Positions 1 through 64,000 of a stretch of DNA of 64,000 bases are shown here, piece after piece. Source of the stretch: Acidimicrobiales bacterium (GTDB lineage Bacteria > Actinomycetota > Acidimicrobiia > Acidimicrobiales > QHCF01); contig JAVKSQ010000005.1 in the NCBI GenBank assembly GCA_039583615.1, forward strand, positions 1,004 to 65,003. The letters are read 5' to 3'. Below the pieces are notes generated by a model, which was not told the origin of the DNA, made no database searches, and saw only the letters and a list, made by a program, of their open reading frames with translations. Position numbers and translations under genes: made by a program. Each line of letters opens with the position of its first letter. Within the stretch, counting starts at the first letter, position 1.

Positions 1-337
1 CGGGATGCGAACGCAGGTGGGCGAGAGCCATCTGGGCCAGTTCGCCCTTGCCCAGGCGTGCCGCCGCCCCGAGGCCGAGGTCGCTTCGTCGGCTTCGAGT
101 TCCCGAGCCCTTCCCCGGGGCGGCCAGGGACCAGCGGTCCGGCAACCGCCGGGAGCCGTCCCGGCCCCCGGCCCGGCGGGCGACCCGGCCCTGGGTGACG
201 AGCGCGGCGAGGACCTTGGTGGCCGTCGAGCGGCCGAGGCTGGCTGCCTCGGCGATCTCCGCCGCGCTGGCAGGGCCCTTCTTCAAGGCGTCGAGCACGG
301 CCTCGACGCTCGGGGTCTGGGTGTTGGTGGTGGGCAT
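1..337 (-). CDS. Winged-helix/MarR-like HTH protein, partial (3' end outside window)
   Basis: Absent from the supplied track because it has no stop in the window. The reverse complement from the ATG (complement of 335-337) reads MPTTNTQTPSVEAVLDALKKGPASAAEIAEAASLGRSTATKVLAALVTQGRVARR... AGGAGG lies 5 nt upstream of the ATG. The gene is divergent from the methylase genes. Confidence 0.55.
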   Translation of the reverse strand, partial: MPTTNTQTPSVEAVLDALKKGPASAAEIAEAASLGRSTATKVLAALVTQGRVARRAGGRDGSRRLPDRWSLAAPGKGSGTRSRRSDLGLGAAARLGKGELAQMALAHLRSHP

Positions 338-374
338 GGCGACCTCCTTCGGTCGGCTGGTAGTTGGCGTCCGA

Positions 375-386
375 GGAGGTACCTCC
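375..386. promoter_or_regulatory. Perfect 12-bp palindrome GGAGGTACCTCC in the divergent intergenic region (candidate operator)
   Basis: Read directly: ggaggtacctcc is its own reverse complement. It lies between the HTH start (337, minus) and the methylase start (486, plus). Confidence 0.25.
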
Positions 387-485
387 ACCTCGGCGAGGAC
401 CTCAAGCGCGGCACCCATTTGTCGGCAAAGGCCGTGTCGCTGCCGGTTCAGGTAGTGACGCAATCCCGGCCAGGGGCACAAGCCC

Positions 486-1383
486 ATGGCCACCCAGCCC
501 GTCCCGCTCCCATCCACCCCCGAGGTGCCACTCGCCGTGTGGCCCGTGGCACAGACCTCGGCCCCCACGCAGCGCCGCGCCGCCAGCTACCACCCCGGCT
601 GCACCGTCCACCCGGGCAAGATGCTGCCGGCCCTCGCCGCCCGCATCGTCTCCGAGTACTCCCAGCCGGGAGAGCTCATCGTCGACCCTATGTGCGGCGT
701 CGGCACCACGCTGGTCGAAGCCGCTTCCCTCGGCCGGCGCGCCATCGGTGTCGAGGTCGAAGCGCGCTGGGCCGAGCTCGCCGTGCCAACCTCGATCACG
801 CGCTCGGAGCGCGCAATAAGAAAGGTCTCCGGCGACCACGGGTCCACCAAGGCGACGCCAGGGACCTTGCCGCGATCCTCGGTCGATCCGCTGGCCGGGT
901 CGACTTGATCATCACCTCGCCGCCCTATGGGTGCGAGGCGGGCATCATTGACAAGCCCGGCTGGCTGGCCGGCCGGCGCCTCTGTCCGGCGGACAGCCTG
1001 AACTACTCCACCGACCGTGCGAACCTCGGGCACCTGCGCGGCGAGCGCTACGCGCACGCGATGGCCGATGTCTACGCGGCCTGCTTCAAGGCGTTGCGCC
1101 CTGGCGGGCTCCTCATCACCCCGTCACCAAGAACACCCGACGCTCCGGTCGCTGCCTCGACCTGGCCGGGCTCACCGTCGCCATGGCCAGGCAAGCCGGC
1201 TTCGCGTACCTGCAGCACGTCGTCGCCTTGCTCGGTCCGATCCGCGGCGGCCAGCTCTGCGCCCGGCCCTCCTTCTGGCAGCTCTCCCAGATTCGGCGAG
1301 CCCGGGCGACCAGTGCACCGGCGCACCTGGTGGTCCATGAGGACGTCGGCGTCTTCGCCAAGCCCGCAGGAGCCGCCCGATGA
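486..1383 (+). pseudogene. PPYG-motif SAM-dependent nucleic-acid methyltransferase (UPF0020-like motif order), disrupted by two frameshifts
   Basis: The homologous protein is split over three frames. The track ORF 486..908 carries HPGKMLPALAARIV...DPMCGVGTTLVEA...GRRAIGVEVEARWAEL. The middle of track ORF 5..1390 carries RANLDHAL...DLIITSPPYG...FKALRPGGLLIT. Track ORF 1183..1383 carries QAGFAYLQHVVALL...AHLVVHEDVGVF. The order and content are collinear with the intact paralogue at 1406..2221. The shift points are near 783 and 1118-1123, both in short C runs. Confidence 0.7.
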
Positions 1384-1405
1384 CTACTGAACTGCCCCTG
1401 TCGGT

Positions 1406-2221
1406 GTGGGCCACCGCTCAGCGCACCCCCGCGCCCAACGCGTCGGGCGCTACCTGCCGATGTCCCTCGCCCATCCAGCCAAGATGCTGCCCGCCATCGC
1501 CGCGGCCGCCATCGAGGCCTACAGCAGTCCAGGTGATCTGGTCGTGGACCCGATGTGCGGCATCGGCACCAGCCTGGTCGAGGCCGTTCATCTCGGGCGC
1601 GACGCCATCGGCATCGAGTACGAGCCGGCCTGGGCCGAGGTCGCCCGGGGGAACCTGCGCCACGCCCGAGCGCACGGGGCGAGCGGCCACGGCGAGGTGC
1701 TCTGCGGCGACGCCCGGCACCTCACGAGCCACGTCGACCCAGCGGCGCGCGGCCTAGTCGCATTGGTCCTCACCAGCCCGCCCTACGGGCCGTCCGTGCA
1801 CGGACAAGTCGACGCCAGACCAGGCCGGGGCGTCGTGAAGAGCCATTACCGCTACTCGTCCGACCCCGCCAACCTCGCCCACGTCGGCCTCGATCTGCTC
1901 CTCGACGCGATGCGCCAGGTTCTCGCGGAGTGCGCCGCGCTGCTGCGGCCGGGAGGCATCGCGGCGCTCACCGTCCGGCCGTGGTGGCGCGCCGGCGAGC
2001 TGATCGACCTGCCGGGCCTTCTCGTGCGAGCCGGCGAGCAGGCCGGGCTCGACCTGTTCGAGCGAAACGTGGCCCTTCTCGCCGGGATCGCCGACGACCG
2101 CCTCGTGCCTCGGGTGTCGTTCTTCGCTCTCGACCAGGTGCGGAGGGCTCGCGCCCGAGGCATACCGCGCCACGTCGTCGCCCACGAGGACCTGCTGGCC
2201 TTCCGTCGGAGGCCGGCATGA
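1406..2221 (+). CDS. PPYG-motif SAM-dependent nucleic-acid methyltransferase (UPF0020-like: DPMCGxGT then TSPPYG)
   Basis: Motifs HPAKMLPAIAAAAI, VVDPMCGIGTSLVEA and LVLTSPPYG are present. It is a paralogue of the upstream pseudogene. An ATG at 1380 overlaps the upstream stop (ATGA) and encodes PLSVWATAQ, homologous to PLAVWPVAQ of the paralogue but in another frame, so the ancestral N-terminus appears shifted near the C5 run at about 1425-1430. Confidence 0.75.
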   Translation: MGHRSAHPRAQRVGRYLPMSLAHPAKMLPAIAAAAIEAYSSPGDLVVDPMCGIGTSLVEAVHLGRDAIGIEYEPAWAEVARGNLRHARAHGASGHGEVLCGDARHLTSHVDPAARGLVALVLTSPPYGPSVHGQVDARPGRGVVKSHYRYSSDPANLAHVGLDLLLDAMRQVLAECAALLRPGGIAALTVRPWWRAGELIDLPGLLVRAGEQAGLDLFERNVALLAGIADDRLVPRVSFFALDQVRRARARGIPRHVVAHEDLLAFRRRPA

Positions 2222-2502
2222 CCGACGGCATCGTCGCCGCCGCCGTCGGCTCGCCCGCGCCGACCTTCGCCTCCCTGTTGGCCTACGCCAATGCGCGCGC
2301 TGCGCGACGTGAGGGAGAACGCAACAACCTCGGCGGCCTCTCCGCCACCGTGGAAGCCCTGCGCCAGTCCCTCCACGTCCTGGAAGCGGTGTCCGGGCGC
2401 ATCGAGGCCTCCGTCGGCGGGCTGCGCGAGCGGGTCGCACGGGTTGAGGGACGCCTCGACGCACGCGCCGCTCCGGCTCCGGCCCCTGGCCCCACCAGGT
2501 GA
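2218..2502 (+). CDS. Hypothetical 94-aa coiled-coil protein
   Basis: This is the last 94 codons of track ORF 1555..2502 (MTDGIVAAAVGSPAPTFASLLAYANARAARRE...). Its ATG overlaps the methylase stop (ATGA at 2218-2221), and its stop overlaps the next GTG (GTGA). Confidence 0.45.
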   Translation: MTDGIVAAAVGSPAPTFASLLAYANARAARREGERNNLGGLSATVEALRQSLHVLEAVSGRIEASVGGLRERVARVEGRLDARAAPAPAPGPTR

Positions 2503-2783
2503 GCGAGCCGAAGCCGCCGCTGGTCCTCCACCCCGCCCGCCACCTGCCGATGGACGCCGCACGCCAGGCCCGGGTCCTCGCCGCGTGGAGGGCCCTGCTC
2601 ATCCCGTACCTACGCCATCGGCGGGCGGCCGCCGGGCGACTTGACACCACCCAGCCCGCAGAGGCTCCTCAGAGCCCCGCCCATAGAGGAGGACCAGCGC
2701 CGCCATGGCCGCAGCCACCAAACGCCACCGCCCCCCGGGACCCGCCCAGCCAGGCACCGGGCCGACCCGGGTCGCCACGCTGA
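2499..2783 (+). CDS. Hypothetical protein (weak call)
   Basis: The GTGA start overlaps the preceding stop. The N-terminal half looks protein-like (PPLVLHPARHLPMDAARQARVLAAWRALLIPYL). The Pro-rich tail overlaps the recombinase start by 79 nt, so the true end is uncertain. Confidence 0.25.
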   Translation: MSEPKPPLVLHPARHLPMDAARQARVLAAWRALLIPYLRHRRAAAGRLDTTQPAEAPQSPAHRGGPAPPWPQPPNATAPRDPPSQAPGRPGSPR

Positions 2784-4327
2784 CCCGGATCTCCACCGAC
2801 GAGGTCAACCAGCCTTACTCCCTCGACGCCCAGGCCCAGGGGCTGGAAGCCTTCGTGACCTCCCAGCCCGGCCACAAGATCACCCACCGCTTCGTCGACC
2901 AAGCCTCCGGCGCAACACTCGACCGCCCGGGCCTCCAAGCCGCGCTCGCCGCGGCGAAGGCCGGCGAATTCGACGTGCTCCTCGTCTACCGAATCGACCG
3001 CATCAGCCGCTCGATCGTGGGGCTCATGACCATCGTAGAGGCACTCGACGCGGCGGGCGGCGCCCTGCGCTCGGCCACCGAGCCGATCGACACCCACGGA
3101 CCCGTCGGGCGGATGCTGCTCCAGTTGCTCGGCATCTTCGCCGAGTTCGAACGCAGCCTCCTCATCGACCGCATCACCAAAGGCTTCGAGCGCAAAGCGG
3201 CTCGCGGTGAATGGCTGGCCGGCCCCGGCCCATTCGGTTATCAGCTTGACACCCCCACCAAGACTCTCGTCCCCGACACCGACGAGGCGTCCGTGGTCGA
3301 GGCCATCTTCGCCGCCTACGCCGACGAGCGACTTGGGGCCACCGTTCTGGCCAACCGGCTCAACGACACGGGCCAGCGCAACCGTGGCAACCGGCTGTGG
3401 TCCAACCAGACTGTGCTGCGGATCATCCGCAACCCCGTCTATATCGGCAAGATCACCCACGGCACCGAGACATACGACGGCAAGCACGAGCCGATCATCG
3501 ACGACGACCTCTTCGCCCGCGCGCAAGCGCTCCTCGATGAACGCTCCGCCGCATCGACGGTCGTCGCGCCCACCGTCTCGGAGTACCTCTTGAGCGGGCT
3601 GCTTCGCTGCCAGGCCTGTAGTGGTGCCTACGTCGGCGCTGGCGCGCACGGCCGCAACGGCTTCTACCGGTACTACGTCTGCCGCACCCGCCAAGCCAAA
3701 GGTGCACGCGCATGTTCCGGGCGGCGCATCCCAGCCGACGACCTCGAGTCAGCCGTCGGCGCCAACCTCCTCGACACGTTCATGCGCCTCGACCTCTTCG
3801 AGCAAGGCATCCGTGAGGTGTACGCCGACATCACCAACGAGCGCCCTCGCCTCGAAGCCGAACGCGCCAGCACCGAAGCCCAGCTACGCGAGACCGTCGC
3901 CGCCCTCGACCGCTACCTCCACGCGTTCGAAACCGGGGCAATGCCCGCCGAACTTTGCGCTCCTCGCGTGGCCGAGCTGTCCGCACGTCGAGACGAGCTG
4001 ACAGCCCACCGCGAACATCTCGCCGCCGAATTACGCGCCGCGGTACCCGAGATACCAAGCCGCGCACTCATCGACGAGATACGCATCGAGATCGAACGAG
4101 TCACCAGCCAGGGCAGTCCCGACGTGATCAAGCAGCTCTTCGGAGAACTGATCGACCGCATCGAGATCTCACCCGACCACCACGCCTACCCCTACTTCAG
4201 GATCCCAGACACCAAGAAGCCCGGGCCATTCGGCGCCCGGGCCTCTTGCAGGACCCCGGTTCGTATGGGCCCACATCATGTGGAGGTGAGCGGACTCGAA
4301 CCGCCGACTTCTACGTTGCGAACGTAG
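2705..4327 (+). CDS. Large serine recombinase (resolvase catalytic domain, recombinase domain, zinc ribbon, coiled coil)
   Basis: Characteristic strings are present: ATLTRISTDEVNQPYSLDAQ, LLVYRIDRISRS, WSNQTVLRIIRNPVYIGK, LLRCQACSG...YYVCRTRQAKGARAC, and a long coiled coil. The last 47 nt (4281-4327) are antisense to tRNA-Ala; the tail VEVSGLEPPTSTLRT is translated tRNA antisense. Confidence 0.9.
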   Translation: MAAATKRHRPPGPAQPGTGPTRVATLTRISTDEVNQPYSLDAQAQGLEAFVTSQPGHKITHRFVDQASGATLDRPGLQAALAAAKAGEFDVLLVYRIDRISRSIVGLMTIVEALDAAGGALRSATEPIDTHGPVGRMLLQLLGIFAEFERSLLIDRITKGFERKAARGEWLAGPGPFGYQLDTPTKTLVPDTDEASVVEAIFAAYADERLGATVLANRLNDTGQRNRGNRLWSNQTVLRIIRNPVYIGKITHGTETYDGKHEPIIDDDLFARAQALLDERSAASTVVAPTVSEYLLSGLLRCQACSGAYVGAGAHGRNGFYRYYVCRTRQAKGARACSGRRIPADDLESAVGANLLDTFMRLDLFEQGIREVYADITNERPRLEAERASTEAQLRETVAALDRYLHAFETGAMPAELCAPRVAELSARRDELTAHREHLAAELRAAVPEIPSRALIDEIRIEIERVTSQGSPDVIKQLFGELIDRIEISPDHHAYPYFRIPDTKKPGPFGARASCRTPVRMGPHHVEVSGLEPPTSTLRT

Positions 4328-4353
4328 CGCTCTACCAGCTGAGCTACACCCCC
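4281..4353 (-). tRNA. tRNA-Ala (anticodon CGC)
   Basis: The reverse complement folds by hand as GGGGGTG TA GCTC AGCTGGTA GAGC G CTACG TTCGCAA CGTAG AAGTC GGCGG TTCGAGT CCGCT CACCTCC A. It has the G3:U70 Ala identity pair. No CCA is encoded. Confidence 0.9.
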
Positions 4354-4395
4354 GACGCTCGGCCACGATAGCCGTCGGGTAGGCCGTCCCCGAGG

Positions 4396-5064
4396 TCAGT
4401 TGGTGGCGGAGCGCCGCAGCATCAGCTCGGGGGACACCTGACGGGGTGGAGGCAGGTAGGCCAGCTTGAGCTCTCGCTCGGCGGCTGCGTTGCGGATACG
4501 CACGAGCAACCCGACGTAGGCGGCCAAGGCCACCGCCGCGATGGCAGCCAGCGCCCACATCATCCTGGCTCCGGGCACCGCACCGATGACCGCTGTCCCC
4601 ACGGTGACGGAGACCAGCGCCACCAACACGTTACGCCGGCGCTCGATGGTGCGCTGGCGCCCGAGCCCCCTCATGCTGGCAGCCCGCGCCGGCCCACCAG
4701 GCAAGGAGCGAGCCGGCGCCGGTCGTCCCGGGATGCGGCTGGGGACCGCCCGAGGAACGAAGCGGCGGTGCGCCTCGGTCGTATTGCCCCAGGTGGAGGG
4801 TCGGACCGGGGGCGGGGAGAAGCCTGTCGCCTGGCGCCTCCGGGGATCCGGAAAGGTGACCACCGTGGCGCTGGGCCTGGGGACCCGGAGCCGGTTGGCC
4901 GGCGCCACCAGCAGCTCCGGACCGGTACGACCGAGGACCCCGAGCTGGCGGCGAAACTGTCCGATCGAGCTGGTGGAGCCTCGTTGAGCCTGGCGGCGGG
5001 CGAGCGACACCAGGCCCACCACCACCCACATTCCCACGATCAGTACGAGCGCCACGACCGTCAA
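4396..5064 (-). CDS. Hypothetical membrane protein (N- and C-terminal TM segments, Pro/Arg-rich middle)
   Basis: Track ORF of 222 aa. Hydrophobic stretches are VVALVLIVGMWVVVGLVSL and VLVALVSVTVGTAVIGAV...WALAAIAAVALAAYVGLLV. Confidence 0.6.
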   Translation of the reverse strand: MTVVALVLIVGMWVVVGLVSLARRQAQRGSTSSIGQFRRQLGVLGRTGPELLVAPANRLRVPRPSATVVTFPDPRRRQATGFSPPPVRPSTWGNTTEAHRRFVPRAVPSRIPGRPAPARSLPGGPARAASMRGLGRQRTIERRRNVLVALVSVTVGTAVIGAVPGARMMWALAAIAAVALAAYVGLLVRIRNAAAERELKLAYLPPPRQVSPELMLRRSATN

Positions 5065-5183
5065 GCTCCTCGACCTGCCTCCGCTCCGCGGACCCTAGCC
5101 CGGGGTCCGTTCCAAGTGTGGGATTGTCGGCCGAGTTCGCTGGCAACCGACCCAATTGGTCTACTACCGGCGGCCTCTGGGCG

Positions 5184-5210
5184 CCAGTGGCCGCCCGAGG
5201 AGGCCACTGG
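5184..5210 (-). terminator. Putative stem-loop directly after the moaC stop
   Basis: A perfect 9-bp inverted repeat, ccagtggcc (5184-5192) and ggccactgg (5202-5210), flanks a 9-nt loop and abuts the moaC stop codon (5211-5213). There is no U tract. Confidence 0.35.
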
Positions 5211-5729
5211 TCAGGGCTGTTCCCCGTCCCCGCCCGGCCCAGCAGCCTCACCCCCGGCCCGGCGCCAGGTGCCTGACCGCCCGCCCACCTTCTCCCAGAG
5301 GGTCAGCTCGCTGATCACCATCGATCGGTCGGTCGACTTGCACATGTCATAGATCGTGAGGGCGGCCACCGCACAGCCCGTGAGTGCCTCCATCTCCACC
5401 CCGGTCCGGTCGACTGTCTCCACCTGGGTCTCCACCCCGACGTGATCGTCGCCGATGGTGAAGTTGACGTAGACCGCTCCTACCAGGAGAGGGTGGCACA
5501 GCGGGATCAGGTCAGCCGTGCGCTTGGCCGCCTGGATGCCGGCGATCCGGGCCGCACCGAGCACGTCGCCCTTGGTCATGGCCTGGCTGGCCACCTTGGA
5601 CGTCGTCTCGGGCTCCATCATGACCTTGCACCGGGCCAGAGCCCGGCGATGCGAGGGCTCCTTGGGAGTGACGTCGACCATGCGGGCGCGTCCCAGCGGA
5701 TCGAGGTGGGTCAGGCTGCTACCGGACAT
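5211..5729 (-). CDS. moaC: Cyclic pyranopterin monophosphate synthase MoaC
   Basis: Strings LTHLDPLGRARMVDV, KGDVLGAARIAGIQAAKRTADLIPLCHPL and GVEMEALTGCAVAALTIYDMCK are typical of MoaC. Confidence 0.92.
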   Translation of the reverse strand: MSGSSLTHLDPLGRARMVDVTPKEPSHRRALARCKVMMEPETTSKVASQAMTKGDVLGAARIAGIQAAKRTADLIPLCHPLLVGAVYVNFTIGDDHVGVETQVETVDRTGVEMEALTGCAVAALTIYDMCKSTDRSMVISELTLWEKVGGRSGTWRRAGGEAAGPGGDGEQP

Positions 5730-5909
5730 GGCCCGAGTCTAGATCCCGCCCGCCAGGCGAGGTGGGCGCAGTGGCTCTGGGCTGCGGGAGTCCGGCGGCG
5801 CCGGCGTCTGGTTGGGGCCGGAGGCCGAGGGCGGCCTGGCCTGAGGAGGGGCCCGGGGGCGGGCAGGCCGAGGTTGGCCTCGGGCCCGGGGGCTGAGCCC
5901 CCCGTGTGG

Positions 5910-7007
5910 CTACCCGCCGATCTGGCTCATGCTGCGGCCCGGCCTCACGAAGTTCACCTGACCGATCCGGTGCCCGGCCCACTTGGTGCCGACCGCCGCC
6001 TCGATGGCCCCGGCCAGGTCTTCGTCGCTGCCCCCGTTGCGCATCACCACCCGCAGGTCGTGCTCCTCCAGGGCGAAAAGGCAGGTCCGGAGGTGTCCCT
6101 CCGCCGTCAGCCGCACCCGGTCGCAGTCCGCGCAGAACGGCCTTGTCACCGACGGGATCACCCCGATCTCCCCCCGACCGTCCAGGTACCGGTAACGGGT
6201 AGCCGGCTCGGCCCCGCCCGCCCGGGCCGTCCCGTGGCCCACCGGCTCCAGCGGGTACACAGCCGAGATGGCCTGGACCGTCTCGGCGGCCGGGACCACT
6301 TGGCCCAGGGACCAGGAACCGTCGGCGTCGAGAGGCATGAACTCGATGAAGCGGACCTGCACCCCCTTCTCCCGCCCGAAGGCGGCGAAGTCCACCACCT
6401 CGTCCTCGTTCACCCCCCGCATGGTGACCATGTTGACCTTGACCGGCGAGAAGCCGGCCGCCACCGCCGCGTCCACCCCCTCCAGCACCGCATCGAGGCG
6501 GTCCCGCCGGGTGATGGCCCTGAAGCGCTCCGGGCGCAGCGAGTCGCACGAGATGTTGACCCGGCTCAAGCCGGCCCGGCGCAGCCGGTCGGCCACCAGT
6601 GGCAGGGTCACCCCGTTGGTGGTCATGGACACGTCCACCGGGCGCCGGTCCGGGCCACCAAGGCGGCTCAGCATCGCCACCAGCACGTCCAGGTCAGCCC
6701 GCACCGTCGGCTCCCCGCCGGTCAGGCGGACGCCGTTGAACCCGAAGCGCTCGACGCACACCCCGGCCACCCGCTCGATCTCCTCGAAGGTCAGCACCTG
6801 CGATCGCGGGAGGAAGGTCATCTCCTCGGCCATGCAGTAATGGCAGCGCAGGTTGCACCGGTCGGTCACCGAGATGCGCAGGTCGCGGACCCGGCGTCCG
6901 AACGGATCGACCAGGGGGGCTCCAGCCACCCACCCGAGCCTAACGGTCTGGCTGGCCAGCCCCGCGAAATGTGCGCCCTCCCGCCGGGCTCCCTCGCCCA
7001 CCCTCAT
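5910..7007 (-). CDS. moaA: GTP 3',8-cyclase MoaA (radical SAM)
   Basis: Contains the radical-SAM motif in RISVTDRCNLRCHYCM, plus VRLTGGEPTVR and a C-terminal CADCDRVRLTAEG cluster motif. The exact start is uncertain. Confidence 0.92.
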   Translation of the reverse strand: MRVGEGARREGAHFAGLASQTVRLGWVAGAPLVDPFGRRVRDLRISVTDRCNLRCHYCMAEEMTFLPRSQVLTFEEIERVAGVCVERFGFNGVRLTGGEPTVRADLDVLVAMLSRLGGPDRRPVDVSMTTNGVTLPLVADRLRRAGLSRVNISCDSLRPERFRAITRRDRLDAVLEGVDAAVAAGFSPVKVNMVTMRGVNEDEVVDFAAFGREKGVQVRFIEFMPLDADGSWSLGQVVPAAETVQAISAVYPLEPVGHGTARAGGAEPATRYRYLDGRGEIGVIPSVTRPFCADCDRVRLTAEGHLRTCLFALEEHDLRVVMRNGGSDEDLAGAIEAAVGTKWAGHRIGQVNFVRPGRSMSQIGG

Positions 7008-7025
7008 CCATCATGTCCAGGAGCG

Positions 7026-8282
7026 TCAAGTTTCCAGGAGCATGGTCCTCACCTGACCACCTGGGGGGATGCCGTCACCGTCGGGCACCAGGGCCAAGGC
7101 GTTGGCCTGGGCCATGGCCAGCAGCTGGTGGGAGCCCTGGCGTCCGGAGGGGCGCACGTGGAAGGGGCCGTCGGCGCCTGGCTCGGCTGTCACCCGGACC
7201 AGGTGGAGCTTGCCGTCGCGGAGCCGGGGGAGCCCGTCGTCGGCGATGGCGTGGACATGTCGGCGGTCGAGGTCCAGGTGACCGGTCATCTGGCGCAGGG
7301 CAGGCCGGGTGAACAGCTCGAAGCTGACCATCGACGACACGGGGTTGCCGGGAAGGCCGAAGACCGGCACACCCTCCACCACCCCGAAGGCCAGCGGCTT
7401 GGCCGGGCGGATGGCCACCTGCATCCAACCCATCGAGTCGCCGCTCAGGCGGTTGAGCACCGTCTTCACCCAGTCGAGGTCGCCCATGCTGACCCCGCCG
7501 CTCGTGACCACCGCATCACAGCCCGCGACGCCGGCCTCGATGGCTTCGGTGATCGCCGCCTCGGTGTCCCTGGCGATGCCCAGGTCGACCGGCTCGAACC
7601 CGCTGGCCGTGACCAGCGCCAGCAAGGTGGGGCGGTTGGAGTCACGGATCTGGCCCGGCCGCAGCCGCCCTGGCCCCTCCACCAGCTCGTCCCCCGTGGA
7701 GAGAACCCCCACCCGGACCCGAGGGAAGGCCGGCACCTCGGCGAGGCCCAGGCTGGCCAGCACCCCCAGATGGCCGGGGCCCAGGGGCGTGCGGGCAGGG
7801 AAGACCGGCTGGCCGACGCTCAGGTCCTCGCCGGCCAGGCGCACGTGGTCACCCGGCTTGGCTGGCGCCTCGATCATCACGGCGGCCCCCTGGTCCTCGG
7901 CCTCGGTCCGCTCGACCGGTACCACCGCGTCCGCCCCGGCCGGCATGGGAGCGCCGGTCATGATGCGCAGGGCCTCCCCGGGCCCGAGAGGTTGGTCGGG
8001 AGGCGCCGAGCCGGCCGACAGGCTGCCGACCACGGCCAGCCGCACCGGGGCCTCGGCGGTGTCGGCGGAGCGGACGGCGTAGCCGTCCATGGCTGTGTTG
8101 GCAAATGGCGGCACCGCCTGGCTGGACGTGACCTCCTCGGAGGTGACGCATCCGAGGGCATCGGCCAGGGCGACGCGGGTGGCCGGCACAGGCGGGCAGA
8201 GGTCGAGGACTCGGGCCCGGGCATCGGCCAGGGAGATCACGTCGACACGGTACACTCGCCCCCCGAGGAGGATCATGCCCAC
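7026..8282 (-). CDS. moeA: Molybdopterin molybdenumtransferase MoeA
   Basis: Strings PPFANTAMDGYAV, VVTSGGVSMGDLD and GLPGNPVSSMV support the call. The GTG at 8282 overlaps the divergent fmdB-like start at 8275, so an internal start (ATG at complement of 8274-8276, or GTG near 8240 before ISLADARARV) is more likely. Confidence 0.9.
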   Translation of the reverse strand: MGMILLGGRVYRVDVISLADARARVLDLCPPVPATRVALADALGCVTSEEVTSSQAVPPFANTAMDGYAVRSADTAEAPVRLAVVGSLSAGSAPPDQPLGPGEALRIMTGAPMPAGADAVVPVERTEAEDQGAAVMIEAPAKPGDHVRLAGEDLSVGQPVFPARTPLGPGHLGVLASLGLAEVPAFPRVRVGVLSTGDELVEGPGRLRPGQIRDSNRPTLLALVTASGFEPVDLGIARDTEAAITEAIEAGVAGCDAVVTSGGVSMGDLDWVKTVLNRLSGDSMGWMQVAIRPAKPLAFGVVEGVPVFGLPGNPVSSMVSFELFTRPALRQMTGHLDLDRRHVHAIADDGLPRLRDGKLHLVRVTAEPGADGPFHVRPSGRQGSHQLLAMAQANALALVPDGDGIPPGGQVRTMLLET

Positions 8283-8673
8283 CTACGAATACGCCTGTCG
8301 CTCCTGCGCGGAGCACCTCGAGGTAGTCCAGTCGTTCAAGGACGAACCGCTGACCATGTGCGGCGCCTGCGGCGGCTCTTTGCGCAAGGTCTTCAGCCCC
8401 ATTGGCATCGCCTTCAAGGGCAGTGGCTTCTACCGCAACGACAGTCGGGGGGCGTCCAGGGCCACGGGCGAGGGCACCAGGTCCAAGGAGCCTGCCAGCT
8501 CGGCCGCCGCCGCCTCGGCTGACTCCAAGTCAGGCGACTCCAAGTCAGGCGACTCCAAGTCAGGCGAGTCAGGGCCGGGATCCAAGACCACTGCCACTGG
8601 GCCGTCTGGCCGAGGCAAGTCGGGATCCGCCAGCCCTCCGGGCCGCGCCCAGGCCTCCAGCGCCGCCTCGTGA
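8275..8673 (+). CDS. FmdB-family zinc-ribbon protein with a Ser/Gly/Lys-rich repeat tail
   Basis: MPTYEYACRSCAEHLEVVQSFKDEPLTMCGACGG (CxxC...CxxC) lies within track ORF 8089..8673. GAGGAGGA precedes the ATG at 8275. Confidence 0.8.
   Translation: MPTYEYACRSCAEHLEVVQSFKDEPLTMCGACGGSLRKVFSPIGIAFKGSGFYRNDSRGASRATGEGTRSKEPASSAAAASADSKSGDSKSGDSKSGESGPGSKTTATGPSGRGKSGSASPPGRAQASSAAS
8521..8565. repeat. Perfect 15-bp tandem repeat x3 (gactccaagtcaggc), in frame (DSKSG)
   Basis: Read directly from the sequence. Confidence 0.95.
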
Positions 8674-9494
8674 GCGCTTCCCGGCCTGAGGCCGGGGTCG
8701 GGGTGATCGGCGGCAGCGGCTTCTACGCCTTCCTCGACGACGTCCACCACGTCAAGCTGCACACTCCCTACGGGCCTGCCTCGGCTCCGGTGGCACTGGG
8801 CGAGGTGGCCGGCACCGAGGTGGCCTTCCTGCCCCGTCACGGCGTCCATCACGATCTGCCTCCCCACCGGGTCAACTACCGGGCCAACCTGTGGGCCCTG
8901 CGGGAGTTCGGAGTGCACCGGGTGATCGGGGCCTGCGCCGCCGGCTCGCTGCGAGCCGACATCCACCCAGGGGACATGGTGGTGTGCGACCAGCTGGTGG
9001 ACCGTACCTGGGGGCGGTCCGACACCTTCTTCCAGGGGGGCCAAGTGGGCCACGTGGCCTTCGCCGACCCGTACTGCCCGGAGCTGAGCCAGGTGCTGGT
9101 GAGGGCGGCCGCCGAGGCGGGCGTGACTGCTCACGGCGCCGGGACGGTGGTGGTCATCCAGGGGCCGCGCTTCTCCACCCGGGCCGAGGCGGGTTGGTAC
9201 CGCTCGGCCGGATGGCACCTGGTCAACATGACCCAGTACCCCGAGGCGGCGCTGGCCCGCGAGCTCGGCATCTGCTACTCCGGGCTGGCCATGGTGACCG
9301 ACTACGACACCGGCCTGGAAGGCGTCGAGGGGATCGCGGCGGTCACCATGGCCAGCGCCCTGGAGGTGCTGGCCGACAACATCGGCAAGGCCCGCCACCT
9401 GCTGCTGGCCGCCATCCCGGGCATCCCCGCCACCTTCTCCTGTCACTGCCGGGAAGCCCTGGATCCCAGCCTGCTTGGGCTCAGGCCGGCCTAG
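8670..9494 (+). CDS. mtnP: S-methyl-5'-thioadenosine phosphorylase
   Basis: Strings GVIGGSGFY, FLPRHG..H..PPHRVNYRANLWAL, VVIQGPRFSTRAE and NMTQYPEAALAREL support the call. The GTG start overlaps the preceding stop (GTGA). Confidence 0.9.
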   Translation: MSASRPEAGVGVIGGSGFYAFLDDVHHVKLHTPYGPASAPVALGEVAGTEVAFLPRHGVHHDLPPHRVNYRANLWALREFGVHRVIGACAAGSLRADIHPGDMVVCDQLVDRTWGRSDTFFQGGQVGHVAFADPYCPELSQVLVRAAAEAGVTAHGAGTVVVIQGPRFSTRAEAGWYRSAGWHLVNMTQYPEAALARELGICYSGLAMVTDYDTGLEGVEGIAAVTMASALEVLADNIGKARHLLLAAIPGIPATFSCHCREALDPSLLGLRPA

Positions 9495-9544
9495 TCGGCC
9501 TGGTCGGCGGCTTCTGAGCAGGTACGGATCGGGCGGGCGGCCGG

Positions 9545-11017
9545 TCAGGAGCCGCTCATGCTCACGTCGGCGATGGCCAGGGTGACCCCGGCGGCCGCTC
9601 CGGGCAGCCACTCGACGTCGTCGCCGATGGCCACCACTGCCTGGAGCATCCGTTGGATGGTCGACGCGATGGTCACCTCCCGCACCGGCTCGGCCAGCGC
9701 CCCTCCCCGGATCATGAGCCCCTCGGCGCCCACCGAGAAGTCGCCGCTGACCGGGTTCACCCCCGAGTGCACGCCCGTGACCGAGCGCACCAGCAGGCCC
9801 TCGCCCACCTGGACCACGACCTGGGTCTCGTCCATGGGCCCGCCTCCCGGGCGGGCCTCCTCCCTGGGCCCGCCTCCCGGGCGGGCCTCCTCCATGGGCC
9901 CGCCTCCCGGGCGGGCCTCATCCGTCGGTACCAGGGCCAGGGCCCTGGCCCCCACTCCGGGGGTGGTCTTGAAGCCGCCCCGCACCGCCGAGGCGGTCGA
10001 GGCGGTGCCGGCTCGCCGTCCCGAGTAAGTGTCGTAGAGGAAGGCGGCCAGCACCCCCCCGGACACCAGCACGTTGCGCCGGCAGGCCAGCCCCTCGGCG
10101 TCGTGGGTGGCCGCCCCGTAGGCTCGGGCGTCGGTGGGGTCGTCGACCAGGGTCAGGCCGGCCGCCCCGACCTCCTCGCCCAGCCGGTCGGCGAAAGGCG
10201 AGCGACCCTTGAGCACGGCCTCCCCGGACAGGGTCCCGGCCAGGATGGCGAGCAGGGTGGTCGTCACCCGCTTGTCCAGGACCACCGTCAGCCGGCCCGA
10301 TCGGGGTTGCCTGGCCCCCAGCAGCTCGGTGGAACGGCGCACCGCGTCGCCGGCGGCCTTGGCCAGGTCGATGTCCTGCGGTTCCCGCCCGATGGAGTAG
10401 CCGCCGCCGGTCTGGGTCTCGTCGCCCTCGCCGGCGATGGCGTAGGTGGAGACGTAGCAGGAGGTCCGCCGAGACGAGGCGGCGATGCCGGTGGTCGTGG
10501 CCACCGCCACCTCGCTGGCCACGTCTCCCCAGTTGGCCTGCTCCACCTGGCGGATGCGGGGGTCGCCGCCGCGTACCCGGGCCTCGAGGTCCAGCGCCAG
10601 GGCCACCTTGTCCTCGGCGGCCAGGCCGGCCAGGGCCGGGCGCCACAGGTCCAGCGTCGCCGCCTCCGCCCCGTCCGGGCCGGCCAGGCCGACGTGCTCG
10701 TCGGGGGTGGCGAAGGCGGCGTTGTCGCGCGCCTCGGCCAGCGTCTCGGCCATGATGGCGTCGTCCAGGGAGCCGGCATAGGCGAAGCCCTGTCTGGTCC
10801 CCACCACCACCCGCACGCCGACTCCCGCCGACTCGGCCGAGGACAGCGACTCCACCTCGCCCCCGAACACCCGCACCGACGTGTCCCGCCCCCGGGCCAC
10901 GTAGGCCTCCACCTCCTCGCCGGGCCGAGCCCACGACACTATGCGGCCGGCCACCTCGTCCAGGGCGCCGACCCCAGAGCCCTTTCCCGAGCCCTCAGCC
11001 ACCAGCCGTCCCCCCAA
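9545..11017 (-). CDS. pmbA: PmbA/TldE-family metalloprotease partner
   Basis: The fold is TldD/PmbA-family without an HExxxH motif. It is adjacent to, and overlaps by 23 nt, the tldD gene. It contains an inserted (EARPGGGP[MR]E)x3 repeat. Confidence 0.85.
   Translation of the reverse strand: MGGRLVAEGSGKGSGVGALDEVAGRIVSWARPGEEVEAYVARGRDTSVRVFGGEVESLSSAESAGVGVRVVVGTRQGFAYAGSLDDAIMAETLAEARDNAAFATPDEHVGLAGPDGAEAATLDLWRPALAGLAAEDKVALALDLEARVRGGDPRIRQVEQANWGDVASEVAVATTTGIAASSRRTSCYVSTYAIAGEGDETQTGGGYSIGREPQDIDLAKAAGDAVRRSTELLGARQPRSGRLTVVLDKRVTTTLLAILAGTLSGEAVLKGRSPFADRLGEEVGAAGLTLVDDPTDARAYGAATHDAEGLACRRNVLVSGGVLAAFLYDTYSGRRAGTASTASAVRGGFKTTPGVGARALALVPTDEARPGGGPMEEARPGGGPREEARPGGGPMDETQVVVQVGEGLLVRSVTGVHSGVNPVSGDFSVGAEGLMIRGGALAEPVREVTIASTIQRMLQAVVAIGDDVEWLPGAAAGVTLAIADVSMSGS
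9831..9920. repeat. 30-bp tandem repeat x3, each unit containing an 8-bp-stem palindrome (ggcccgcc tcccg ggcgggcc), in frame within pmbA
   Basis: Units 9831-9860, 9861-9890 and 9891-9920 differ at 1-2 positions. The stem pairs 9837-9844 with 9850-9857 in the first unit. Confidence 0.95.
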
Positions 11018-12395
11018 TGGTCACGCCGGTGACCCGCAGGGTGGGCTGCCCGCAGCCGACCGGCACGCTCTGGCCGTCCTTGCCGCAGGTCCCGGGCACC
11101 ATGGCGAAGTCGTTGCCCACCGCGTCGATCCGGCGCAGCACCTCCGGACCGTTGCCGATGAGGTTCGCCTCCCTCAACGGCTCGGTGACCCGGCCGTCCT
11201 CGATGAGGTAGGCCTCGGTCATCCCGAACACGAAATCCCCGGTGGCGGTGTTGACCTGACCTCCTCCCAGCTGGGCCACGTAGACGCCCCTCGGGGTCTG
11301 GGCCACTATCTCGTCAGGGTCCTCGGCCCCGTTGGCCAGGTAGGTGTTGGTCATCCTCACCATGGGCAGGTGCTGGTAGCTCTGGCGCCGGCCGTTGCCG
11401 GACGACGCCTTGGACTGCTTGCGGGCCCGCAGCCAGTCCCACATGTAGTCGGTGAGGACCCCGTCGGCGATCAGCACGTTGCGCTGGGCCGGGCGGCCCT
11501 CGTCGTCGATGGCGAAGGCGCCCCACTCGCCGCCCATGGTGCCCTGGTCCACCAGGGTCACCAGTGGGCTGGCCACTAGCTGGCCCATCTTGGCGGTGTA
11601 GACCGAGCTGTCCTTGGCTATGTGGTCGGCCTCCAGGCCGTGGCCGCAGGCCTCGTGGAACAAGATGCCCCCGCTGCCCCCCTTGATGACCACCGGCAGG
11701 GTGCCGCTCGGCGCCGGCCGGGCAGCCAGCTTGGTCAGCGCCCGCCGGGCCGCCTCCCCGGCCACCTCCTCCACCGTCACCCGCTCGAACAGCTCGAACC
11801 CCACGGTGGCAGCCGCGGTGTGGAAGCCGGTCTGCATGCCGGTGTCGCCCACCGCCACGCAGCTCACGCTGAAGCGGGTCCGGACCTGGTCGTCACCGGC
11901 CAGCAGGCCGTCGCTGTTGGCCACCAGGATGCGACGGTGGCTGTCGCCGTAGCCGGCGCTCACCTGGGTGACGGCGCCCCCGGCCGACCGGGCGGCCTCG
12001 TCGGCCCGGGCCAGCAGCTCGACCTTGGCCGCCTTGCCCACCTCGTCGGGGGCGACCTGGGCCGCCGCTGGGCGTGAGTGGGCAGTGGAGGCGTGGGCGC
12101 CGACCGCAATTTTTCGAAATATGCCGTCATCCTGCCGGGCCACCGCGGCCGCCGCCCGGGCGGCTGCCAGCAGCCCTTCCTCGGACAGGTCGGCAGTGTG
12201 GGCGAAGCCGGTGGTCTCGCCCACCACCACCCGGATGCCGGCACCCCGGTCCCGCCCGGAGGCCAGCTCCTCGACCTTGGCGTCGTCGAGGGAGGCCGAC
12301 GAGGTGCGGCGGTCCTCGGCGAACAGCTCGGCGAAGTCGCCCCCCCGGCGCAGGGACTCACCCAGGACGCGCTCGACGGTGGACGCTTCGATCAC
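10995..12395 (-). CDS. tldD: Metalloprotease TldD
   Basis: Contains the HEACGHGLE (HExxxH) motif and RVVVGETTGFAHTADLS. The ORF is full length at 466 aa. Confidence 0.9.
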   Translation of the reverse strand: MIEASTVERVLGESLRRGGDFAELFAEDRRTSSASLDDAKVEELASGRDRGAGIRVVVGETTGFAHTADLSEEGLLAAARAAAAVARQDDGIFRKIAVGAHASTAHSRPAAAQVAPDEVGKAAKVELLARADEAARSAGGAVTQVSAGYGDSHRRILVANSDGLLAGDDQVRTRFSVSCVAVGDTGMQTGFHTAAATVGFELFERVTVEEVAGEAARRALTKLAARPAPSGTLPVVIKGGSGGILFHEACGHGLEADHIAKDSSVYTAKMGQLVASPLVTLVDQGTMGGEWGAFAIDDEGRPAQRNVLIADGVLTDYMWDWLRARKQSKASSGNGRRQSYQHLPMVRMTNTYLANGAEDPDEIVAQTPRGVYVAQLGGGQVNTATGDFVFGMTEAYLIEDGRVTEPLREANLIGNGPEVLRRIDAVGNDFAMVPGTCGKDGQSVPVGCGQPTLRVTGVTIGGTAGG

Positions 12396-12487
12396 GGCTG
12401 CTCCTCCCGGGGTGGCTCGACCGGGCTTAGGCTAGTGGCCTTGCGACCAGGCGACGAAGAGGCGGGCCGCCTGGCCCGGTCCGGGCC

Positions 12488-14278
12488 GTGAGCCCGGTCT
12501 GGCGTCGGGGGGGCAAAGCCGCTCCGGAGGAGACGCGTCCGGTACCGTCTGGGGTTGTGGATCCAGACCGGGAGACCTCGCCGGGGCCCGAACCGGCTGA
12601 TCCGACCAGCGTGCCTGCCGGGTCAGCGGCACCGGGGTCAGGGGCACCGGGGCCAGGGGCACCGGGGCCAGGGGCACCGGGGTCAGGGGATCCAGCCGGG
12701 GGCAGCCCCCAGGCAGGGCCAGGAGATCCAGCCGGGGGCAGCCCGCCGGCGAGGCCAGGAGGGACAGTGACCGACGAGGCCGAGGCCCTGCGGGGCCACA
12801 AGGCACGCGACGACGCCATCCAGGCGGCCCTGGCGGCGATCACGGTGCGGATAGAGGCGCTGGCCGGGGCATCGTCGTCTTTTCGTGACCTGGTGGCGGA
12901 CAAGCTCGTCGACCACCCGGCGTCAGGTGTGGGGACGTTGCCGGAGGTGGCGGCCCCCGACTACGGGACCCGCCCCCCGCCGCCCCCCCTCTACGGCTTC
13001 CCGACCGAGGCTCCGGCGCTCGGGGACCGCCCGGAGGATCTCGACTACGCCGCCGGGGAGGTGACCGAGCGCCGTCTGGGCGAGGTCCAGCGAGGCCTGC
13101 TCGGCGTGCAGGGCGGCCTGCGGGAGCTGGCCCATGCCTCGGACGCCCTGGGGCGGACGCTGCGGGGGTTGGCTGACGGCACCATCCGCCTGCCGTCGAT
13201 CGACGCAGTGGAGCAGCGCACCGACGAGCTCGGGCGTCGTCTGCTGCGGCGCCTCGACGGCGTGGAGCAGTCCCTGGCCGCCGCCGTCCGCGACGAGCAG
13301 GCCTGGCTGCGGGCCGGTCTGCCGCCGGAGCTGGCCGCCAAGGCCCAGACGGCCATCGTGGCGTCGCTGGAGCCCCTGGAGACGGCCCTTCACCAGCGGC
13401 TTGACCAGTTCGTCGACACGGTGCTCTCCGGTGTCAGCGAAGCGCTGAAGGAGACCGAGGATGCGGTGGTGGAGCGCATACAGGAGGAGGTCAGGGCCGA
13501 GCAACGGGCGATGAGCCGGCGCCTGGAGAAGCGTCTGGACATGCTCACCCAGGAGGTGGCCGAGCAGGGGGCGCTGGGTGGGCATCTCGAGGAGATCGTC
13601 GACGGGCTGGCCCAGCAGCTGGCCGGAGGCCAGGGCGGGCTGGGGGCGCACCTGGAGGCACTCGAGAGGGAGATCGGTGGCCTGGTCAAGGCGGAGAACG
13701 CCACCGCCCTGCAGCTGTTGAACGGACGCCTGGAGGAGCGCCTGGACGCGCTGGCCGAGGAGCTGGGCGCCCTGCAGAGGGCCGAGAAGGCCACCGGCCT
13801 CAAGCTGACCGGCGTCCGGGGCCGCCTGGCCGACGCCCTCGCTGCGCTGGACAGGCTGAGCACCCGTCCCGGTACGGGTTCGCCCGAGCTGGCCGAGGTG
13901 ATCGAGGTCAATCGCCTGGTGGTCGAGCGCCTGGAGGAGCTGAGCCTGGAGATGCAGACCGTGCGCCGCCGCCTGCCGGTGCGCGGGCCGGTCCCTCGAC
14001 CGGCCGGTACGCAGCCCGCCGCGGTGGACGAGGAGGACGAAGAGGAGGAGGAGGTCCTGGGACCGCCTGGTCGCGGGGCACCGGTGCCGGGGCTGCCCGG
14101 GAGGCAGCGGGGCTCGCGAGGACCGCTCGTGCCAGGACCAGGTGCCCGGCGGGCGAGCAACCAGCGCCCACCCGTGCGCCGGGCGGGAGAGGAGGGGCCG
14201 CCGCCTGCCCCCCGGCGCCGCCCGACCCCCCCGGTGAAGCTGGTGCCCCCGAGGGGTCCGGTACGCGACTCCGGGTGA
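12488..14278 (+). CDS. Hypothetical coiled-coil protein with Pro/Gly-rich repeat N-terminus and Pro/Arg-rich C-terminus
   Basis: Only the plus frame shows consistently G/C-ending codons and heptad-like Leu/Glu/Arg repeats (RLEERLDALAEELGALQRAEK...). The overlapping minus ORFs are low complexity. The start is uncertain (GTG 12488 or GTG about 12557). Confidence 0.6.
   Translation: MSPVWRRGGKAAPEETRPVPSGVVDPDRETSPGPEPADPTSVPAGSAAPGSGAPGPGAPGPGAPGSGDPAGGSPQAGPGDPAGGSPPARPGGTVTDEAEALRGHKARDDAIQAALAAITVRIEALAGASSSFRDLVADKLVDHPASGVGTLPEVAAPDYGTRPPPPPLYGFPTEAPALGDRPEDLDYAAGEVTERRLGEVQRGLLGVQGGLRELAHASDALGRTLRGLADGTIRLPSIDAVEQRTDELGRRLLRRLDGVEQSLAAAVRDEQAWLRAGLPPELAAKAQTAIVASLEPLETALHQRLDQFVDTVLSGVSEALKETEDAVVERIQEEVRAEQRAMSRRLEKRLDMLTQEVAEQGALGGHLEEIVDGLAQQLAGGQGGLGAHLEALEREIGGLVKAENATALQLLNGRLEERLDALAEELGALQRAEKATGLKLTGVRGRLADALAALDRLSTRPGTGSPELAEVIEVNRLVVERLEELSLEMQTVRRRLPVRGPVPRPAGTQPAAVDEEDEEEEEVLGPPGRGAPVPGLPGRQRGSRGPLVPGPGARRASNQRPPVRRAGEEGPPPAPRRRPTPPVKLVPPRGPVRDSG
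12629..12760. repeat. 15-bp tandem repeat x4 (gcaccggggYcaggg, 12629-12688) followed by 36-bp repeat x2 (12689-12760), in frame
   Basis: Read directly. The repeats encode APGSG/APGPG x4 and DPAGGSPxxxPG x2. Confidence 0.9.
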
Positions 14279-14297
14279 AGGGCCCGGTGCCGAGGGC

Positions 14298-15995
14298 TCA
14301 GTAGGCGCCGCGGCCGCGGACAACCGCCGCCATGGTCTTGGCCAGGATCACGAAGTCCAGCCCGAGCGACCAGTTCTCGACGTAGTACAGGTCCAGGCGC
14401 ACGGCATCCAGCCAGGCGAGCTCGCAGCGCCCGCTCACCTGCCACAGGCCGGTGAGACCGGGCCGGACGAGGAGGCGCCGACGGGTGTCGTCGTCGTAGC
14501 TCTCGACTTCACCGGGCAGGGGCGGACGGGGTCCGACCATGGACATGTGACCGCTCACCACGTGCCACAGCTGGGGGAGCTCGTCGAGCGAGAAGCGCCG
14601 CAGCCACCGCCCCACCGGCGTGACTCGGGGGTCCCGCCGGATCTTGAACAGGGGACCGTCGTGCTCGTTGAGGTGGCGGATGGTGGCCAGCTCGGCATCG
14701 GCCCCGGCCGCCATGGTGCGGAACTTCCACATGACGAACGGCCGCCCGGCCCGCCCCACCCGACACTGGCGGAACAGGACCGGCCCCGGACTGCTCAGCT
14801 TCACGGCCAGCGCCACGAGGGCCAGTACCGGTGCCAGCAGCACGAGGAGCACGCTGGCGGTCAGACGTTCGATCACGTGCTTGGCCACTCGGTCAGGGCC
14901 GCCGAAGCGCGGCTCCTCCACGTGCAACAGGGGCAGGCCGCCTACCGGTCGGATACCGATCCTCGGGCCGGCCACTCCGGTGACGCCCGGCGCCACGATC
15001 AGGTCCACGCCGGTGCGCTCCAGGCGCGCTGCCAGGCGGCGGATGGCTCCCAGCCCCAGCACGGCGCCGTCGGCCACCACCACCGCGTCGGCCTCACCGG
15101 CCAGGACCCACTGGATGATCTCGTCGCGCTGGGTCACCACGGGGACCGGCTCCCCGTCCACGTCGACCTGGGCGCCCGAGGGGGCTCCGGTGCAGGCTCC
15201 CACCACTGACAGACCGCCGTGCGGGGCCCGGCGCAGGTGGCGCACCAGCTCCTCGACGTGGCTCGCCGACCCGATGAGGACCGCCCGCTGCACGCACTTG
15301 CCGCGGGCCCGCTCGGCGTGCAGCCATCGCCGGGCTCCCCAGTGGGCGAAGAAGGTCACCGCCAGCGCCAAGGGGCCGACCAGGCCCACGAACTCCCGGG
15401 AGACGTTGACGTGGGACAAGAAGGCGAGCACCGCCATGGCCCCCACGAAGCGCACGGAGGCGTCGAGGATGCGCCGGTACTCCTCCGTGCCGGCACCGAG
15501 CGTCCGGGAGTCGTAGACGCCGCTGGCCAACAGGGTGAGGATCCACAGCGGGGCCAGGAGGGCCGAGAGGAGCGGGTAGGCGATAGAGGTGCCCACCACG
15601 TGGGTGTCGGCGGCATTGGCAGTGCCGAAGCGGACGAACTCGGCCAGCAGGCCGCTGCCGGCCAGCACGATGGCATCGGCCACCACCAGAGCGGCGACAT
15701 AGGGTCGCCGCCACCGACCGGCGGATCGGGTGGCCACCGGCCGCAGCCGGGGCCGGCGGCTGGCGGGGAGGCCGACCTCGGCTACCGGGGCACCGATCGG
15801 TCCAGCCAGCTCGGCGATGGCCGGTCCTCCATAGGCGCTGAGGGCAGAGGCGCTGAGGGCAGAGGCGCTGAGGGCAGAGGCGCTCAGGGGAGAGGCGCTC
15901 AGGGCAGAGGCGCTCAGGGCAGAGCCGACCCCGCCCAGGAGCGTCCCCTCTTGCCCGGGACCATCCCTGCCAACCGCACCGAGATCGGCTGCCAT
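14298..15995 (-). CDS. Polyprenyl-phosphate sugar phosphotransferase (WbaP/exopolysaccharide priming enzyme family)
   Basis: The C-terminal domain carries VLFRQCRVGRAGRPFVMWKFRTM, DELPQLWHVVSGHMSMVGPRP and RPGLTGLWQVSGR, and there are N-terminal TM segments. The start is placed at the ATG (complement of 15993-15995, MAADLGAV...). The remainder of track ORF 14298..17000 is antisense to the TylF-like gene. Confidence 0.85.
   Translation of the reverse strand: MAADLGAVGRDGPGQEGTLLGGVGSALSASALSASPLSASALSASALSASALSAYGGPAIAELAGPIGAPVAEVGLPASRRPRLRPVATRSAGRWRRPYVAALVVADAIVLAGSGLLAEFVRFGTANAADTHVVGTSIAYPLLSALLAPLWILTLLASGVYDSRTLGAGTEEYRRILDASVRFVGAMAVLAFLSHVNVSREFVGLVGPLALAVTFFAHWGARRWLHAERARGKCVQRAVLIGSASHVEELVRHLRRAPHGGLSVVGACTGAPSGAQVDVDGEPVPVVTQRDEIIQWVLAGEADAVVVADGAVLGLGAIRRLAARLERTGVDLIVAPGVTGVAGPRIGIRPVGGLPLLHVEEPRFGGPDRVAKHVIERLTASVLLVLLAPVLALVALAVKLSSPGPVLFRQCRVGRAGRPFVMWKFRTMAAGADAELATIRHLNEHDGPLFKIRRDPRVTPVGRWLRRFSLDELPQLWHVVSGHMSMVGPRPPLPGEVESYDDDTRRRLLVRPGLTGLWQVSGRCELAWLDAVRLDLYYVENWSLGLDFVILAKTMAAVVRGRGAY
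15835..15924. repeat. 15-bp tandem repeat x6 (gcgctSagggSagag), in frame ((ALSAS)n) in the N-terminus of the priming transferase
   Basis: Read directly: six contiguous units with 1-2 substitutions. Confidence 0.95.
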
Positions 15996-16166
15996 ACCCA
16001 GCTTCCCTCCCCGTTCGAGCCTGCGGTAGGCTAGCCCGGTAGCTGAGCCGGTGCACGGTTGGATTGTCGAGCGCCAGGAGCGGGCAGCTCCTGAGGCGTC
16101 GTGGGTTTCATCGTCGGCCGGTCGGGCGGACGGTATGTCTCGCCCGGGCCGGAGAGGGAGGGCTCG

Positions 16167-17006
16167 ATGGAGACGCTGGACAGGCCAGCTGCCGAGCTCT
16201 ACCTGGACCTGCTCAAGAGGTGCCTCACCCGGGAGCTGCTCGCAGAGTGCTATCACCCCCTCCGCACGGGCCGTCCCCTGACCTGGAAGCGCCTGGCGTA
16301 CCGCCTGCCCGAGCAGCTCCTTGCCCGGTACAAGCTGCAATTGGTCCGCCGAGCCCAGCCAGATCCCGCCGTCCGGGACGAGGGCCGTGACTGGCCGTCC
16401 TCGGCCGAGACGATGATCGGGCGCCGCCGGCTGGACAACTTGCAGTACTGCGTCATCCAGGCCCTGACCAGCGAGGTGCCCGGCGATCTCATCGAGACCG
16501 GCGTGTGGAGGGGCGGAGCGTCGATCTTCATGCGGGCCGTCCTGAAGGCGCTGGGCGACACCGATCGAAGGGTCTGGCTGGCTGATTCGTTTCGGGGCCT
16601 GCCTCCGCCGGACCCTGCCCGCTATCCGGCCGACGCTGGTGACCTGCTCTGGCGCTACGACGACCTGGCCATACCCCTGGAGGAGGTGAAGTCCAACTTT
16701 TCCCGGTACGGCCTGCTCGACGACCAGGTTCGTTTCCTGGAGGGCTGGTTCGACGAGACCCTGCCGGCGGCCCCCGTCGACCGCCTGTGCGTGCTGCGCC
16801 TCGACGGCGACATGTACCAGTCCACCATGGTGGCTCTGTCTGCCCTCTATCCCAAGCTGTCGGTGGAGGGGTTCGTCATCATCGACGACTTCGGTGCCGT
16901 TCCGGCCTGCCGGGCCGCAGTCGAGGACTATCGCCGCCAGCACGACATCTCGGAGGAGATAGTGCCGATCGACTGGACGGGAGTGTTCTGGCGCCGGCAA
17001 AGGTGA
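16167..17006 (+). CDS. TylF/MycF-family (macrocin-O-methyltransferase-like) sugar O-methyltransferase
   Basis: Strings PGDLIETGVWRGGASIFMRAVL, ADSFRGLP and LRLDGDMYQSTMVALSALYPKLSVGGF-like support the call. The ATG at 16167 (METLDRPAAELYLDLLKRCLT) is preceded by GGAGAGGGAGGG. Confidence 0.85.
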   Translation: METLDRPAAELYLDLLKRCLTRELLAECYHPLRTGRPLTWKRLAYRLPEQLLARYKLQLVRRAQPDPAVRDEGRDWPSSAETMIGRRRLDNLQYCVIQALTSEVPGDLIETGVWRGGASIFMRAVLKALGDTDRRVWLADSFRGLPPPDPARYPADAGDLLWRYDDLAIPLEEVKSNFSRYGLLDDQVRFLEGWFDETLPAAPVDRLCVLRLDGDMYQSTMVALSALYPKLSVEGFVIIDDFGAVPACRAAVEDYRRQHDISEEIVPIDWTGVFWRRQR

Positions 17007-17125
17007 TGTCGGCGACGAGCTGGGAGCTGCCCGGGGCTGGCTGGCGCCCTCGACCGGCCTGGGGTGGGGACGAGCACCTGGTGGCTGGCCCCACGTCTGG
17101 CCGATCGCGGCTCCGGGTCACTTGA

Positions 17126-18652
17126 GTGTGGTGTCGCAGGCCTCGCCATGAAGGGGGGCCGGCTGACCCGGGGCCTCTAGCCAGCACCCTGGCTGAGCCG
17201 GTGACGGCTCCTGCCGGAGGCCTGGGGACGGCGGAGATACGCCGCCGAGCTACCCGAGGCGCAGCCGTCCTGGGGGCACGCATGGGGATCGTCAAGGTCC
17301 TCAGCCTGGCTGCCAACGTGGTCCTGGCCAGGCTCCTCACTCCGCGGGACTTCGGCCTTGTCGCCTTTGGTGCCTCCCTGGTGACCATCGCCAGGCTGCT
17401 GGCCGATGGGGGGATCGGCCTCGCTCTCATCCTGGGTCCGAGCGAACCGGAGCGCCGCGACCTGGCGGCGCTGCTGGGGTTCCAGCTGGTCGGCTCGACA
17501 ACGATCGTGGGGGCGGTGGCGCTGGTGGCTCTGCCCTTCGGCGAGGCCGGTCGCGTCACCTCGCTGATCGCCCTCTCCATCCCGCTGGCGGTCTGGGGCA
17601 GTCCTGGGGCGATCATCCTCGAACGCCAGCTGTCATACCGCACGATCGCCTCGGTGGAAGTCATCGGAGTGGTGACCTACCTGGGCTGCGCCACCGCGTC
17701 GGTGGCTCTCGGAGCTGGCGTCTGGGGCCTGGCCAGCGCCATGGCCCTCGGCCCTGCTGTTCAGAGCCTCGCCACCGTCCTCCTGGTGCCGGCGGGCCGG
17801 GTCCGGCCGCAGCTGGCTTGGGCGCGGGTGCGCCGGCTGCTGGGCTTCGGCACCCGGTTCCAGGCTGCCGGCCTGGTCGACCTGGCCTACCAGCAGGGAG
17901 TCAACGTGGGCACAGCGTCCCTGGTCGGCATCCCGAACCTCGGGAGATGGACCTTTGTGACCAACCTGATGCAGGTGCCCCTTGATCTGTTGACCATATT
18001 CGTCCGGGTGTCCTTTCCCTCGATAGCCAGGCTGATGGACGCTGGCCAGGATCCAGCTGGCCGGCTCGAGGAGTTCATGAGGATCGTGGCGGTGAGCTGG
18101 GGCATCCTGATCGCCGGGATCGTGGGCACGGCGCCGGCATCCATCGATGTGATCTTCGGAACCTCATGGCATCCTGCGATCGCCGTGCTGCCCTGGGTCG
18201 GAGCTGCCTACACGCTGAGCGGTCCGATGGGAGTGGTCCTGGTCGGCTACCTCTACGCCCGGGGCCAAGCGGGCACCATCCTGCGCATCAAGATCCTCGA
18301 TACCGTGGTCGGGCTGGCGGCGGCGATGGCCCTTCTTCCCATCTTCGGCATCACCGCTCTCGGCATTGGCATGGTGGTGCAGGTCCTGGCTCAGATGTTC
18401 CTCTATCGAGGGGCCATTCGTCGCTGGGCTCGTGTCCGGGTCTTGCTGGCGATCCTTCCACAGGCCGGTGCCACTGCCCTTGCTGCCGGGGCAGGCTGGT
18501 ACACGGCTTGGGAGCTGGGGCCCCATCCCCTTGCCCTCGCCGGCTCGGCGCTGGCCACCGGAGCTGTCTACAGCGGGTGCACCGCGCTGGTCAGTCGGAC
18601 GGTCCTCAGGGAGACTCTCAGCCTTCTAAGAGCCGGGCTCGGCGCCAGATAG
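17126..18652 (+). CDS. Polysaccharide flippase (Wzx/PST family, MOP superfamily)
   Basis: A multi-TM protein with an N-terminal string GAAVLGARMGIVKVLSLAANVVLARLLTPRDFGLVAF typical of the family. The start is uncertain (an in-frame GTG at 17201 is possible). Confidence 0.75.
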   Translation: MWCRRPRHEGGPADPGPLASTLAEPVTAPAGGLGTAEIRRRATRGAAVLGARMGIVKVLSLAANVVLARLLTPRDFGLVAFGASLVTIARLLADGGIGLALILGPSEPERRDLAALLGFQLVGSTTIVGAVALVALPFGEAGRVTSLIALSIPLAVWGSPGAIILERQLSYRTIASVEVIGVVTYLGCATASVALGAGVWGLASAMALGPAVQSLATVLLVPAGRVRPQLAWARVRRLLGFGTRFQAAGLVDLAYQQGVNVGTASLVGIPNLGRWTFVTNLMQVPLDLLTIFVRVSFPSIARLMDAGQDPAGRLEEFMRIVAVSWGILIAGIVGTAPASIDVIFGTSWHPAIAVLPWVGAAYTLSGPMGVVLVGYLYARGQAGTILRIKILDTVVGLAAAMALLPIFGITALGIGMVVQVLAQMFLYRGAIRRWARVRVLLAILPQAGATALAAGAGWYTAWELGPHPLALAGSALATGAVYSGCTALVSRTVLRETLSLLRAGLGAR

Positions 18653-18707
18653 GCCAAGCTCTCCGGCTGGCCCGACCAACTGCACCTGGAAGCCAGCCCT
18701 TAGGGCT

Positions 18708-19676
18708 TCATCTCGTCAATACGAGATCGGTAAAGGAGATGCCGTCGTAGACGTCGGCCAGCTGGATCAGGTCGCTGGCCGGCAGGCTCACTGCCGATCC
18801 CGACCGCTCCGACGCCCTCACGTCGATGACCAGCCGGTAGTTCTCCGCCACGAGCTGGCAAAGCCTGTCCAACCCGTTGGACCTCCGCAGCCCATAGGGC
18901 CAGAACTCGATGACGGCGGGGATAGGGCGCTCATGCCTCAGGATTGACGATGCCCCCGCCAGCACCTGGGCCTCGTGGCCCTGGACGTCGACCCACAGCA
19001 AGCCGACGGCGGCCGGATCGATACGGCCGTCCTCGACCAGGCTGTCGAGGCGCAGAGTGGCTACCGGGATCGTGTCCCGGGCGTCCTCGCCGAAGCAGCC
19101 GGCCTGGCTGGACGATCCGAGAGATCTCACCCGGTGGTCTCCTGTGCTCTCGCCCGAGAGCTCGAGCAGCTCCTCCCCGTCATGGTCGGAGATGGCCACC
19201 GGATAGGTGTCGACGACATCGTCGAGACCGTTCAAGATCAGGTTGCAGCGAAGTATGGCGTAGTTGGCCGGCGCCGGCTCGAACGCGGCGGCCCTGGCCG
19301 CGCCATAATTCGATATGGCCGGAATTGTCGAGGTGCCCAGGTTGGCGCCAACGTCAAGAAAGGTCCTGGCCTCGAGAAAGCCATGCATACCGGGTAGATC
19401 GTCGATCAGGTTCATGGTCGTAGCCATGAGGTCACGTTCGTAATCGCCAAAGACGAATATGTGCCTACTGACGTGGTCCGTAGTGGTAACAAGGTACCGA
19501 CCATCGCCCCTTTCGACGACTATCATAGGACCCAGTCTCGCCAGGGCGGAGAATCCGTAATGTCGGACTAGGCGGGTAGGACTTCGGTCGTAATAGCGGA
19601 AGTTGCCCCAAAGACGGCGACTGCGAGCAACGAGTGAATTCGGGGCACGACCCACAACGCCAAGCCGTTTGGTCAC
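18708..19676 (-). CDS. FkbM-family methyltransferase
   Basis: Strings FLDVGANLGTSTIP, AAFEPAPANYAILRCNL and WVDVQGHEAQVLAGA support the call. Confidence 0.8.
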   Translation of the reverse strand: MTKRLGVVGRAPNSLVARSRRLWGNFRYYDRSPTRLVRHYGFSALARLGPMIVVERGDGRYLVTTTDHVSRHIFVFGDYERDLMATTMNLIDDLPGMHGFLEARTFLDVGANLGTSTIPAISNYGAARAAAFEPAPANYAILRCNLILNGLDDVVDTYPVAISDHDGEELLELSGESTGDHRVRSLGSSSQAGCFGEDARDTIPVATLRLDSLVEDGRIDPAAVGLLWVDVQGHEAQVLAGASSILRHERPIPAVIEFWPYGLRRSNGLDRLCQLVAENYRLVIDVRASERSGSAVSLPASDLIQLADVYDGISFTDLVLTR

Positions 19677-19776
19677 CCCCTATGCTCCTTTCCTGGGGCG
19701 ACGACCCCGATCGGCGCGGGCCTGCTCTGAGGGCTCCAGCCCGGACCGAGCGGTTCGACGGCTCCATTTGCGCGCC

Positions 19777-20715
19777 ATGGGCTGCCTTGGTATGACGGCG
19801 ACACCCACGACGGGTCGGCCGCCACCAGGGAAAGACATGCTCGCCACTCGGGAACTACCAGCCCGCTACCAGGAGTGGAATCGCCGCTGGCTCGCCCCCC
19901 AGGGCCCCGATGGCCGTACCTGCCTGCCCATCTCGCGCCGGGTGAGTCGCCGACGAGCCCGAGCTCTGGGCCCCTTCGTCTGGCAGCCCAACTCCTCCAC
20001 CCGAGCGTTCGAGTACCCGTGGGCATTCGACACCACCGACGTCGGCCACGGCCAGCGTGTCCTCGAAGTCGGCGGAGGCTTGTCCGGCCTTCAGTTCGTG
20101 CTGGCCATGGCGGGAGCCGAGGTGGTCAACGTCGACCCGTTTGTCTCCTACGGTGGCGACGAGGGCTATAGCCAGGAAGTTGTCTCTTTCCATCGTCGTT
20201 TAAATCGGCTGTGGAATACGTCGGTGTCACTGCGGCCAACCACAATCGGCAACGCCGACCTTCCGTCAGAATTCTTCGACATCGTGTATTGCATCTCTAC
20301 GATCGAGCACCTTGAACGGGAGGCGATACTAGCTATATTGCAGCACGTCAGGCGGGTCCTGGTGCCGGGTGGCCTCTTCGTACTGACGGTGGATCTATTC
20401 TTGAACCTGACTCCATTCACAGATAGGACCCACAACCACTGGGGGACGAATATCTCGGTAGCCTGGTTGCTGGAGAGGTCAGGATTGGAGCTCGAAGCCG
20501 GTGACCCCAGCCAGCTTACAGGCTTTCCAGACTTTGATCCAAGCTCCATCCTGGCCAACTTGGAGCGATTTGCAATAGGGACAGCCTATCCCCAACTGGC
20601 TCAGGCCGCAGTATTGAGGAAAGCTCGAGCAGCGCCGCGACGGCCGGCGGACCTCGGTTACCACGACAGCTCGACCGGCGCCACCGGGTTGGCCCGTTCC
20701 CCCACCACAGTGTAG
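19777..20715 (+). CDS. Class I SAM-dependent methyltransferase
   Basis: Strings VLEVGGGLSGLQFVLAMAGAEVVNVDP, FDIVYCISTIEHL and LVPGGLFVLTVDL support the call. The first ATG after the divergent FkbM start was chosen (19777; alternatives are 19792 or about 19837). The 3' end overlaps the convergent gene by 58 nt. Confidence 0.65.
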   Translation: MGCLGMTATPTTGRPPPGKDMLATRELPARYQEWNRRWLAPQGPDGRTCLPISRRVSRRRARALGPFVWQPNSSTRAFEYPWAFDTTDVGHGQRVLEVGGGLSGLQFVLAMAGAEVVNVDPFVSYGGDEGYSQEVVSFHRRLNRLWNTSVSLRPTTIGNADLPSEFFDIVYCISTIEHLEREAILAILQHVRRVLVPGGLFVLTVDLFLNLTPFTDRTHNHWGTNISVAWLLERSGLELEAGDPSQLTGFPDFDPSSILANLERFAIGTAYPQLAQAAVLRKARAAPRRPADLGYHDSSTGATGLARSPTTV

Positions 20716-21503
20716 AGCAGTGTCTCCCGACCTTGGTAGCCCTGGGTGTGGAAGAGGAGGCGGCGTATGTGGAAGCCGAGCACCTGCAGCATCCGGGCCA
20801 CCGCCCACGGGGTGAGGCGCCACCACGTCTCCCGTGGGTTACCGGCCCGCGGATCGGGCATGAACCCGAGATTGGCGGGCAGGGCGCGGCTGCGGGCCAG
20901 GGGGAGACGGGTCCAGCCGGGCAGGCGGCTGAGGGCGCTGGCCGAGCGGCTGGCCGGCTCGGTGACGATCACCGACTGGCGGGTGAGGTGCAGAGCGCGG
21001 GCGAGGGCGAGAAAGGGGTCTCGTATGTGCAGGAGAACCGATCCCAGCATGGCCACATCGACCGGACCGATGTCCTGGGGTATCTCGTAGACCGAGCCGT
21101 AGACCATGCGAGCATTGGACTCCATCGCGGCGTGGGCGAACCAGAAGCTATTGTTGATCTGCCGCATTCCATGAGCGCGCTCTACGGCGAACGCGGTGGG
21201 TGGTACGCCATTGAACGGCACCAGGTCCCAGCCGTCGGACTCGTCAGAGAGATCGTAGGCAACCACCTCGGCTCCGCGGCGCTCCATCTCGAAGCAGACA
21301 AAGCCGCTGGCGGTACCCACCTCCAGGACGCGCTTGCCCTCGAAGCTGACGCGGCCTAGGTAATCGGCCACTCTATGTCTGAGGTCCCACGGACCTCGCT
21401 GCAAGCCTATTTCCGGCAGGTCCATAGTATGGTAGAAGCGGCAGTCATGAACGCTCTCGACTACCCGGGGCGCGGCATACAGCTGCTGGCGAGGGCGGAT
21501 CAT
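20658..21503 (-). CDS. Class I SAM-dependent methyltransferase
   Basis: Strings KRVLEVGTASGFVCFEMERRGAEVVAYDL and VDVAMLGSVLLHIRDP support the call. Confidence 0.7.
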   Translation of the reverse strand: MIRPRQQLYAAPRVVESVHDCRFYHTMDLPEIGLQRGPWDLRHRVADYLGRVSFEGKRVLEVGTASGFVCFEMERRGAEVVAYDLSDESDGWDLVPFNGVPPTAFAVERAHGMRQINNSFWFAHAAMESNARMVYGSVYEIPQDIGPVDVAMLGSVLLHIRDPFLALARALHLTRQSVIVTEPASRSASALSRLPGWTRLPLARSRALPANLGFMPDPRAGNPRETWWRLTPWAVARMLQVLGFHIRRLLFHTQGYQGRETLLYTVVGERANPVAPVELSW

Positions 21504-21554
21504 CGAGGAAAGCCTAATGCGTCCGAGACCACGATAGTCGCCGGCCCGGGCCGT

Positions 21555-22808
21555 TCAATGGGCGGTGGAAGCACGAGTGATCTCCTCGTACATGGCCAGG
21601 ACTCGCCCGGTGCTGGCGGCGAAGTCATACCTGGCCGCCGCCCATCGCCTGGCCCGCTCTGCGATCACCCTCGCCCGCTCCGGGTGGGTGAGCAGGTCGA
21701 CCACCGACTGGGCCATGGCGGTCGGTTCGACGGTGATCGCCGCAAATGCGCCGGGGCCCGCCTCCTCCACCACCCCCTCGACGGCGATGGGGGTAGCCAC
21801 CACTGGCAGGCCGTAGAGCATGGCCTGGGGGACCTTGAACTTGAGGCCGGCCCCGGCGAGCAGGGGGGCCACGAACACGTCGGCGTCCTCGTACAGCGGA
21901 GCCAGGGAAGGGACGTACCCGGTGACGATCACGTTGCCAGCAGCGCGCGCCTGGAGCAGCTCGGGAGGGTGGGTGCCGGCGATGATGCAACGAGCGTGCG
22001 GGCACCGAGCCTCGACGGACGGCCACACCTGATCGAGGAACCACAGGGCGCTTCGGTAGTTCTCCGGCCGGTCGAAGGCACCGGTCATCAGCACGTTTCG
22101 ACCTTCCCGCCGTGATGCTCGGGCCCGGCTGGGCTCTGCGCTCGGCGCTTGCAGGGGCGGATCGATCACCAGCATCGGTTGGTCCAGGCCCGCCTGGGCG
22201 AGGTGTCGGCGATCCTGGTCCTTGAAGACCAGGGCCGCGTCGGAGCCGGCCATTCGGCCCAGCTCCCAGCGGCGGAACATCTCCAGTGACAGCCCGAAGG
22301 CTCGTTGCTTGAGCCATGAGCGGCGGTCGAGGCTCCGTCGGCGAGCGTCGGCCTGCCAAGGAAGGTCGTAGAGGACGAGGACCACGGGCACGTCGGGGGC
22401 GACGCGCTTGACCGCCCCCAGCACAGCAAGGATGCGCTCTGCCCAGTGCAACTCGATCACGTCCGCCGATCGAAGGTGCTCGGCGGCGGGAGCGAGCATT
22501 GCCTCCAGCTCCTCCCGAGGCGCCCCCAGCGTTCCCCACCGTAGGGCGGCAAGGCCCGGATACGCCCGGATGCAGCCCCGCTGGGCACGGCGGCGGACGG
22601 TTTGCGCCCTGGGGACGCGTAGCAGGCCCATCAAGTGGGCAGCCCCCGGCAGGCAGCTGGTATCGCTCTCGGCGCCGGCCCAGGACAGGCCGAAGAGCGC
22701 TACCTGGTTGTCGGTTCCCAGATGCTCGAGGTGGTGGAGGAGGAACTCCCCCCCGGCGTGGTCCACGCCAGGGTATGTGAGGAAGGGGGAGATGGCGACG
22801 ATGCGCAA
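21555..22808 (-). CDS. Glycosyltransferase, GT4-like (GT-B fold)
   Basis: The C-terminal string VFVAPLLAGAGLKFKVPQAMLYGLPVVATPIAVEG is typical of the GT1/GT4 donor-binding domain. Confidence 0.8.
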   Translation of the reverse strand: MRIVAISPFLTYPGVDHAGGEFLLHHLEHLGTDNQVALFGLSWAGAESDTSCLPGAAHLMGLLRVPRAQTVRRRAQRGCIRAYPGLAALRWGTLGAPREELEAMLAPAAEHLRSADVIELHWAERILAVLGAVKRVAPDVPVVLVLYDLPWQADARRRSLDRRSWLKQRAFGLSLEMFRRWELGRMAGSDAALVFKDQDRRHLAQAGLDQPMLVIDPPLQAPSAEPSRARASRREGRNVLMTGAFDRPENYRSALWFLDQVWPSVEARCPHARCIIAGTHPPELLQARAAGNVIVTGYVPSLAPLYEDADVFVAPLLAGAGLKFKVPQAMLYGLPVVATPIAVEGVVEEAGPGAFAAITVEPTAMAQSVVDLLTHPERARVIAERARRWAAARYDFAASTGRVLAMYEEITRASTAH

Positions 22809-22858
22809 GGGGAGTGCATGCTACCCGAGCGCTTGTCCGGGCCTCGGACCGACGTCGC

Positions 22859-23386
22859 TCAAGGCAGGGGGCGGGCGATGACGGACCTCAGCCGACTCGG
22901 GGAGCCAGCCACGACCGTATAGGGCTCAACGTCGTCGAGGACCAAAGAGCCCACCCCCACGACCGCATGCTCGCCTATTGTGCAGGGGCCGACGACAGTG
23001 ACGTTGGTCGACAGCCAGGCGCCCTCGCCCACTACGACATCGCGGCCTTCCCTCGGCACTGCCACCTGGCGTTGCGGCCCGAACTTGGTGAAGTCGTGAG
23101 TCCCGGTGAGAATGACCACGTTGTGACCGAAGAACGCATAGGGCCCCACGGTAATGGTCCCCGATGACAGGTTGAAGAGCGTGTTGTTCACCACCGAGGT
23201 GGGGTCGAGGCGCAGCCTGCTCGGATCTCCGTAGACCATCGCCCTCGTAAGAAGCGGGTCCACTCCCTGCTCGACAAGTGAGTGGCTGGCCAGGGCCCGC
23301 TCGACCAGGCGGGTCACGGAGCGGCCGATGAGAGGCCAGGCCATCCGGGCGAGCCTGTCGAGAGCTCGTGACATGGTATCTATCAT
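22859..23386 (-). CDS. Left-handed beta-helix (hexapeptide-repeat) acyl/acetyltransferase
   Basis: Hexapeptide strings ITVGPYAFFGHNVVILTG, VVVGEGAWLSTNVTVVGPCTIGEHAVVGVGSLV. The start is ATG at complement of 23384-23386 (MIDTMSRAL), 1 nt after the upstream stop. The track's longer N-terminus overlaps the GT2 gene. Confidence 0.8.
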   Translation of the reverse strand: MIDTMSRALDRLARMAWPLIGRSVTRLVERALASHSLVEQGVDPLLTRAMVYGDPSRLRLDPTSVVNNTLFNLSSGTITVGPYAFFGHNVVILTGTHDFTKFGPQRQVAVPREGRDVVVGEGAWLSTNVTVVGPCTIGEHAVVGVGSLVLDDVEPYTVVAGSPSRLRSVIARPLP

Positions 23387-23387
23387 C

Positions 23388-24329
23388 TCAGGGCGGAGCC
23401 CGGCGTTGAAGGGGCCGTGACCCGCTCTCCTCCGGCCCGGGCCCGGGACATCCGAGACGCCGGAAGGTGAAGTCGACCAGGGCAGACCATCGGATATGAG
23501 CCAGACGGGTTCGATCTGGCTCCCCGGCTGCCAAGTCACGGAAGATCCATGCCAGTGTTCGCACCACTTGGCGTACCCGAAACCAGACGGCTGCATGTTC
23601 AAAGACAAAGACCAGGCGGTTACGGTTATCCAGGTACTGCAAGAGTGGAGAGGGACGGGCGGTGTCATGCCAAGCCTGGGCACTAGGCACACACTCGATG
23701 GCCCAGCCGGCGGCGCCTAGCCGCAGGCAATAGTCGACATCCTCATAATACAGGAAATAGCGCTGATCAAGTAAGCCCACCTGGCGGAACGCTGCTAGCC
23801 TCAGCAGGACGCATGCTCCATCCAACCATTGAGCATCATGCGGGGGACGATCCAGCCAACTATCGATCTCGGGCATTCGAGGATCCACGATGTGCCGTGG
23901 GTCCCACGTGCGAGGGTCGACGAAGCCTCCGGCCGCGTAGAGGCGCTCTGGATCGGCGTGAAGACCGAGCGCGGGACCTACCGCACCGAGACTTGGTCGT
24001 TCCTCCAGTCGCCGGGCCAGCCGCTCCAGGGCACGGGTGCCCAAAGCGCAGTCATGGGTGAGCAGGACAACCGCCTCCAGCCCGCCCCCGGCGTCGGCCA
24101 GGATCCGCAGGCCGGCGTTCATCCCGGCTGAGTACCCAGCATTGTGCGGGAGCTCGAGCACCTCCACCCAGGGAAATGCGGCGCGGATCTCACCCACCGA
24201 CCCGTCGGCTGAGTAGTTATCTACCAATATAACACGGGCGGGCGCAACCGATTGGCTTTGAAGATGCTCCAGACAGGACGCAACTCCGGGCCAAAACCTA
24301 TAGTGGAGGATTACGGCGCCGGTATTCAT
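23388..24329 (-). CDS. Glycosyltransferase family 2
   Basis: Strings AVILHYRFWPG...VILVDNYSADGS and LPHNAGYSAGMNAG support the call. The start is ATG at complement of 24327-24329 (MNTGAVIL). Confidence 0.8.
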   Translation of the reverse strand: MNTGAVILHYRFWPGVASCLEHLQSQSVAPARVILVDNYSADGSVGEIRAAFPWVEVLELPHNAGYSAGMNAGLRILADAGGGLEAVVLLTHDCALGTRALERLARRLEERPSLGAVGPALGLHADPERLYAAGGFVDPRTWDPRHIVDPRMPEIDSWLDRPPHDAQWLDGACVLLRLAAFRQVGLLDQRYFLYYEDVDYCLRLGAAGWAIECVPSAQAWHDTARPSPLLQYLDNRNRLVFVFEHAAVWFRVRQVVRTLAWIFRDLAAGEPDRTRLAHIRWSALVDFTFRRLGCPGPGPEESGSRPLQRRAPP

Positions 24330-24393
24330 GAGGGATCTGGCTGACCTAACCCGGAGCTGGGACCGGCTCGGACCAGACTGTACCATGGTATAA

Positions 24394-25143
24394 GTGGACG
24401 TCATGCGCCATGCTGCGGAGCGGGTCGTGAGCCTGGTGCGGGGGTATCCCTGCGTCCCTCTCCGACGGGCAATCATGCAGGGAAGGGCCAGATGGGTGCA
24501 ACGGCTTCCGCCCCGTGTGAGGCATGCCCTCGATCTTGACGCCGTCCCGACGAACCTCCCGCCCCTCGCCACGCGCTTCTCTGCTCACACCTGGCGGTCG
24601 GTCGATCCTGCCCGAGTGGAGATCGGGGCGGGTCCCCGTCCCACGCCGGGCTACGTGCACGTCGACGCCGACCGGCGGGCCCGCCACGTCGAGCACCTGG
24701 CTCCGGCCTGGAAGCTGCCGTTTCCTGACCATTCGCTCCAGGAGCTGCTGGCCATCCACGTGCTGGAGAACGTTCACCCGACCCGAGTAGGAGAGACTCT
24801 TGTGGAATGGCGGCGGGTCCTTCGCCCGGGTGGTGTCGCTCATGTACAGGTGTACGATGCCGCGAGGATCTTCCGGGCGTTCCTGGGGGGGTCGACCGAC
24901 CTGAAGTGGCTTCTTCTCAGTGCGATATTCGGCTTCGTATCGCCCTACGGCGGCCCTACGGAGCCTCGTCGCGCAAGCGCCTATGACTTCGACCTCCTTC
25001 GAGATTTCCTCTTGGCGGCCGGCTTCGAGAGCGTCACGAACCTTACCGATCCGGAGCCCGGCGGCCGGATCGAGGACTGGGCCGTCCTCACATCTCGCCT
25101 CGACCTGGTGGTGGCGGCCACCGCCGGCCACGCCAGCGCATAG
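24394..25143 (+). CDS. Putative SAM-dependent methyltransferase (Methyltransf_11-like)
   Basis: Strings VEIGAGPRPTPGYVHVD, LLAIHVLENVHP and VLRPGGVAHVQV support the call. The start is GTG 24394 or ATG 24403. Confidence 0.6.
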   Translation: MDVMRHAAERVVSLVRGYPCVPLRRAIMQGRARWVQRLPPRVRHALDLDAVPTNLPPLATRFSAHTWRSVDPARVEIGAGPRPTPGYVHVDADRRARHVEHLAPAWKLPFPDHSLQELLAIHVLENVHPTRVGETLVEWRRVLRPGGVAHVQVYDAARIFRAFLGGSTDLKWLLLSAIFGFVSPYGGPTEPRRASAYDFDLLRDFLLAAGFESVTNLTDPEPGGRIEDWAVLTSRLDLVVAATAGHASA

Positions 25144-25149
25144 CATCCT

Positions 25150-26349
25150 GTGTCGTCCGGTGGTGCGTTCCGAGCCCTGGGCCAGCCGCCAAGGATGACG
25201 TCCCCCGGGATGGTCGCCGGACCCGCCGGAGGAAGCCACCCGGATGGGCGCCTGCGGGTGGGCGTCGACCGGTCGCTGCTGCGACCTGGCCGGGCCAGCG
25301 GGCACGGTCGGGTATGGGGGCAGGTCCTCGCCGGGCTGGCGGCCCATGTCCACCTCCGACCGGTCTCCACCGAAGGCCGAGCCCCGAGCTGGCGAGGCGA
25401 GAGAGGCTGGCAGGAGCCCGACATATGGCTGATCGACGGCCACCGGCCCCTGGCCAGAGACAGTGCCAAGCCCGTCGTCGCGGTTGTCTACGAGGCCGGC
25501 TGGTGCACTCCCTACCTCCGCCGCTTCCTGCATCCGGGTACTGCCCGGTACCTCGACGACAGCACCGACGCCGCCATGAGGGTGGCCGATCATGTGATCA
25601 CGCTCTCCGAGTGGAGCCGGTCACAGGTCATCGAGCGGTACGGCTTGTCGCCCCACCGGGTGCATGCCGTGCCCTTGGGGGTCGATCTCGACACGTTCAG
25701 GCCAGGGCTGGAGGGGGGCGTCGACATCGTGGCGGCCGCCTCCGCCCGCCCGGTGGACCACTATGTGCTCTTCGTGGCCACCATTCACCCGCGCAAGAAC
25801 CTGGCCGGTCTGCGCCAGGCAATGACAGCCCTTGCTCGCCGTGGCTTCTCCCAGTCTCTCGTCCTGGTCGCCGGGGCGATATCCGATTGGCGGGACTCAC
25901 CGGACCTGGAGTGGGTGGCGGAGGCCGACCTACCCGGCGCCACCGGCCACATGGTGCGAGTCCGAGAGCCCAGTGACACCTGCCTGGCGGCCCTGATGGC
26001 CGGAGCCGACGCCTTCTGCCTGCCGAGCTTCTCGGAGGGGTTCGGCCTCACCGCCTTGGAAGCGCTGGCCTGCGGGACGCCCGTGGTCGTCTCCAACCAG
26101 GGCGCGCTGCCCGAGGTGGTGGGGGGCGCCGGGTTGGTGGTCGAGCCTACGCCAGGCTCTCTGGAGAGCGCCCTGGCTCGGATCCTGAGCAGCTCTGACC
26201 TGTCAGACCGCCTGAGGAAGGCCGGGCGCGCCAGAGCGGAGGCGTTCGCCTGGCACCGGACGGTCTCCGGCTGGCTCTCGGTCATGGCCGGGGCGGCCGA
26301 GGATGGGGCCAGGTCCGAGCAACCGAGCACCACCCTGCGTGCTCGGTAG
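25150..26349 (+). CDS. Glycosyltransferase, GT4-like
   Basis: Strings LFVATIHPRKN and FCLPSFSEGFGLTALEALACGTPVVVSNQGALPEVVG (E-x7-E region) support the call. The true start is probably ATG 25195 or 25210, before RLRVGVDRS. Confidence 0.8.
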   Translation: MSSGGAFRALGQPPRMTSPGMVAGPAGGSHPDGRLRVGVDRSLLRPGRASGHGRVWGQVLAGLAAHVHLRPVSTEGRAPSWRGERGWQEPDIWLIDGHRPLARDSAKPVVAVVYEAGWCTPYLRRFLHPGTARYLDDSTDAAMRVADHVITLSEWSRSQVIERYGLSPHRVHAVPLGVDLDTFRPGLEGGVDIVAAASARPVDHYVLFVATIHPRKNLAGLRQAMTALARRGFSQSLVLVAGAISDWRDSPDLEWVAEADLPGATGHMVRVREPSDTCLAALMAGADAFCLPSFSEGFGLTALEALACGTPVVVSNQGALPEVVGGAGLVVEPTPGSLESALARILSSSDLSDRLRKAGRARAEAFAWHRTVSGWLSVMAGAAEDGARSEQPSTTLRAR

Positions 26350-26355
26350 CTGTGG

Positions 26356-27393
26356 TCAGGACCTTGTCGCCACCACTGCCAGCTCTTCGGCTCGGTCTGG
26401 GTTCTGCACGGAGCGGAGGTTCGCCACCAGCGTGGCACCCAGGTTGGCATCGGCGGGATCCCCGTTGTGGCGGGCGATGGCGGTGCTGGCCCCGAACATG
26501 GGGCCGGCATCGAAGGCCACCGGCATCCTCACCCACTGCGAGAAGCCGGCCTGGTGGAGGATCCTGGCCAGCCCACTTGCGGTAAAGAGGGTCAAGTGGC
26601 GGGGAGGCTCCAGCCCCCGCCAGTTCCTGCCATACCGTCGGTGACCGGCGGAGGCCAGGTTGGGAGTGGCGATCCACACCTTGCCGCCGGGTTTGAGGAG
26701 GCGCCAGCAGGATCGCAACAAGTCCACCGGCTGGTGGACATGCTCGATGACGTGGTTGACGGTGATGACGTCAAAGGTGCCCGGAGCGAAGCTGTCCTCG
26801 CCAAAGACCTCGTTGCGAACCGGAAGGCCGGCAGCCACGGCCAATGCCGCCGCCTTGGCATCAGGCTCGATGCCGTCCACCTGCCAACCAGCCGACCGCA
26901 TTTCCAGGAGGAACCGGCCACTGCCACAGCCGATATCGAGCAACCGCCGGGGACCCTCGGGCCGGTCCAGGTACCGTACCCACCGACTGGCCCGCCGCCG
27001 GGTGCCCGGAGCAAGGGCCAGCGCCAGCCCCCCGACCCGCCAACTGGGATTAAACTGATAGCCGTGCCTGCGCCGGAGGTAGCCGTTCCTGAGCGCTCGT
27101 CGCGAGTAGGCGATCATGGTGCTGGGCTCTGCGCAAGATACGTCGGGCGAGCAGTGAGTGAGGTAGGATCGGTAGGCGAAGGAGATGGAGTCGCGGCTGG
27201 GTCGTGGATTGAGATAAGCCGACTCGCACTGGTGGCAAAGGTAGATCTCCCAGCGGTCCGAAGAGCATTGGAACACGTGGTCGAGCAGGGCGGAGTACAA
27301 GGGTGTGCCTTGCTGGCCGCCGCAGGCGGGGCAGCATGTGAGGAGCTCTAAGTCGCCGCCCGCCCACTTGCCCGGGGTCATCGTCTCTTCCAT
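26356..27393 (-). CDS. Class I SAM-dependent methyltransferase with N-terminal Cys4 zinc-ribbon-like segment
   Basis: Strings CCPACGG...CHQCES and RLLDIGCGSGRFLLEM...FDVITVNHVIEHV...LKPGGKVWI support the call. The start is an ATG (MEETMTPG) with GAGGTG upstream. The track start at 27420 is a TTG. Confidence 0.75.
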   Translation of the reverse strand: MEETMTPGKWAGGDLELLTCCPACGGQQGTPLYSALLDHVFQCSSDRWEIYLCHQCESAYLNPRPSRDSISFAYRSYLTHCSPDVSCAEPSTMIAYSRRALRNGYLRRRHGYQFNPSWRVGGLALALAPGTRRRASRWVRYLDRPEGPRRLLDIGCGSGRFLLEMRSAGWQVDGIEPDAKAAALAVAAGLPVRNEVFGEDSFAPGTFDVITVNHVIEHVHQPVDLLRSCWRLLKPGGKVWIATPNLASAGHRRYGRNWRGLEPPRHLTLFTASGLARILHQAGFSQWVRMPVAFDAGPMFGASTAIARHNGDPADANLGATLVANLRSVQNPDRAEELAVVATRS

Positions 27394-27505
27394 GGGGTGC
27401 TCACCTCGGGACCGAACCAACGCAACACGGACGGTCAGCGTCGAGGCTAGCAGCCCTCCACAGACGGGCCTTTCTCGAAGTCAGTCAGTCCCGCACTGAT
27501 CAGGA

Positions 27506-28516
27506 ATGGAGAAAGTGGGTAGCCACTCACCGCTCGTGAGCGTGATAGTTCCCACCTATGACCGCCCAGAGTACCTGGGGCAGGCTCTGGCCAGTGTGCT
27601 GGCGCAGCGCTGCGACGATCTGGAGGTCATCGTCTCGGACGACGCTGGTCCCAACGACATTGGCTCACTGGTCGAGTCATTTGGGGACCGGCGGCTCAAG
27701 TACAGGCGCAATACCACCAACCTGGGAGTGCTGGGCAATACCGTAGCTGCACTGGGCCAGGCCGGGGGAAAATACATCGCCATTCTCAACGACGACGACC
27801 TGTGGGGCCCACTGTTCCTGGAGCGACTGGTGGCCGCCCTGGAGGATAGGGATGATCTCGTCGTCGCCTTTTGCGATCATTATATCATCGACAGTGAGGG
27901 CCGGATCGACGCCGCGGCGACGGAGCGCCGTACTCATGACTACAGCCGGGATCGCCTTAGCCCTGGAGTACACCATCCGTTTGGTGAGATCGCGCTGGTC
28001 AACAGGAGCATAGGTGCCGTCATGGGAGCGGTCTTCCGACGCCGATCCATTGACTGGGCGGCCCTCCCAGCCGAGGCCGGACCCGCCTACGACACATGGA
28101 TCTTGTATCTGGCGGCCAAGAGTGGCCTGGGCGCATGCTATGTCCCTGAGAGACTGACATATTATCGGTACCATACAGGTCAGCAGACCTTTCAGAGCGT
28201 CCTGGACTTCCACCTCGGACTGGTCTTCTGCTACCAGGCCTTCCTCGATGACCAATCGCTGTGGACGATGCATCGCCAGCTTCGAGCGCTCCTGGGTACC
28301 GCCTACGTGGACTGCGGGCTCACCCTGGTGCGGGCCGGAAGGGCCAGGGAGGCCAGAGCCAGCCTGATGCGAGGCCTGTGGCTGGGCCCCGGACCCAGGT
28401 CCGTGGTCGGGCTGCTGCTCACGCTGGGTCCCAGCTGGGCGCCTCGATGGGTGACTCGGGTCGTGCGGACGTCCAAGGGCCTGGCTGGGGCGGGAGGGGT
28501 CGCCGGCCGGGACTAG
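27506..28516 (+). CDS. Glycosyltransferase family 2
   Basis: Strings VSVIVPTYDRPEYLGQALASVLAQ, EVIVSDDAGP and AILNDDDLW support the call. Confidence 0.85.
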   Translation: MEKVGSHSPLVSVIVPTYDRPEYLGQALASVLAQRCDDLEVIVSDDAGPNDIGSLVESFGDRRLKYRRNTTNLGVLGNTVAALGQAGGKYIAILNDDDLWGPLFLERLVAALEDRDDLVVAFCDHYIIDSEGRIDAAATERRTHDYSRDRLSPGVHHPFGEIALVNRSIGAVMGAVFRRRSIDWAALPAEAGPAYDTWILYLAAKSGLGACYVPERLTYYRYHTGQQTFQSVLDFHLGLVFCYQAFLDDQSLWTMHRQLRALLGTAYVDCGLTLVRAGRAREARASLMRGLWLGPGPRSVVGLLLTLGPSWAPRWVTRVVRTSKGLAGAGGVAGRD

Positions 28517-28525
28517 GTTGTCCGG

Positions 28526-29239
28526 GTGGCCCGGGCTGATCTCACCGGCTGGCCTCGCCGACCGGGTCGCCTTCCTGCCGCCCTGCTCCGGCGGGTGCTG
28601 CCCAGCCATCCACGGTTCGGCTTCGCTTGGGTCCACCTCGAGGACGGCTCGATCACCTTCCGCGAGGAGGGCTTCGTGGCCGCGGGCTCACCGGCGTCGC
28701 TCTTGGCGCGACACAACTACGAGACTGCCTGCATCCGGCATCTGCTGAGAGACGTCGACGCCCTTCGGTCCCTGGAGGTCGGATGCGGCTACGGCCGACT
28801 GAGCCCCGTGCTGGCCGAGTTCTCCCGGGCCCACCTCGCGCTCGACATCAACGAGGCGGCCCTGGAGCAGGCTCGCACCATGTACCCCGAGCTCACCTTT
28901 CAGAGAGCCTCGGCCTCCGACCTGCCGTTTCCGAGCGACTGCTTCCAGCTGGTGACCACCTGGACGGTGGTTCAGCACATCCCGCCAGGCCAGATAGCCG
29001 CCGCATGCTCGGAGCTGATCCGGGTCCTGGTCCCCGGTGGGGTCCTGCTCACCTGCGAAGAGACCCGCCAGGCGGGGCGTCCGGCGGGTGGGCGGCGACC
29101 ACCACACACCTGGCACCGTGGCGTGGAGGACTACCAGCGCCTGTTCGAGCCCCTCAGCCTGGCCTACTCATCTTTCATCCACGAGCTCGACCGGCTGCCG
29201 GGAATGCAGTCGCCTGGACGGGTGATGCTCTGGCGCTAG
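28526..29239 (+). CDS. Class I SAM-dependent methyltransferase
   Basis: Strings SLEVGCGYGRLSPVLA, FQLVTTWTVVQHI and LVPGGVLLTCE support the call. Confidence 0.75.
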   Translation: MARADLTGWPRRPGRLPAALLRRVLPSHPRFGFAWVHLEDGSITFREEGFVAAGSPASLLARHNYETACIRHLLRDVDALRSLEVGCGYGRLSPVLAEFSRAHLALDINEAALEQARTMYPELTFQRASASDLPFPSDCFQLVTTWTVVQHIPPGQIAAACSELIRVLVPGGVLLTCEETRQAGRPAGGRRPPHTWHRGVEDYQRLFEPLSLAYSSFIHELDRLPGMQSPGRVMLWR

Positions 29240-29266
29240 CCTGGATCTGCGCTAACGGAAGGAGCC

Positions 29267-30307
29267 ATGACCGATCCCGTGGCAGCTGCGGGAGGACGCT
29301 CATCTAGTTGGGCCAACTGGAATTGGGCGACATCCAAGGCGGGTGATGCCTGCCGGTTGGCGGCCGGGATATGCAGGGGGTTGCACGGCCTTCGCGGGCG
29401 CGGGCGCGGGGGCCATCTTCTTCATGGGCTCATGCGTGAGCAGCTGGGCGGCGCAGCTGCTGGCAGCTGGGACATCCCGATGCGGAGGGGCCATGAGATG
29501 CGCTCGCCCTGGTCCACCGTCCAGAGCTGGACGGCGGCCTTCACCGGCCAGTACGACGAGGCGGAGATAGACCTCCTGCTTAGCTTCGCCGACCAGGGAA
29601 CCCTGCTGTTGGACGTGGGCGCCTCGGTCGGGTTCTGGACCGTCCCACTCGCCATGGCGGCCCGGGATAGGCAGGGCCGCGTCCTGGCCATCGAGCCTCT
29701 GTCCGCCAACGTCGGATTGCTGAGAGCCAATCTGGCGCGCAACGGTCTGGGCCATGTGGTGGACATCTGTCCGGTAGCCCTGGGCTCGGACCCGGGCGAG
29801 GCAGTGGCGGTGGTGGAGCCGGGAGGTGCTGGAAATGCGTGGGTGGACCCGCCCCTGCCCGAGGGCGGCCAGACCTGGGGGGCGGCCTGGACCGAGACCG
29901 TCCGGGTAACACCGCTGGACGCCATGGCGCTGCCGCCCTCGTGCATCGGCCTGCGGTGCAGCGTCGTCAAGCTCGACGTGGAGGGCTTGGAGATGGCGGT
30001 TCTGGAGGGTGGCGCCAACTTCATGACACGTCACCGACCCGTCCTCCTCGGTGAATTCTCTCCAGAGTGCTTCGCCCGACGGGGGGTGCCCGGCGACGCA
30101 CCCCAGCGGTGGGCCGAGAGCACGGGCTACTGCTGCCACGAGGTGGTGCACGAGCGCAACAGCCGCATCTCGGACCAGTACCGGGTCGTCCTGGTGGCTC
30201 GCCGGAGCGGAGAGGCCCGTGGTGACGGAGCCCTTCTCCTGACCCCGGCCGACCTGCTGGCCCCGGACGCCCTCCTGACCCGGGGGGACATGGCCGTCCC
30301 GCCCTGA
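29267..30307 (+). CDS. FkbM-family methyltransferase
   Basis: Strings LLDVGASVGFWTVPLA, LAIEPLSANVGLLRANL and KLDVEGLEMAVLEG support the call. AAGGAG precedes the ATG. Confidence 0.8.
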   Translation: MTDPVAAAGGRSSSWANWNWATSKAGDACRLAAGICRGLHGLRGRGRGGHLLHGLMREQLGGAAAGSWDIPMRRGHEMRSPWSTVQSWTAAFTGQYDEAEIDLLLSFADQGTLLLDVGASVGFWTVPLAMAARDRQGRVLAIEPLSANVGLLRANLARNGLGHVVDICPVALGSDPGEAVAVVEPGGAGNAWVDPPLPEGGQTWGAAWTETVRVTPLDAMALPPSCIGLRCSVVKLDVEGLEMAVLEGGANFMTRHRPVLLGEFSPECFARRGVPGDAPQRWAESTGYCCHEVVHERNSRISDQYRVVLVARRSGEARGDGALLLTPADLLAPDALLTRGDMAVPP

Positions 30308-30438
30308 TCTCAGCCGGTCTTCCCCGAGGATGCCGGCCAACCCGCCGCCGCCAGGCCGAGGGGTCTGGACGCCGGCCGGTCAGGTCGACGCCTCGCCCAC
30401 CGTGGCCGCCTCGGTGGGTGCATTAGGCTGCCGCGAAG

Positions 30439-32310
30439 ATGTGCGGGATAGTGGCCGTGACCGGGCGGGACGTCAGGCCTGGGGCGTCCAAGCTGCTGGA
30501 AGCCCTCCGCCACCGGGGACCAGACGACTCTGGCCTGGTGGACTTCGGACCGGTTGCTCTGGCCGCCAGTCGCCTGGCCATTCTCGACCCGGCTCCCCGG
30601 GCCGGCCAACCCATGGGCTCGGCCGGGCGCCATCTGGCCTACAACGGCGAGCTGTACAACTTCGCCGAGCTGCGGGCCGAGCTGGCGGCCGCCGGCATCT
30701 CCTTCACCACCACCGGCGACACCGAGGTCGTGCTCCAGGCCGTCGTCCGCTGGGGCCAAGGTGCGTGCCAGCGGTTCCGCGGCATGTTCGCCCTCATCGT
30801 CTTCGACGAGACGACCGGAGAGCTGTGGGCCGCCCGCGACCGCTACGGGATCAAGCCCCTCTACTGGCGAACGCGACCGGGCGGGGGGATCGCCCTGGCC
30901 TCGGAGGCGACACCGCTGGCGGCCATGGGGGCAGCGGGGACCAGCGTGGCCGGCCTCGCCGATTTCCTGCGCTTCGGTGCGCCTGTCACCTCAGGCATCT
31001 TCGACGGCGTGAGCGAGCTGGAGCCGGGCACGGTCACGACCTGGAGACCCGATGGGTCCAGGCGGGCGGAGCCGTACCGCCAGGAAGCTGCCCACTGCCC
31101 TGGCGCTTGGCTGGAGCCCGCCGACCTGCTGCACCAGAGCGTGACCGAGCACCTGGTCGCTGACAGGCCAGTGGCCCTCTTCCTCAGCGGGGGCTTCGAC
31201 TCAGGGGCGCTGGCGGCCCAGTCCCACCAGGCCGCTCGGCCACCGACCGCCCTATCCCTGGCCTATCCGGGCAACGGGGCAGATCTGGCCCGAGCCCGGG
31301 CCACGGCGGCGCACTTCGACCTGGATCACCGGGTGGTCCACCTGGAGACTGGTGACCTGGCTGCTCAGATCGCCGCATTCCTGGCGGCCATGGACCAACC
31401 CACTGTTGACGGGCTCAACACGTTCCTGGTGGCGGGAATCGCAGCCGACGAGGGGTTCCCGGTCGCCCTGAGTGGCCTGGGCGGCGACGAGGTCCTGGGT
31501 GGCTACGGGTACTACCGCCGGCTGGCGCTGTTCAACCTGGCGGCCAGGGGCTGGCGCCGGCTGCCGTCGCCGCTGCGCCGGGCGGGAATCGTGGTCGGCT
31601 CCCGTCACTACGCCCGCCCGCCCGGCCAGCTGGTCGCCATGCTGGAGGCCCGAACGTTGCCGGACCTGCACCAGTCATGGAGGAGCCTGTTCACCGCCGC
31701 CGAGGTGACCCGTCTCACCGGGACCGCGCTGCCCGCCAGTGACCCAGGGCAGGTCGACCCGGTCTCGTCGCCGGGCCTCCAGCTCCACCGACTCGATCTG
31801 GAGACCTATCTGCGGCCGGTCCTGCTCCGGGACACCGACGCCTACTCGATGGCCCATGGGGTCGAGGTCCGCGTCCCTTTCCTCGACCACCGGTTGGTGA
31901 GCGCGGCCAACCAGGGCTCCGCCTCCTTCACCAAGACCGACCTGGCCCGCCAGCTCGGAGACGCCTATCTTGGCGGGCTCGCTCGCCGGCCCAAGCTGGC
32001 CTTCTCGTTGCCGTGGGGACGCTGGCTGAGGGTGGCTCGGGAGGTGGCGGGCGAGGTGTTGGCCGATGTCGATCCCTGGCGGGGGCTGGTCGATCCAGCC
32101 CCGGCCCGGGCAGTCGTCGAGCGGCGTGGCCCCGAGGGGCGCAACAGCCCGTTGCGGGCCTGGGCACTGATAGCGCTGTCGTGCTGGCTGGCCCGCCAGC
32201 CCCAGGAGCGCTCGATGCCGGCCCGGCGGAGCCTCTCTACGCCCCCGCCGGCGAGCAGCCCACCGATCGGCACCCGCGGGTCCGGGCGGAACTGGGGATG
32301 GCCGAGCTGA
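30439..32310 (+). CDS. asnB: Asparagine synthase (glutamine-hydrolysing)-like amidotransferase
   Basis: MCGIVAV provides the N-terminal Cys2 nucleophile. Other strings are HRGPDDSG, YNGELYNF and the LSGGFDSG PP-loop. Confidence 0.88.
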   Translation: MCGIVAVTGRDVRPGASKLLEALRHRGPDDSGLVDFGPVALAASRLAILDPAPRAGQPMGSAGRHLAYNGELYNFAELRAELAAAGISFTTTGDTEVVLQAVVRWGQGACQRFRGMFALIVFDETTGELWAARDRYGIKPLYWRTRPGGGIALASEATPLAAMGAAGTSVAGLADFLRFGAPVTSGIFDGVSELEPGTVTTWRPDGSRRAEPYRQEAAHCPGAWLEPADLLHQSVTEHLVADRPVALFLSGGFDSGALAAQSHQAARPPTALSLAYPGNGADLARARATAAHFDLDHRVVHLETGDLAAQIAAFLAAMDQPTVDGLNTFLVAGIAADEGFPVALSGLGGDEVLGGYGYYRRLALFNLAARGWRRLPSPLRRAGIVVGSRHYARPPGQLVAMLEARTLPDLHQSWRSLFTAAEVTRLTGTALPASDPGQVDPVSSPGLQLHRLDLETYLRPVLLRDTDAYSMAHGVEVRVPFLDHRLVSAANQGSASFTKTDLARQLGDAYLGGLARRPKLAFSLPWGRWLRVAREVAGEVLADVDPWRGLVDPAPARAVVERRGPEGRNSPLRAWALIALSCWLARQPQERSMPARRSLSTPPPASSPPIGTRGSGRNWGWPS

Positions 32311-33458
32311 GGGCAGGTCGGATACGGGTGGTCTACCTCGATCATTGCGCCGCCCTCTCGGGGGCGGAGCTGGCCTTGCTCAGGCTTCTCCCCGCTCTCG
32401 ACGGCGTAGAGGCCCACGTGATCCTGGCCGAGGACGGGCCTCTGGCTGACAGGTTGGCGAGGGCGGGAATACCCGTCGAGCTCCTCCCGATGGGCCGGCG
32501 GGCTCGCAGCCTGAGCCGTGAGCAGGTGGGGCTGCGAGCATCGGCGGGAGCCGGGGCCGTCGTAGCCGTTGGCTACGCCGCCCACCTGGCCCGGCGCCTC
32601 CGCCAGCTGGAGCCGGACCTGGTCCACACCAACTCCCTCAAGGCCGCTGTATATGGTGGCCTGGCGGCGAGGCTGGTTGGCCTGCCGGTCGTCTGGCACC
32701 TCCGTGATCGGATCGCCCCCGACTACCTGCCCAGGCCAGCCGTGGCCCTGGTCAAAGCCCTGGCCCAGGTCCTGCCCAGCGCAGTGGTGGCCAACTCGAG
32801 GGCCAGCCTCTGCGCCCTGGGGCGTCACCGGGGTCCTCATGCGGTCATCACCAGCCCGGTGGTCCCACCGGCTCGCCGCCACACCGCCTCGGAGGGCCCG
32901 GCAGTGATCGCCATGCTGGGCCGCCTGGCCCCCTGGAAGGGCCAGGACCTGTTCCTGCGAGCCTTCGCCTCCGCCTTCCCCGGTGGGTCGGAGCGGGCGG
33001 TCGTGGTCGGCTCGGCGCTGTTCGGCGAGAGCGATTATGAGGCTTACCTTCGCCAGCTGGTCAAGGATCTGGCGGTGGAGCACCGGGTGGTCTTCGCCGG
33101 CTTCCGGGAGGACGTCGCCGATTGCCTGGCCGGCATCGACATCCTGGTCCACGCCTCGGTGGTGCCGGAGCCGTTGGGCCAAGCGGTGCTGGAGGGCATG
33201 GCGAGCGGCTTGGCAGTGGTCGCCGCTCGGGCTGGGGGACCGGCGGAGATGGTGGCCGACGGCGTGGACGGGCTCCTCTACCCGCCGGGCGACGTGGACG
33301 CCCTGGCCGGTATCCTGCGCCAGCTGGCGGCCGATGCCGAGCTGCGCCGCCGACTGGGTGGGGCGGCCCGCCACCGCTCGGCTGCCTGGGCACCACCGGT
33401 GGTCGCCCGCCAGACTCTGGCGTTCTACCGCCAAGTGCTCGTCCAGCGCTCTGTCTGA
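32298..33458 (+). CDS. Glycosyltransferase, GT4-like
   Basis: The start is ATG 32298 (MAELRAGRIRVVYLDHCAALSGAE), overlapping the asnB end by 13 nt. The C-terminal string LVHASVVPEPLGQAVLEGMASGLAVVAARAGGPAEMV supports the family call. The upstream part of track ORF 32013.. is out of frame within asnB. Confidence 0.85.
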   Translation: MAELRAGRIRVVYLDHCAALSGAELALLRLLPALDGVEAHVILAEDGPLADRLARAGIPVELLPMGRRARSLSREQVGLRASAGAGAVVAVGYAAHLARRLRQLEPDLVHTNSLKAAVYGGLAARLVGLPVVWHLRDRIAPDYLPRPAVALVKALAQVLPSAVVANSRASLCALGRHRGPHAVITSPVVPPARRHTASEGPAVIAMLGRLAPWKGQDLFLRAFASAFPGGSERAVVVGSALFGESDYEAYLRQLVKDLAVEHRVVFAGFREDVADCLAGIDILVHASVVPEPLGQAVLEGMASGLAVVAARAGGPAEMVADGVDGLLYPPGDVDALAGILRQLAADAELRRRLGGAARHRSAAWAPPVVARQTLAFYRQVLVQRSV

Positions 33459-33494
33459 ACGAATGACGGGGCACAGATACACTCCTGAATCGAC

Positions 33495-34028
33495 ATGGAA
33501 ATGGCGGGATTGGAGCGAATGGCGGGAAAAGCCAGCTGGTGCCACAAGCTGATATCGATGGATCAGCTTGACGCCCAACGCCAGAGTTGGCGCCGGGAAG
33601 GAAGGGTGGTGGTCTGGACCAACGGATGCTTCGACCTGCTCCATGTCGGGCACCTGCAGACCCTGGACGCAGCCCGCCGCCTCGGGGACATACTGGTGGT
33701 CGGGGTCAACGACGATGCGTCAGCTCGCAGCCTCAAGGGCAGCGGCCGGCCGTTCGTGCCCGCCGCCGAGCGGGCCGCCCTGATCGCGGCTTTGGAGGTG
33801 GTGACCAGGGCCGTCGTCTTCTCCGGCCTCACCCCCGAGCATGTCCTCAGCCGGCTCCAGCCCGAGGTCCACTGCAAGGGGGCCGACTACGCCCCTCCTC
33901 AGGGCAAGCCCATCCCTGAGATGGCGACCGTGGAGGCCTACGGAGGACGGGTGGAGTTCCTGCCCCTGGTGGTCGCCCGCTCGACCTCGTCCCTGACCAG
34001 CCGGATCCGGGCCAACCGGTATGACTGA
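33495..34028 (+). CDS. hldC: D-glycero-beta-D-manno-heptose-1-phosphate adenylyltransferase (RfaE/HldE domain II type, stand-alone)
   Basis: The cytidylyltransferase motif VVVWTNGCFDLLHVGHLQTLDAARRLGDILVVGVNDD is present, plus SRI near the C-terminus. Several alternative ATG starts lie between 33495 and 33558. Confidence 0.85.
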   Translation: MEMAGLERMAGKASWCHKLISMDQLDAQRQSWRREGRVVVWTNGCFDLLHVGHLQTLDAARRLGDILVVGVNDDASARSLKGSGRPFVPAAERAALIAALEVVTRAVVFSGLTPEHVLSRLQPEVHCKGADYAPPQGKPIPEMATVEAYGGRVEFLPLVVARSTSSLTSRIRANRYD

Positions 34029-35145
34029 TCGGGGCATCGAGTCGACGGTGTCGCGCTTGTCTGGCACCGCCGTGTTGATAGTGGGCGACCTCATGCTGGA
34101 CGAGTACATCTGGGGCGATGTCCGGCGCATCTCTCCCGAGGCGCCCGTACCGGTCGTCGAGGTGGCGGGCCTGACCGCTGTCCCCGGAGGGGCGGCCAAC
34201 GCGGCGGCCGGGATCGTGGCCCTGGGTGGCCAGGCCCGGCTGGGCGGGGTGGTCGGTGGGGACGCCTCGGGGCAGCGACTGAGGGCTCGATTGCGCGAGC
34301 GGGGTATCGCCGTCGACGGCATCTGGTCGGACGAGAGGCGCCCGACGACGACCAAGACGCGCATCGTGGCTGGTTCCCAGCAAGTGGTCAGAGCCGACCG
34401 GGAGACCTGCGCCCCCCTGGCCGAGAGCATCGAGGACGCCCTGGGTGACTGGGCCCTGGGCCAGCTGGGCGGGGCTGGTGCGGTGATCCTCTCCGACTAC
34501 GCCAAAGGGGCCGTCTCAGCTCGGTTGGCCCAGACGCTGATCGAGGCTGCCTCGGCTCGCCGCCTGCCGGTGGTGGTCGACACCAAGGGGGTCGATTATG
34601 CCAGGTACCGGGGGGCGACCGTGCTCACCCCGAACCTCGAAGAGGCGGCACGGGCGTCCGGGCTGGTCATCGCCGACGAGGAGGACCTCTGCCGCGCCGC
34701 CAAGGTCCTGCTCGGGAACCTGGGGGGCGCCGCCTTGCTCGTCACTCGCGGCGCCCAGGGCATGACGCTGTTCACGGCCGATGGCCCGGGAGCCGACCCC
34801 GCCCACATCCAGGCGACCGCCCGCAACGTCTTCGATGTCACCGGGGCGGGGGACACGGTGGTCGCCAGCCTGGCCCTGGCCCTGGCCAGTGGCGCCAGCC
34901 TTCCCGACGCCGCCCACCTGGCCAGCGCGGCGGCGGGCGTGGTGGTTGGCAAGGTGGGAACGGCCACGGTGTCGCTCGCCGAGCTGGCGGCCGCCGGCTC
35001 ACCAGGTGGCGAGGGTCTGGCTCCGCCGGCCCCGAGCGGCGCCGGGGACCCGCCAGGGAGGATCAGTCGCGCCTCGGATGGTCGGCCCGGAACAGCAAGA
35101 AGTGCCCGAAGCGCTCCAGGCGCCGTCGGCGCGTCTCCGGCTTGA
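34021..35145 (+). CDS. hldA: D-glycero-beta-D-manno-heptose-7-phosphate kinase (RfaE/HldE domain I type, pfkB family, stand-alone)
   Basis: Strings VLIVGDLMLDEYIWGDVRRISPEAPVPVV and DVTGAGDTVVASLALALASG support the call. The ATGA start overlaps the preceding stop. The Pro/Gly-rich tail overlaps the convergent gene by 83 nt. Confidence 0.85.
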   Translation: MTDRGIESTVSRLSGTAVLIVGDLMLDEYIWGDVRRISPEAPVPVVEVAGLTAVPGGAANAAAGIVALGGQARLGGVVGGDASGQRLRARLRERGIAVDGIWSDERRPTTTKTRIVAGSQQVVRADRETCAPLAESIEDALGDWALGQLGGAGAVILSDYAKGAVSARLAQTLIEAASARRLPVVVDTKGVDYARYRGATVLTPNLEEAARASGLVIADEEDLCRAAKVLLGNLGGAALLVTRGAQGMTLFTADGPGADPAHIQATARNVFDVTGAGDTVVASLALALASGASLPDAAHLASAAAGVVVGKVGTATVSLAELAAAGSPGGEGLAPPAPSGAGDPPGRISRASDGRPGTARSARSAPGAVGASPA

Positions 35146-35896
35146 GCCGCTTCCAGACCCGGCCTCGCAGGGGCTCCGGCAGCGGGACCAGGTCGACGTC
35201 CAGGCCGGTAATCGACGTCTGGGCGCTGGTGAAGAAGGTCAGCAGCAGGTCCCGCCACTGGTCAGCCGGATAGAAGCGGGCGGTGAAGCCGTCGGTGCAG
35301 CGCCACAGGGCCTCGTCCACCGAATGAGACCTCCAGTTGCGCGACACCAGCCAATCGCGGGCCAGGGCGATGGCCAGACGGGTGGAGTCCCGGTGGTAGA
35401 CCATCCCGGCAAACGCGCCGCCGTGGCGGAGCCAGCGGCTCACGTTGCGCACGATGCGCCCGGTATGGGCCGAGTGATGGACCACTCCCCAGCTCCAGAC
35501 GACGTCGAAGCGATCGTGGAAGTCGGCACGGTCGTCCTCGGCGTCCCACTCCTCCAGCGCCCCCGTCAGCCCCTTGAGCTCGAAGCGCCGGCGGGCCAGC
35601 TCGACCGCCGGGCGGGAGATGTCGACTGCGCTGAGCAGCGCCCCGCGGCGGGCCAGCAGCTCGGCGTGCTGGCCCGATCCCAGGCCGACCTCGAGGACCT
35701 CCTTGCCCTCTAGGGAGATGTCCCCCAACAGCCGGTCCAGCGGTGATCGCCCGTCCAGGAAGTGGCGATGCTGGTCGGCGCTACGACGGTCCTGGTCGTC
35801 GAACCAGGCCAGCGAGCCGACGGGCAGTCCGGAGGCGCTGCGCCAGTCATAGGTCATCGGAGTGTGCTCCCACCAGGCGCGGTTGGCTGCCTGCAC
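35063..35896 (-). CDS. Class I SAM-dependent methyltransferase
   Basis: Strings KEVLEVGLGSGQHAELLARRGALLSAVDIS, FDVVWSWGVVHH and LRHGGAFAGMVY support the call. Confidence 0.7.
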   Translation of the reverse strand: MQAANRAWWEHTPMTYDWRSASGLPVGSLAWFDDQDRRSADQHRHFLDGRSPLDRLLGDISLEGKEVLEVGLGSGQHAELLARRGALLSAVDISRPAVELARRRFELKGLTGALEEWDAEDDRADFHDRFDVVWSWGVVHHSAHTGRIVRNVSRWLRHGGAFAGMVYHRDSTRLAIALARDWLVSRNWRSHSVDEALWRCTDGFTARFYPADQWRDLLLTFFTSAQTSITGLDVDLVPLPEPLRGRVWKRLKPETRRRRLERFGHFLLFRADHPRRD

Positions 35897-35955
35897 CGCC
35901 TCGAGCGGCTGATCGCCGAGGCGCTTGCCACCGTGTCTTCCCCCGGCCGGGTGCT

Positions 35956-37101
35956 TCAGCGGAGCACCCCTTCCAGGCGCCGCTCGACTCGATCCACTGC
36001 CGCCTTCCAGGTGTAGTCGTTCATGGCTCGGGCCCGGGCCCGGTCGCCAAGGGCTCGGGCGTAGCCGGGATGATCCAGCAGGCGCAGTGCCCCACGTCTG
36101 ATGTCTGGCAGGGAAAGGGGGTCCACCAGCAGTCCCGTCTCCTCGTGGACCACGGCATCGGGAACCCCGCCCGAGTTGCCAGCCAGCGAGGGTCGGCCGG
36201 CCAGCGCCGCCTCCAGGAAGGCGATTCCGAAGCCCTCGAACAGCGCCGGCCGCCGCGACTGCCGGGACAGCATCACGAAGGCCTGGCAGGCGTGCAGCAG
36301 GGCCGACTTGGTGGCCTCGTCGACCAGGTCGGCCATGAGCACCGCGTGGCCCACTCCGACCTGGTCGGCCAGTCGGCGCAAGCTTGCCTTGAGCTCTCCC
36401 TGACCGGCGATGACGTAGCGCAACCCGGGCCGGCGCGCCAGGAGCCTGGGCAGGGCGCGGATGAACATGTCCTGGCCCTTGTGCGCCTCGACCAGGCGGC
36501 TCACGGTCAGGAAGAAGGGTGCCACCGTGGCGGTCACCGGGTCGACCAGGCCCAGGCGACCGAGGATGGCGTCACTGTCGGCGGGAGCGATGGCGATGGC
36601 CGCCCCGTTGGCGGTGACCGCGATCCGCCCTGACGGCACCCCGCACCTGGCGACCTCCCGGGCCGTGAACCGACTGACGGCCATGACCAGATCCAGGCGA
36701 GGCCCCAGCGTCCGCATCAGCAGACGCGTCCTCGGCGCCCAGATCTCGCTGCCGTGCACCAGCGCCGCCCGGGGCGTGCCGCGAGCCGACACCATGGCGG
36801 CCGGCAACGCGTTGACATGACCAGCCAGCACGATGTCGGTCGGCTGACCTGCGGCCAGGCGCAGCATCTCGGTGAGCGCCGCCAACCGTGAGGCGTTCCA
36901 GCCCGACCGGGTCCTGAGCACCCGGAAGGCGGCGGCGCGGTCGTAGCGGCTGGCGCTCGGGTGGTGAGGAGCGATGACGGTGGTCGACCAACGCTGCGCC
37001 AGTCCGTGAGCTAGCTCGTGCATCACCGTCTCTATCCCGCCCACCGCCGGAGGAAAGGCGGGGGCCAGGACCAACAAGCGGGGTCGGTGGCGTGGTGTCA
37101 C
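35956..37101 (-). CDS. Glycosyltransferase, GT4-like
   Basis: Strings LLVLAPAFPPAVGGIE and FVMLSRQSRRPALFEGFGIAFLEAALAGRPSLAGNSGGVPDAV support the call. Confidence 0.85.
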   Translation of the reverse strand: MTPRHRPRLLVLAPAFPPAVGGIETVMHELAHGLAQRWSTTVIAPHHPSASRYDRAAAFRVLRTRSGWNASRLAALTEMLRLAAGQPTDIVLAGHVNALPAAMVSARGTPRAALVHGSEIWAPRTRLLMRTLGPRLDLVMAVSRFTAREVARCGVPSGRIAVTANGAAIAIAPADSDAILGRLGLVDPVTATVAPFFLTVSRLVEAHKGQDMFIRALPRLLARRPGLRYVIAGQGELKASLRRLADQVGVGHAVLMADLVDEATKSALLHACQAFVMLSRQSRRPALFEGFGIAFLEAALAGRPSLAGNSGGVPDAVVHEETGLLVDPLSLPDIRRGALRLLDHPGYARALGDRARARAMNDYTWKAAVDRVERRLEGVLR

Positions 37102-37105
37102 CGCG

Positions 37106-38617
37106 CTAGGAGGCCCTCACCACCAGGTTCTCTGCCAGGGCGTCGCCAGCCTCCGCCCTCGTGCGGCTGGCCAGCGCCAGACCGAGGGCGATCCACATGA
37201 AGAAGCCGCTGGCGCCGGTCAGGTCGTTGGCGAACACCAGGTAGACGAGCCCGGCGAGGCCCACCGCTCGACCGGTCGCCACCAGCGGATCTCCGGGTCG
37301 GGCCCCCGCGGTGGCGGCCACCCCCAGGACGGCGCCCAAGACGTAAAGGGCGGTGCCCAACCAGCCCAGCTCGTAGGGGACGGCCAGCAGCCCGCTGTCG
37401 AAGTTCCCCATACCGGTGACCTCGTGAGTGGCCGAGGCGAGCTTGGTGGCCGTCCCGGTGGAGCCTGTTCCATGACCCAGCGCATCATGCGCCACCATGG
37501 GGGTCTCCGCTTTGTAGAAGGCCACTCGGGCCGAGAAGCTGGTGTCCCGGGAGATGTCCCCCAGACCGACCGTCACGCTCCTTACTCGACTGGGCGCCTG
37601 GCTGCCGGCTGCCCGGGTGCCGCCTGGACCGATCGCCCCGTGCCCGGGCAGCAGGGCCAGGACCACGAACGGGAGCGCGACCGCCACTGCCATCGGGGCC
37701 AGCCGGGCCAGCCCAGCGCGCTGGGCGACCAGGAGGTAGACCAGCCCCACTGCCAGCACTATCCACCCCGCACGGATCCCGGATATGGCCAGGGCGGTCG
37801 CTCCCAGGGCCATGGTCGCGGTCAGGCCCATGGTCACCATGCCAAGGGCGTGGCGGCACTGGCTCACCACCAGCATCAGCACCGCCAGCACGAAGGCGAA
37901 CGGGGCGGGCGAGTTGAGGGTGCTGAACGGCCGGAAGTGCCCGGCGGTGATGGTCGGATACTCAGCCAGGCCGGAGTGCAGGGCCCAGTAGGCGTCCCAG
38001 CTGGGGAGCAGGAAGTACTGGATCAAGCCGTAGGCGCTGATGGTGACCACGGTGGCCAGGGCCAGGCCGGCGACGGTGCGGCGGTAGGCAGGAGCCACAC
38101 CCCCCTGCCAGGCCAGATGGGCCCCGACGAGGGGCGGGGCGACCCAGTCCGCCGCCCCGTAGACGGCGGCCAGGTGCGAGCCCCGGGCCAGCCCGACCAC
38201 CAGCCCCACCGCGATGCCGCAGCCCACCAGGACGAAGCCCCTGAGCCTCGGGTTGCCCGCCGCCCGGAGGTTGGAGAGGGTCGTCACCAGGCAGGCGGCG
38301 CTGGCCACCAGGGGTGCCAGGACCACCGCGCTGGTCGGGTCGTAGCCGGCCTGGTAGTCGCTCAGGCGGCGAACCTCGGGCGTGAGGACCCACAGCCACC
38401 ACACCAAGCCGAGGTAGGCGGTGGGCCGTGACCGGACCAGGGCCAGGGCCCCGACTGCCGAGGCGGCGGGAAACGCGATCCGCAGCAGGCCGCCGTCACC
38501 GGCGGCCAGGGTGGCGGCCACCACCGCCACCAGCAGTCCGGCCACACCCGCCGGCAGGACCAGGGCGCGTCGCCCGGTGGGAGCGGTCGCCCGCTCGCCC
38601 CTCCTCGCCCGCGGCAC
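37106..38617 (-). CDS. O-antigen ligase/polymerase-like (Wzy/WaaL family) polytopic membrane protein
   Basis: A 503-aa, highly hydrophobic multi-TM protein with a large loop, lying 4 nt downstream of a GT gene at the edge of the glycan locus. The family call comes from architecture and context only. Confidence 0.65.
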   Translation of the reverse strand: MPRARRGERATAPTGRRALVLPAGVAGLLVAVVAATLAAGDGGLLRIAFPAASAVGALALVRSRPTAYLGLVWWLWVLTPEVRRLSDYQAGYDPTSAVVLAPLVASAACLVTTLSNLRAAGNPRLRGFVLVGCGIAVGLVVGLARGSHLAAVYGAADWVAPPLVGAHLAWQGGVAPAYRRTVAGLALATVVTISAYGLIQYFLLPSWDAYWALHSGLAEYPTITAGHFRPFSTLNSPAPFAFVLAVLMLVVSQCRHALGMVTMGLTATMALGATALAISGIRAGWIVLAVGLVYLLVAQRAGLARLAPMAVAVALPFVVLALLPGHGAIGPGGTRAAGSQAPSRVRSVTVGLGDISRDTSFSARVAFYKAETPMVAHDALGHGTGSTGTATKLASATHEVTGMGNFDSGLLAVPYELGWLGTALYVLGAVLGVAATAGARPGDPLVATGRAVGLAGLVYLVFANDLTGASGFFMWIALGLALASRTRAEAGDALAENLVVRAS

Positions 38618-38685
38618 CTCCGGAGGCTATATGGCGGGAGCTGTGGCCGGGCGGCCGTCCCCCGCTAAGCTCCCAGCCGAGCGCT

Positions 38686-39633
38686 GTGCACTCGACCCAG
38701 GTCAAGATCCTCGTCCCCGGCAACCATCTGATGGTGGGCCTGCTCGGCCAGCACGACGAGTTGCTGCGACTGGTGGAGGACGCCTTCGGCGGGGCCACCA
38801 TCTTGGTGCGCGGCAACGAGATCACCGTGGAGGGCGGAGATGCCGAGCGCGTGGGCCGCCTCTTCGAGGAGCTGGTCCTGCTGCTGGAGGCGGGCCAGGG
38901 ACTGGACCGGGCCAACGTGGGGCGAACCATCGAGATGGTCAAGGCCGACGAGCGGCCCTCCGAGGTCCTCACCACCCAGATCCTGCGCTCGGCCAGGGGC
39001 CGCACGGTGAGGCCCAAGACCGCCGGCCAGAAGCGCTACGCCGACGCCATCACCGCCAACGTGATCACCGTCGGAGTCGGGCCGGCCGGGACCGGCAAGT
39101 CGTACCTGGCGGTGGCCCTGGCCGTGCAGGCCCTGCAGGCCAAGAAGGTCAACCGCATCATCCTCACCCGCCCGGCGGTGGAGGCCGGCGAGCGCCTGGG
39201 CTTCCTGCCCGGCGACCTGATGGCCAAGGTGGACCCCTACCTGCGGCCCCTCTACGACGCCCTCTACGACATGGTCGAGCCCGAGGGCATGGCCCGCCTG
39301 GTCGATCGGGGAGCCATCGAGGTGGCCCCGCTGGCCTTCATGCGAGGCCGGACGCTCAATTCCAGCTTCGTGATACTGGACGAGGCCCAGAACACCACTC
39401 CCGAGCAGATGAAGATGTTCCTCACCCGCATCGGGTTCAACTCACAGGCGGTGGTCACCGGCGACGACACCCAGACCGACCTGGGCGGGGGGCGCTCGGG
39501 CCTGGTCGGACTGGAGGAGCTGCTGGGAGGAATCGAGGGCCTGGCCTTCGTCCGGCTCACCCAACGCGACGTGGTCCGCCATCGCATCGTGGCCGACATA
39601 GTGAGGGCCTACGAACGGGCGCCGGGCGCATGA
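38686..39633 (+). CDS. phoH: PhoH-family ATPase
   Basis: Contains the Walker [17 protein letters not shown], plus [19 protein letters not shown] and FVILDEAQN. The start is placed at the in-frame GTG 38686. The track's upstream extension is Pro/Arg-rich and antisense to the Wzy-like gene. Confidence 0.9.
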
Positions 39634-40112
39634 GCGTCCTGGCCACCAACCGCCAGGACGACCAGCCGGTCGACCTGGCGGAGTGGACAGGGCTGGCCGT
39701 CCGGGTCCTGGAGGCGGAGGGGGCCGGCGGGGAGCTGTCACTGGCCTTCGTGGACGAGACGGCCATGGCTGAGCTCAACCAGCGCTTCCGCGGCCAAGAG
39801 GGCAGCACCGACGTGCTGGCTTTCCCCATCGACGAGCCGCTGGGCGCCGGAGACCAGCACCGGGACCGAGGCGCTGAGCAGCCGCTGATGCTGGGTGACG
39901 TGGTGGTCTGTCCGGCGGTGGCGGCCCGCAATGCCACCTTCCACGGCCATCCTCCGGAGGACGAGATGGCCCTCCTGGTGGTGCATGGCATCCTCCACCT
40001 CCAGGGCCTGGACCACCGTGACCAGGCCGAGGCTTCGGCCATGGAGGAGCGTGAGCGCCAGCTGCTGGCGCACTGCCGGGCCCCGGCGCCCCCCACCACT
40101 CCGGCACCCTGA
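39630..40112 (+). CDS. ybeY: rRNA maturation endoribonuclease YbeY
   Basis: Strings TDVLAFP and LLVVHGILHLQGLDH (the H-x-x-x-H-x-x-x-x-x-H zinc motif) are found in the last 160 codons of track ORF 38421..40112. The ATGA start overlaps the phoH stop. Confidence 0.9.
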   Translation: MSVLATNRQDDQPVDLAEWTGLAVRVLEAEGAGGELSLAFVDETAMAELNQRFRGQEGSTDVLAFPIDEPLGAGDQHRDRGAEQPLMLGDVVVCPAVAARNATFHGHPPEDEMALLVVHGILHLQGLDHRDQAEASAMEERERQLLAHCRAPAPPTTPAP

Positions 40113-41383
40113 TGCGTCTGCAGGGCACCGATGCGGTGCTGATCGTGGTGATCGTCGTCCTCTTGGTGTTCTCGGGGGTCCTGGCCCTGGCCGAGACCAG
40201 CCTCACCCGGATGAGCCGGGTGAAGGCGGTCACCTTGCAAGAGGAAGGGCGCCGGGGGGCGGGAGTGCTGGTGCGCCTGATAGAGCACCCCGAGCGCTTC
40301 CTCAACCCGATCCTGTTGATGGTCCTGCTCTGCCAGCTGGTGGCGGCCACCTTGGTGGGCGTGGTCTCCGAGCACCTGTTCGGGGCGCTGGGGGTGGCGG
40401 TGGCCACCGCCTTCGAGGTGGTGGTCATCTTCGTCCTGGCCGAGGCCGCCCCCAAGAACTGGGCCGTCCAGTATCCCGAGCGGGCCGCCCTGTTCGCCGC
40501 CCCGCTGGTGAACGCGGTGATCCGCTTCCCTCCGGTGAGGCTGGTCTCCGGGGCGCTGATCGGCCTGGCCAACCGGATCCTGCCCGGCGGCAGCGTCCGC
40601 AAGGGGGCCTACGTCTCCGAGCGGGAGCTGCTGGCCATGGCCGACATGGCCATGGAGGAGGAGGTGATCGAGCACGAGGAGCGGGCTCTCATCCACTCGA
40701 TCATCGAGTTCGGCGACACGGTGGTCCGCGAGGTCATGGTCCCCCGGCCCGACATGGTGGCCGTCCAGGGGAGCCGCCCGGTGCGGGAGGTGATCGAGGT
40801 GGCCATGGCCGCCGGCTATAGCCGCATCCCGGTCTACGGTCAGCAGATCGACGACATCCTGGGCATCGCCTACGCCAAGGACCTGATGCGGGCCGACCGC
40901 GACGGCGGGCTGGACCGGCCGGTGCGGGAGCTGGTCCGAGAGGCCCACTTCGTGCCGGAGACCAAGCGGGTGGCCGAGCTGATGCGGGAGATGCAGTCGC
41001 AGAAGTTCCACATGGCCATCGTCATCGACGAGTACGGCGACACCGCCGGCCTGGTGACCCTGGAGGACCTGATCGAGGAGCTGGTGGGCGACATCGTCGA
41101 CGAGTTCGACGTGGAGGAGCCGCTGATCGAGCCCATGGCCAACGGCGAGTACCGGGTGAACGCCCGCATGCCGATCGACGAGGTGAACGACCTGCTCCAC
41201 GCCGACCTGCCGGCGGGGGACTGGGACACGGTGGGCGGCCTGGTGTTCAACCTGCTCGGCCACGTACCGTCGGAAGGGGAGGCGGCCGAGGCCGACGGCC
41301 ACCGTCTGGTGGCCGAGAAGGTCCAGGGTCGCCGCATCGGCCGGGTCCGGATCGCCAGGGTGGCGGCTGCCGATGGGAGCTGA
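40112..41383 (+). CDS. corC: CNNM/CorC-HlyC family protein (DUF21 TM domain, CBS pair, CorC_HlyC domain)
   Basis: Strings LALAETSLTRMSRVK and VREVMVPRPDMV..., followed by AIVIDEYGDTAGLVTLEDLIEELVGDI, support the call. Confidence 0.88.
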   Translation: MRLQGTDAVLIVVIVVLLVFSGVLALAETSLTRMSRVKAVTLQEEGRRGAGVLVRLIEHPERFLNPILLMVLLCQLVAATLVGVVSEHLFGALGVAVATAFEVVVIFVLAEAAPKNWAVQYPERAALFAAPLVNAVIRFPPVRLVSGALIGLANRILPGGSVRKGAYVSERELLAMADMAMEEEVIEHEERALIHSIIEFGDTVVREVMVPRPDMVAVQGSRPVREVIEVAMAAGYSRIPVYGQQIDDILGIAYAKDLMRADRDGGLDRPVRELVREAHFVPETKRVAELMREMQSQKFHMAIVIDEYGDTAGLVTLEDLIEELVGDIVDEFDVEEPLIEPMANGEYRVNARMPIDEVNDLLHADLPAGDWDTVGGLVFNLLGHVPSEGEAAEADGHRLVAEKVQGRRIGRVRIARVAAADGS

Positions 41384-42281
41384 CGGCCAGCCGGGGGCGC
41401 CCGTCGTCCCGACCAGGCCGGCGGCTCGTCCCCAGCCGGCGTTCCGTTCCGGCTTGGCGGCCGTGGTGGGCCGGCCCAACGTGGGCAAGTCCACCCTCGT
41501 CAACCAGATGCTCCACACCAAGGTCTCGATAACCTCAGAGCGCCCCAACACGACCCGCACCCAGGTCAGGGGAGTGCTCAACCGCCCCGGTGCCCAGCTC
41601 GTCCTGGTCGACACGCCCGGCATCCACCGGCCCCGGACCCTGCTGGGCGAGCACCTCAACGCCTCGGCGGTCGGCGCCCTCGACGGGGTGGACGTGGTCG
41701 TGCTCCTGGTCGATGCCACCGCCCCGCTCGGCAAGGGGGACCGGTTCGTGGCCGCCCGGGCCCCAGCTGACGCCATCTTGGTGGTCAACAAGGTGGACCT
41801 GGCCTCCCCGGCCCAGGTGCTGGCCCAGCTGAGGGCGGCCGCGACCCTCGACCTGTCGAGCTACCACCCCGTCTCGGCCGTCACCGGGGAGGGGGTCGGC
41901 GAGCTGGTCGACGAGATCGTGAGCCGGCTGCCGGAGGGGCCCAGGTACTACCCCGAGGACATGGTGACCGACGTGGGCGACGCCTTCTGGGTGGCCGAGC
42001 TGGTCCGGGAGCAGCTGCTGGCCGTCACCCGGGAGGAGCTGCCCCATTCGGTGGCCTGCCGGGTGACCGAGTGGGAGTGGCCCCGTATCCGCTGCGAGAT
42101 CCTGGTCGAGAGGGACTCGCAGAAGGGGATCGTCATAGGCCGGGGCGGCAAGGTGCTGGAGGCGGTGGGCTCGGCGGCCCGGGCCCAGCTTCCCCAGGGC
42201 GCCTACCTGGAGCTGTTCGTCAAGGTGGACAAGGACTGGCAGAGCCGCCCCCGGGCCCTGGAGCGCCTCGGCTACGGCTAA
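41373..42281 (+). CDS. era: GTPase Era
   Basis: Strings GRPNVGKSTLVN, DTPGI, NKVD and a C-terminal KH domain support the call. Confidence 0.92.
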   Translation: MGADGQPGAPVVPTRPAARPQPAFRSGLAAVVGRPNVGKSTLVNQMLHTKVSITSERPNTTRTQVRGVLNRPGAQLVLVDTPGIHRPRTLLGEHLNASAVGALDGVDVVVLLVDATAPLGKGDRFVAARAPADAILVVNKVDLASPAQVLAQLRAAATLDLSSYHPVSAVTGEGVGELVDEIVSRLPEGPRYYPEDMVTDVGDAFWVAELVREQLLAVTREELPHSVACRVTEWEWPRIRCEILVERDSQKGIVIGRGGKVLEAVGSAARAQLPQGAYLELFVKVDKDWQSRPRALERLGYG

Positions 42282-42311
42282 CCCAACTAGGCCACCCGCA
42301 TCTGGGCCGAG

Positions 42312-42608
42312 GTGATCGCCGACTATCCATACAGCGCTCTGCAACTGGCGCCTAGCGGGCTTGGCGCCAATTTCGTCGGTGAGAATCCACAGGAGGGAGT
42401 GACTCTCCAGCCACCCTTGTTCCAGGTCCGGGCCCCAATCTCCTTAACTGCCCAGCAGGCCGCGGATAAGGCCGAGAGAATTCTTCGAATCACGGGTCGC
42501 CATCTTGGATTTACCCAGGGTTACAACATGGGCATCGGTGACATGTACCACGCGCCAGTGTCTGACGGCTTTGACTTCACCCGCTGGCGAATCCTGGGTC
42601 AGGCGTGA
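42312..42608 (+). CDS. Hypothetical 98-aa protein
   Basis: Track ORF with a GTG start. Third-codon positions are mostly G/C in this frame. The stop overlaps the next GTG (GTGA). No recognisable motif. Confidence 0.4.
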   Translation: MIADYPYSALQLAPSGLGANFVGENPQEGVTLQPPLFQVRAPISLTAQQAADKAERILRITGRHLGFTQGYNMGIGDMYHAPVSDGFDFTRWRILGQA

Positions 42609-42868
42609 CACCACCGGAGGTTTTCTATGTTGGCCCGGTCGGGAGTTGGACAGCGTTTGCCCTGCTGAGTGAGTCGTTTTGGCTGCCCGCTTCATACTTC
42701 GCCCTGCGGCTCGAGGACTATCCGAGCCACGAGGCGGAGGAGCCGGCCGCCCGGCGGCTGGTGGCAGACCGCCACAGGAACCGGCTAGGACGGATCGAGC
42801 AGGATGGCCGTGATCTACTGCACCAGAAGGTGGTGGCTTTCTGGACGCCTTCTGCTGTCAGACGCTAG
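42605..42868 (+). CDS. Hypothetical 87-aa protein
   Basis: Track ORF, translationally coupled to the preceding ORF. No recognisable motif. Confidence 0.4.
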   Translation: MTPPEVFYVGPVGSWTAFALLSESFWLPASYFALRLEDYPSHEAEEPAARRLVADRHRNRLGRIEQDGRDLLHQKVVAFWTPSAVRR

Positions 42869-43000
42869 CGAGACACAGGACGGCGAGGCCCAGCGGGACC
42901 GGTGGGACGTCCCTGATCGCTTCATAGGACCCGATGACGACGGCATCTCCGTCGACGCCCAAGGCCTCGATCGACCTCGCCGCCAGCCGGGCCCCGTTCC

Positions 43001-44887
43001 TCATTCCCGTCGGGCCAGGAAGGCCTCCACCTCGCGGCGGTGACGGGTGCGGGCCATGGGCGGCAGGGCCCGGACCAGGTCCCAGCGGTAGCTGGCGGTG
43101 GCCAGGCGGCGGTCGAGGACGGCCACCACCCCCCGGTCGTGGCGGCTGCGGATGAGCCGCCCCGCCCCCTGGGCCAGCAGGGTGGCCGCCCGGTTCAAGT
43201 CGACCAGGCGGAAGGCGGCGGGGCCGGCCCGCTCCCGCCGGGCCTCGGTCAGGGGGTCGTCGGGCCGGGGGAAGGGGATGCGGTCGATGACCACCAGCGA
43301 GAGGGTGGACCCGGGGACGTCCACGCCCTGCCAGAAGCTCATGGTGGCGAACAGGCAGCTCGACTCCTCCCTGGCGAAGGCCTCGAGCAGTGCCGGCTTG
43401 GGCATCTCCGACTGGGCCAATATGCGAAATGGGACCCTCTCCCGCATGGCCTCCACGCCCTCCTTCATGGCCCGCAGGCTGGTGAACAGCGCCAGCGTCC
43501 GTCCCCCGGCCGTCTCGATCAGGTGGGCCAGCTCGTCGTGCACGGCGCGCTCGGCCCCCGGCCGGCGCCGGTCGGGGAGGTGGGTGGGGCAGTAGAGCAG
43601 GCCGTGGTCCGGGTAGGGGAAGGGGCTGCCCACGTCCAACTGGTCGTAGCCGGTGAGGCCGAGGCGCACGGGCAGGGCCGGCGGCACGGTGGCGCTGGTG
43701 AGGACCGCGGTCACCTTGCCCCACAGGCACTCGGACAGCAGCGGGCCCACGTCGACCAGGGCCAGCTTGAGCACCGGCGGCTGCTCCTCCACCCAGGCCA
43801 CCTGGTCGTCGGAAGGAGAGGTGACCCGGGCCAGGTCGCCGGCCAGGTGGCTGGCGGCCAGCAGGGCCCGGGTGGCCGCCTGGTCGTCGCCGTCCCGGTC
43901 GCGCAGGGCGGAGATGGCCCGGTCGAGGCGCCCGGCCGTCAGGGTCACCGCGTCGGCCAGCTGCTCCCCCAGGGCCGGGGGGAGGCGCCGTCCGATGAGG
44001 GGGACCAGGGCGGCCTCCAGGGAGTCGCCGGCGGCCGCCACCTGGTTGGCCAGCTCCGTGGCTGACCCGGAGGCAGGCCGAGCAGAGCTGCCCAGCGCCG
44101 ATCGGAGCTGGCGAGCGAGGGCCCGCAGCCGGCCGGCGCCCACCTCGGCCCCCAGGGCGGCGCTGGCCACGTCCTCGAGCTCGTGGGCCTCGTCGAAGAC
44201 CACCACGTCGTGCTCGGGCAGGACCTGGCCTCCGCTGGCCAGGTGGGCGCAGTACAGATGGAGGTTCACCACCACCACGTCTGCCTGGGCGGCCCGCTCC
44301 CGCGCCGCCTCGGCGAAGCAGCCGTCCCCCGAGGGGCACTCCGAAGCCCCAGGGCAGTCCAGGGCGCTCACGCTGAGCTGGGCCCAGGCCTGGGGCCGGG
44401 GCTCGAAGGCCAGCTCCGCCCGATCGCCGGTGGGGGACCGCTGTGCCCAGGCCAGCAGGCGCCGTACCTCCTGGCCGAGGCTGCGCCCGCCACCGTCCGC
44501 CTCCTCCAGGCTGAGCTGCTCGCCGCCAGCCACCTCCTGCCCCCGCTGGCGGCAGAGGTAGTTCGACCGCCCCTTGAGCACGGCGTAGCGGAAGGGCCGG
44601 CCCAGGTGGCGGGCCAGGAAGGGCAGGTCCTTGGTGGCCAGCTGGTCCTGGAGGGCCTTGGTGGCGGTGGCCACCACCACCCGGCGGCGGGAGAGGACGG
44701 CGGGCACCAGGTAGGCGAGCGACTTGCCGGTGCCGGTGCCGGCCTGGACCACCAGGTGCCGGCCGCTGGCCATGGCTACCGCCACCGCCTCGGCCATGTC
44801 CCGCTGGCCTCCCCGGGCCTCGCCTCCCCCGGGCAGGGCGCTCACCACCTTGCTGAGAGCCGCCGCGGCGTCGGTGCGGCGGCCCAT
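43001..44887 (-). CDS. dinG: DinG/XPD-family ATP-dependent DNA helicase (Fe-S type)
   Basis: Contains the Walker A VVQAGTGTGKSLAYL, DEAH in VVFDEAHELEDV, and four Cys (NYLCRQR ... LDCPGASECPSGDGC) in the position of the XPD-type Fe-S cluster. Confidence 0.88.
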   Translation of the reverse strand: MGRRTDAAAALSKVVSALPGGGEARGGQRDMAEAVAVAMASGRHLVVQAGTGTGKSLAYLVPAVLSRRRVVVATATKALQDQLATKDLPFLARHLGRPFRYAVLKGRSNYLCRQRGQEVAGGEQLSLEEADGGGRSLGQEVRRLLAWAQRSPTGDRAELAFEPRPQAWAQLSVSALDCPGASECPSGDGCFAEAARERAAQADVVVVNLHLYCAHLASGGQVLPEHDVVVFDEAHELEDVASAALGAEVGAGRLRALARQLRSALGSSARPASGSATELANQVAAAGDSLEAALVPLIGRRLPPALGEQLADAVTLTAGRLDRAISALRDRDGDDQAATRALLAASHLAGDLARVTSPSDDQVAWVEEQPPVLKLALVDVGPLLSECLWGKVTAVLTSATVPPALPVRLGLTGYDQLDVGSPFPYPDHGLLYCPTHLPDRRRPGAERAVHDELAHLIETAGGRTLALFTSLRAMKEGVEAMRERVPFRILAQSEMPKPALLEAFAREESSCLFATMSFWQGVDVPGSTLSLVVIDRIPFPRPDDPLTEARRERAGPAAFRLVDLNRAATLLAQGAGRLIRSRHDRGVVAVLDRRLATASYRWDLVRALPPMARTRHRREVEAFLARRE

Positions 44888-44963
44888 GTCGTGAGGTTAG
44901 ACATGAGCCGAGCAGCGTCCAGGCGACGGCCAGGGCTGATCGGTGGCGCGGTAGGTTGCGCCG

Positions 44964-45728
44964 GTGGCCGCTCCTGCCAGGTCCGTCGGCGCAGCCGACT
45001 CCCAAGACACAGACCTGACCCGGCTGCCCGCTCACGTGGGCTGCGTGATGGACGGCAACGGCAGGTGGGCCGCCCAGCGGGGCCTGGCGCGCACGGAGGG
45101 CCACGCGGCCGGCGAGCAGGCCCTGTTCGACACCGTCGAGGGCGGGTTGGACCTGGGCCTGCGGTGGCTCACCGTCTTCGCCTTCTCCACCGAGAACTGG
45201 AGGCGGCCGCCCGACGAGGTCCGCTTCTTGATGCGCTTCAACGAGGGCATCCTGGTCCGCCGCCGGGACGAGCTGCACGAGAAGGGTGTGCGGGTGCGCT
45301 TCGTGGGCCGGCGGGACTGGCGGGTGCCCAAGCGCCTGCTGCGTCGCATCGAGGAGGCCGAGGAGCTGACTCAGCACAACCGGCGCATGACCCTCACCTT
45401 CGCCTTCAACTACGGCGGCCGGGTGGAGATCGTCGACGCCGTCCGGGACCTGGTCAACGACGGGGTGCCGGCGGCCAAGATCGACGAGCGGGCCATCAGC
45501 GATCGCCTCTACCGGCCCGACATGCCCGATCCCGACCTGGTGGTGAGGACCTCGGGAGAGTTCCGCGTCTCCAACTTCCTGCTCTGGCAGCTGGCCTACA
45601 GCGAGCTGGTCTTCGTCGACGTGCTGTGGCCCGACTTCCGCCGCCAGCACCTGTTCGAGGCGGTGCGGGAGTTCCAGCGCCGGGAACGCCGCTACGGCGG
45701 GGTCGAGCGGCCCCGGCACGCTCGCTGA
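44964..45728 (+). CDS. uppS: Isoprenyl transferase (undecaprenyl-diphosphate synthase family)
   Basis: Strings HVGCVMDGNGRWA, FAFSTENWRRP and RTSGEFRVSNFLLWQLAYSE support the call. Confidence 0.92.
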   Translation: MAAPARSVGAADSQDTDLTRLPAHVGCVMDGNGRWAAQRGLARTEGHAAGEQALFDTVEGGLDLGLRWLTVFAFSTENWRRPPDEVRFLMRFNEGILVRRRDELHEKGVRVRFVGRRDWRVPKRLLRRIEEAEELTQHNRRMTLTFAFNYGGRVEIVDAVRDLVNDGVPAAKIDERAISDRLYRPDMPDPDLVVRTSGEFRVSNFLLWQLAYSELVFVDVLWPDFRRQHLFEAVREFQRRERRYGGVERPRHAR

Positions 45729-45731
45729 GAC

Positions 45732-46460
45732 ATGACCCTCTACCGGGACGAGGCGGTGGTGCTGCGCAGCATCCGCCTCGGCGAGGCCGACCGCATCGTC
45801 ACCCTGGTCACCCCCAGGCACGGCAAGGTCCGGGCGGTGGCCAAGGGGGTGCGGCGCACCAGGAGCCGGTTCGGTGGTCGCCTGGAGCCGCTCACCCAGG
45901 TAAGCGTCCTGTGCTGGAAGGGACGTGAGCTCGACATCGTCACCCAGGCCGAGGTGCTGGACAACTTCCGGGCCGTGCGAGAGGAGCTGGACCGCCTGGC
46001 GGCGGCCAGCGCCATGCTGGAGGTGGCCGACCAGGTGGCCCAGGAGGGCCAGCCAGGACCAGAGCTGTACCGCATGCTGGTCGGCGCCCTGCGCACCCTG
46101 GCCAGCCCTCCCGCCCCCCCGACGGGTCCCCCCCCCCTGATCGTGCCGGCCTTCTTCTGGAAGCTGCTGGTGCTGGAGGGGTCGGCGCCCATCCTGGACG
46201 CCTGCGCCCGTTGCGGCGCCACCGGGGACCTGGTCGCCTTCGACCTGGGGGAGGGCGGGGTCCTCTGCCGGTCCTGCCGGCGCGGCGCGGCGGTCAGCCC
46301 GGAGGCCCTGGGCCTGGTCCGGCGCATCCTCGGCGGCGACCTGGCCGCCGTCCTGGCCGAGGCCGCCTCCCCGGCCACCGCCGAGGTGGCCAGCCTGGCC
46401 ACCGAGGTGGTCCAGGCCCACCTCCAGCGCCGCCTGCGGTGCACCACTGCCCCCTTCTGA
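45732..46460 (+). CDS. recO: DNA repair protein RecO
   Basis: Strings MTLYRDEAVVLRSIRLGEADRIVTLVT and the zinc motif CARCG...CRSC support the call. Confidence 0.9.
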   Translation: MTLYRDEAVVLRSIRLGEADRIVTLVTPRHGKVRAVAKGVRRTRSRFGGRLEPLTQVSVLCWKGRELDIVTQAEVLDNFRAVREELDRLAAASAMLEVADQVAQEGQPGPELYRMLVGALRTLASPPAPPTGPPPLIVPAFFWKLLVLEGSAPILDACARCGATGDLVAFDLGEGGVLCRSCRRGAAVSPEALGLVRRILGGDLAAVLAEAASPATAEVASLATEVVQAHLQRRLRCTTAPF

Positions 46461-46564
46461 GGCGGCATCCCCCGGCCTCGGCCGGTTCCCTCAGCCGCCC
46501 CAGCTCACGTACAGCAGGCCCTGGGGCTGGATGCCGCCGAGCCCGGTTGGCGACGACATGGGCA

Positions 46565-46990
46565 TCAACCAGGACCTCCGCGCCGGTTGGCCGGGAGCAG
46601 GTCCTCGGCGTCGGTGAGGTCGAGCACCCTGGCCACGAAGGGGCTGGGAGCCTCGACCAGCATCTCCCGCCCGGCCTGGTGAAGGTGTCGGCGGACCTCT
46701 ATGAGGGCCCCGACCCCGCTCGAGTCGATGAAGGTCACCCCGCTCATGTCGACGACCACCCTCGGGGCGCCGTCGTCCAGGCTGGCGATCAGGCGGTTGA
46801 GCACGGGGGCGGTGACCACGTCGACCTCGCCCTGCACGGACAGGACCATCTGGCCGCCTCCCGTCTCGACGGCGGTGACGGAGAAGTCGTAGCTCAGCGG
46901 AGGCCTCCTTGGCGTCTGGGCCGTCGCCCGCCTTGGCGGCACGGTCGCAGGGCTCCCACCCTGACAGCCGTCTCCGACAGCGGGGTGCAT
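46565..46990 (-). CDS. STAS-domain anti-sigma-factor antagonist
   Basis: Strings LSVQGEVDVVTAPVL and VVVDMSGVTFIDSSGVGALI support the call. The start is uncertain: the ATG at complement of 46988-46990 was chosen, and the track start at 47038 is less likely. Confidence 0.7.
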   Translation of the reverse strand: MHPAVGDGCQGGSPATVPPRRATAQTPRRPPLSYDFSVTAVETGGGQMVLSVQGEVDVVTAPVLNRLIASLDDGAPRVVVDMSGVTFIDSSGVGALIEVRRHLHQAGREMLVEAPSPFVARVLDLTDAEDLLPANRRGGPG

Positions 46991-47052
46991 CGGGGATGAA
47001 CAGGAGGTGAGCGGGAGCTGAAGCTTGGGCCGCTCCACTATCCTCGGCCGCC

Positions 47053-48357
47053 ATGGGGCCGGAGGACCTGATGGAACGTGTCACCAACCTCTGCAAGCGA
47101 CGGGGGTTCGTGTTCCCGTCGGCCGAGGTGTACGGAGGCTTTCGCTCGACCTATGACTACGGGCCGCTGGGCGTGCTCATGCTGCGCAACATCAAGGAGG
47201 CCTGGTGGCGCTCCATGGTCCAGCTGCGCGAGGAGGTGGTCGGGCTGGACGCGGCCATCCTCTCCAGCCCCCGGATCTGGGAGGCCTCCGGGCACCTGGC
47301 CAACTTCACCGACCCGCTGGTCGACTGCCGCAGCTGCCACGAGCGGTGGCGGGCCGACCAGATCGGTGGCACCTGCCCCAACTGCGGCTCGACCGACCTG
47401 ACCGAGGGGCGGGCGTTCAACTTGTTGTTCAAGACCTTCGTGGGCCCGGTGGAGGACGACGCGGCCGTGGCCTACCTGCGCCCCGAGACGGCCCAGGGGA
47501 TGTTCGTCAACTTCGCCAACGTCCTCCAGACCACCCGCAAACGCCCTCCGTTCGGCATAGCCCAGATGGGCAAGTCCTTCCGCAACGAGATAACGCCGGG
47601 GAACTTCGTGTTCCGCACCCGGGAGTTCGAGCAGATGGAGCTGGAGTACTTCGTGCCGCCGGACCAGGGCGCCCAGTGGTACGAGTACTGGTGCGCCGAG
47701 CGCCTGGCCTGGTTCGTCGACCTCGGCATCTCCAAGGACCGCCTGCGGCTGCGCCCCCACGACGCCGAGGAGCTGAGCCACTACTCGACAGCCACCGCCG
47801 ACGTGGAGTTCGCCTTCCCCTGGGGATGGGGCGAGCTGGAGGGGATCGCCAACCGCACGGACTTCGACCTGTCGGCTCACGCGGCGGCGTCCGGCGAGCG
47901 CCTCGACTACTTCGACCCGACCACTGGCGAGCGCTACGTCCCCCACGTCATCGAGCCGGCGGTGGGCGCCACCCGGGCCATGATGGCCTTCCTGATCGCC
48001 GCCTACGACGAGGACCAGGTGGGCGGGGAGGCCCGCACCGTGCTGCGCCTGCACCCCCGGCTGGCTCCGTGCTCGGTGGCGGTGCTGCCCCTGTCGCGCA
48101 AGGAGACGTTGAGCCCGCTGGCGCGCCGGGTGCTGGCCCTCCTCCAGCCCCTGTTCATGTGCGACTACGACGACACCCAGTCCATCGGCCGGCGCTACCG
48201 CCGCCAGGACGAGGTGGGGACCCCCTACTGCGTAACCGTCGACTTCGACAGCCTGGACGACGACGCGGTCACGGTGCGGGACCGGGACACCACCGAGCAG
48301 GTCCGGGTGCCGATCACCAACCTGGCCGCCGAGCTGGCCTCCCGCCTGGGTGAGTGA
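47053..48357 (+). CDS. glyQS: Glycine--tRNA ligase (homodimeric class II type)
   Basis: Strings RRGFVFPSAEVYGG, YLRPETAQGMFVNF and GKSFRNEITPGNFVFRTREFEQMELEYF support the call. Confidence 0.93.
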   Translation: MGPEDLMERVTNLCKRRGFVFPSAEVYGGFRSTYDYGPLGVLMLRNIKEAWWRSMVQLREEVVGLDAAILSSPRIWEASGHLANFTDPLVDCRSCHERWRADQIGGTCPNCGSTDLTEGRAFNLLFKTFVGPVEDDAAVAYLRPETAQGMFVNFANVLQTTRKRPPFGIAQMGKSFRNEITPGNFVFRTREFEQMELEYFVPPDQGAQWYEYWCAERLAWFVDLGISKDRLRLRPHDAEELSHYSTATADVEFAFPWGWGELEGIANRTDFDLSAHAAASGERLDYFDPTTGERYVPHVIEPAVGATRAMMAFLIAAYDEDQVGGEARTVLRLHPRLAPCSVAVLPLSRKETLSPLARRVLALLQPLFMCDYDDTQSIGRRYRRQDEVGTPYCVTVDFDSLDDDAVTVRDRDTTEQVRVPITNLAAELASRLGE

Positions 48358-48406
48358 GGAGGGCGCAGTAGGCTCTCGGTTCACGTGCGAGTGGGCAGGA
48401 GGCTTG

Positions 48407-51112
48407 ATGGCGTACGTGTTCAATTTCGATCATCAGCATCCCAAGCCGCCGATGGAGTGCAAGGAGCTCCTCGGTGGAAAGGGAGCCAACCTGGCCGAGA
48501 TGACCTCGGTGCTCGGGTTGCCGGTGCCCCCCGGCTTCACCATCTCAACCGACGCCTGCCGGGCCTACATGTCAGGCGGGTGGCCGGGGGAGCTGGACGA
48601 GGAGGTTGCGTACGCCCGGGCTGGCCTGGAGGAGGCCATGGGCCGCTCGCTCGGCGACCCGGGCGACCCGCTGCTGGTGAGCGTGCGCTCGGGGGCCAAG
48701 TTCTCCATGCCGGGGATGATGGACACTGTGCTCAACCTGGGGCTCAACGACGAGTCGGTGGAGGGGCTGGCCAACAAGACCGGCGACGAGCGCTTCGCCT
48801 TCGACTCCTACCGGCGCTTCGTGGCCATGTACGGGCGGATAGTCCTGGGTCTGCCGGGCGAGGGGTTCGACGCTCGCTTCGACGCGGCCAAGGAGCTGGC
48901 CAACGTCGCCTCCGACGCCGAGGTCCCGGTGGAGCTGCTGGCGTACCTGGTGCGGTCCTACCGCCAGCTGGTGGAGCGGGAGAGCGGCCAGCCCTTCCCC
49001 CAGGCGCCGGAGGAGCAGCTGCGGGGGGCCATCGAGGCGGTGTTTCGGTCCTGGAACGGGCCCCGGGCAGTTGCCTACCGCAACCGTGAGCGCATCCCCC
49101 ACGAGCTGGGCACCGCGGTCAACGTCCAGGCCATGGTGTTCGGGAACCGGGACGACCAGTCGGGCACCGGCGTGGGCTTCACCCGCGACCCGGCCACCGG
49201 GGCCCAGGGGGCCTACGGGGACTTCCTGGTCAATGCCCAGGGCGAGGACGTGGTGGCCGGCATCCGCAAGACCGAGCCCCTGTCGGCCCTGAGGGATCGC
49301 TTCCCCAAGGTCTACCAGGAGCTGATGGACATCTTTGCCCGCCTCGAGCACCACTACCGCGACATGTGCGACACCGAGTTCACCATCGAGCAGGGCAAGC
49401 TGTGGATGCTCCAGACCCGGGTCGGCAAGCGCACCGGGACAGCCGCCCTCAAGATGGCGGTGGACATGACCACCGACCCGGCCATCGCCTTGTCCAGGGA
49501 AGAGGCCGTGCTGCGCCTGTCGGGCGACCAGCTCGACCAGGTCCTGCACCCGCAGTTCGCCAGCACTGACGTCACCGTGCTGGCGACCGGCTTGGGGGCG
49601 TCGCCGGGGGCGGCCGTCGGTAGGGCCTACTTCAGCGCCGACGCGGCGGTGTCGGCGGTGGGGCGGGGGGAGAAGGCCATCCTCGTCCGCCCCGAGACCT
49701 CTCCGGACGACGTGCACGGGATGATGGCGGCCGAGGGCGTCCTCACCAGCCGGGGCGGCCTGGTGAGCCACGCCGCGGTGGTGGCCCGGGGCTGGGGCAA
49801 GCCGGCGGTGGTGGGGGCGGAGGGAGTACGCATCACCGGGTCGCGCTTCGTGGCCGGAGGGGTCACGGTGGGCGAGGGTGACCTGATCTCCATCGACGGG
49901 GCCCGCGGCCAGGTGGTCCTGGGCGAGGTGGCCCTGTCGGAGGCCTCGCCGCCGGCGGAGATGGAGACGGTGCTGTCGTGGGCCGACGAGATCCGGGCCG
50001 GGCGCCTGGGGGTGCGGGCCAATGCCGACAACGGGGCGGACGCGGCCAACGCCAGGCGTTTCGGGGCCGAGGGGATCGGGCTGTGCCGCACCGAGCACAT
50101 GTTCCTGGGCGACGATCGCCTGCCGATCGTTCGGCGCATGATCCTGGCGTCGGGGGAGGAGGAGGAAGGGGCGGCACTGGAGGAGCTGAGGGTGGCTCAG
50201 CGGTCGGACTTCGTGGAGATACTGGAGGCCATGGACGGCCTGCCGGTGACCGTCCGCCTGCTCGACCCGCCGCTGCACGAGTTCCTGCCCCCGGTCGAGG
50301 AGCTGGCGGTGAAGGCCGCCACCGTCGGCCTGTCCGACGTGGAGCGCCGTCTCTACGATGCCGCCCGGTCGTGGGCCGAGGTCAATCCCATGCTGGGGAC
50401 CCGGGGAGTGCGCCTGGGAGTGGTCAAGCCCGGCCTGTACGCCATGCAGGTGAGGGCCCTGATGGAGGCGGCCGCCCTGCGGGCGGCGGACGGGGGGCAT
50501 CCGGTGGTGGAGATCATGATCCCACTCACGGTCACCCGGCCCGAGCTGGCCCTGGCCCGGTCATGGGTGACGGAGGCCATCGCCGAGGCCACCTCGGCTG
50601 TCGAGGTTGGCGGGGAGGCCGGGGCCGGGGAGGCCGAGGCTGGGCCGGAGGGGGCTGGGCCGGAGGGGGCGGGGCCCGAGGGGGCCATCGAGGTCCTGAT
50701 CGGGACCATGGTCGAGACGCCGCGGGCTGCCCTGCGGGCCGACGAGATCGCCGAGGAGGCGCAGTTCTTCTCCTTCGGGACCAACGACTTGACTCAGATG
50801 ACGTTTGGGTTCAGCCGGGACGACGTGGAGGGCAGGATGATGTCGGCCTACCTGGAGAAGGGGCTGCTGGCCCGCAACCCCTTCGAGTCCCTGGACGACG
50901 GGGCAGTGGGGGAGCTGGTACGCATCGGGGTGGAGAGGGGCCGGCGCACCCGGCCCGAGCTCAAGATCGGCATCTGCGGTGAGCACGGCGGCGACCCCGA
51001 GTCGATCGCCATCTTCGCTCGAGCCGGTCTGGACTACGTGAGCTGCTCGCCCTTCCGGGTGCCCATCGCTCGTCTGGCGGCCGCCCAGGCTGTCCTCGCC
51101 GCCGAGGGCTGA
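48407..51112 (+). CDS. ppdK: Pyruvate, phosphate dikinase
   Basis: Strings LLGGKGANLAEM, TSRGGLVSHAAVVARGWGKPAV (phospho-His region) and GLCRTEHMF support the call. The ATG at 48407 (MAYVFNF) is preceded by GCAGGAGG. Confidence 0.93.
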   Translation: MAYVFNFDHQHPKPPMECKELLGGKGANLAEMTSVLGLPVPPGFTISTDACRAYMSGGWPGELDEEVAYARAGLEEAMGRSLGDPGDPLLVSVRSGAKFSMPGMMDTVLNLGLNDESVEGLANKTGDERFAFDSYRRFVAMYGRIVLGLPGEGFDARFDAAKELANVASDAEVPVELLAYLVRSYRQLVERESGQPFPQAPEEQLRGAIEAVFRSWNGPRAVAYRNRERIPHELGTAVNVQAMVFGNRDDQSGTGVGFTRDPATGAQGAYGDFLVNAQGEDVVAGIRKTEPLSALRDRFPKVYQELMDIFARLEHHYRDMCDTEFTIEQGKLWMLQTRVGKRTGTAALKMAVDMTTDPAIALSREEAVLRLSGDQLDQVLHPQFASTDVTVLATGLGASPGAAVGRAYFSADAAVSAVGRGEKAILVRPETSPDDVHGMMAAEGVLTSRGGLVSHAAVVARGWGKPAVVGAEGVRITGSRFVAGGVTVGEGDLISIDGARGQVVLGEVALSEASPPAEMETVLSWADEIRAGRLGVRANADNGADAANARRFGAEGIGLCRTEHMFLGDDRLPIVRRMILASGEEEEGAALEELRVAQRSDFVEILEAMDGLPVTVRLLDPPLHEFLPPVEELAVKAATVGLSDVERRLYDAARSWAEVNPMLGTRGVRLGVVKPGLYAMQVRALMEAAALRAADGGHPVVEIMIPLTVTRPELALARSWVTEAIAEATSAVEVGGEAGAGEAEAGPEGAGPEGAGPEGAIEVLIGTMVETPRAALRADEIAEEAQFFSFGTNDLTQMTFGFSRDDVEGRMMSAYLEKGLLARNPFESLDDGAVGELVRIGVERGRRTRPELKIGICGEHGGDPESIAIFARAGLDYVSCSPFRVPIARLAAAQAVLAAEG
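50642..50686. repeat. 15-bp tandem repeat x3 (gggccSgagggggcN), in frame (GPEGA) within ppdK
   Basis: Read directly. Units are 50642-50656, 50657-50671 and 50672-50686. Confidence 0.9.
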
Positions 51113-51179
51113 GGAGCAGGCTGAACGGGCTGGCCAGGGACTGGGCCGGGGTGACGGTTGGCGGGGTACCTTTCTGTTC

Positions 51180-53186
51180 GTGCTCATCGCGCAAGAGGAT
51201 GTGGCCAAGGTGAGGGCCGCCATCGACCTGGTCGCCTTGGTGGGTGAGCACCTGGCGCTCAAGCGCCAGGGCCGGCGATGGGTGGGGCTGTGCCCCTTCC
51301 ACGCCGAGACCACTCCGTCGTTCGGGGTCAACCCCGAGCTGGGTCTCTACCACTGCTTCGGGTGCCAGGCGTCGGGGGACGCCATCACCTTCGTGCGAGC
51401 GGTCGAGCACCTCGACTTCGTGGACGCGGTGGAGTGGCTGGCCGGGCGGGCCGGGATCAGCATCGCTCGAGAGGAACCTGGCTCCGGCCGTCGACCGGAT
51501 GGCCGGCAGCGGTCCCGGCTGCTGGAGGCTATGGAACGGGCGGTGGCCTGGTACCACGAGCGACTTCTGGCCCACCCAGATGGTGCCCCGGCTCGGGACT
51601 ACCTGGCGTCCAGGGGATATGACAAGGAGGTGGCTGGCGCCTTCCGGCTGGGGTGGGCGCCTCACGACTGGGACGCCCTGGCCCGAGCCCTCAAGCTTCC
51701 CGAGGAGGTCCTCACCGCAGCGGGCCTCGGCTTCGTCAACCGCGCCGGTCGGGTGCAGGATGCTTTTCGGGGGCGGGTGATCTTCCCCATCTTCGATCCG
51801 GGGGGACGGGCGGTGGCCCTGGGGGGCCGGGTGTTGCCCGGGGCGGGGCAAGTCGGTGGCCGAGAGGCCGGGCCCAAGTACAAGAACTCCCCCGAGACTG
51901 CCATCTACTCCAAGCGCCGGACGCTCTACGGGCTCAACTGGGCCAAGGCGAACGTGGTGGAGACCGGTGAGGTGATCGTGTGCGAGGGCTATACCGACGT
52001 GATCGCCTTCTTCGCCGCCGGAGCGCCCCGGGCAGTGGCGACATGCGGCACGGCCCTGGGCGAGGACCACCTCCGGGTGCTCAGGAGCTTCGCCCAGCGA
52101 GTGGTCCTGGCCTACGACGCCGACCGCGCCGGCCAGGCGGCCGCCGAACGGGTCTACGAGTGGGAGCGTCACCACGACCTGGACATCGCCGTGGCTGGCC
52201 TCCCGGGCGGTTCCGACCCGGCCGAGCTCGGTCAGCGAGATCCGGGGGCGCTGCTGGCCGCGGTCGAGCAGGCCCGGCCCTATCTGGCCTTTCGGGTGGA
52301 GCGGCTCCTCGGCGATGCTCACCTGGGCACCGCCGAGGGCCGAGCCAAGGCGGCCGAGGCGGCGCTGTCAGCCGTGGCCCAGCATCCCAACGAGCTGGTG
52401 CGCGACCAGTACGTGATGGACATCGCCGACCGCTGCCGGGTGCCAGCCGAGCGGTTGAGGGCCATGATGGCCAGCGGTCGTCCCAGGGCGGCGGCCCAGC
52501 ATCGGCTGGGTCACTCGGCTCGGCGTCCGGGGACGGCCGACGGCCGGCCCGGTCACCGAGGTGAAGGGGCCGACCGGGACGGGGCTGGACCTGGTCAGGC
52601 CGGCGCCGGGGGGTCGGATGGCCCCGGTGGCCCCGACGGCCGGGGACGCCGCCGAGGTGGCGTGGCCTCCGCAGACAACCAGGCCGGCTGGGACGGCCAA
52701 GAGCGGGAGCACGGCCGGTCCGCCGCCCCGGTCCCCACCGTGAGGTTGGCGCCAGGGCCGGGGACCGAAGCCCTGCGACTGGCTGTCCACCGGCCCCACG
52801 AGGTCGCCGACCGGCTGGAGGAGTTCCTGTTTGCGGACGGTCTGCAGCGCCGGGCCTTCGGCGCTCTGGCCAGCTCGGCCACCCTGCACGAGGCCATCGC
52901 CAATGCCGACCCGGAGGTGGCTGCGCTCCTCGGGCGCCTGGCCCTGGAGGACACCGAGGCGGACGCCGGCGACGTGGTCAACTTGCTGTTGGCCGACGCC
53001 CTTCGCCGGGCCCTGGAGGACCTGGAGGCCGATGCCCGGCGCTCGTACGAGAGCTTTGCCGAGCTGGCCGGGGACGCCACCTGGCTGAGGCAGGCGCTGG
53101 TCGAGCTCCGGGAGGCGCCTGCCGGATCAGTTGCGCCGCCTCGGTTGGTAGCCTGGTTGCGAGGTCGGGCGAAGGAGCAGTCATGA
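51180..53186 (+). CDS. dnaG: DNA primase
   Basis: Contains the zinc finger [25 protein letters not shown] and TOPRIM strings [12 protein letters not shown] and [13 protein letters not shown]. Confidence 0.92.
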
Positions 53187-54658
53187 GCAACGCCGGGACC
53201 GTGCTCGCCACGGCAGGGTTCCCCGAGGATGGGTTCGATCGCTTGTTCGAGATCGCCCGCCAGCGTGGCGTTCTCACCCAGGAGGACCTCATGGCCGTGC
53301 TGGAGACGGTGGAGCTGAGTGCCGATCTGATCGACGCCGTGGTCGACCGGGTGAAGGCAGCGGGGATCCACTACGCAGAGCCGGCCGACGATCTCGCCGG
53401 GGTGTCCGCCGCCCCCGTCGCCGGCCGGACCGACCATCTCCCTCCGGTAGGCGCCGCCCTTGAGGCTGACCCGGCGGCCGGCCTTACCGGTCCCAGCGAG
53501 GCGGTGGCGACCCGGGCTACGCCGGGTCGAGACCAGGTGACCAGCCTTGGCCATCCCGGCGACAACGCGGTGACCGCGCTCCCCCCCTCGGGCGAGGCGC
53601 CGGCCGATGCCCGTCCATTGCCGGCCAGGAGACGACGGGGACCGGCCAGGACTCGACCCGCAGCCACCGGCCGGGTCCGCCGGGACAGCGGGCGCGACAG
53701 CCGCGGTGACGAGGAGGCTCTGGGCCCGGCGGCCGACCCGGTGCACACCTATCTCCGGGAGATCGGGAAGGTCCCCCTGCTGCGCACCGAGGAGGAGGTG
53801 GCGCTGGCCCGGCGAGTGGCCGAGGGCATTGCCGCCGCTGAGAGACTGCTCGCCTCGGAGGACCACGGCGACCGCGGCCCTGACTTCGAAGAGGAGCTCC
53901 TGCGGGCCGAGCGGCTGGTGACCAGCGGCATCGAGGCCAAGCAGTGCCTCATCGAAGCCAACCTGCGCCTGGTGGTATCGATCGCCAAGCACTACCGAGG
54001 GCGAGGGCTGGCCTTTCTGGACCTCATCCAGGAGGGCAATCTCGGCTTGATGCGGGCGGTCGAGAAGTTCGACTACACCCGGGGCTTCAAGTTCTCGACC
54101 TACGCCACCTGGTGGATCCGCCAGGCGCTCACTCGTGCCCTGGCCGACCAGGCCCGGACCATCCGCATCCCGGTCCACATGGTCGAGCTGATCAACCGCA
54201 TGCTCAACGTTCAACGCCAAGGGGTGCAGGAGCTCGGTCGGGAGCCGACGGCCGAGGAGGTGGCCGGCTGGTTGGAGATGCCGGTCGAGCGGGTGCGAGA
54301 GCTGCAGCACCTCAGCCAGGAGACGATGTCCCTGGAGCAGCCGATGGGGGAGGAGGAGGGCTTCAGCCTCTCCGATCTGATCGAGGACCAAGAGGCGGTG
54401 GCACCGGCCGATGCGGCGGCCCGGGCCCTGCTCAACGAGGCGGTGAAGAAGGCGCTGGCCCAGCTGGACGACCGGGAGGCCGAGGTGGTGCGGCTGCGCT
54501 TCGGGCTCGACGACGGCCAGATGCGCACCCTCGAGGAGGTTGGGCGGGTGTTCGGCGTAACCCGCGAGAGGGTGCGTCAGATCGAGACGAAGACGCTGAA
54601 CAAGCTACGCCACCCGATGCACAGCCAGACGCTGCGGGAGTACCTGGACGAGGCTTGA
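53183..54658 (+). CDS. rpoD: Primary-type RNA polymerase sigma factor (group 1, RpoD/SigA-like)
   Basis: Strings [64 protein letters not shown] and RERVRQIE support the call. The ATGA start overlaps the dnaG stop. Confidence 0.93.
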
Positions 54659-54677
54659 GGTCTTACGGGGTAGTGCC

Positions 54678-54902
54678 TTACAGGGGCCAGAGATTGCTGA
54701 TCTTTCCGCCGACCAAGCCCTGAGCCTTCTCGGTGCCCGAGCCGACCAGGTCCTTGGCCTTCTCGGCCACCTGGCTCACCACCGGTGACTTGAGGGCAGC
54801 TTCGGCCAAGCTGGTGACGTTGGCCTTGATCTGCTCAGGGCTCATGGTGCCGAGGTAGTAGCCAGCGGCCAGCCCGGTCAGCAAGCTATAGCGCATTTTC
54901 AT
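54678..54902 (-). CDS. Small hypothetical protein (74 aa, N-terminal hydrophobic helix)
   Basis: Track ORF MKMRYSLLTGLAAGYYLG... with an AGAGG-like sequence upstream. Convergent with rpoD. Confidence 0.45.
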   Translation of the reverse strand: MKMRYSLLTGLAAGYYLGTMSPEQIKANVTSLAEAALKSPVVSQVAEKAKDLVGSGTEKAQGLVGGKISNLWPL

Positions 54903-54973
54903 GGGGTCACTGTACCTCTTTCCGGCGGTCCGTGCTGGATTGGGCGGAAGGCGCTGGTAGGGTGCCGGGCGTT

Positions 54974-55046
54974 TCCGGGGTAGCTCAATCGGCAGAGCAC
55001 GCGGCTGTTAACCGCGGTGTTGAGAGTTCGAGTCTCTCCCCCGGAG
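54974..55046 (+). tRNA. tRNA-Asn (anticodon GTT)
   Basis: Hand fold: TCCGGGG TA GCTC AATCGGCA GAGC A CGCGG CTGTTAA CCGCG GTGTT GAGAG TTCGAGT CTCTC CCCCGGA G. Confidence 0.9.
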
Positions 55047-55063
55047 CACCCGCCGCAGTCCCC

Positions 55064-55136
55064 GGGCCCGTAGCTCAGTGGTCAGAGCATGGGACTCATA
55101 ATCCCCTGGTCGTGGGTTCGATCCCCACCGGGCCCA
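55064..55136 (+). tRNA. tRNA with CAT anticodon (elongator Met; Ile2 cannot be excluded)
   Basis: Hand fold: GGGCCCG TA GCTC AGTGGTCA GAGC A TGGGA CTCATAA TCCCC TGGTC GTGGG TTCGATC CCCAC CGGGCCC A. The G1:C72 pair argues against an initiator. Confidence 0.85.
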
Positions 55137-55194
55137 CTGATGTCTCTCCTTTTCAGCCGCCTTGTTCCGTCTGTTCAGCCCCTCTGATGAGGTC

Positions 55195-55230
55195 AACCCA
55201 ACGGTCGACCCAACAGCTAACCCAACAACG
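55195..55230. repeat. Three 12-bp-spaced direct repeats (A/G)ACCCAAC between tRNA-Met and the integrase remnant (arm-site-like)
   Basis: aacccaac at 55195-55202, gacccaac at 55207-55214 and aacccaac at 55219-55226, read directly. Confidence 0.7.
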
Positions 55231-55248
55231 GGGAGGGGGCCATTGCCG

Positions 55249-55550
55249 GGGAGTGTGCGGCAGCGGCGCCCGGGAGTGTGGGAGCTGAGGGTCTACGCCG
55301 GGAAGAGGCCAGGCGGGTACGCCATCGCCACACCAGCTTCGTGGGCTCCAAGCGGCCTGCTGGCACCGAGCTGGCCCGCCTGGTCGCCGAGCAGGAGCGG
55401 GCGCCAGTGGTGGCCGACGAGGAGAGCCGGGGTGGGAACCGGTCACCACCGTCAACGACGCCATCGGCGGCTGGCGGGACAACGGATGGCAGGACCTCAG
55501 CCCCACCACCACCCGGCGCTACCAGAGCCTGTGGACGGTCCACGCGCCTG
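55249..55550 (+). pseudogene. Tyrosine-integrase N-terminal remnant, split over three frames and lacking the catalytic domain
   Basis: Frame a reads GSVRQRRPGVWELRVYAGK. Frame b reads RHTSFVGSKRPAGTELARLVAEQE. Frame c reads TVNDAIGGWRDNGWQDLSPTTTRRYQSLWTVHA. These strings match the usual N-terminal arm-binding and SAM-like region order of actinobacterial phage-type integrases. Nothing integrase-like follows about 55550. Confidence 0.6.
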
Positions 55551-55652
55551 GGCCCCAGTCATGTCGGGCTGACGACGGGGCGCGAACAAGAAAGCCGCCG
55601 CGTAGGTGTGCGTAAGCGCCACCTCGGAGACCGTCCACATAGAACCCTACTT

Positions 55653-55702
55653 ACAAGAACAGAACGGTCATCCTTGCATTTTGTTCTTGTCAACGCTAGC
55701 CT
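55653..55702 (+). promoter_or_regulatory. Candidate promoter (TTGCAT-17 nt-TAGCCT) overlapped by a perfect 9-bp inverted repeat upstream of the cassette
   Basis: ACAAGAACA (55653-55661) and TGTTCTTGT (55682-55690) are exact reverse complements with a 20-nt spacer. TTGCAT lies at 55674-55679 and TAGCCT at 55697-55702, about 22 nt before the first cassette ATG (55725). Confidence 0.3.
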
Positions 55703-55724
55703 CACCCGTGAACAGGGAGCGAGC

Positions 55725-55958
55725 ATGGCAGAGCAGGGGAAGCCCAGAGGTCGCACCGTCTTCTCCGTTCGACTGGATGGCTTGGAACTGCCGTCGGAGA
55801 TCACCCTTCGGATCGCCGTCGCCGTGCGCCGCGCCATTCTTGCCGAGATGGCTGAAGTCGATCTTGTGTCCGGCTTTCGCGTCCAGGATTTGGCAGCCCT
55901 GGAGAGCGGTGGCGGGACGCAGGGAATTGCGATCGTCGCCGACGTTGCGGAGGACTAG
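55725..55958 (+). CDS. Small ORF (77 aa), candidate precursor peptide or accessory; no Cys, C-terminal ...LESGGGTQGIAIVADVAED
   Basis: This is the last 77 codons of track ORF 55278..55958. The ATG is preceded by AGGGAG. The stop is followed after 2 nt by the next GTG. Confidence 0.5.
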   Translation: MAEQGKPRGRTVFSVRLDGLELPSEITLRIAVAVRRAILAEMAEVDLVSGFRVQDLAALESGGGTQGIAIVADVAED

Positions 55959-55960
55959 CT

Positions 55961-56377
55961 GTGCGCTCGATGCAAGTCGCCAGGGCTCACGAATGCCTCT
56001 GCCCGAGCGGACGTTGCCGGGAGGGGGCCAAGTTGCTGGGCGTAGTTGGGACTGATGGCTGTGTCAGCTTCCTGACGCCAGCCATTCCAATAAGCGAGGT
56101 CTTTGTTGACAAGGCATTGGCGATCGGGCGCACCGGTGCCCGATTCCGTTTCGCTGAGCCATGCGCGCAGAGTGACTGTGAGCACTGGGCTGGGGAGCGC
56201 TGCCAGTTGATCGATCGTTTCATCGTAGACGGACCGTGCGACGATGTGGACTCCTCGAGAACGAAGCTCCCGGTGTGTGGCATCCGGGTCTCTTGCCGAT
56301 GGTATGGACAGCGGGGCCGGCGTGCCTGCGCGGTGTGTCCCATGGTCATTCGTGAGCCTTTAGCGGCGATTTCATAA
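55961..56377 (+). CDS. Cysteine-rich protein (138 aa, 12 Cys), function unknown
   Basis: Track ORF. Cys strings are ECLCPSGRC, DGC, EPCAQSDCEHW, ERC, GPC, PVCGIRVSC and RACAVCP. It is tightly coupled to the upstream ORF. The overlapping minus ORF is low complexity and contrary to the operon direction. Confidence 0.5.
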   Translation: MRSMQVARAHECLCPSGRCREGAKLLGVVGTDGCVSFLTPAIPISEVFVDKALAIGRTGARFRFAEPCAQSDCEHWAGERCQLIDRFIVDGPCDDVDSSRTKLPVCGIRVSCRWYGQRGRRACAVCPMVIREPLAAIS

Positions 56378-56408
56378 CGAAGATTTCTCAACCAGAAGGA
56401 GGAGTCGC

Positions 56409-56657
56409 ATGGAAGACGAACCGAGAGAGGATGAGGATACCGTCGTCCCGATCAGGGAGCGGCATGTCGTCATGACGCCTACCGGCGTTACCTTTGTTCT
56501 CAATGAGGAAGACCAGCGTCAGGCTCGTCGCTGCCTTGAGCGGACCGGCAACATCACCATCAATTTCGGGGAAGTGACTGTCTCAAGTCTCAGTGAGATC
56601 AGGCGGCTCGAGCGGATCGCTGACGGGCCCGATGGCGGTGTCGGTCCGATCGACTGA
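56409..56657 (+). CDS. Small ORF (82 aa), candidate RiPP precursor; acidic N-terminus, C-terminal ...RIADGPDGGVGPID
   Basis: A strong SD (AAGGAGG at 56396-56402) lies 6 nt before the ATG. The stop is followed after 2 nt by the GTG start of the DUF692 gene. Confidence 0.6.
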   Translation: MEDEPREDEDTVVPIRERHVVMTPTGVTFVLNEEDQRQARRCLERTGNITINFGEVTVSSLSEIRRLERIADGPDGGVGPID

Positions 56658-56659
56658 CA

Positions 56660-57541
56660 GTGCCAACGCCCAGGTTGACGCCGGCCATCGGTCTCGGCTC
56701 GGATGCCGTTGCCGTGGGCATGGCATACAGCAGAGCCGCTGCAGGCCTTGTATGCGACTTGCTCGATGATCTCGACTACGTCGAGTATCCCTATGAGTTG
56801 CTGATGTGCAACGCCGCCGCGGCCGAGATGGCTTGCAACTCGACCGCCGTGCTGCACTGCGCAAGTCTGTCATTGGCGTCGGGTGACCCACCCGACGCGG
56901 CGGTCCTCCACACCGTCGCCGACTGGGCCGATCGGCTCGACTCTCCCTGGGTGGGTGAGCATTTCGCATTTGTGGCCGCCCGGAACCCTGGCCCGTGGGC
57001 AGGGGACGACCCGGGGCGGGAAGACAGAGTCTTCAACATCGGCTTTGCGATCAGCCCGCCGTTGAACGCCGACACGGTCGAGAGCGTTGCAGAGGCGTTG
57101 GCGGCCGTCGTGACGGTTGTGCGACGACCATTCGTTATCGAGAACTCCCCGGTCTATTTCCCAATGCCGGGTTCCGGGATGGGGCAGGGAGAAGCGTTCA
57201 CGGCACTAACTCGCCTCAGCGATGTTGGCGTGCTGATGGACTTGGCCCATCTGCTGATTACCTGCGACACGATGGGATTGGACCCGTTGGCTGAGCTCCG
57301 CCGCTTTCCGCTCGATCGCGTGGTCGAGGTGCATCTCTCTGGGGTTTCGCGGGATTCCGGTGTGCTGTGGGACGATCATGCGTCCGCCCCCGTAGCAGCG
57401 GAGTACGAGCTCTTGAACGTCGTACTCCATGATGCGCCAGTTCGCGCGATCACGCATGAGTACAACTGGGCGCCTAGGTTTCCCGCGGACGTCGCCCGCC
57501 GGGAGATTGACCGCACCCACCAGATACTGGGCTCCAGGTAG
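56660..57541 (+). CDS. DUF692-family protein (MbnB/TglH-like multinuclear non-heme iron oxidative enzyme, MNIO)
   Basis: Family-order strings are present: AIGLGSD, VLHCASLSLAS, WVGEHFAF, PFVIENSPVYF, GVLMDLAHLL, VVEVHLSG, LWDDHAS and ITHEYNW. These provide His/Glu/Asp ligand candidates in the order I recall for MbnB-type TIM-barrel enzymes. Confidence 0.8.
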   Translation: MPTPRLTPAIGLGSDAVAVGMAYSRAAAGLVCDLLDDLDYVEYPYELLMCNAAAAEMACNSTAVLHCASLSLASGDPPDAAVLHTVADWADRLDSPWVGEHFAFVAARNPGPWAGDDPGREDRVFNIGFAISPPLNADTVESVAEALAAVVTVVRRPFVIENSPVYFPMPGSGMGQGEAFTALTRLSDVGVLMDLAHLLITCDTMGLDPLAELRRFPLDRVVEVHLSGVSRDSGVLWDDHASAPVAAEYELLNVVLHDAPVRAITHEYNWAPRFPADVARREIDRTHQILGSR

Positions 57542-57569
57542 TGACCGAGGGCAAGGCGGCCCCGAGGCC

Positions 57570-59513
57570 ATGACGGTCGAGACTCGCGCCGTCAACGCCA
57601 TGATCGCGCGAGGTCTCGTCGAACCCTCATTCCTTGTCGCTCTCGATCAGGATAGAGGCCGGGTACTCGACGACATGGGGATCTCCAGCGGGACGCGCCA
57701 GGATTTCATCGGACTTGATTGCCATCGCCTGGCGCTGATGGCCACGTTCATATGTAAGGTGAAGAACAATGACCTCTGGAGCACCCTGCCCCTAACCCGG
57801 GCGCTGCTACAGGAATACGGCAGCGAGCTAGAGGTGTTCGGGGTCTTCAGCCGACGGAGTCCGCAGCGTGGTGGCTCGCTTCACGAGCGCGTCAGCGCGT
57901 TGGTCGAGTGCCTTCTGTCCTACGCGTCCGCTCGCCGCGGCCAGGTCCCAGGCCTGGAGGATGTCGTCCGCCACGAGTGGCTTGTAGCCCGGTTCTCGAA
58001 CGGGTGGGGACTAGAGGCATCGTCGTTGGACACGGTCGATGACGACCCTCCCGAGGCGCGGCCAGCGAACCTCTGGCGACCAAGGATTCGAGGGACGGTC
58101 TTGGTGCAGAGCTACGAGCACGACCCGCTGCGTGTGCAGCTTGCATGGCAAGCACGGGAGTGGACCAGATCGATGGCTCCGCCGACCGAGCCAACATTTT
58201 TGTGCTACTCGTTGGGCGACACGCCGGGAAGCCGGCTCCGAGTCTTTAGGATGGATCCAGCCGTGGCTCTGATTGTCGGCTGGGTGGATGGTCAGCGGTC
58301 TCCGATCGAAATTGCCAATCTCATGGGTGCAGGCACGGACGCGGCGCTCGTTGTCCGAGTCCTTCTCGCCGCAGCTCAGGAGGGGATCATTCGTTCCCCG
58401 AGCGCTGAGGTCTTGGCCGCGCTTCAACGACATCACGGAGACGTCGGTGGCCTGCCGGCTAAAAGCTCGAAGGAGCACGAACCACTCTTCGGCGGTAGCC
58501 GTCAGCGGGGGCCGGATCAAGTGCTCGATCTTGTGAGCGGCTACGCCGCTGGCCGCCTCCTATACACGCTGCAGCGAATCGGAGCCCTTGGGCGCTTCGG
58601 CACTCCGAGTAGGGCTGCTTCTGTCGCGGTGGAGCTCGGCGTTGATCGAGCGTGGCTCGAGGCCGTGGTGCAGTTTCTCGCGGTGACTGGAGGCGTCTTC
58701 CGCCAGCTCGACGGCGGCCGTTACGTCGTCGAGTTGGACGAACGCGAACGACAGCGGCTGAACTTCGAGTTGACCAAGTTCGTCGGGGCCTACGGAGCGT
58801 GCCTCGATGCGGTTGGGCCGGCTCCTGACGTCGTCGACGCTGACGCATTTGCTGATGCGTTCAGCGCGTCGGTTCACAGCCGTGCTGATCGCCCCTACCA
58901 TGGCTCGTTGATTCCGGGACTGCTCCGCGAGTTTGGCGTGGCATCGGGACTCTTGGATCTTGGCTGTGGGACCGGTGACCTTCTCATCGATCTAGCGGTC
59001 AGCGACGAGGGCTTCCACGGGATCGGAATCGATGAGAACCGCGCGATGTGTGCTCGTGCGGTGGCGGAGGCCGGACGAGCAGCTGTCCTGCGACGAGTGC
59101 GCATATTTAGTGGCGATGCGTTCGATGTCCTGGCAAATCTTCCGCTAGATGCGATGTGCCCGATGACGGCGGCGCACTCGGCGAGCTTCTTCAACGCCCT
59201 GTTTGCGAACGGGCATCGCCGAGCGGTTGACATCCTCACGCTGCTCAGCGACCGGCTCGGCCGCCGCCTTTTGTTCATCGACGACTACTACGGGCAGCTG
59301 GGTGTGGACTTCGATGCTCATGTTGGTCTGACATGGTCGATGATGCAGGACCTCGTCCAAGTCTGTTCCGGGCAGGGCGTGCCACCGAGGGAGCGGGTCG
59401 ATTGGGAGGCGGTGTACCAACGTGCGGGGTGCCGGCTTCTCCGCTCGTATGAGGGCACGCTCGGCGGGTTCCCGCGCTTTATCCACGTGGTCCAACTCGC
59501 AGCCGCCTCGTAG
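57570..59513 (+). CDS. Three-module fusion: MNIO-partner-like N-terminal region, PqqD-like recognition element, winged-helix plus class I SAM O-methyltransferase
   Basis: The start is ATG 57570 (MTVETRAV...). Mid-region: RVFRMDPAVALIVGWVDGQRSPIEIANLMGAGTDAALVVRVLLAAAQEGII (PqqD/RRE-like). Then LVSGYAAGRLLYTLQRIGALGRFGTPSRAASVAVELGVD (OMT dimerisation/wHTH-like). Then LLDLGCGTGDLLIDLA and IGIDENRAM (SAM motifs I and II). Confidence 0.7.
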   Translation: MTVETRAVNAMIARGLVEPSFLVALDQDRGRVLDDMGISSGTRQDFIGLDCHRLALMATFICKVKNNDLWSTLPLTRALLQEYGSELEVFGVFSRRSPQRGGSLHERVSALVECLLSYASARRGQVPGLEDVVRHEWLVARFSNGWGLEASSLDTVDDDPPEARPANLWRPRIRGTVLVQSYEHDPLRVQLAWQAREWTRSMAPPTEPTFLCYSLGDTPGSRLRVFRMDPAVALIVGWVDGQRSPIEIANLMGAGTDAALVVRVLLAAAQEGIIRSPSAEVLAALQRHHGDVGGLPAKSSKEHEPLFGGSRQRGPDQVLDLVSGYAAGRLLYTLQRIGALGRFGTPSRAASVAVELGVDRAWLEAVVQFLAVTGGVFRQLDGGRYVVELDERERQRLNFELTKFVGAYGACLDAVGPAPDVVDADAFADAFSASVHSRADRPYHGSLIPGLLREFGVASGLLDLGCGTGDLLIDLAVSDEGFHGIGIDENRAMCARAVAEAGRAAVLRRVRIFSGDAFDVLANLPLDAMCPMTAAHSASFFNALFANGHRRAVDILTLLSDRLGRRLLFIDDYYGQLGVDFDAHVGLTWSMMQDLVQVCSGQGVPPRERVDWEAVYQRAGCRLLRSYEGTLGGFPRFIHVVQLAAAS

Positions 59514-59516
59514 CCG

Positions 59517-60188
59517 ATGGCCACAGCGACCATTAGGCCCGTGGCAGCGACCTGGGACGGTGTTTTGCCGCCCAGCGAGCTCAGTCAGCTGTTGGAGTAC
59601 GCGGTGTATCGCGAGAGCGAGTTCGTCGACACCCAGGTCCTCGGTGCCGATGATGGCGCGGTCTCGGTCGTGGATCGGAACATGAGACGGAACACGCACT
59701 TACGGGGCACCGCTAATGTGCCATGTGCTGTCATGCGGCGCCTCAAGGAGTATATCCCAGTGTTGGCCCGGTCCATTGGTCAGGATGATGACAGATGTTC
59801 AGACGGTGTGTACGAGGCAGAGATTACCGCCACGGGACATGGTGGCTTCTTCACCGCTCACGTCGACGATGCGAATGCTCGTGTACGGGATCGCTCGATC
59901 AGCTTCGTTCTCTTCTTCAGCGAATGCCCCAGACCATTTCGAGGTGGCCATCTCTGCATCGAACGCGACTGGAGGGACGACGATCAACTGTTTATCTTCG
60001 ATGCTGTGCGGGATGGCCGACTGAGCAGGTCTGAGGTAGCCGAGATCATAGAGCCCAAAGCCAACCGGCTCGTCGTCTTTGCGAGTCATCGGCTCCATGA
60101 GGTTCGGCCGGTGTGGACCAGGTCGAGCCAGTTCCGGTGCTCGAGATTCACGGTGACCGGCTTCCTCCGATCCTCCGATCGGCGTTAG
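59517..60188 (+). CDS. 2-oxoglutarate/Fe(II)-dependent oxygenase (prolyl-4-hydroxylase-like)
   Basis: FFTAHVDD provides the HxD, ISFVLFFS follows, and NRLVVFASHRLHEVRPV provides the distal His and Arg. It lies 3 nt after the preceding stop. Confidence 0.75.
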   Translation: MATATIRPVAATWDGVLPPSELSQLLEYAVYRESEFVDTQVLGADDGAVSVVDRNMRRNTHLRGTANVPCAVMRRLKEYIPVLARSIGQDDDRCSDGVYEAEITATGHGGFFTAHVDDANARVRDRSISFVLFFSECPRPFRGGHLCIERDWRDDDQLFIFDAVRDGRLSRSEVAEIIEPKANRLVVFASHRLHEVRPVWTRSSQFRCSRFTVTGFLRSSDRR

Positions 60189-60220
60189 AAACACCTACTT
60201 TCCTGGCTCTATGCGTCTGA

Positions 60221-61240
60221 GTGGGGAGACCAGGTGCGGATCCCGGAGCGGGGAAGTTCGTCTTGCCAAGTAACGCCGCCGACGTGGAGGGCACCGTCAT
60301 GGCTGGCGGTATCGGGACGCCCGGCTCCGAGACCAGCCGCTTGTGGATGCGAAGGAGAGGATCGGCCTTCCTGGCGCGCTGGCCCAGCGTCTCGTTCTGG
60401 ACCCGGCGGCGAACCTTGTTCCTGGAGCTCTCGAAGGAGGTCCGCCAAAGCGTCCGGGCCGAGGTGGCCAAGGCCAGGGAAGGGCTGAGCGAGGGCCAGG
60501 GTCACCAGGTCGTCGTCGACCCGCTGCTCCGCTACCGGATCACCGTGGAGATCCTGACCGAGTCGGGCCAACTCCGGGTGATGGACGAGCGGCTGGAGGC
60601 GCTCAAGGCCGACGGGACCCGGACGCCAGCCGACGCCCGTTTATCTGGCAGGAGGTGGCCGAGAGCTGGATCCGCCCTTCGTCGGGAGGAAGAGGGCCAT
60701 ACCCTCTACGAGGAGATCGGCCAGGACCGCCCGATCGCCTCCAAGCGGCTCTACCCTCCCCACTACCCCCACATCTCCGCCTTGGGCGAGGAGCTGGCCC
60801 GCTGGCGGACCTACTACCTGGAGCCCTCGGCCATGCGCAGGGAGACGCCGCTGCGGGAGGTGACCGTCCTCCCACCCGACGGCAGCGACTGGAGCCTCTG
60901 TCGGTGGTGGGCTACGAGGAGCCCGAGAACGGTGTTCACCCCGACCGTCTCTCGATGGTGGGCCGGGTCCTGTCGAGCGCGGCCGAGCGCGGCCGAGCGC
61001 GGCACGACGTAGTACCTGGTGAACACCCACTCGCCGCTGCTGTCGGAGTATTTCCTGGGGGCGGGCGCTGCGGCCCGGATCGTCCGCTGCTCCCGCCACG
61101 GCCGGGAGACCCTGTTCGAGACCCTCGACGACCTCAACCTCCTCAGTGCCAGTACCATCGCCGACGGGCTGGCCGACGACTTCTCCCCACCGCTGGCCTC
61201 GACATTCGCCCAGCGAATGGTGCGGGGAGACTTCCGCTGA
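60221..61240 (+). pseudogene. ABC-type (AAA_15/21-like) ATPase remnants spread over three frames
   Basis: Fragments are RYRITVEILTESGQLRVMDERLEAL, ...LARWRTYYLEPSAMRRETPL, VVGYEEPENGVHPDRL (Walker B/D-loop-like, about 60907-60950) and NTHSPLLSEYF (H-loop-like, about 61019-61050). They sit in different frames. No intact Walker A was seen. Confidence 0.5.
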
Positions 61241-61420
61241 TCGCCGTGGGCCTGTTCGCCGAGGGCGACGGGCACCGGGCCCTCGTGGGCCTCATTGCCC
61301 TGGGCCCACTCCACCATCTCCCACACCACCACGTACTACACACTAATCACAGCGTACTACCGAGCTGGTGGCATCGACCACCAGCCGCGACGCACGGACG
61401 CCCGCTCCTGCCAGTCCGGC

Positions 61421-61834
61421 TCAGACTGGTCTCGACAGGGGGCGGGCAAGGCTGAGCTCATGGCCGTCGGGATCGCGAATGTGGAAGTAGCGCTCGCCCC
61501 ACGGCCCATCGGCCGGCTCGGTCTGTGGTGCGAACCCCGCCTCCAGCGCCCGGCGGTGCATGGCGTCGACATCGTGCACCCAGAAGACGACTCGGCCCCA
61601 GGGGGGGCTTCCGACCGGGCGGGGGGCGTGCGCCTGCAGGTTGAGGTAGCTCCCGCCTACCTGGTAGCTGGTGAACGACGCGTCCGGTCCCCCGAAGAGC
61701 AGCTCGAAGCCCATGACCCGGTAGAAAGACACCGCCTCGGCCATGTCCGAGGTGAGCAGCGTCACCGCACTGAGGCGCTCGATAGCCGGTTGCTCGGTCC
61801 TCACCGCCTCGCATCTTCTCAGATGGCGAAGCAT
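61421..61834 (-). CDS. VOC-family (glyoxalase/bleomycin-resistance/dioxygenase fold) protein
   Basis: Strings LSAVTLLTSDMAEAVSFYRVMGFEL and GERYFHIRDPDGHELSL support the call. The start is uncertain (the second ATG of the track ORF was chosen). Confidence 0.75.
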   Translation of the reverse strand: MLRHLRRCEAVRTEQPAIERLSAVTLLTSDMAEAVSFYRVMGFELLFGGPDASFTSYQVGGSYLNLQAHAPRPVGSPPWGRVVFWVHDVDAMHRRALEAGFAPQTEPADGPWGERYFHIRDPDGHELSLARPLSRPV

Positions 61835-61938
61835 CGGGAGGATGGTCCTTGGCCGCGGTACCCTCGCCGCCAATAAAGGCAAGCGTGCCGTGACCGTGGC
61901 AAACTGTTGGCGACACGGCCGCCTACCCAGGAGAATCG

Positions 61939-62517
61939 ATGAATCGCAGGGAGCTCGTCAGCGCTGTCGCCACCCACACTGGTGTCGATTCTCGTGACGT
62001 GGACAAGGTGTTGCGAGGTGCCACCGAAGTCATCGAGGCAGTGGCAGCCAAGGGCGAGCAGGTGACGATCAGCGGCTTCGCCAAGTTCGCTCGGGTGGAT
62101 CGGCCGGCCCGTATGGCTCGCAACCCAGGGACGGGGGAGCCGGTCAAGGTGAGAGCGTCCAAGAAGGCAAGGATCACCCCCCTCAAGGGCTTCAAGGACG
62201 CGGTGATGAGGCCCATGGCCGCCCCCAAGCTGGCCAAGGGAGTGTGGCCGCCCGTGCCAGCCAAGGCTTCGCCAGGTGCAGGCTCAGCTCGCCGGGCCGG
62301 GCCGGCCCGGGCGGTGACATCCAGGGCTCCAGCCAGGTCGTCGCCCGCCAGCAAGGCTGGTGCGAGCAAGGCGGCCGCCACCAAGCCCGCCCCGCCAGGA
62401 CCGCCAGCCAAGCGGGCTGGAGCCGCCAAGGCAGCCCCAGCGGCCAAGAAGCCCGCCAGCGGCCCTCGCTATGTCAGTCGCCTGCCTTCCCGCCAAGGCG
62501 GGCCGTCTCCTTCTTGA
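61939..62517 (+). CDS. hup: HU-family nucleoid protein with long Ala/Lys/Pro-rich C-terminal tail (actinobacterial HupB/Hlp type)
   Basis: MNRRELVSAVATHTGV...VTISGFAKFARVDRPARMARNPGTGEPVKV is followed by a PAKKA-like tail. AGGAGA precedes the ATG. Confidence 0.88.
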   Translation: MNRRELVSAVATHTGVDSRDVDKVLRGATEVIEAVAAKGEQVTISGFAKFARVDRPARMARNPGTGEPVKVRASKKARITPLKGFKDAVMRPMAAPKLAKGVWPPVPAKASPGAGSARRAGPARAVTSRAPARSSPASKAGASKAAATKPAPPGPPAKRAGAAKAAPAAKKPASGPRYVSRLPSRQGGPSPS

Positions 62518-62605
62518 TCCGCTCGGTGACGGCTCACGGCGACAAGACCATCCACCGCCGGATCGACGCGAGGGGCAGCGGGCTCCTGGTGGCTCGGGGA
62601 TCCAT

Positions 62606-62965
62606 TTGACCACGGCACCCTCTGGAAGCGGCCACCACCTCGAGGTCGGCCCGTTGGACGCCCTCGATCTGGTTCACAAGGGGGCGGTGCTGCTCGACGT
62701 GAGGGACCCGCCCGAGTGGGTGGCCGGTCACGCCCCCCAGGCGACGTGGATGCCGATGAACCGGGTGCCGGACGAGCACCAGAGCCTTCCCGGCGACCGG
62801 CCGATCGTGTGTGTCTGCCACCTGGGCGGGCGATCGGCGGTGGTCACCCAAGCGCTGCGACAAGCGGGCTACGACGCTCGCAACTTGGCCGGCGGGATGA
62901 AGGCCTGGGAAGCGGCTGGCTTGGCGGTCGTCGACGAGGAGGGTGGCGCCGGCCGTATCGTGTGA
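62606..62965 (+). CDS. Rhodanese-domain protein (single domain)
   Basis: LLDVRDPPEWVAGHAP... and the active-site loop CVCHLGGRS lie within track ORF 62360..62965. The start is uncertain (in-frame TTG 62606 chosen). Confidence 0.7.
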   Translation: MTTAPSGSGHHLEVGPLDALDLVHKGAVLLDVRDPPEWVAGHAPQATWMPMNRVPDEHQSLPGDRPIVCVCHLGGRSAVVTQALRQAGYDARNLAGGMKAWEAAGLAVVDEEGGAGRIV

Positions 62966-62979
62966 GCGTGGGGTGTCCC

Positions 62980-64000
62980 TCACCCGGCCAGCTCCACCAG
63001 GCGGCACAGGCCGTTGGCCAGGCGCAGTTGCTCCACCGAGCGGCAGTGCACCGCCAGCAGCCGGGGGCTGCCCACCACCACGGCCAACGCCTGGGCCCGG
63101 GAGACGGCCACGTTGAGCCGGTTGGTGCTGTAGAGGAATTCCATCCCCCGGGGGACGTCCTCGGCGCTGGACGCGGTGAGCGACACCAGCACCACGGCGG
63201 CCTGCTGGCCCTGGAACTTGTCCACGGTGCCGACCCTGGCGGCAGCTGGCAGGCGCTCGGCCAGCCGGGCCACCTGGGCGTTGTAGGGGGCCACCACCAG
63301 GATGTCGGTGGGTCCCAACCGAGCCACCTTCCCCTCCTGGTCGGTCCACGACCGGCCCAGCAGGGCGTCGTAGCGTTCGCCTACTGCCGCCGCCTCCTCG
63401 GCCGAGCTGGTCCGATTGCCGGTATGGAGCACAGGGACCCAACGCAGACCTGATCCACCGAGCAGCGGCCCGTCGGCGACTACCTGGCGCCGGCATTGCG
63501 CCAGCGTGTGCAGGCGGCCGTCGTAGACCACCTCGGATACGAATGCGCAGATGTCCGGGTGAAGGCGACGGGTGACGTCCAGGAACAGTCCTCGGTCTGG
63601 GGGAATGGTCGCCGCCCCGGCCAGGAGGTGATCGAGAGCCGACACGCCGACCCCAGGCGGGTGGGTCCCCCTGGATGGCTGGGCCAGCTGGCGGGGATCT
63701 CCGACCAGCACCAGGTTGGCAGCCGATGTGCCTGCTGCCGCGGCATTGGCCAGCGAGATCTGACCCGCCTCGTCCACCACCAGGACGTCCAGAGCCTGGT
63801 CCATGCCCGGGCGGGCGAAGAGCCAGGCCGTCCCGGCCACCACGTCCACCTCCCCGCTGGCCACGGCTGCCTCCACCGCCTGGTTGCTCCCGGTCCACTC
63901 CAGCTCGGGATCGGCGCACCGGCGGCCGTCGTCCGCCTTCTGCAGGGCCCTCAGCTTGACACCCTCCTCTCGGGCGCAGGCCATGACCCGCTCCACCAAG
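62980..64000 (-). CDS. Superfamily-1 helicase C-terminal region (Upf1/DNA2-like, AAA_11/AAA_12 type), partial (5' end outside window)
   Basis: Strings VLVVDEAGQISL, LVLVGDPRQL, VGTVDKFQGQQAAVVLVSL and NRLNVAVSRAQ support the call. Confidence 0.8.
   Translation of the reverse strand, partial: LVERVMACAREEGVKLRALQKADDGRRCADPELEWTGSNQAVEAAVASGEVDVVAGTAWLFARPGMDQALDVLVVDEAGQISLANAAAAGTSAANLVLVGDPRQLAQPSRGTHPPGVGVSALDHLLAGAATIPPDRGLFLDVTRRLHPDICAFVSEVVYDGRLHTLAQCRRQVVADGPLLGGSGLRWVPVLHTGNRTSSAEEAAAVGERYDALLGRSWTDQEGKVARLGPTDILVVAPYNAQVARLAERLPAAARVGTVDKFQGQQAAVVLVSLTASSAEDVPRGMEFLYSTNRLNVAVSRAQALAVVVGSPRLLAVHCRSVEQLRLANGLCRLVELAG

Follow-up and report, generated by a model that had tools for sequence, protein, structure and literature searches.

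Wzx/Wzy loci typically have a GC content below that of their flanks and a mosaic, hypervariable gene content at a fixed chromosomal site, and those that have been characterised usually carry none to two methyltransferase genes. Wzx/Wzy-dependent loci direct the synthesis of O-antigens, capsules and exopolysaccharides, examples being the WbaP-initiated O-antigen of Salmonella and the colanic acid of E. coli (WcaJ) (PMC12004945). The general protein O-glycosylation cluster of Tannerella forsythia, of about 25-27 kb, yields a product with methylated sugars (PMC6120980). Very dense sugar methylation is best known from the mycobacterial polymethylated polysaccharides MMP and MGLP, glycans of actinobacteria that carry O-methyl groups on most of their sugars and are lipophilic as a result (PMC9883506, PMC2674218). 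The Rhizobium etli CE3 O-antigen carries 3-O-methyl-6-deoxytalose and a 2,3,4-tri-O-methylfucose cap (PMC4153317).

The locus described here occupies positions 14298-38617 of the window, the whole 64,000-nucleotide stretch of DNA that was analysed, and lies in a variable island adjoining phoH in a high-GC bacterium. To judge by the names of MAGs that carry homologues, this is probably an uncultured actinobacterium of the Acidimicrobiales. Gene calling by GC3, combined with Pfam and NCBIfam searches, reproduced the gene inventory of an earlier note at the same coordinates and supported every family call; the recount gives 22 genes where the note had about 23. The core set consists of one priming phosphoglycosyl transferase, one Wzx, one Wzy_C protein, and four GT4-like and two GT2 glycosyltransferases. 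The tailoring set consists of one hexapeptide acyltransferase, one AsnB amidotransferase, a split HldA/HldC pair and nine SAM methyltransferases. The features are listed below, with identities to related loci (L083, L085 and L086).

14298..15995, minus strand: priming polyprenyl-phosphate glycosylphosphotransferase (PGT), large, WbaP/WcaJ-like; Bac_transf 211 bits plus CoA_binding_3
15833..15924, no strand: 15-nt tandem repeat, 6.1 copies (AGGCGCTCAGGGCAG); Tandem Repeats Finder, 96% matches, score 156
16167..17006, plus strand: TylF/MycF/NovP-type sugar O-methyltransferase; Pfam TylF 344 bits
17126..18652, plus strand: Wzx-type MOP-family flippase; Pfam Polysacc_synt_3 110 bits, Polysacc_synt 51.8 bits
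18708..19676, minus strand: FkbM-family methyltransferase 1 (FkbM1); Methyltransf_21 70.5 bits, TIGR01444 92.9 against 37.7
19837..20715, plus strand: class I SAM methyltransferase MT3; four Pfam methyltransferase families over gathering scores
20658..21503, minus strand: class I SAM methyltransferase MT4, YHTxELP...VLEVGTASG type; Methyltransf_23 35.7 against 27
21555..22808, minus strand: GT4-like (GT-B) glycosyltransferase a; Pfam Glyco_trans_1_4 88.9 bits plus Glycos_transf_1
22859..23386, minus strand: hexapeptide-repeat acyl(acetyl)transferase; Pfam Hexapep 33.1 bits, 72% identity to L085
23388..24329, minus strand: GT2 glycosyltransferase a; Pfam Glycos_transf_2 41.2 bits plus Glyco_tranf_2_3
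24403..25143, plus strand: class I SAM methyltransferase MT5, the weakest call; Methyltransf_11 27.3 against a gathering score of 21.2
25150..26349, plus strand: GT4-like glycosyltransferase b; Pfam Glycos_transf_1 87.9 bits plus Glyco_transf_4
26356..27393, minus strand: class I SAM methyltransferase MT6, N-terminal Cys4 zinc ribbon; Methyltransf_23 114.9 bits
27506..28516, plus strand: GT2 glycosyltransferase b; Pfam Glycos_transf_2 98.2 bits, 50% identity to L083
28526..29239, plus strand: class I SAM methyltransferase MT7; Methyltransf_25 66 and Methyltransf_11 61.7 bits, 68% identity to L086
29267..30307, plus strand: FkbM-family methyltransferase 2 (FkbM2); Methyltransf_21 57.9 bits, TIGR01444 76.3 against 37.7
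30439..32310, plus strand: AsnB-type glutamine-hydrolysing amidotransferase; Asn_synthase 176 bits plus GATase_7
32298..33458, plus strand: GT4-like glycosyltransferase c; Glycos_transf_1 112.6 bits plus Glyco_transf_4
33495..34028, plus strand: HldC-like nucleotidyltransferase, putative heptose-1-phosphate adenylyltransferase; CTP_transf_like 57.3 bits
34021..35145, plus strand: HldA-like PfkB kinase (D-glycero-beta-D-manno-heptose-7-phosphate kinase); PfkB 147 bits
35063..35896, minus strand: class I SAM methyltransferase MT9; Methyltransf_25 58.7 and Methyltransf_11 57.6 bits, 82% identity to L086
35956..37101, minus strand: GT4-like glycosyltransferase d; Glycos_transf_1 100.5 and Glyco_transf_4 69.5 bits, 77% identity to L086
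37106..38617, minus strand: Wzy_C-superfamily polytopic membrane protein, putative repeat-unit polymerase; Wzy_C 38.9 against a cutoff of 31.7

The presence of one PGT, one Wzx and one Wzy_C protein points to a single pathway. The locus shares with Wzx/Wzy-dependent loci a WbaP/WcaJ-class priming transferase, a GT2/GT4 set, a MOP flippase, Wzy_C and an acetyltransferase, together with a GC content under that of the flanks and mosaic content at a fixed site. It differs from them in that 9 of its 22 genes encode methyltransferases and in that no Wzz/PCP or export genes were found within the window. An LCP ligase gene was not found there either. Since a monoderm actinobacterium is the probable host, the product is not expected to be an LPS O-antigen, unlike that of R. 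etli CE3, a diderm whose surface glycan with several methylated positions is compared here by glycan and not by gene content. The T. forsythia cluster likewise combines Wzx with several glycosyltransferases, more than one methyltransferase and an AsnB-like amidotransferase. Its methyltransferases number three, which install two methyl groups, compared with nine in the present locus; it also has a Pse/Leg sugar pathway and a Bacteroidetes host, whereas the present locus encodes a PGT and a Wzy_C protein of its own. MMP and MGLP, by contrast, are homopolymers built in the cytoplasm through the iterative action of a single glycosyltransferase and one or two methyltransferases, with no lipid-carrier PGT, Wzx or Wzy, so that methyl density arises through repetition and not through many different enzymes.

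Several gene boundaries and family assignments deserve comment. The PGT (TIGR03025 411 bits, above the NCBIfam cutoff of 295.6; 56% identity to the PGT of L085) starts either at an ATG near 15995, upstream of the tandem repeat, or at a GTG near 15.7 kb, after it. The repeat sits in the divergent PGT/TylF region and would encode in-frame (SALSA)n if the upstream start is used. The TylF-type ORF opens at 16101, with a likely ATG start at 16167 preceded by the Shine-Dalgarno-like sequence GGAGAGGGAGGG. Wzx is 47% identical to the Wzx proteins of both L085 and L086. The GT2a ORF reaches 24572, with a probable ATG start at 24329, and the protein has 48-55% identity to L083 and L085. The ATG of the hexapeptide transferase (23386) lies two bases past the GT2a stop, with one base intervening, so the two genes are probably translationally coupled; WcaF/WbbJ-like NCBIfam matches to this transferase were all under cutoff. 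The GT4c ORF opens at 32013, with a probable ATG start at 32298, and its product is 69% identical to L086 and 63% to L083.

All nine methyltransferase calls of the earlier note held up in profile searches, each exceeding Pfam thresholds, and the two weakest are backed by profile-profile comparison with the MT6 family using hhalign (98.3% probability for MT4, 97.5% for MT5). MT4 is also 54% identical to a gene in L085, and all six members of the MT5 family match Methyltransf_11 and share the motifs RVEIGGG...HVD...LPF...HVLEH. MT3 has 89 representative clusters at E<=1e-30, whose alignment sets its start at ATG 19837, and FkbM2 is 71% identical to L086. The TylF-type enzyme matches the deoxysugar O-methyltransferases MycF and NovP, and 4cdz, in the PDB with E about 1e-75, the likeness to TylF/MycF/NovP extending across the whole catalytic domain; those enzymes belong to macrolide or aminocoumarin pathways, whereas this one lies in a lipid-linked glycan locus. 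The nine comprise one TylF-type, two FkbM-type and six class I enzymes. Glycine-rich SAM-binding motif I is present in every one, and every ORF is intact and full length relative to homologues. In pairwise comparison only FkbM1 and FkbM2 reach 32% identity, and the next-best pair, MT4 and MT9, gives E = 1.7e-6 over 38 residues. This mutual divergence argues against recent duplication; by sequence comparison, the nine represent nine separate lineages, from different subfamilies rather than redundant paralogues.

The Cys4 ribbon predicted earlier in one class I enzyme was borne out for MT6 (C30xxC33...C62xxC65, invariant across 25 homologues), the start of which is fixed by an identical 345-aa database protein, P0011. 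An AF2 model of MT6 (pLDDT 90.9) gave KijD1, TcaB9 and MtmC as its best Foldseek matches. These dTDP-sugar C-3 methyltransferases have an N-terminal zinc-binding domain ahead of the class I SAM domain, and were the top PDB neighbours of the model, aligned over about 345 columns. Because its nearest structural neighbours are NDP-sugar C-3 methyltransferases, C-methylation by MT6 is possible, and not every methylation need be of the O- or N-type. However, identity is only about 17% and TM about 0.45-0.52, MT6 has no match to the Pfam N- and C-terminal domains of KijD1/TcaB9/MtmC, and no 4,6-dehydratase gene is present to provide a 4-keto sugar substrate of their type.

The methyltransferase load, which the earlier note had called exceptional, stands out in comparison with other loci. 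Nine genes lie within 19.8 kb, while 67 comparator loci of at least 15 kb each (51 TylF-centred and 16 MT6-centred, a methyltransferase-anchored set rather than a global census) have a maximum of five methyltransferase-like genes by an HMM count that is a lower bound, missing the ORF at 57417, which has a methyltransferase domain by Pfam. Zero to four were counted in the related loci centred on homologues of Wzy, MT6 or AsnB, so relatives do not routinely show the same content. The closest, L086, lies at the same site adjoining phoH (PhoH 96% and CNNM 91% identical) and has four; L083, L085, L167 and L168 have two or three each. Two of the loci with two or three come from MAGs labelled Acidimicrobiales. 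In the window, the core housekeeping flanks (about 5.9-12.4 kb and 38.4-54.7 kb) contain no methyltransferase gene, which argues that the enrichment in the locus is not due to chance. The other methyltransferase-like genes, ORFs at 459, 1391 (with DNA-methylase domains by Pfam) and 57417, all lie in putative islands at the ends.

Comparison with related loci agrees with the earlier proposal of mosaic assembly. The left half of the locus resembles L085, which is metagenomic, and the right half L086, and GC3 is depressed throughout (0.66-0.91, against 0.93-0.96 in the flanks). FkbM1 and MT3 have no counterpart in the related loci compared, and have low GC3 (0.76 and 0.71, the latter among the lowest values). 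The high count probably reflects a mosaic in which two ancestral types of locus, with three to four methyltransferases each, were fused and these two orphan genes added. Most of the nine adjoin a glycosyltransferase, and several pairings are kept in relatives. MT6 adjoins GT4b in the window, L083 and L085; MT5 adjoins GT2a or its homologue in the window, L083 and L086, the loci with gene order read, and the two co-occur in L004, L009 and L025; and MT9 lies beside GT4d, and MT7 beside FkbM2, in both the window and L086.

The suggestion that the product contains heptose was upheld in part. The HldA-like kinase exceeds the TIGR02198 rfaE_dom_I equivalog cutoff (364 against 345), but the HldC-like protein, with rfaE_dom_II as its best match (152 bits), falls below the cutoff of 181.5, and no gmhA, gmhB or GT9 heptosyltransferase gene was found in the window. 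Possible amidation of the product is suggested by the AsnB-type enzyme, which is intact (TIGR01536 311 against 267; N-terminus MCGI) and identical to a 623-aa database protein, P0131, but no uronic-acid pathway gene lies nearby. It is reasonable to infer from the gene count that the glycan is heavily methylated, and the product is probably unusual in this respect, although the T. forsythia enzymes, which have been dissected by experiment, indicate that gene count does not equal methyl count (PMC6120980).

Taken together with heavy methylation and mosaic fusion, the identification of the region as one Wzx/Wzy-type, undecaprenyl-phosphate-linked heteroglycan assembly locus of standard type is judged fairly probable. 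The Wzy_C protein is a putative polymerase or else a ligase or oligosaccharyltransferase. Only 10 homologues of it were found among 5.8 billion clusters, and the sole meaningful PDB neighbour of its AF2 model (pLDDT 75) is the ligase WaaL (7tpg, TM 0.43/0.51). Given that the Wzy_C domain is common to polymerases, ligases and O-oligosaccharyltransferases, the protein could instead act as a PglL/WaaL-like enzyme that transfers a non-polymerised, lipid-linked oligosaccharide, methylated and amidated, en bloc onto proteins, such as an S-layer, in general O-glycosylation. Transfer of lipid-linked oligosaccharides has precedent in Tannerella/Bacteroidetes and Neisseria systems, and the T. forsythia O-glycan cluster is similar in content (Wzx, 5 Gtfs, 3 Mtfs and AsnB in 27 kb; PMC6120980). 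The lack of a chain-length regulator in the window is also consistent with this mechanism, as is an O-glycosylation flippase among the best NCBIfam matches of Wzx, though far under cutoff. Characterised WaaL ligases, however, depend on an invariant histidine, and the 11-member Wzy_C family alignment has none; a Wzz/BY-kinase gene, typical of polymerising systems, lies beside the homologous genes in L084 and L167, and a candidate glycoprotein acceptor was not identified. Protein glycosylation is considered rather unlikely.

The heavy methylation of the product could be questioned on other grounds. If the locus was put together recently as a mosaic and some of its methyltransferases are redundant, inactive or alternatively used, the glycan would be chemically ordinary, with few and possibly non-stoichiometric methyls. 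Each half corresponds to a different type of locus that works with three or four methyltransferases, the low GC3 of the orphans FkbM1 and MT3 is consistent with recent acquisition, and methyltransferases outnumber methyl groups elsewhere (PMC6120980). The locus is also divided into nine separate transcription units, with eight strand flips inside it, or 10 counting both flanking genes, fewer than the eleven originally reported. Nevertheless, all nine ORFs are full length with SAM-binding motifs kept, the genes are closely spaced, pseudogene remnants are absent, and the enzymes are of different subfamilies, making this scenario unlikely. It is very improbable that the enzymes decorate a small molecule or glycolipid in a secondary-metabolite-type pathway instead of a cell-envelope glycan. 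While enzymes resembling TylF/MycF/NovP, FkbM and KijD1/TcaB9 are familiar chiefly from the making of deoxysugars for antibiotics, PKS, NRPS, terpene and aglycone genes are absent from the locus, the lipid-carrier PGT, Wzx and Wzy_C are all present, and homologues of the same methyltransferases occur in relatives' glycan loci with the same machinery.

Under the preferred Wzx/Wzy reading, a pathway can be proposed at the level of enzyme families. The large WbaP/WcaJ-like transferase would load a sugar-1-phosphate onto the lipid carrier, and the four GT-B and two GT-A glycosyltransferases would lengthen the unit to up to seven sugars, with a heptose from HldA/HldC possibly among them. Tailoring of the unit, or of the nucleotide sugars from which it is made, would take place in the cytoplasm, where SAM is available, and be carried out by the nine methyltransferases, the acetyltransferase and the AsnB-type amidotransferase, before the finished unit is flipped over the membrane by Wzx and polymerised by the Wzy_C protein. 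Given the nine lineages, their adjacency to glycosyltransferases and the conserved pairings, the simplest reading is that each repeat receives several distinct, position-specific methylations. If true, this would result in an unusually methyl-rich, relatively hydrophobic surface glycan.

Gene calling from third-position GC (GC3) and frame phase in the window, which has about 72% GC, followed by Pfam and NCBIfam searches of the candidates, gave 22 genes in nine transcription units for the glycan locus at 14298-38617. The inventory of gene families in the earlier note was borne out at family level by both profile collections. Its gene number of about 23 needs only a small correction, and the eleven orientation flips that it described are in fact eight inside the locus, or ten if both flanks are counted. 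The locus carries single genes for the priming phosphoglycosyl transferase (PGT), the Wzx flippase and the Wzy_C membrane protein. The PGT is of the large type (Bac_transf, 211 bits, with CoA_binding_3; TIGR03025, 411 bits against a cutoff of 295.6), and the flippase belongs to the MOP family, with scores of 110 bits for Polysacc_synt_3 and 51.8 bits for Polysacc_synt that exceed the gathering thresholds. There are four GT4-like (GT4a-d) and two GT2 (GT2a, GT2b) glycosyltransferases. Besides the methyltransferases, the tailoring genes include a hexapeptide acyltransferase and an AsnB-type amidotransferase that scores above the TIGR01536 cutoff and has the catalytic N-terminus MCGI.

To the right, the locus ends at PhoH-YbeY-CNNM-Era; to the left lie a 596-aa ORF of no recognized family and then TldD/PmbA. 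The 596-aa ORF (12488-14278, plus strand, directly upstream of the locus) has Pro/Gly-rich ends, a centre that looks helical or coiled-coil by eye, and tandem repeats at 12620-12761 (15 nt x4.7 and 36 nt x2.3). Neither Pfam nor NCBIfam places it in a family, and the related loci contain no homologue. As a candidate chain-length regulator it was rejected, given the lack of a hydrophobic stretch by eye, of a family match and of a homologue in relatives. A further 15-nt tandem repeat (6.1 copies, 96% identity) occupies 15833-15924, between the divergent PGT and TylF genes. If PGT begins at the upstream ATG (~15995), this repeat is an in-frame (SALSA)n N-terminal tail; otherwise it falls in a shared PGT/TylF promoter region, and gain or loss of copies there could affect how strongly the priming enzyme is expressed. 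Alternative ORFs in other frames or on the opposite strand, at 24346-25593, 31965-33653 and 33720-34430 (minus strand) and at 34781-35713, 35743-36633 and 23799-24131 (plus strand) were dropped, as they lack a Pfam match and have the wrong GC3 phase.

The nine methyltransferases proposed for the locus (one TylF-type, two FkbM-family and six class I enzymes) all score above profile thresholds, and the glycine-rich motif I is kept in every one. The TylF-type protein matches PF05711 with 344 bits over profile positions 2-264 of 264, and aligns with the solved sugar O-methyltransferases MycF, NovP and 4cdz at E values of about 1e-75. The FkbM pair reaches 92.9 and 76.3 bits for TIGR01444 (cutoff 37.7), and 70.5 and 57.9 bits for PF05050 (cutoff 22.7). 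Each of the six class I enzymes exceeds at least one Pfam gathering score, and MT3, MT6, MT7 and MT9 are above several class I models. The MT3 family comprises 89 representative clusters at E<=1e-30 among 1.84 billion proteins, and its alignment sets the start of the gene at 19837. MT5 is a marginal call (Methyltransf_11, 27.3 bits against a cutoff of 21.2); the match is conserved in all six members of its family, and the family profile aligns with that of MT6 at 97.5% hhalign probability. MT4, also marginal, aligns with the MT6 family at 98.3%. Sequence searches of the PDB returned no match for FkbM1 and none that was informative for MT4. An origin of the nine genes by recent duplication was ruled out by an all-against-all BLAST, in which detectable similarity was confined to the two FkbM proteins, at 32% identity. 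It is only from gene context and conserved glycosyltransferase adjacency that we infer a carbohydrate as the methyl acceptor of the class I enzymes.

The N-terminal Cys4 ribbon attributed to one class I enzyme, MT6 (26356..27393, minus strand), is confirmed by a CxxC...CxxC pattern that is invariant in 25 homologues. MT6 represents a widespread family of ~350-aa proteins (725 matches at E<=1e-20), with invariant W267, P273 and H275 motifs as well as the ribbon in the family alignment; no Pfam or NCBIfam model specific to this family was found. The predicted structure (pLDDT 90.9) has methyltransferases as its structural neighbours, and the top PDB neighbours found by Foldseek are the dTDP-sugar C-3 methyltransferases KijD1, TcaB9 and MtmC, over ~345 aligned columns. 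The architecture agrees with the TcaB9/KijD1 layout of a Zn-ribbon N-terminal domain, a SAM domain and a C-terminal sugar-binding domain, but identity to KijD1, TcaB9 and MtmC is ~17% and the TM score only about 0.5. MT6 has no Pfam match to PF08421 or PF08484, the N- and C-terminal domains of NDP-sugar C-3 methyltransferases, so its membership of that family is not established. As a lead only, the modelled fold suggests a nucleotide sugar as a possible substrate of MT6 and, perhaps, a C-methyl branch as the product.

The claim that the methyltransferase load is exceptional was assessed with family HMMs made from the window's own methyltransferases and iterated over the fetched loci, counting non-overlapping matches; on five loci compared, these counts agreed with those from precomputed Pfam annotation. 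A search of genome contigs with the TylF-type protein supplied comparators from many phyla, with identities of 68% or less, which are not orthologous loci. Among 51 such TylF-centred loci of at least 15 kb from species-representative genomes, 23 have one methyltransferase, 18 have two, six have three, three have four and one has five. Sixteen MT6-centred metagenome loci of at least 15 kb have one to four each. The window has nine within 19.8 kb, against a maximum of five in the comparators and two to four in most related loci, in support of the claim. Of the loci reached through anchors other than methyltransferases, the closest relative (L082/L086, a Logan contig) has four methyltransferase-like genes, and the others have three (L083, L085 and L167), two (L168) or none (L084). 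Those in L083, L085, L086, L167 and L168 are of FkbM, TylF or class I type, and L083 and L168 come from Acidimicrobiales-labelled MAGs. Since the loci with other anchors show the same picture as the comparators, two to four methyltransferases appear to be the norm in this group, with nine as an outlier among the few dozen loci sampled. Methylated envelope glycans may thus be a general trait of the group and not something particular to this genome, with L084, which has none, as an exception.

Comparison with relatives bears on how so many methyltransferases came together. In the closest relative the glycan locus also adjoins phoH, and the right-hand genes of the window's locus (MT7, FkbM2, AsnB, GT4c, HldC, HldA, MT9, GT4d and Wzy; 28526-38617) are collinear with it. 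These glycan genes are only 68-82% identical to their counterparts, whereas the flank at 38686-41383 is 91-96% identical (PhoH 96%, CNNM 91% at the amino-acid level); YbeY, at only 63%, stands apart from the other housekeeping proteins. The closest relative is without TylF, FkbM1, MT3, MT4 and MT6. The left-hand genes (PGT, TylF, Wzx, MT4, GT4a, the hexapeptide transferase, GT2a, GT4b and MT6) instead match L085, a JGI metagenome contig, at 47-72% identity. The related loci compared (L082/L086 and L085) contain no equivalent of FkbM1 or MT3, whose GC3 is low (0.76 and 0.71), comparable only to that of GT2a (0.66) and GT2b (0.75). Across the locus GC3 is 0.66-0.91, against 0.93-0.96 in flanking housekeeping genes. 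The split between left- and right-hand relatives, the orphan FkbM1 and MT3 and the dip in GC3 together argue that the locus is a mosaic of two locus types with extra acquisitions, in a hypervariable island, in line with the mosaic assembly proposed in the earlier note. The locus illustrates how a glycan island can gain tailoring genes when two types of locus fuse at a conserved position beside phoH. Homologues of Wzy, AsnB and MT6 were found in Acidimicrobiales-labelled MAGs, and the gene order resembles that typical of actinobacteria, so the host probably belongs to the Acidimicrobiales. The closest relative itself carries an insert of ~4.4 kb (L086 13177-17318) between its GT4c and HldC homologues, unrelated to the window; its NHL/lactonase-like gene, TPR-like gene and several small unknown genes are all absent from the window, which shows ongoing indel turnover in the island.

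Outside the glycan locus, a large serine recombinase with Resolvase, Recombinase and Zn_ribbon_recom domains (2687-4327) borders on tRNA-Ala (4280-4353, minus strand), and a DNA-methylase-like gene lies at 1391-2221; the stretch 1391-4353 resembles the boundary of an integrated mobile element. At 54974-60188, downstream of tRNA-Asn and tRNA-Met, GC falls to 62-65%, and this stretch is a candidate horizontally acquired RiPP-type cluster with the following genes:

56624-57541, MbnB/TglH/ChrH-family RiPP-modifying enzyme
57417-59513, 698-aa protein with a methyltransferase domain
59514-60188, 2OG-Fe(II) oxygenase

The machinery of the glycan locus is that of a standard Wzx/Wzy-dependent system, of which the locus is a new member set apart by methyltransferases that are extreme in number and diverse in kind. 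On undecaprenyl phosphate, a repeat of at most seven sugars would be assembled, tailored on the cytoplasmic side by the methyltransferases, acetyltransferase and amidotransferase, flipped by Wzx and polymerised by the putative polymerase, the Wzy_C protein (37106..38617, minus strand). Most glycosyltransferase genes adjoin a methyltransferase gene, and the pairs MT6/GT4b, MT5/GT2a, MT9/GT4d and MT7/FkbM2 are kept in relatives. The Wzy_C domain is above its cutoff (38.9 against 31.7 bits); the structural model (pLDDT 75) has the ligase-type protein WaaL (7tpg) as its sole PDB neighbour, with TM scores of 0.43/0.51. Domain and model fit a polymerase and a ligase or oligosaccharyltransferase alike; the family alignment has invariant Arg residues, and its lack of an invariant His mildly favours a polymerase. 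No Wzz domain was found in the 50 window ORFs put to Pfam, which comprise every called locus gene and all but about ten short ORFs beyond it. Two of the related loci, L084 and L167, have a gene for a chain-length regulator or BY-kinase, and a Wzz/PCP gene could lie elsewhere in this genome. No LCP or export gene was seen among the window ORFs.

The proposals of a heptose and of amidation in the repeat fared less evenly. In the heptose-activation pair, the PfkB kinase is above the HldA equivalog-domain cutoff (TIGR02198, 364 bits against 345), but the small nucleotidyltransferase, for which HldC (TIGR02199) is the best match, is below its own (152 bits against 181.5), and the 50 ORFs gave no SIS, HAD or Glyco_transf_9 match that would mark GmhA, GmhB or a GT9 enzyme. 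Likewise, AsnB is intact, but no uronic-acid gene lies near it.

From the gene count, the product would be very heavily methylated, although in one of the two closest functional analogues, the O-glycan cluster of T. forsythia, which combines the same kinds of genes, three methyltransferases yield two methyl groups (PMC6120980). The other, the mycobacterial polymethylated polysaccharides, are densely methylated, but they are cytoplasmic, and one or two methyltransferases act on them iteratively (PMC9883506, PMC2674218). Literature on methyltransferase-rich Wzy loci and on TylF in O-antigen loci offered no close precedent, and no published chemistry of Acidimicrobiia envelope glycans was found in the literature searched. 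With partial redundancy among the methyltransferases, the cluster would be an ordinary, though ornate, polysaccharide locus. If all nine act on the glycan, few bacterial surface polysaccharides would rival the product in the density and diversity of methylation. In that case the locus would also offer, in compact form, nine sugar methyltransferases of diverse sequence that are probably regiospecific; regiospecific O-methyltransferases for sugars are so far sparsely characterised (PMC9275233). A tentative and rather doubtful joint reading is a surface heteropolysaccharide with a repeat of ~seven sugars, nearly every one methylated, at ~nine positions in all, among which there might be a C-methyl branched sugar and a methylated heptose. 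Such a product would be the extracellular equivalent, polymerised by Wzy, of the polymethylated polysaccharides of mycobacteria.

A 22-gene glycan locus with nine distinct methyltransferases is notable to a glycobiologist, though systems of this type are known and it decides no open question. If the joint reading is true, an Acidimicrobiales cell would have a hydrophobic, glycosidase-resistant coat, and the two to four methyltransferases in every related Acidimicrobiales-type locus examined other than L084 would point to methyl-rich envelopes as a trait of the lineage, with this locus as its extreme.

Follow-up and report, generated by a model that had tools for sequence, protein, structure and literature searches.

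A probable decayed left junction of a small integrative element at the rpoD-linked tRNA-Met of an Acidimicrobiales genome

Lambda Int is the prototype of the heterobivalent tyrosine integrases, and its core measures 15 bp. In archaeal integrases of the SSV1 type, integration splits the gene into int(N) and int(C) halves: attP lies inside int, so that tRNA sequence is found where the gene is broken, and int(C) is located at the other junction. Among the AB-domain-containing integrases of Gram-positive origin, the IntTn916 subgroup is defined by a beta-insertion in the catalytic domain, and beta-beta-beta-alpha is the published topology of the arm-binding domain (PMC8138268).

We analysed a stretch of 64,000 nt (hereafter the window) from a metagenome-derived Acidimicrobiales contig, in which a sequence-only reading had pointed to an island junction at a tRNA-Met gene. 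We consider it very probable that positions 55138-55552 are what decay has left of the left, attL-side junction of a small integrative element, which would have belonged to a tRNA-targeting tyrosine integrase family and inserted into the 3' end of tRNA-Met. The integrase family of the remnant is abundant in Acidimicrobiales and so far undescribed. The feature in the window itself is an ordinary decayed island junction, and the comparative by-product of the analysis is modestly new, stays inside a mechanism that is well known and leaves the view of how integrases work unchanged.

The tRNA-Met junction and the integrase remnant

The integration target and its surroundings are made up of the following features.

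54974..55047, plus strand: tRNA-Asn(GTT), host gene 5' of the target tRNA (ARAGORN, Rfam RF00005; kept in L081 and L085)
55064..55137, plus strand: tRNA-Met(CAT), the integration target (ARAGORN, Rfam RF00005)
55093..55137, plus strand: candidate attL core, 45 nt, from the anticodon loop to the tRNA 3' end (by analogy with the complete family elements L041, L043 and L048)

Alignment with the closest genomes bears out the proposed junction, as blastn homology stops at the 3' end of tRNA-Met, at 55137 in the comparison with L081 and at 55140 in that with L085. Upstream genes are 72-91% identical to those of L081 and L085 (DnaG 72-73% and the conserved part of RpoD 83% for the window against both genomes; PPDK 87% and tRNA synthetase 91% against L081), and the genes downstream of tRNA-Met are unrelated. 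Such a break in synteny at a tRNA 3' end is what marks a tRNA-linked genomic island. The alignment to relatives, which the sequence-only reading had proposed as a check, delivered this tRNA-linked breakpoint but neither an attL/attR pair nor an empty site could be defined from L081, L085 and L086. L081 and L085 carry unrelated genes 3' of tRNA-Met, and L086 was also unusable as an empty-site reference, its tRNA-Met being inverted and its downstream genes unrelated. The reason is that the nearest relatives share only 72-83% identity in DnaG/RpoD and have different downstream genes.

We also searched the window itself for an attR copy. A pattern search that allowed up to 3 mismatches in 22 nt gave no match, no exact match of at least 12 nt to the tRNA 3' segment was present, and local alignment recovered at best 12-15 of 45 positions, equal to a control sequence. 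The remaining 8.9 kb of the window contains no attR copy, and the variable region does not come to its right end there; the island may extend past position 64000.

The rpoD-linked tRNA-Met is occupied by the same integrase family in other genomes too (L076, L066). In L076 (1016-5263), the CCCAAC repeat occurs three times beside this tRNA-Met, the family int breaks off at residue 118, and an XRE/HipA-like pair and an IS607-like serine recombinase lie downstream of the cut gene; here another island has decayed independently at this hotspot.

Some further observations concern the host region. dnaG and the primary sigma factor gene (window 51180-54658) overlap by 4 nt (ATGA). The order dnaG-rpoD-small ORF-tRNA-Asn-tRNA-Met is common to the window, L081 and L085; the dnaG-rpoD-tRNA part is found in L086 too, where tRNA-Met has the opposite orientation. 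The CAT tRNA at 55064-55137 has G1-C72, and ARAGORN cannot separate tRNA-Ile2 from elongator tRNA-Met; we take this tRNA to be no less close to tRNA-Ile2 (lysidine type) than to elongator tRNA-Met. Elsewhere in the window, positions 18000-30000 show a lowered G+C content (0.65-0.68 versus 0.70-0.74) and may be another acquired region.

Downstream of tRNA-Met, the following remains of an int gene were found.

55230..55245, plus strand: GGGGAGGGGG, resembling a Shine-Dalgarno sequence, and behind it the TTG (55243-55245) that once started int (sequence reading)
55243..55317, plus strand: int pseudogene segment A, residues 1 to ~25, MPGSVRQRRPGVWELRVYAG (frame 1; tblastn, translation)
55299..~55421, plus strand: int pseudogene segment B, residues ~20-60, RVRHRHTSFVGSKRPAGTELARLVAEQE (frame 3; tblastn, translation)
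55424..55543/55552, plus strand: int pseudogene segment C, residues ~62-101/105, GWEPVTTVNDAIGGWRDNGWQDLSPTTTRRYQSLWTVH (frame 2; tblastn, translation)

The frameshift map was obtained by tblastn of twelve full-length relatives against the window, in which, for example, residues 1-23 were placed at 55249-55317 in frame 1. This similarity check recovered the three-frame integrase stub, and all three peptides previously picked out as integrase N-terminal strings in different frames were found. Where the window has its TTG start (55243), relatives such as L001 and L066 begin with ATG or GTG at the aligned position. Similarity to the family ends at 55552, and the stub corresponds to residues 1 to ~103-105 of a ~390-residue integrase. 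It comprises the N-terminal domain and the linker and breaks off ~30 residues into the core-binding domain. No integrase residues beyond 105 were detected by tblastn anywhere in the 64-kb window; the catalytic domain is missing from it and about three quarters of the int gene is gone. The window copy, lying in three frames and offering no uninterrupted ORF with a catalytic domain, does not qualify as a functional integrase. No Pfam or NCBIfam model matched the stitched 104-residue stub peptide, and homology was therefore established by sequence searches. In frame 3, the sequence continues with RLGPSHV (55547-55567), which can be set beside SLGPYDV of the family; the match is too short for significance and we do not claim it.

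Both frame changes lie at or near G-runs, the second in CCGGGG and the first near GGCGGG/AAGAGG, so that the frame changes could be sequencing errors, which the truncation cannot be. It would go further to regard the frameshifts, and possibly the truncation as well, as sequencing or assembly errors in a metagenome-derived contig. The position of both changes in or near error-prone G-runs and the shortened int ORFs of 18 of the 80 relatives, nearly all of them MAGs, are in keeping with this explanation, but we judge it very unlikely, given that ~850 nt of coding sequence are not removable by indel errors and that tblastn found no trace of residues beyond 105 in the window. Moreover, both flanks fit one genome, with perfect synteny upstream and host-like G+C from 60.4 kb, and a chimera would need two mis-joins.

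The decay, the order of whose events we infer, would have left the three repeats described below, the ribosome-binding site, the start codon and codons 1 to ~103, with two frame changes. With the catalytic domain gone and no attR present in the window, the element can no longer excise and the downstream DNA is fixed in place. The view of the island as immobilised is in line with this finding that the window holds neither a catalytic domain nor an attR copy.

The arm-type repeats and their integrase family

The stub peptide matches 32 database proteins from Acidimicrobiales with 47-62% identity, and at least 241 relatives were present in 185,579 species-representative genomes scanned. Of these, 80 were examined as loci (L001-L080); the comparators are all metagenome-assembled genomes except L029, a Ferrimicrobium acidiphilum strain. 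At 74 of the 80 loci, the match lies 79-160 nt downstream of a same-strand tRNA, and the tRNAs next to family int genes are those for Lys, Thr, Arg, Ile, Met, Pro, Gln, Glu and Ala. The family int ORFs of the 80 loci are mostly 384-436 aa long. In four full-length relatives, the catalytic domain matches Pfam PF00589 (Phage_integrase) with E values of 1e-17 to 1e-20 at residues ~185-368, and a SAM-like core-binding domain is located at ~75-150 in full-length relatives; these domain matches concern family members, not the window copy. A full-length member shares only ~25-30% identity with phage integrases, and matches in the PDB span the core-binding and catalytic domains only (E ~1e-5).

Complete elements were delimited at three loci, L041, L043 and L048 (4.6-8.2 kb; 4.6, 6.7 and 8.2 kb), each bounded by a direct repeat of 44-45 bp that extends from the tRNA anticodon loop to the 3' end. 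Their cargo is mostly without Pfam annotation and contains no recognisable biosynthetic genes.

Shortened int ORFs (39-335 aa) occur at 18 of the 80 loci and are not explained by genes running off the contig. Likewise, the 32 best database proteins are all 80-177 aa long, several of them frameshifted near NGWxDLSP. Short ORFs in this family may reflect either frequent family decay or common MAG indel errors at G-runs.

Between tRNA-Met and the int remnant, the window carries the following features.

55138..55242, plus strand: remnant of the int-proximal arm of the element (P'-arm equivalent), from tRNA to int, placed like the spacer between tRNA and int at 73 family loci
55195..55202, plus strand: arm-type repeat 1, AACCCAAC; its CCCAAC core lies 60 nt after the tRNA end, which is the family median
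55207..55214, plus strand: arm-type repeat 2, GACCCAAC; 12-bp phase as in 68 of 75 family pairs
55219..55226, plus strand: arm-type repeat 3, AACCCAAC; a third direct copy is also found in L051 and L076

The three copies of (A/G)ACCCAAC, reported earlier at 55195, 55207 and 55219 with a spacing of 12 bp, are exact to the base (12 bp start to start; consensus RACCCAAC). Their placement immediately 3' of tRNA-Met is right as to order and loose as to distance, as repeat 1 starts 58 nt past the tRNA end. The phased triple occurs once in the 64-kb window, and 0 of 100 shuffles gave any match. The heptamer ACCCAAC alone is present at chance frequency (6 seen versus 4.8 expected), and it is therefore the clustering and the phase that carry the signal.

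We found the same arrangement throughout the family. At least two phased [C/G]CCAAC motifs are present within 160 nt upstream of int at 73 of 80 loci, the two members of a pair are 12 bp apart in 68 cases out of 75, and the first motif starts a median of 60 nt past the tRNA end, the same as in the window; the background amounts to 14 such phased pairs in 2.2 Mb. On the second arm, in a test covering three complete elements only, the motif recurs ~130-150 nt inside attR in all three (L041, L043 and L048), forming phased pairs in L041 and L043 and having the same locus-specific flanking bases in each of the three. Arm-type repeats on both attP arms, distinct from the core, are hence a property of the family.

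The first base of the hexamer varies together with one residue of the integrase. WELRV is found with CCCAAC at 65 loci (window included) and WQLRV with GCCAAC at nine, with no exceptions (74/74), and the C to G switch affects both repeat copies. The nine WQLRV/GCCAAC loci represent four lineages, whose nearest neighbours, according to the identity of the core-binding and catalytic domains, are CCCAAC loci. An inverted motif copy is located downstream at 23 loci and agrees in its first-base class in 23/23. The variable position lies in the second predicted beta-strand of the N-domain, for which AlphaFold2 gave a beta-beta-beta-alpha arrangement at residues 3-56 in two models (pLDDT 88.6 and 74.6). 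Matches to Pfam Arm-DNA-bind_4 at the right position were seen for 2 of 22 members, below threshold (best E 0.0027). A Foldseek search of the two AlphaFold2 models against the PDB returned no significant match to known arm-binding domains, and a profile search of PDB sequences with the N-domain found nothing.

Collectively, the conserved 12-bp pairs, the recurrence near attR and the covariation with the N-domain make it well supported that the repeats in the window behave as arm-type integrase sites, as the sequence-only reading had suggested from their placement. The N-terminal domain would bind these arm repeats, and the E/Q-C/G covariation would amount to a specificity switch found in nature, in which one residue of a predicted arm-binding domain is matched to one base. 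In the literature searched, we found no earlier description of the CCCAAC arm motif or of the E/Q-C/G covariation.

A TAnnnT sequence is present 30 nt or less upstream of the repeats in 68 of 73 loci, which suggests a further overlap of the repeats with the promoter or 5' UTR of int. They could accordingly serve to control int transcription, bound by Int or another regulator, rather than as recombination arms, the more so as they lie between this -10-like TAnnnT and the start codon and as the second repeat and the inverted copy form an operator-like near-palindrome at 23 loci. We regard such an exclusively regulatory role as unlikely, since the motif recurs with the same flanks inside attR, far from the int promoter, in 3/3 complete elements, and since the covariation with an N-domain residue points to Int as the binder. 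The roles of arm site and operator are, however, not mutually exclusive, and given the position of the repeats between TAnnnT and the start codon, int probably also regulates itself.

A second motif, CAG[G/C/T]T[C/A]A, is located 9-12 nt past the tRNA end at 33 of 73 loci (background 0.01 per 35 nt) and could be a host-factor, Xis or core-flanking site. In the window, the int-proximal arm has neither this motif nor TAnnnT, both of which are present in relatives. The motif also follows tRNA-Met in L085, with no integrase there, and this site may therefore hold an even more eroded remnant.

These comparisons show the layout of an intact element. int starts 80-160 nt past the tRNA and reads away from it, two or three 12-bp-phased [C/G]CCAAC(A) repeats are located 20-80 nt upstream of int, and further copies of the motif occur ~130-150 nt inside the other end. 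The N-terminal beta-beta-beta-alpha domain would bind the arm repeats, the Glu/Gln of the WELRV strand reading the first hexamer base, while the core-binding and catalytic domains would act on the tRNA core, after the manner of lambda-type heterobivalent integrases. This attP grammar of a 44-45 bp tRNA core and 12-bp-phased CCCAAC repeats on both arms could help to delimit islands in the mostly uncultured Acidimicrobiales genomes.

The RiPP cassette and the ATPase pseudogene

Beyond the end of integrase similarity, the window continues as follows.

55553..55725, no strand assigned: junction spacer, 173 nt, AT-richer and unique, resembling neither the integrase family nor cassette homologues (G+C down to 0.51)
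55726..60188, plus strand: six-gene aminopyruvatide-like RiPP cassette (Pfam, NCBIfam; G+C 0.625)
60413..61234, plus strand: AAA_21/AAA_15 ATPase pseudogene (tblastn with ~430-aa homologues), consisting of the parts below
no position: ATPase residues 1-88 (Walker A), absent
60413-60889: ATPase residues 89-247, frame 2
no position: ATPase residues 248-324, deleted
60889-61002: ATPase residues 325-362, frame 1
60986-61234: ATPase residues 354-431, frame 2, with an in-frame stop

The cassette consists of two small ORFs (one of 77 aa, the other of 138 aa and Cys-rich) and of genes for a precursor like ApyA, an MNIO like ApyH, an ApyI-ApyS fusion and a 2OG-Fe(II) oxygenase; all six genes are intact and co-directional. 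Since the NCBIfam scores are below cut-off (ApyA 39.7 versus 40, ApyH 294.5 versus 400, ApyS 194.6 versus 400 and ApyI 76.4 versus 200), the cassette is Apy-like and not an equivalog. A single ORF of 694 aa combines ApyI and ApyS, a 2OG-Fe(II) oxygenase is found in place of an ApyO-type P450, and the 77-aa and the Cys-rich 138-aa ORFs are two extra small conserved genes. The same six-gene order is present in L087, whose copy is uninterrupted and 46-76% identical at the amino-acid level, and in L088; there is no integrase, ATPase or tRNA in the vicinity of either. DNA similarity to L087/L088 begins at window position 55751-55755. Scanning for sigma-70 promoters revealed no consensus match, and one terminator-like site was detected, inside the ApyA-like ORF.

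G+C content was 0.73 in the int stub, 0.625 in the cassette, 0.69 in the ATPase pseudogene and 0.71 in the host. The stub and the ATPase pseudogene are thus host-like, 55553-60188 (0.61-0.63 versus 0.71 for the host) has the deviating composition of an island, and host-like G+C resumes at 60.4 kb. According to the sequence-only reading, integrase similarity stops at about 55550, exactly where G+C drops and the cassette begins. The first of these points holds. The values of 0.69-0.75 across the stub, however, give way to 0.51-0.65 only from ~55600, ~50 nt past the end of similarity, and conserved cassette sequence starts at ~55726-55755. In intact family elements, int is host-like in G+C and the cargo 0.01-0.07 lower (int versus cargo 0.68 versus 0.61 in L041 and 0.70 versus 0.63 in L043). 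The G+C step is not diagnostic, because a high-GC int beside lower-GC cargo is normal in intact elements.

The ATPase homologues P0154 and P0155 have an N-terminal Walker A (G-x-N-x-x-GKS), which the window copy lacks. The gene is indeed frameshifted and without an intact Walker A, as described before, and has suffered an internal deletion and a stop codon in addition. We found nothing that links the ATPase to the int-bearing element. The longest ATPase fragment, at 60299-61012, is 100% identical to the 237-aa public protein P0153, a mere fragment that has been annotated as a gene.

How the cassette came to lie beside the stub can be explained in two ways. It may have arrived later and overwritten the interior of a decaying island, of which the stub and the ATPase pseudogene would be the surviving edges. 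Intact cassette genes between two pseudogene flanks, the lower G+C of the cassette (0.625; stub 0.73, ATPase 0.69), and homologues in the unrelated contexts of L087 and L088, without family integrase, ATPase or tRNA, all agree with such a replacement, as does the finding that neither cassette nor ATPase occurs within 10 kb in any of the 80 family loci (0/80). On the other hand, ordinary cargo would be expected to give such a G+C step as well, selection acting only on the cassette would account for its integrity amid decaying neighbours, nothing ties the ATPase to the int-bearing element, and no repeat, IS end or recombination scar was seen at either cassette boundary; scanning 54900-62000 for repeats gave chance-level pairs only. 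We therefore consider replacement a real possibility that stays somewhat short of probable.

Alternatively, the cassette may be original cargo of the tRNA-Met element, in which case an internal deletion would have taken the int codons from ~105 on together with sequence before the cassette, and attR would have been lost by decay or deletion. An int followed by lower-GC cargo on the same strand is the layout of L041 and L043, the cassette is co-directional with int with no terminator-like site between them, and the 173-nt spacer resembles neither partner. Intact family elements, however, measure only 4.6-8.2 kb and have no recognisable biosynthetic genes, Apy-like genes are present in 0/80 loci, and no attR was found within 8.9 kb. 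Again, this history is plausible without being the expected one, and we regard replacement and original cargo plus internal deletion as about equally likely. Of the proposal that the cassette replaced the interior of an older, now immobilised island, immobilisation stands; replacement does not follow, as the G+C step is undiagnostic and the ATPase unlinked.

In either case, the stub places an aminopyruvatide-like cassette in a horizontally acquired region at a recurrent hotspot, the rpoD-linked tRNA-Met, and the cassette region can no longer excise. There is a very slim chance that the surviving repeats and the ribosome-binding site and start of int, which lie 5' of the cassette and in the same direction, have been co-opted as its control region. 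Binding could then fall to another integrase of the family encoded elsewhere in the genome, through its arm-binding domain, or to a short N-domain protein, should the first frameshift be a sequencing error.

Comparison with known integrases and att sites

The family resembles lambda Int in its order of a small N-domain, a core-binding domain and a catalytic domain. Its attP likewise recalls that of lambda (P1, P2, P'1-P'3), with short direct repeats on both arms, a tandem cluster on the int-proximal arm and an arm sequence that differs from the core sequence. In contrast to lambda, the core of the family is a 44-45 bp tRNA 3' segment instead of 15 bp, the repeats are phased at 12 bp, the N-domain has no detectable sequence or Foldseek similarity to that of lambda, and the protein of the window is dead. 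This comparison is drawn partly from PMC8138268.

With SSV1, the window shares an N-terminal integrase fragment that adjoins a tRNA-linked junction. An SSV1-type split integrase was considered, also in view of the 32 short database homologues, and rejected because the geometry is wrong: the tRNA lies upstream of an intact start, the break at 55552 is without tRNA-like sequence, and full-length relatives sit whole at attL.

Among phage proteins, the best matches to a full-length member are integrases of a Microcystis (cyanobacterial) phage and a Rothia phage, while by record count the matches come mostly from phages of Streptococcus, Mycobacterium, Paenibacillus and Arthrobacter. Compared by topology, the beta3-alpha N-domain predicted for the family would resemble the arm-binding domain of Tn916 Int. 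Identity to the integrases of Gram-positive phages and elements is at most ~30%. The family is like the integrases of actinomycete elements and mycobacteriophages in that insertion occurs into tRNA 3' ends and the tRNA is regenerated.

Follow-up and report, generated by a model that had tools for sequence, protein, structure and literature searches.

What does a tightly packed, low-GC group of genes around a DUF692-type multinuclear non-heme iron oxidase (MNIO) make in an Acidimicrobiales bacterium? The question is raised by positions 55653 to 60188 of a stretch of 64,000 nucleotides (GCA_039583615.1, JAVKSQ010000005.1:1004-65003; hereafter the window, by which we mean this whole stretch). The original prediction was an uncharacterised, MNIO-centred cassette for RiPP-type peptide modification. 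Such a cassette is indeed indicated by the matches to Pfam PF05114 and to ApyH and by the hallmarks of a precursor peptide, but it is not of an uncharacterised kind. The third, fourth and fifth ORFs have their best matches in NCBIfam models that already exist (ApyA, ApyH, ApyI and ApyS), and judging from these matches they make up components A, H, I and S of an aminopyruvatide (apy) RiPP system (PMC11117315). We put the probability that 56409-60188 is a four-gene pathway of the apy class, with the chemistry proposed below, at about 75%.

Layout and composition of the locus

ORF calling in the window found six ORFs on the + strand, all at the predicted positions and separated by the predicted gaps of 2, 31, 2, 28 and 3 nt. 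The features of the locus are these:

54974-55137, +, tRNA-Asn and tRNA-Met genes (ARAGORN and Rfam)
55725-55958, +, 77-aa ORF (ORF calling); start of a two-gene module, role unassigned
55961-56377, +, 138-aa Cys-rich ORF (ORF calling); second gene of the two-gene module
56397-56402, +, Shine-Dalgarno AGGAGG, read from the sequence, 6 nt ahead of the precursor ATG
56409-56657, +, ApyA-like precursor peptide, 82 aa (NCBIfam NF050152, motif and terminal Asp)
56660-57541, +, ApyH-like MNIO/DUF692 enzyme, 293 aa (Pfam PF05114, NCBIfam ApyH)
57570-59513, +, ApyI-ApyS fusion, 647 aa, within a longer ORF of 694 aa (NCBIfam ApyI and ApyS)
59517-60188, +, 2OG-Fe(II) oxygenase, prolyl-hydroxylase-like, 223 aa (Pfam PF13640)

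Position 55653, where the cassette had been said to start, is non-coding, and the first ATG follows 72 nt further on. On a public NCBI contig (82,844 bp) an independent gene caller gave identical 77-, 82-, 647- and 223-aa products, together with the 273-aa form of the MNIO that results from an alternative start.

The composition of the cassette is foreign to the backbone, as had been noticed from single lines of sequence whose G+C counts (32/60, 33/60 and, in the backbone, 44/60) were all correct. The GC content is 62.5% in the cassette against 70.5% upstream and 69.8% downstream, and at third codon positions it is 0.67-0.75 against 0.82-0.87 in the neighbouring backbone genes. The composition falls at the two tRNA genes, which abut the low-GC segment on its upstream side and may represent an island boundary. 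Neighbouring genes are decayed, with frame-shifted ORF fragments flanking the cassette on both sides. The cassette was probably acquired horizontally. ORF and family searches detected no protease, exporter or immunity gene within it, in agreement with what had been said of the first two, and no promoter-like site above chance was found upstream.

A GC content 8 points below the backbone, the adjoining tRNA genes, the decayed surroundings, the lack of a promoter-like site above chance and the missing protease and exporter could point to a relic of horizontal transfer that is not expressed, or does not function, in the present host. We regard this as unlikely, since the six ORFs are intact, every catalytic residue is conserved and the ribosome-binding site before the precursor gene is strong, while the apy cluster of Burkholderia thailandensis is likewise devoid of a protease (PMC11117315). 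The question of a relic concerns expression rather than identity and is compatible with an apy-class assignment.

Precursor, MNIO and fused partner protein

We compared the cassette with related loci, 171 in all, of which 15, the window included, form a variant clade. The arrangement of a precursor gene directly upstream of the MNIO and a partner downstream was confirmed, and the predicted substrate is specifically the 82-aa ORF. This ORF matches NCBIfam NF050152 (broader_ApyA) with 39.7 bits (E 3.8e-10; cut-off 40). The precursors of the apy class are defined by a C-terminal Asp and a central CBX2-3G motif, the Cys of which is essential for ApyHI (PMC11117315). Both are found here, the motif as C42-L-E-R-T-G47 (nt 56532-56549), which fits C-B-X2-3-G, and the Asp as residue 82 (nt 56652-56654), with the stop codon next to it and the sequence ending in ...GVGPID. 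The leader is conserved and the tail Pro/Gly-rich (...DGPDGGVGPID), with 59-76% identity to the homologues of the clade. An ORF with the C-terminal Asp and the motif preceded the MNIO gene in 79 of the 83 loci that were tested at the first stage, and in 154 of the 171 in the larger set.

The 293-aa product belongs to DUF692 as proposed, with a PF05114 score far beyond chance (100.1 bits, cut-off 25, E 1.6e-28). Its best NCBIfam match is ApyH (294.5 bits, E 6.7e-88, over 272 of 283 model positions; equivalog cut-off 400), followed by BufB with 80.8 bits. ApyH-type MNIOs are universally conserved and class-defining in apy clusters (PMC11117315). The protein groups with the ApyH-type enzymes of the 170 other loci, and the canonical ApyH proteins among them are at most 47% identical to it. 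All seven sequence strings on which the resemblance to metal-ligand positions had been based were found, at residues 64, 97, 159, 192, 222, 237 and 265. The resemblance holds: H66, E100, H101, E161, D194, H197, E223, H225, D238, H240 and E267 are invariant and fall in motifs that can be aligned with those of TglH, 3BWW and MbnB. The iron ligands among them, unchanged in 26 sequences, are H66, H101, E161, D194, H197, H225, D238, H240 and E267, the third-iron pair included. Their distribution over Fe1-3 is presumably that of the MbnB structures.

The 647-aa protein is a fusion of a partner/recognition protein and a methyltransferase, as had been suggested, and a linker joins its two parts. Residues 6-270 (nt 57585-58379) match NCBIfam ApyI (76.7 bits, E 1.7e-21; cut-off 200) and, by tblastn, separate ApyI genes with values up to E 3e-29. 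The "PqqD-like element" proposed as a separate unit is simply part of ApyI, and gave no match to Pfam models at E <= 0.1. Residues 318-643 (nt 58521-59498) match NCBIfam ApyS (194.8 bits, E 2e-57; cut-off 400) and the 2-ketoarginine methyltransferase model TIGR04543 (E 8e-07), and a GCGTG SAM-binding motif is visible by eye in the translation. Instead of the O-methyltransferase of the original prediction, we infer a SAM-dependent keto-acid C-methyltransferase, most like ApyS and the 2-ketoarginine C-methyltransferases. ApyS-type enzymes have been likened to keto-acid C-methyltransferases by comparison with MppJ (PMC11117315).

All four scores are below the curated NCBI equivalog cut-offs, so the same function is not guaranteed. 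The cut-offs are narrow, however, since the canonical apy locus of Streptomyces smaragdinus (L003) passes those of ApyH and ApyA and fails those of ApyI, ApyD and ApyS.

A variant clade and its proposed pathway

In published apy clusters, a B12-radical-SAM enzyme (ApyD) is present in 97%, ApyS in 93% and a P450 (ApyO), accompanied by aromatic residues at -2 and -4, in 74% (PMC11117315). ORF and Pfam searches of 55.1-61.5 kb found no B12-radical-SAM ORF; the cassette lacks a P450 as well, and the tail ends in G-P-I-D. In 67 other loci some 2 kb separate I from S, and a gene of about 2 kb occupies this space (ApyD by NCBIfam in L003). A single-frame I-S fusion free of stops is also found in L001, L083, L085, L166, L169 and L170. 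When 160 MNIO sequences were arranged in a neighbour-joining tree, all loci with the fusion and the 2OG oxygenase fell into one clade. Wherever the contig was long enough, its 15 members had I and S fused with no B12-radical-SAM gene in between, together with the oxygenase, a homologue of which is restricted to this clade among the 171 loci. The precursor tails of the clade are 37-46 residues long and those elsewhere 27-35. Pro occupies position -3 in 8 of 10 distinct clade tails versus 0/124 elsewhere, and aromatic residues at -2 and -4 occur in none of the 10 versus 67 of the 124. As this is a single clade, the correlation between Pro tail and oxygenase is confounded by shared ancestry.

The combination of fusion and 2OG oxygenase in a cluster free of radical SAM enzymes is absent from the 2024 apy data set (PMC11117315) and from the literature searched. 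The claim that no MNIO cluster with this gene set had been described thus stands for the exact variant and falls for the kind of pathway, which is apy. What is new is an undescribed monophyletic sub-branch with an I-S fusion, an added prolyl-hydroxylase-like oxygenase and a Pro-rich tail, and it provides a good lead for genome mining.

The last gene does code for a 2OG oxygenase (223 aa, PF13640, 55.1 bits, threshold 27), with an invariant HxD...H triad and 2OG-binding Arg (H115, D117, H194 and R210). The best profile match in the PDB was a bacterial prolyl hydroxylase (4IW3), at only E 0.006. The top Foldseek matches, PHD2 and a Pseudomonas P4H (E 6e-09, TM about 0.5), were obtained with a low-confidence model (mean pLDDT 59). 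On this evidence PHD2/EGLN1 and Pseudomonas PPHD (4IW3) would be the closest solved structures. They share the 2OG-FeII_Oxy_3 fold and the HxD...H plus Arg residues and act on Pro in polypeptides, with identities of only 16-20% to the cassette oxygenase and a likeness that depends on the low-confidence model.

In the pathway that we propose, the 82-aa peptide would be the substrate. Its leader, to which the essential Cys of the motif belongs, would be held by the ApyI-like N-terminal half of the 647-aa protein, acting jointly with the MNIO. The MNIO would then turn the terminal Asp, by oxidation and decarboxylation, into aminopyruvic acid (an alpha-keto-beta-amino acid), and the ApyS-like methyltransferase, tethered to the partner, would methylate the beta-carbon to give 3-amino-2-oxobutanoate; both reactions are assigned by homology. 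The oxygenase would replace the P450 and B12-radical-SAM tailoring of the classical pathway by a further modification of the Pro-rich tail, most plausibly hydroxylation of Pro, as suggested by its fold and by the correlation within the clade. The peptide produced would probably be linear and carry a keto-acid warhead, a candidate protease inhibitor; the known keto-acid product is a sub-nanomolar inhibitor of papain-family proteases (PMC13192836). It is quite improbable that the oxygenase acts instead at the alpha-keto-acid terminus or an adjacent residue, by oxidative decarboxylation or hydroxylation, and not simply on Pro. In such a case the C-terminal end-group would be one unseen so far in ribosomal peptides, and the I-S fusion would pass a labile intermediate between enzymes.

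The chemistry itself might have changed in so divergent a clade, for example to beta-hydroxylation of Asp, as by PesH and PflD, or to modification of the single Cys, with a different nucleophile for the methyltransferase. The MNIO is below the ApyH equivalog cut-off, MNIOs less than 50% identical are known to vary in reaction (PMC13060819; PMC12452194), and the tail is longer than that of the studied substrate and does not have its aromatic residues. The ApyHI of B. thailandensis required a prior P450 cross-link (PMC11117315), which is impossible in this peptide, so that the substrate requirements must differ. However, the precursor hallmarks (terminal Asp and Cys motif) are strictly conserved, and D238 and H240 are invariant here, ligands of Fe3 that are missing in PesH and PflD (PMC13060819). 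Besides, an ApyS-type keto-acid C-methyltransferase is not only still present but joined to the partner, which is sensible only if a keto acid is made. A different reaction is on these grounds a doubtful alternative to the proposed formation of a keto acid.

The two upstream genes had been included in the MNIO pathway, and our comparison separates them from it. The 138-aa ORF has exactly the 12 Cys counted before, nine of them conserved across its family (C14, C19, C68, C73, C81, C106, C112, C123 and C126). Neither it nor the 77-aa ORF matched Pfam, NCBIfam or PHROG, and the 138-aa protein had no fold match in the PDB; 824 representative proteins match it at E <= 1e-3. L001/L002 and L165 are the only loci in which homologues of the 77-aa ORF adjoin the cassette. 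The two-gene module was examined in four other contexts (L171-L174) and in each of them stands with no MNIO, the Cys-rich gene being preceded by small ORFs weakly similar to the 77-aa one in L171-L173 and by an ORF alike in its length of 77 aa (unaligned) in L174. The pair is a separate, widespread module, probably outside the apy chemistry. That all six ORFs form one pathway, with the 12-Cys or the 77-aa product as a (second) MNIO substrate, is very improbable: the spacing is tight and co-directional (2 and 31 nt), the pair accompanies the cassette in its two nearest relatives (L001/L002 and L165) and Cys is the target of most MNIOs, but in L083, L163 and L166 the cassette has no such pair upstream, the module occurs free of MNIOs in the four other contexts, the C-terminus of the 138-aa protein is not conserved, and ApyH-type enzymes target a C-terminal Asp.

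Comparison with known systems

Among better-known MNIO systems, TglHI and MbnBC (structures 8HI7, 7DZ9 and 7TCX) have the same metal-ligand motifs on a TIM barrel and depend on a partner encoded next to them, but they act on Cys. The similarity of the cassette MNIO to them is limited to the C-terminal half (TglH, E 5e-08; MbnB by profile only). The pes (nitrilobacillin) system of Peribacillus simplex is similar in that an MNIO and its partner act on an Asp near the C-terminus and a 2OG-dependent enzyme hydroxylates a nearby Pro (PMC13060819). It differs in that PesH, without the Fe3 ligands, only hydroxylates Asp, PesO belongs to an unrelated HExxH family of 2OG enzymes, a nitrile is made and there is no methyltransferase (PMC13060819).

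The closest pathway is the apy cluster of B. thailandensis E264, composed of ApyA, ApyH, ApyI, ApyS, ApyD and ApyO (Nguyen et al., ACS Cent Sci 2024, PMC11117315). The cassette has in common with it a precursor with C-B-X2-3-G and a terminal Asp, an MNIO gene right after the precursor gene, a partner protein, a keto-acid C-methyltransferase and a cluster with no protease. It differs in having I and S in one polypeptide, no B12-radical-SAM enzyme, no P450, no aromatics at -2/-4, a longer Pro/Gly-rich tail and an added 2OG oxygenase. The nearest relative by genome is the canonical apy locus of Streptomyces smaragdinus (L003, NZ_WEGJ01000009.1), probably of the same phylum, with an MNIO 47% identical. 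There the order is A-H-I-ApyD-S by NCBIfam, with ApyH and ApyA above their cut-offs, the tail ends in ...GKEGVIVD and there is no 2OG oxygenase, and the precursor leader can still be aligned with that of the cassette (VVITPS..F.L..E.R..A..CLERSG...).

Gene content and class of the cassette

We assign the low-GC segment, at a probability of roughly 85%, to a RiPP cassette of the aminopyruvatide (apy) class in which the 82-aa ORF is the substrate, and several independent lines of evidence converge on this assignment. The original prediction of six co-directional ORFs, with spacings of 2, 31, 2, 28 and 3 nt, was borne out by the ORF listing:

55725-55958, + strand, 77-aa ORF
55961-56377, + strand, 138-aa ORF
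56409-56657, + strand, 82-aa ORF
56660-57541, + strand, 293-aa ORF (MNIO, DUF692 multinuclear non-heme iron oxidase)
57570-59513, + strand, 647-aa ORF
59517-60188, + strand, 223-aa ORF (2OG oxygenase)

The 77-, 82-, 647- and 223-aa proteins were reproduced exactly by an independent gene caller on a public NCBI contig, and the MNIO sequence strings, the 12 Cys of the 138-aa ORF and the per-line GC counts that the prediction had drawn on were all right on direct recount. The difference in composition from the backbone is also real: GC was 62.5% in the cassette versus 70.5% and 69.8% in the two flanks, and third-position GC was 0.67-0.75 in the cassette genes versus 0.82-0.87 in backbone genes.

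Profile searches agreed with the assignment of the MNIO to DUF692 (Pfam PF05114, 100 bits) and of the last gene to the 2OG oxygenases (PF13640, 55 bits). By NCBIfam scan, the 82-aa ORF matched the 'ApyA family aminopyruvatide-related RiPP' model, the MNIO gave 294.5 bits for ApyH, with the runner-up MNIO subfamily at 80.8 bits, and in the 647-aa protein residues 6-270 matched ApyI and residues 318-643 matched ApyS; the apy scores are all below the NCBI equivalog cut-offs, and the homology rests on 35-47% identity. In the apy system of Burkholderia thailandensis, ApyHI turns the C-terminal Asp of the precursor ApyA into aminopyruvic acid, the beta carbon of which is methylated by ApyS, and substrates can be told bioinformatically by a central C-B-X2-3-G motif (the Cys being essential) and a terminal Asp (PMC11117315). 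The 82-aa peptide carries the motif as C42-L-ERT-G47 and ends in Asp82, and a strong AGGAGG ribosome-binding site precedes its ORF. By homology, the chemistry of the pathway would be aminopyruvate formation and then C-methylation; in support of this, an ApyS-type keto-acid methyltransferase is retained and the third-iron ligands, missing in MNIOs that only hydroxylate, are conserved. The tethering of ApyS to ApyI would plausibly keep the methyltransferase where the reactive keto acid arises.

Homologous loci (numbered with L) were collected by a pattern scan seeded with an MNIO homologue alignment, which yielded 80 genome and 80 metagenome loci, and exact look-ups added further contigs. An ORF with both ApyA hallmarks was found just upstream of the MNIO in 79 of the first 83 loci (window included) and in 154/171 of the full set. 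The commonest gene order, found in 67 loci, was A-H-I, a gene of ~2 kb, and S. In Streptomyces smaragdinus (L003) this middle gene is ApyD, the B12-radical-SAM enzyme, and ApyH and ApyA exceed the NCBI cut-offs.

Just 5' of the low-GC segment lie tRNA-Asn and tRNA-Met, and 3' of it there are frame-broken ORF fragments. Between 60221 and 61240 the ORFs overlap in different reading frames, and their one family match, to AAA_21 (AbiEii-like ATPase), is weak; a gene seems to have decayed here, at the downstream border. Further on, 61939-62517 codes for a DNA-binding protein of the HU type whose long C-terminal tail is rich in Ala/Lys/Pro. Such a tail is typical of Actinomycetota and, next to the GC of about 70%, is the chief pointer to an actinobacterial host. 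Promoter and terminator scans gave counts equal to the shuffled expectation. The two tRNAs were the only accepted Rfam matches; a 'Plastid-ycf2 5'UTR' match at 55064-55137 (- strand), antisense to tRNA-Met, was discarded as an artefact of tRNA-like structure (39.8 bits, below the gathering score of 65.7).

The upstream Cys-rich pair

The 77-aa and 12-Cys ORFs had been read as members of the MNIO pathway, and here the comparison went against the original prediction. The 138-aa family comprises 824 representative proteins at E <= 1e-3, with nine conserved Cys (CPSGRC, RFRFAEPC..C..W.G..CG, LP.C.IR.SCRW, AC.VCP). In four loci of unrelated context (L171 to L174) a 77-85-aa ORF abuts or overlaps the Cys-rich gene on its upstream side, and the small ORF of L171-L173 is weakly similar to the one in the window.

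Positions of the two-gene module (77-85-aa ORF plus Cys protein of ~135 aa)
window, 55725-56377
L171, 5747-6432
L172, 5763-6531
L173, 5745-6402
L174, 43-665

An MNIO was found near the Cys-rich gene in none of these four other contexts, and among the compared loci the pair stands beside an apy cassette only in the two nearest relatives of the window, L001/L002 and L165. For these reasons the pair is a separate module that here just lies upstream of the cassette; it may be co-transcribed with the cassette and is unlikely to be an MNIO substrate. It had no Pfam, NCBIfam or PHROG match, the PDB fold search with the Cys-rich protein gave nothing below E = 1, and the family, which carries no annotation, is apparently unnamed.

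Opposite the Cys-rich gene runs an overlapping 134-aa antisense ORF (55987-56391, - strand), and in L001 one gene caller picked the antisense strand at the corresponding position (7216-7602). Antisense ORFs of this kind are common artefacts of high GC and can mask the true gene. Since both frames share the wobble position, codon-position statistics are indecisive here, and the strand of the 138-aa ORF was chosen as coding because of its large protein family.

A clade with fused ApyI-ApyS

The MNIO shares 49% identity or more with those of L001/L002, L083-L086 and L163-L170, which together with the window make up a clade of 15 loci. Wherever the contig reaches far enough to be scored, these loci lack a radical-SAM gene between I and S, carry the two in one stop-free reading frame, and have directly 3' of the fusion a 2OG oxygenase gene homologous to that of the window. 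In L163/L164 the gene calls give I and S as two overlapping genes. L168 departs in part from the pattern, with a partial oxygenase match kept and the ApyS match absent. The assembly that holds the closest relative of the cassette, L165 (MNIO 71%, Cys-rich protein 64%), is rich in frameshifts: the MNIO call there runs to 421 aa, and both the fusion and the oxygenase are broken up, so that the locus is unfit for domain-architecture counts. Among the ~150 loci outside the clade no homologue of the window's oxygenase was detected, and in a neighbour-joining tree built from 160 distinct MNIO sequences all the fusion/2OG loci fell in a single clade. Inspection of two other loci with short I-S gaps, L029 and L149, ruled out both as further fusions, their I and S being separate adjacent ORFs.

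In L169 (4697-10055) and L170 (4909-10387) the four-gene module is followed by Cupin_8/JmjC, DUF6445, luciferase-like monooxygenase and TfuA genes, and a Cupin_8 gene is also present in L166 and L168. Because these extra candidate tailoring genes follow the module, the products of some clade members may be more heavily modified. Just downstream of the L001 cassette, on the opposite strand (12066-15727), are genes for a CHAT-domain protein (caspase-like cysteine protease), a sigma-70 family protein and a P450. This neighbourhood may be of interest, as aminopyruvatides are inhibitors of cysteine proteases.

The GC of homologous cassettes is also below that of their flanks (55% vs 67% in L083, 55% vs 61-66% in L163, likewise in L001 and L168). 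In L163 the gene after the oxygenase is an IS481-type transposase, and L168 has transposase genes on either side of the locus. Low GC in several relatives and adjoining transposases hint that the cassette is mobile, moving between high-GC hosts. Directly after tRNA-Met in the window (55162-55612) there are three frame-shifted pieces, GSVRQRRPGVWELRVYAGKRPGG, KRPAGTELARLVAEQ and TVNDAIGGWRDNGWQDLSPTTTRRYQSLW, which we take to resemble the N-terminal part of a tyrosine integrase from actinobacteria, broken up across three frames. An integrase remnant is not claimed, since Pfam and PHROGs gave no match, stitched sequence included. A search for direct repeats of the att type, matching the 3' end of the tRNA, gave short chance repeats only.

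Precursor tails, the 2OG oxygenase and known systems

We compared the precursor tails (motif Cys to C-terminus) of the clade, 10 distinct sequences, with the 124 distinct tails from all other loci.

Precursor tails in the fusion clade and in other loci
Residues from motif Cys to end: fusion clade 37-46; other loci 27-35
Pro within the last eight residues: fusion clade 10/10; other loci 37/124
Pro at -3 (GPID, TPID, QPVD, QPTD): fusion clade 8/10; other loci 0/124
Aromatic residues at -2 and -4: fusion clade 0/10; other loci 67/124

The aromatic pair at -2 and -4 accompanies the P450 in the classical apy system. In the oxygenase, H115, D117, H194 and R210 are invariant. A PDB sequence search with it alone gave no match; the profile search had 4IW3 as its closest hit (E 0.006), and the fold search, with a low-confidence query model (mean pLDDT 59), found PHD2 and Pseudomonas P4H (E ~6e-09, TM ~0.5). 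Its nearest solved relatives by profile and fold are protein prolyl hydroxylases. Hydroxylation of a proline of the precursor tail is a tentative proposal, somewhat less likely than not; the correlation between oxygenase and Pro-rich tail belongs to a single clade and counts as one evolutionary event.

The original prediction had spoken of a candidate uncharacterised RiPP-type pathway. The type is in fact known and has NCBI models, while the variant, which combines an I-S fusion, a PHD-like oxygenase and a long Pro-rich tail with neither radical SAM enzyme nor P450 in the cassette, is undescribed in the open-access literature searched, which is absence of evidence. It is also missing from the 69-cluster data set of PMC11117315. 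Among the genes of the 2024 RODEO data set there is a single 2OG gene; it lies 3.6 kb from a canonical cluster, with unrelated genes in between, and was rejected as incidental.

The keto-acid warhead of aminopyruvatide-type peptides is reported to inhibit cysteine proteases of the papain family at sub-nanomolar level (2026 preprint, PMC13192836). The predicted clade product would carry this warhead on a linear scaffold that is rich in proline, may bear hydroxyproline and has no biaryl macrocycle; if made, such a scaffold would broaden the accessible inhibitor chemistry. The B. thailandensis MNIO is active only after the P450 cross-link (PMC11117315), and ApyHI showed no activity in E. coli. 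Having no cassette P450 and no aromatic residues to cross-link, the clade is a natural system for studying what ApyHI needs in its substrate, and the natural ApyI-ApyS fusion is a ready construct for the structure and mechanism of the cooperation among partner, oxidase and methyltransferase. A looser precedent is the pes pathway of Peribacillus simplex, the nitrilobacillin cluster: its 2OG-dependent proline hydroxylase is of a family unrelated to that of the cassette oxygenase, but it works with an Asp-directed MNIO, the same combination that we propose for the cassette (PMC13060819).
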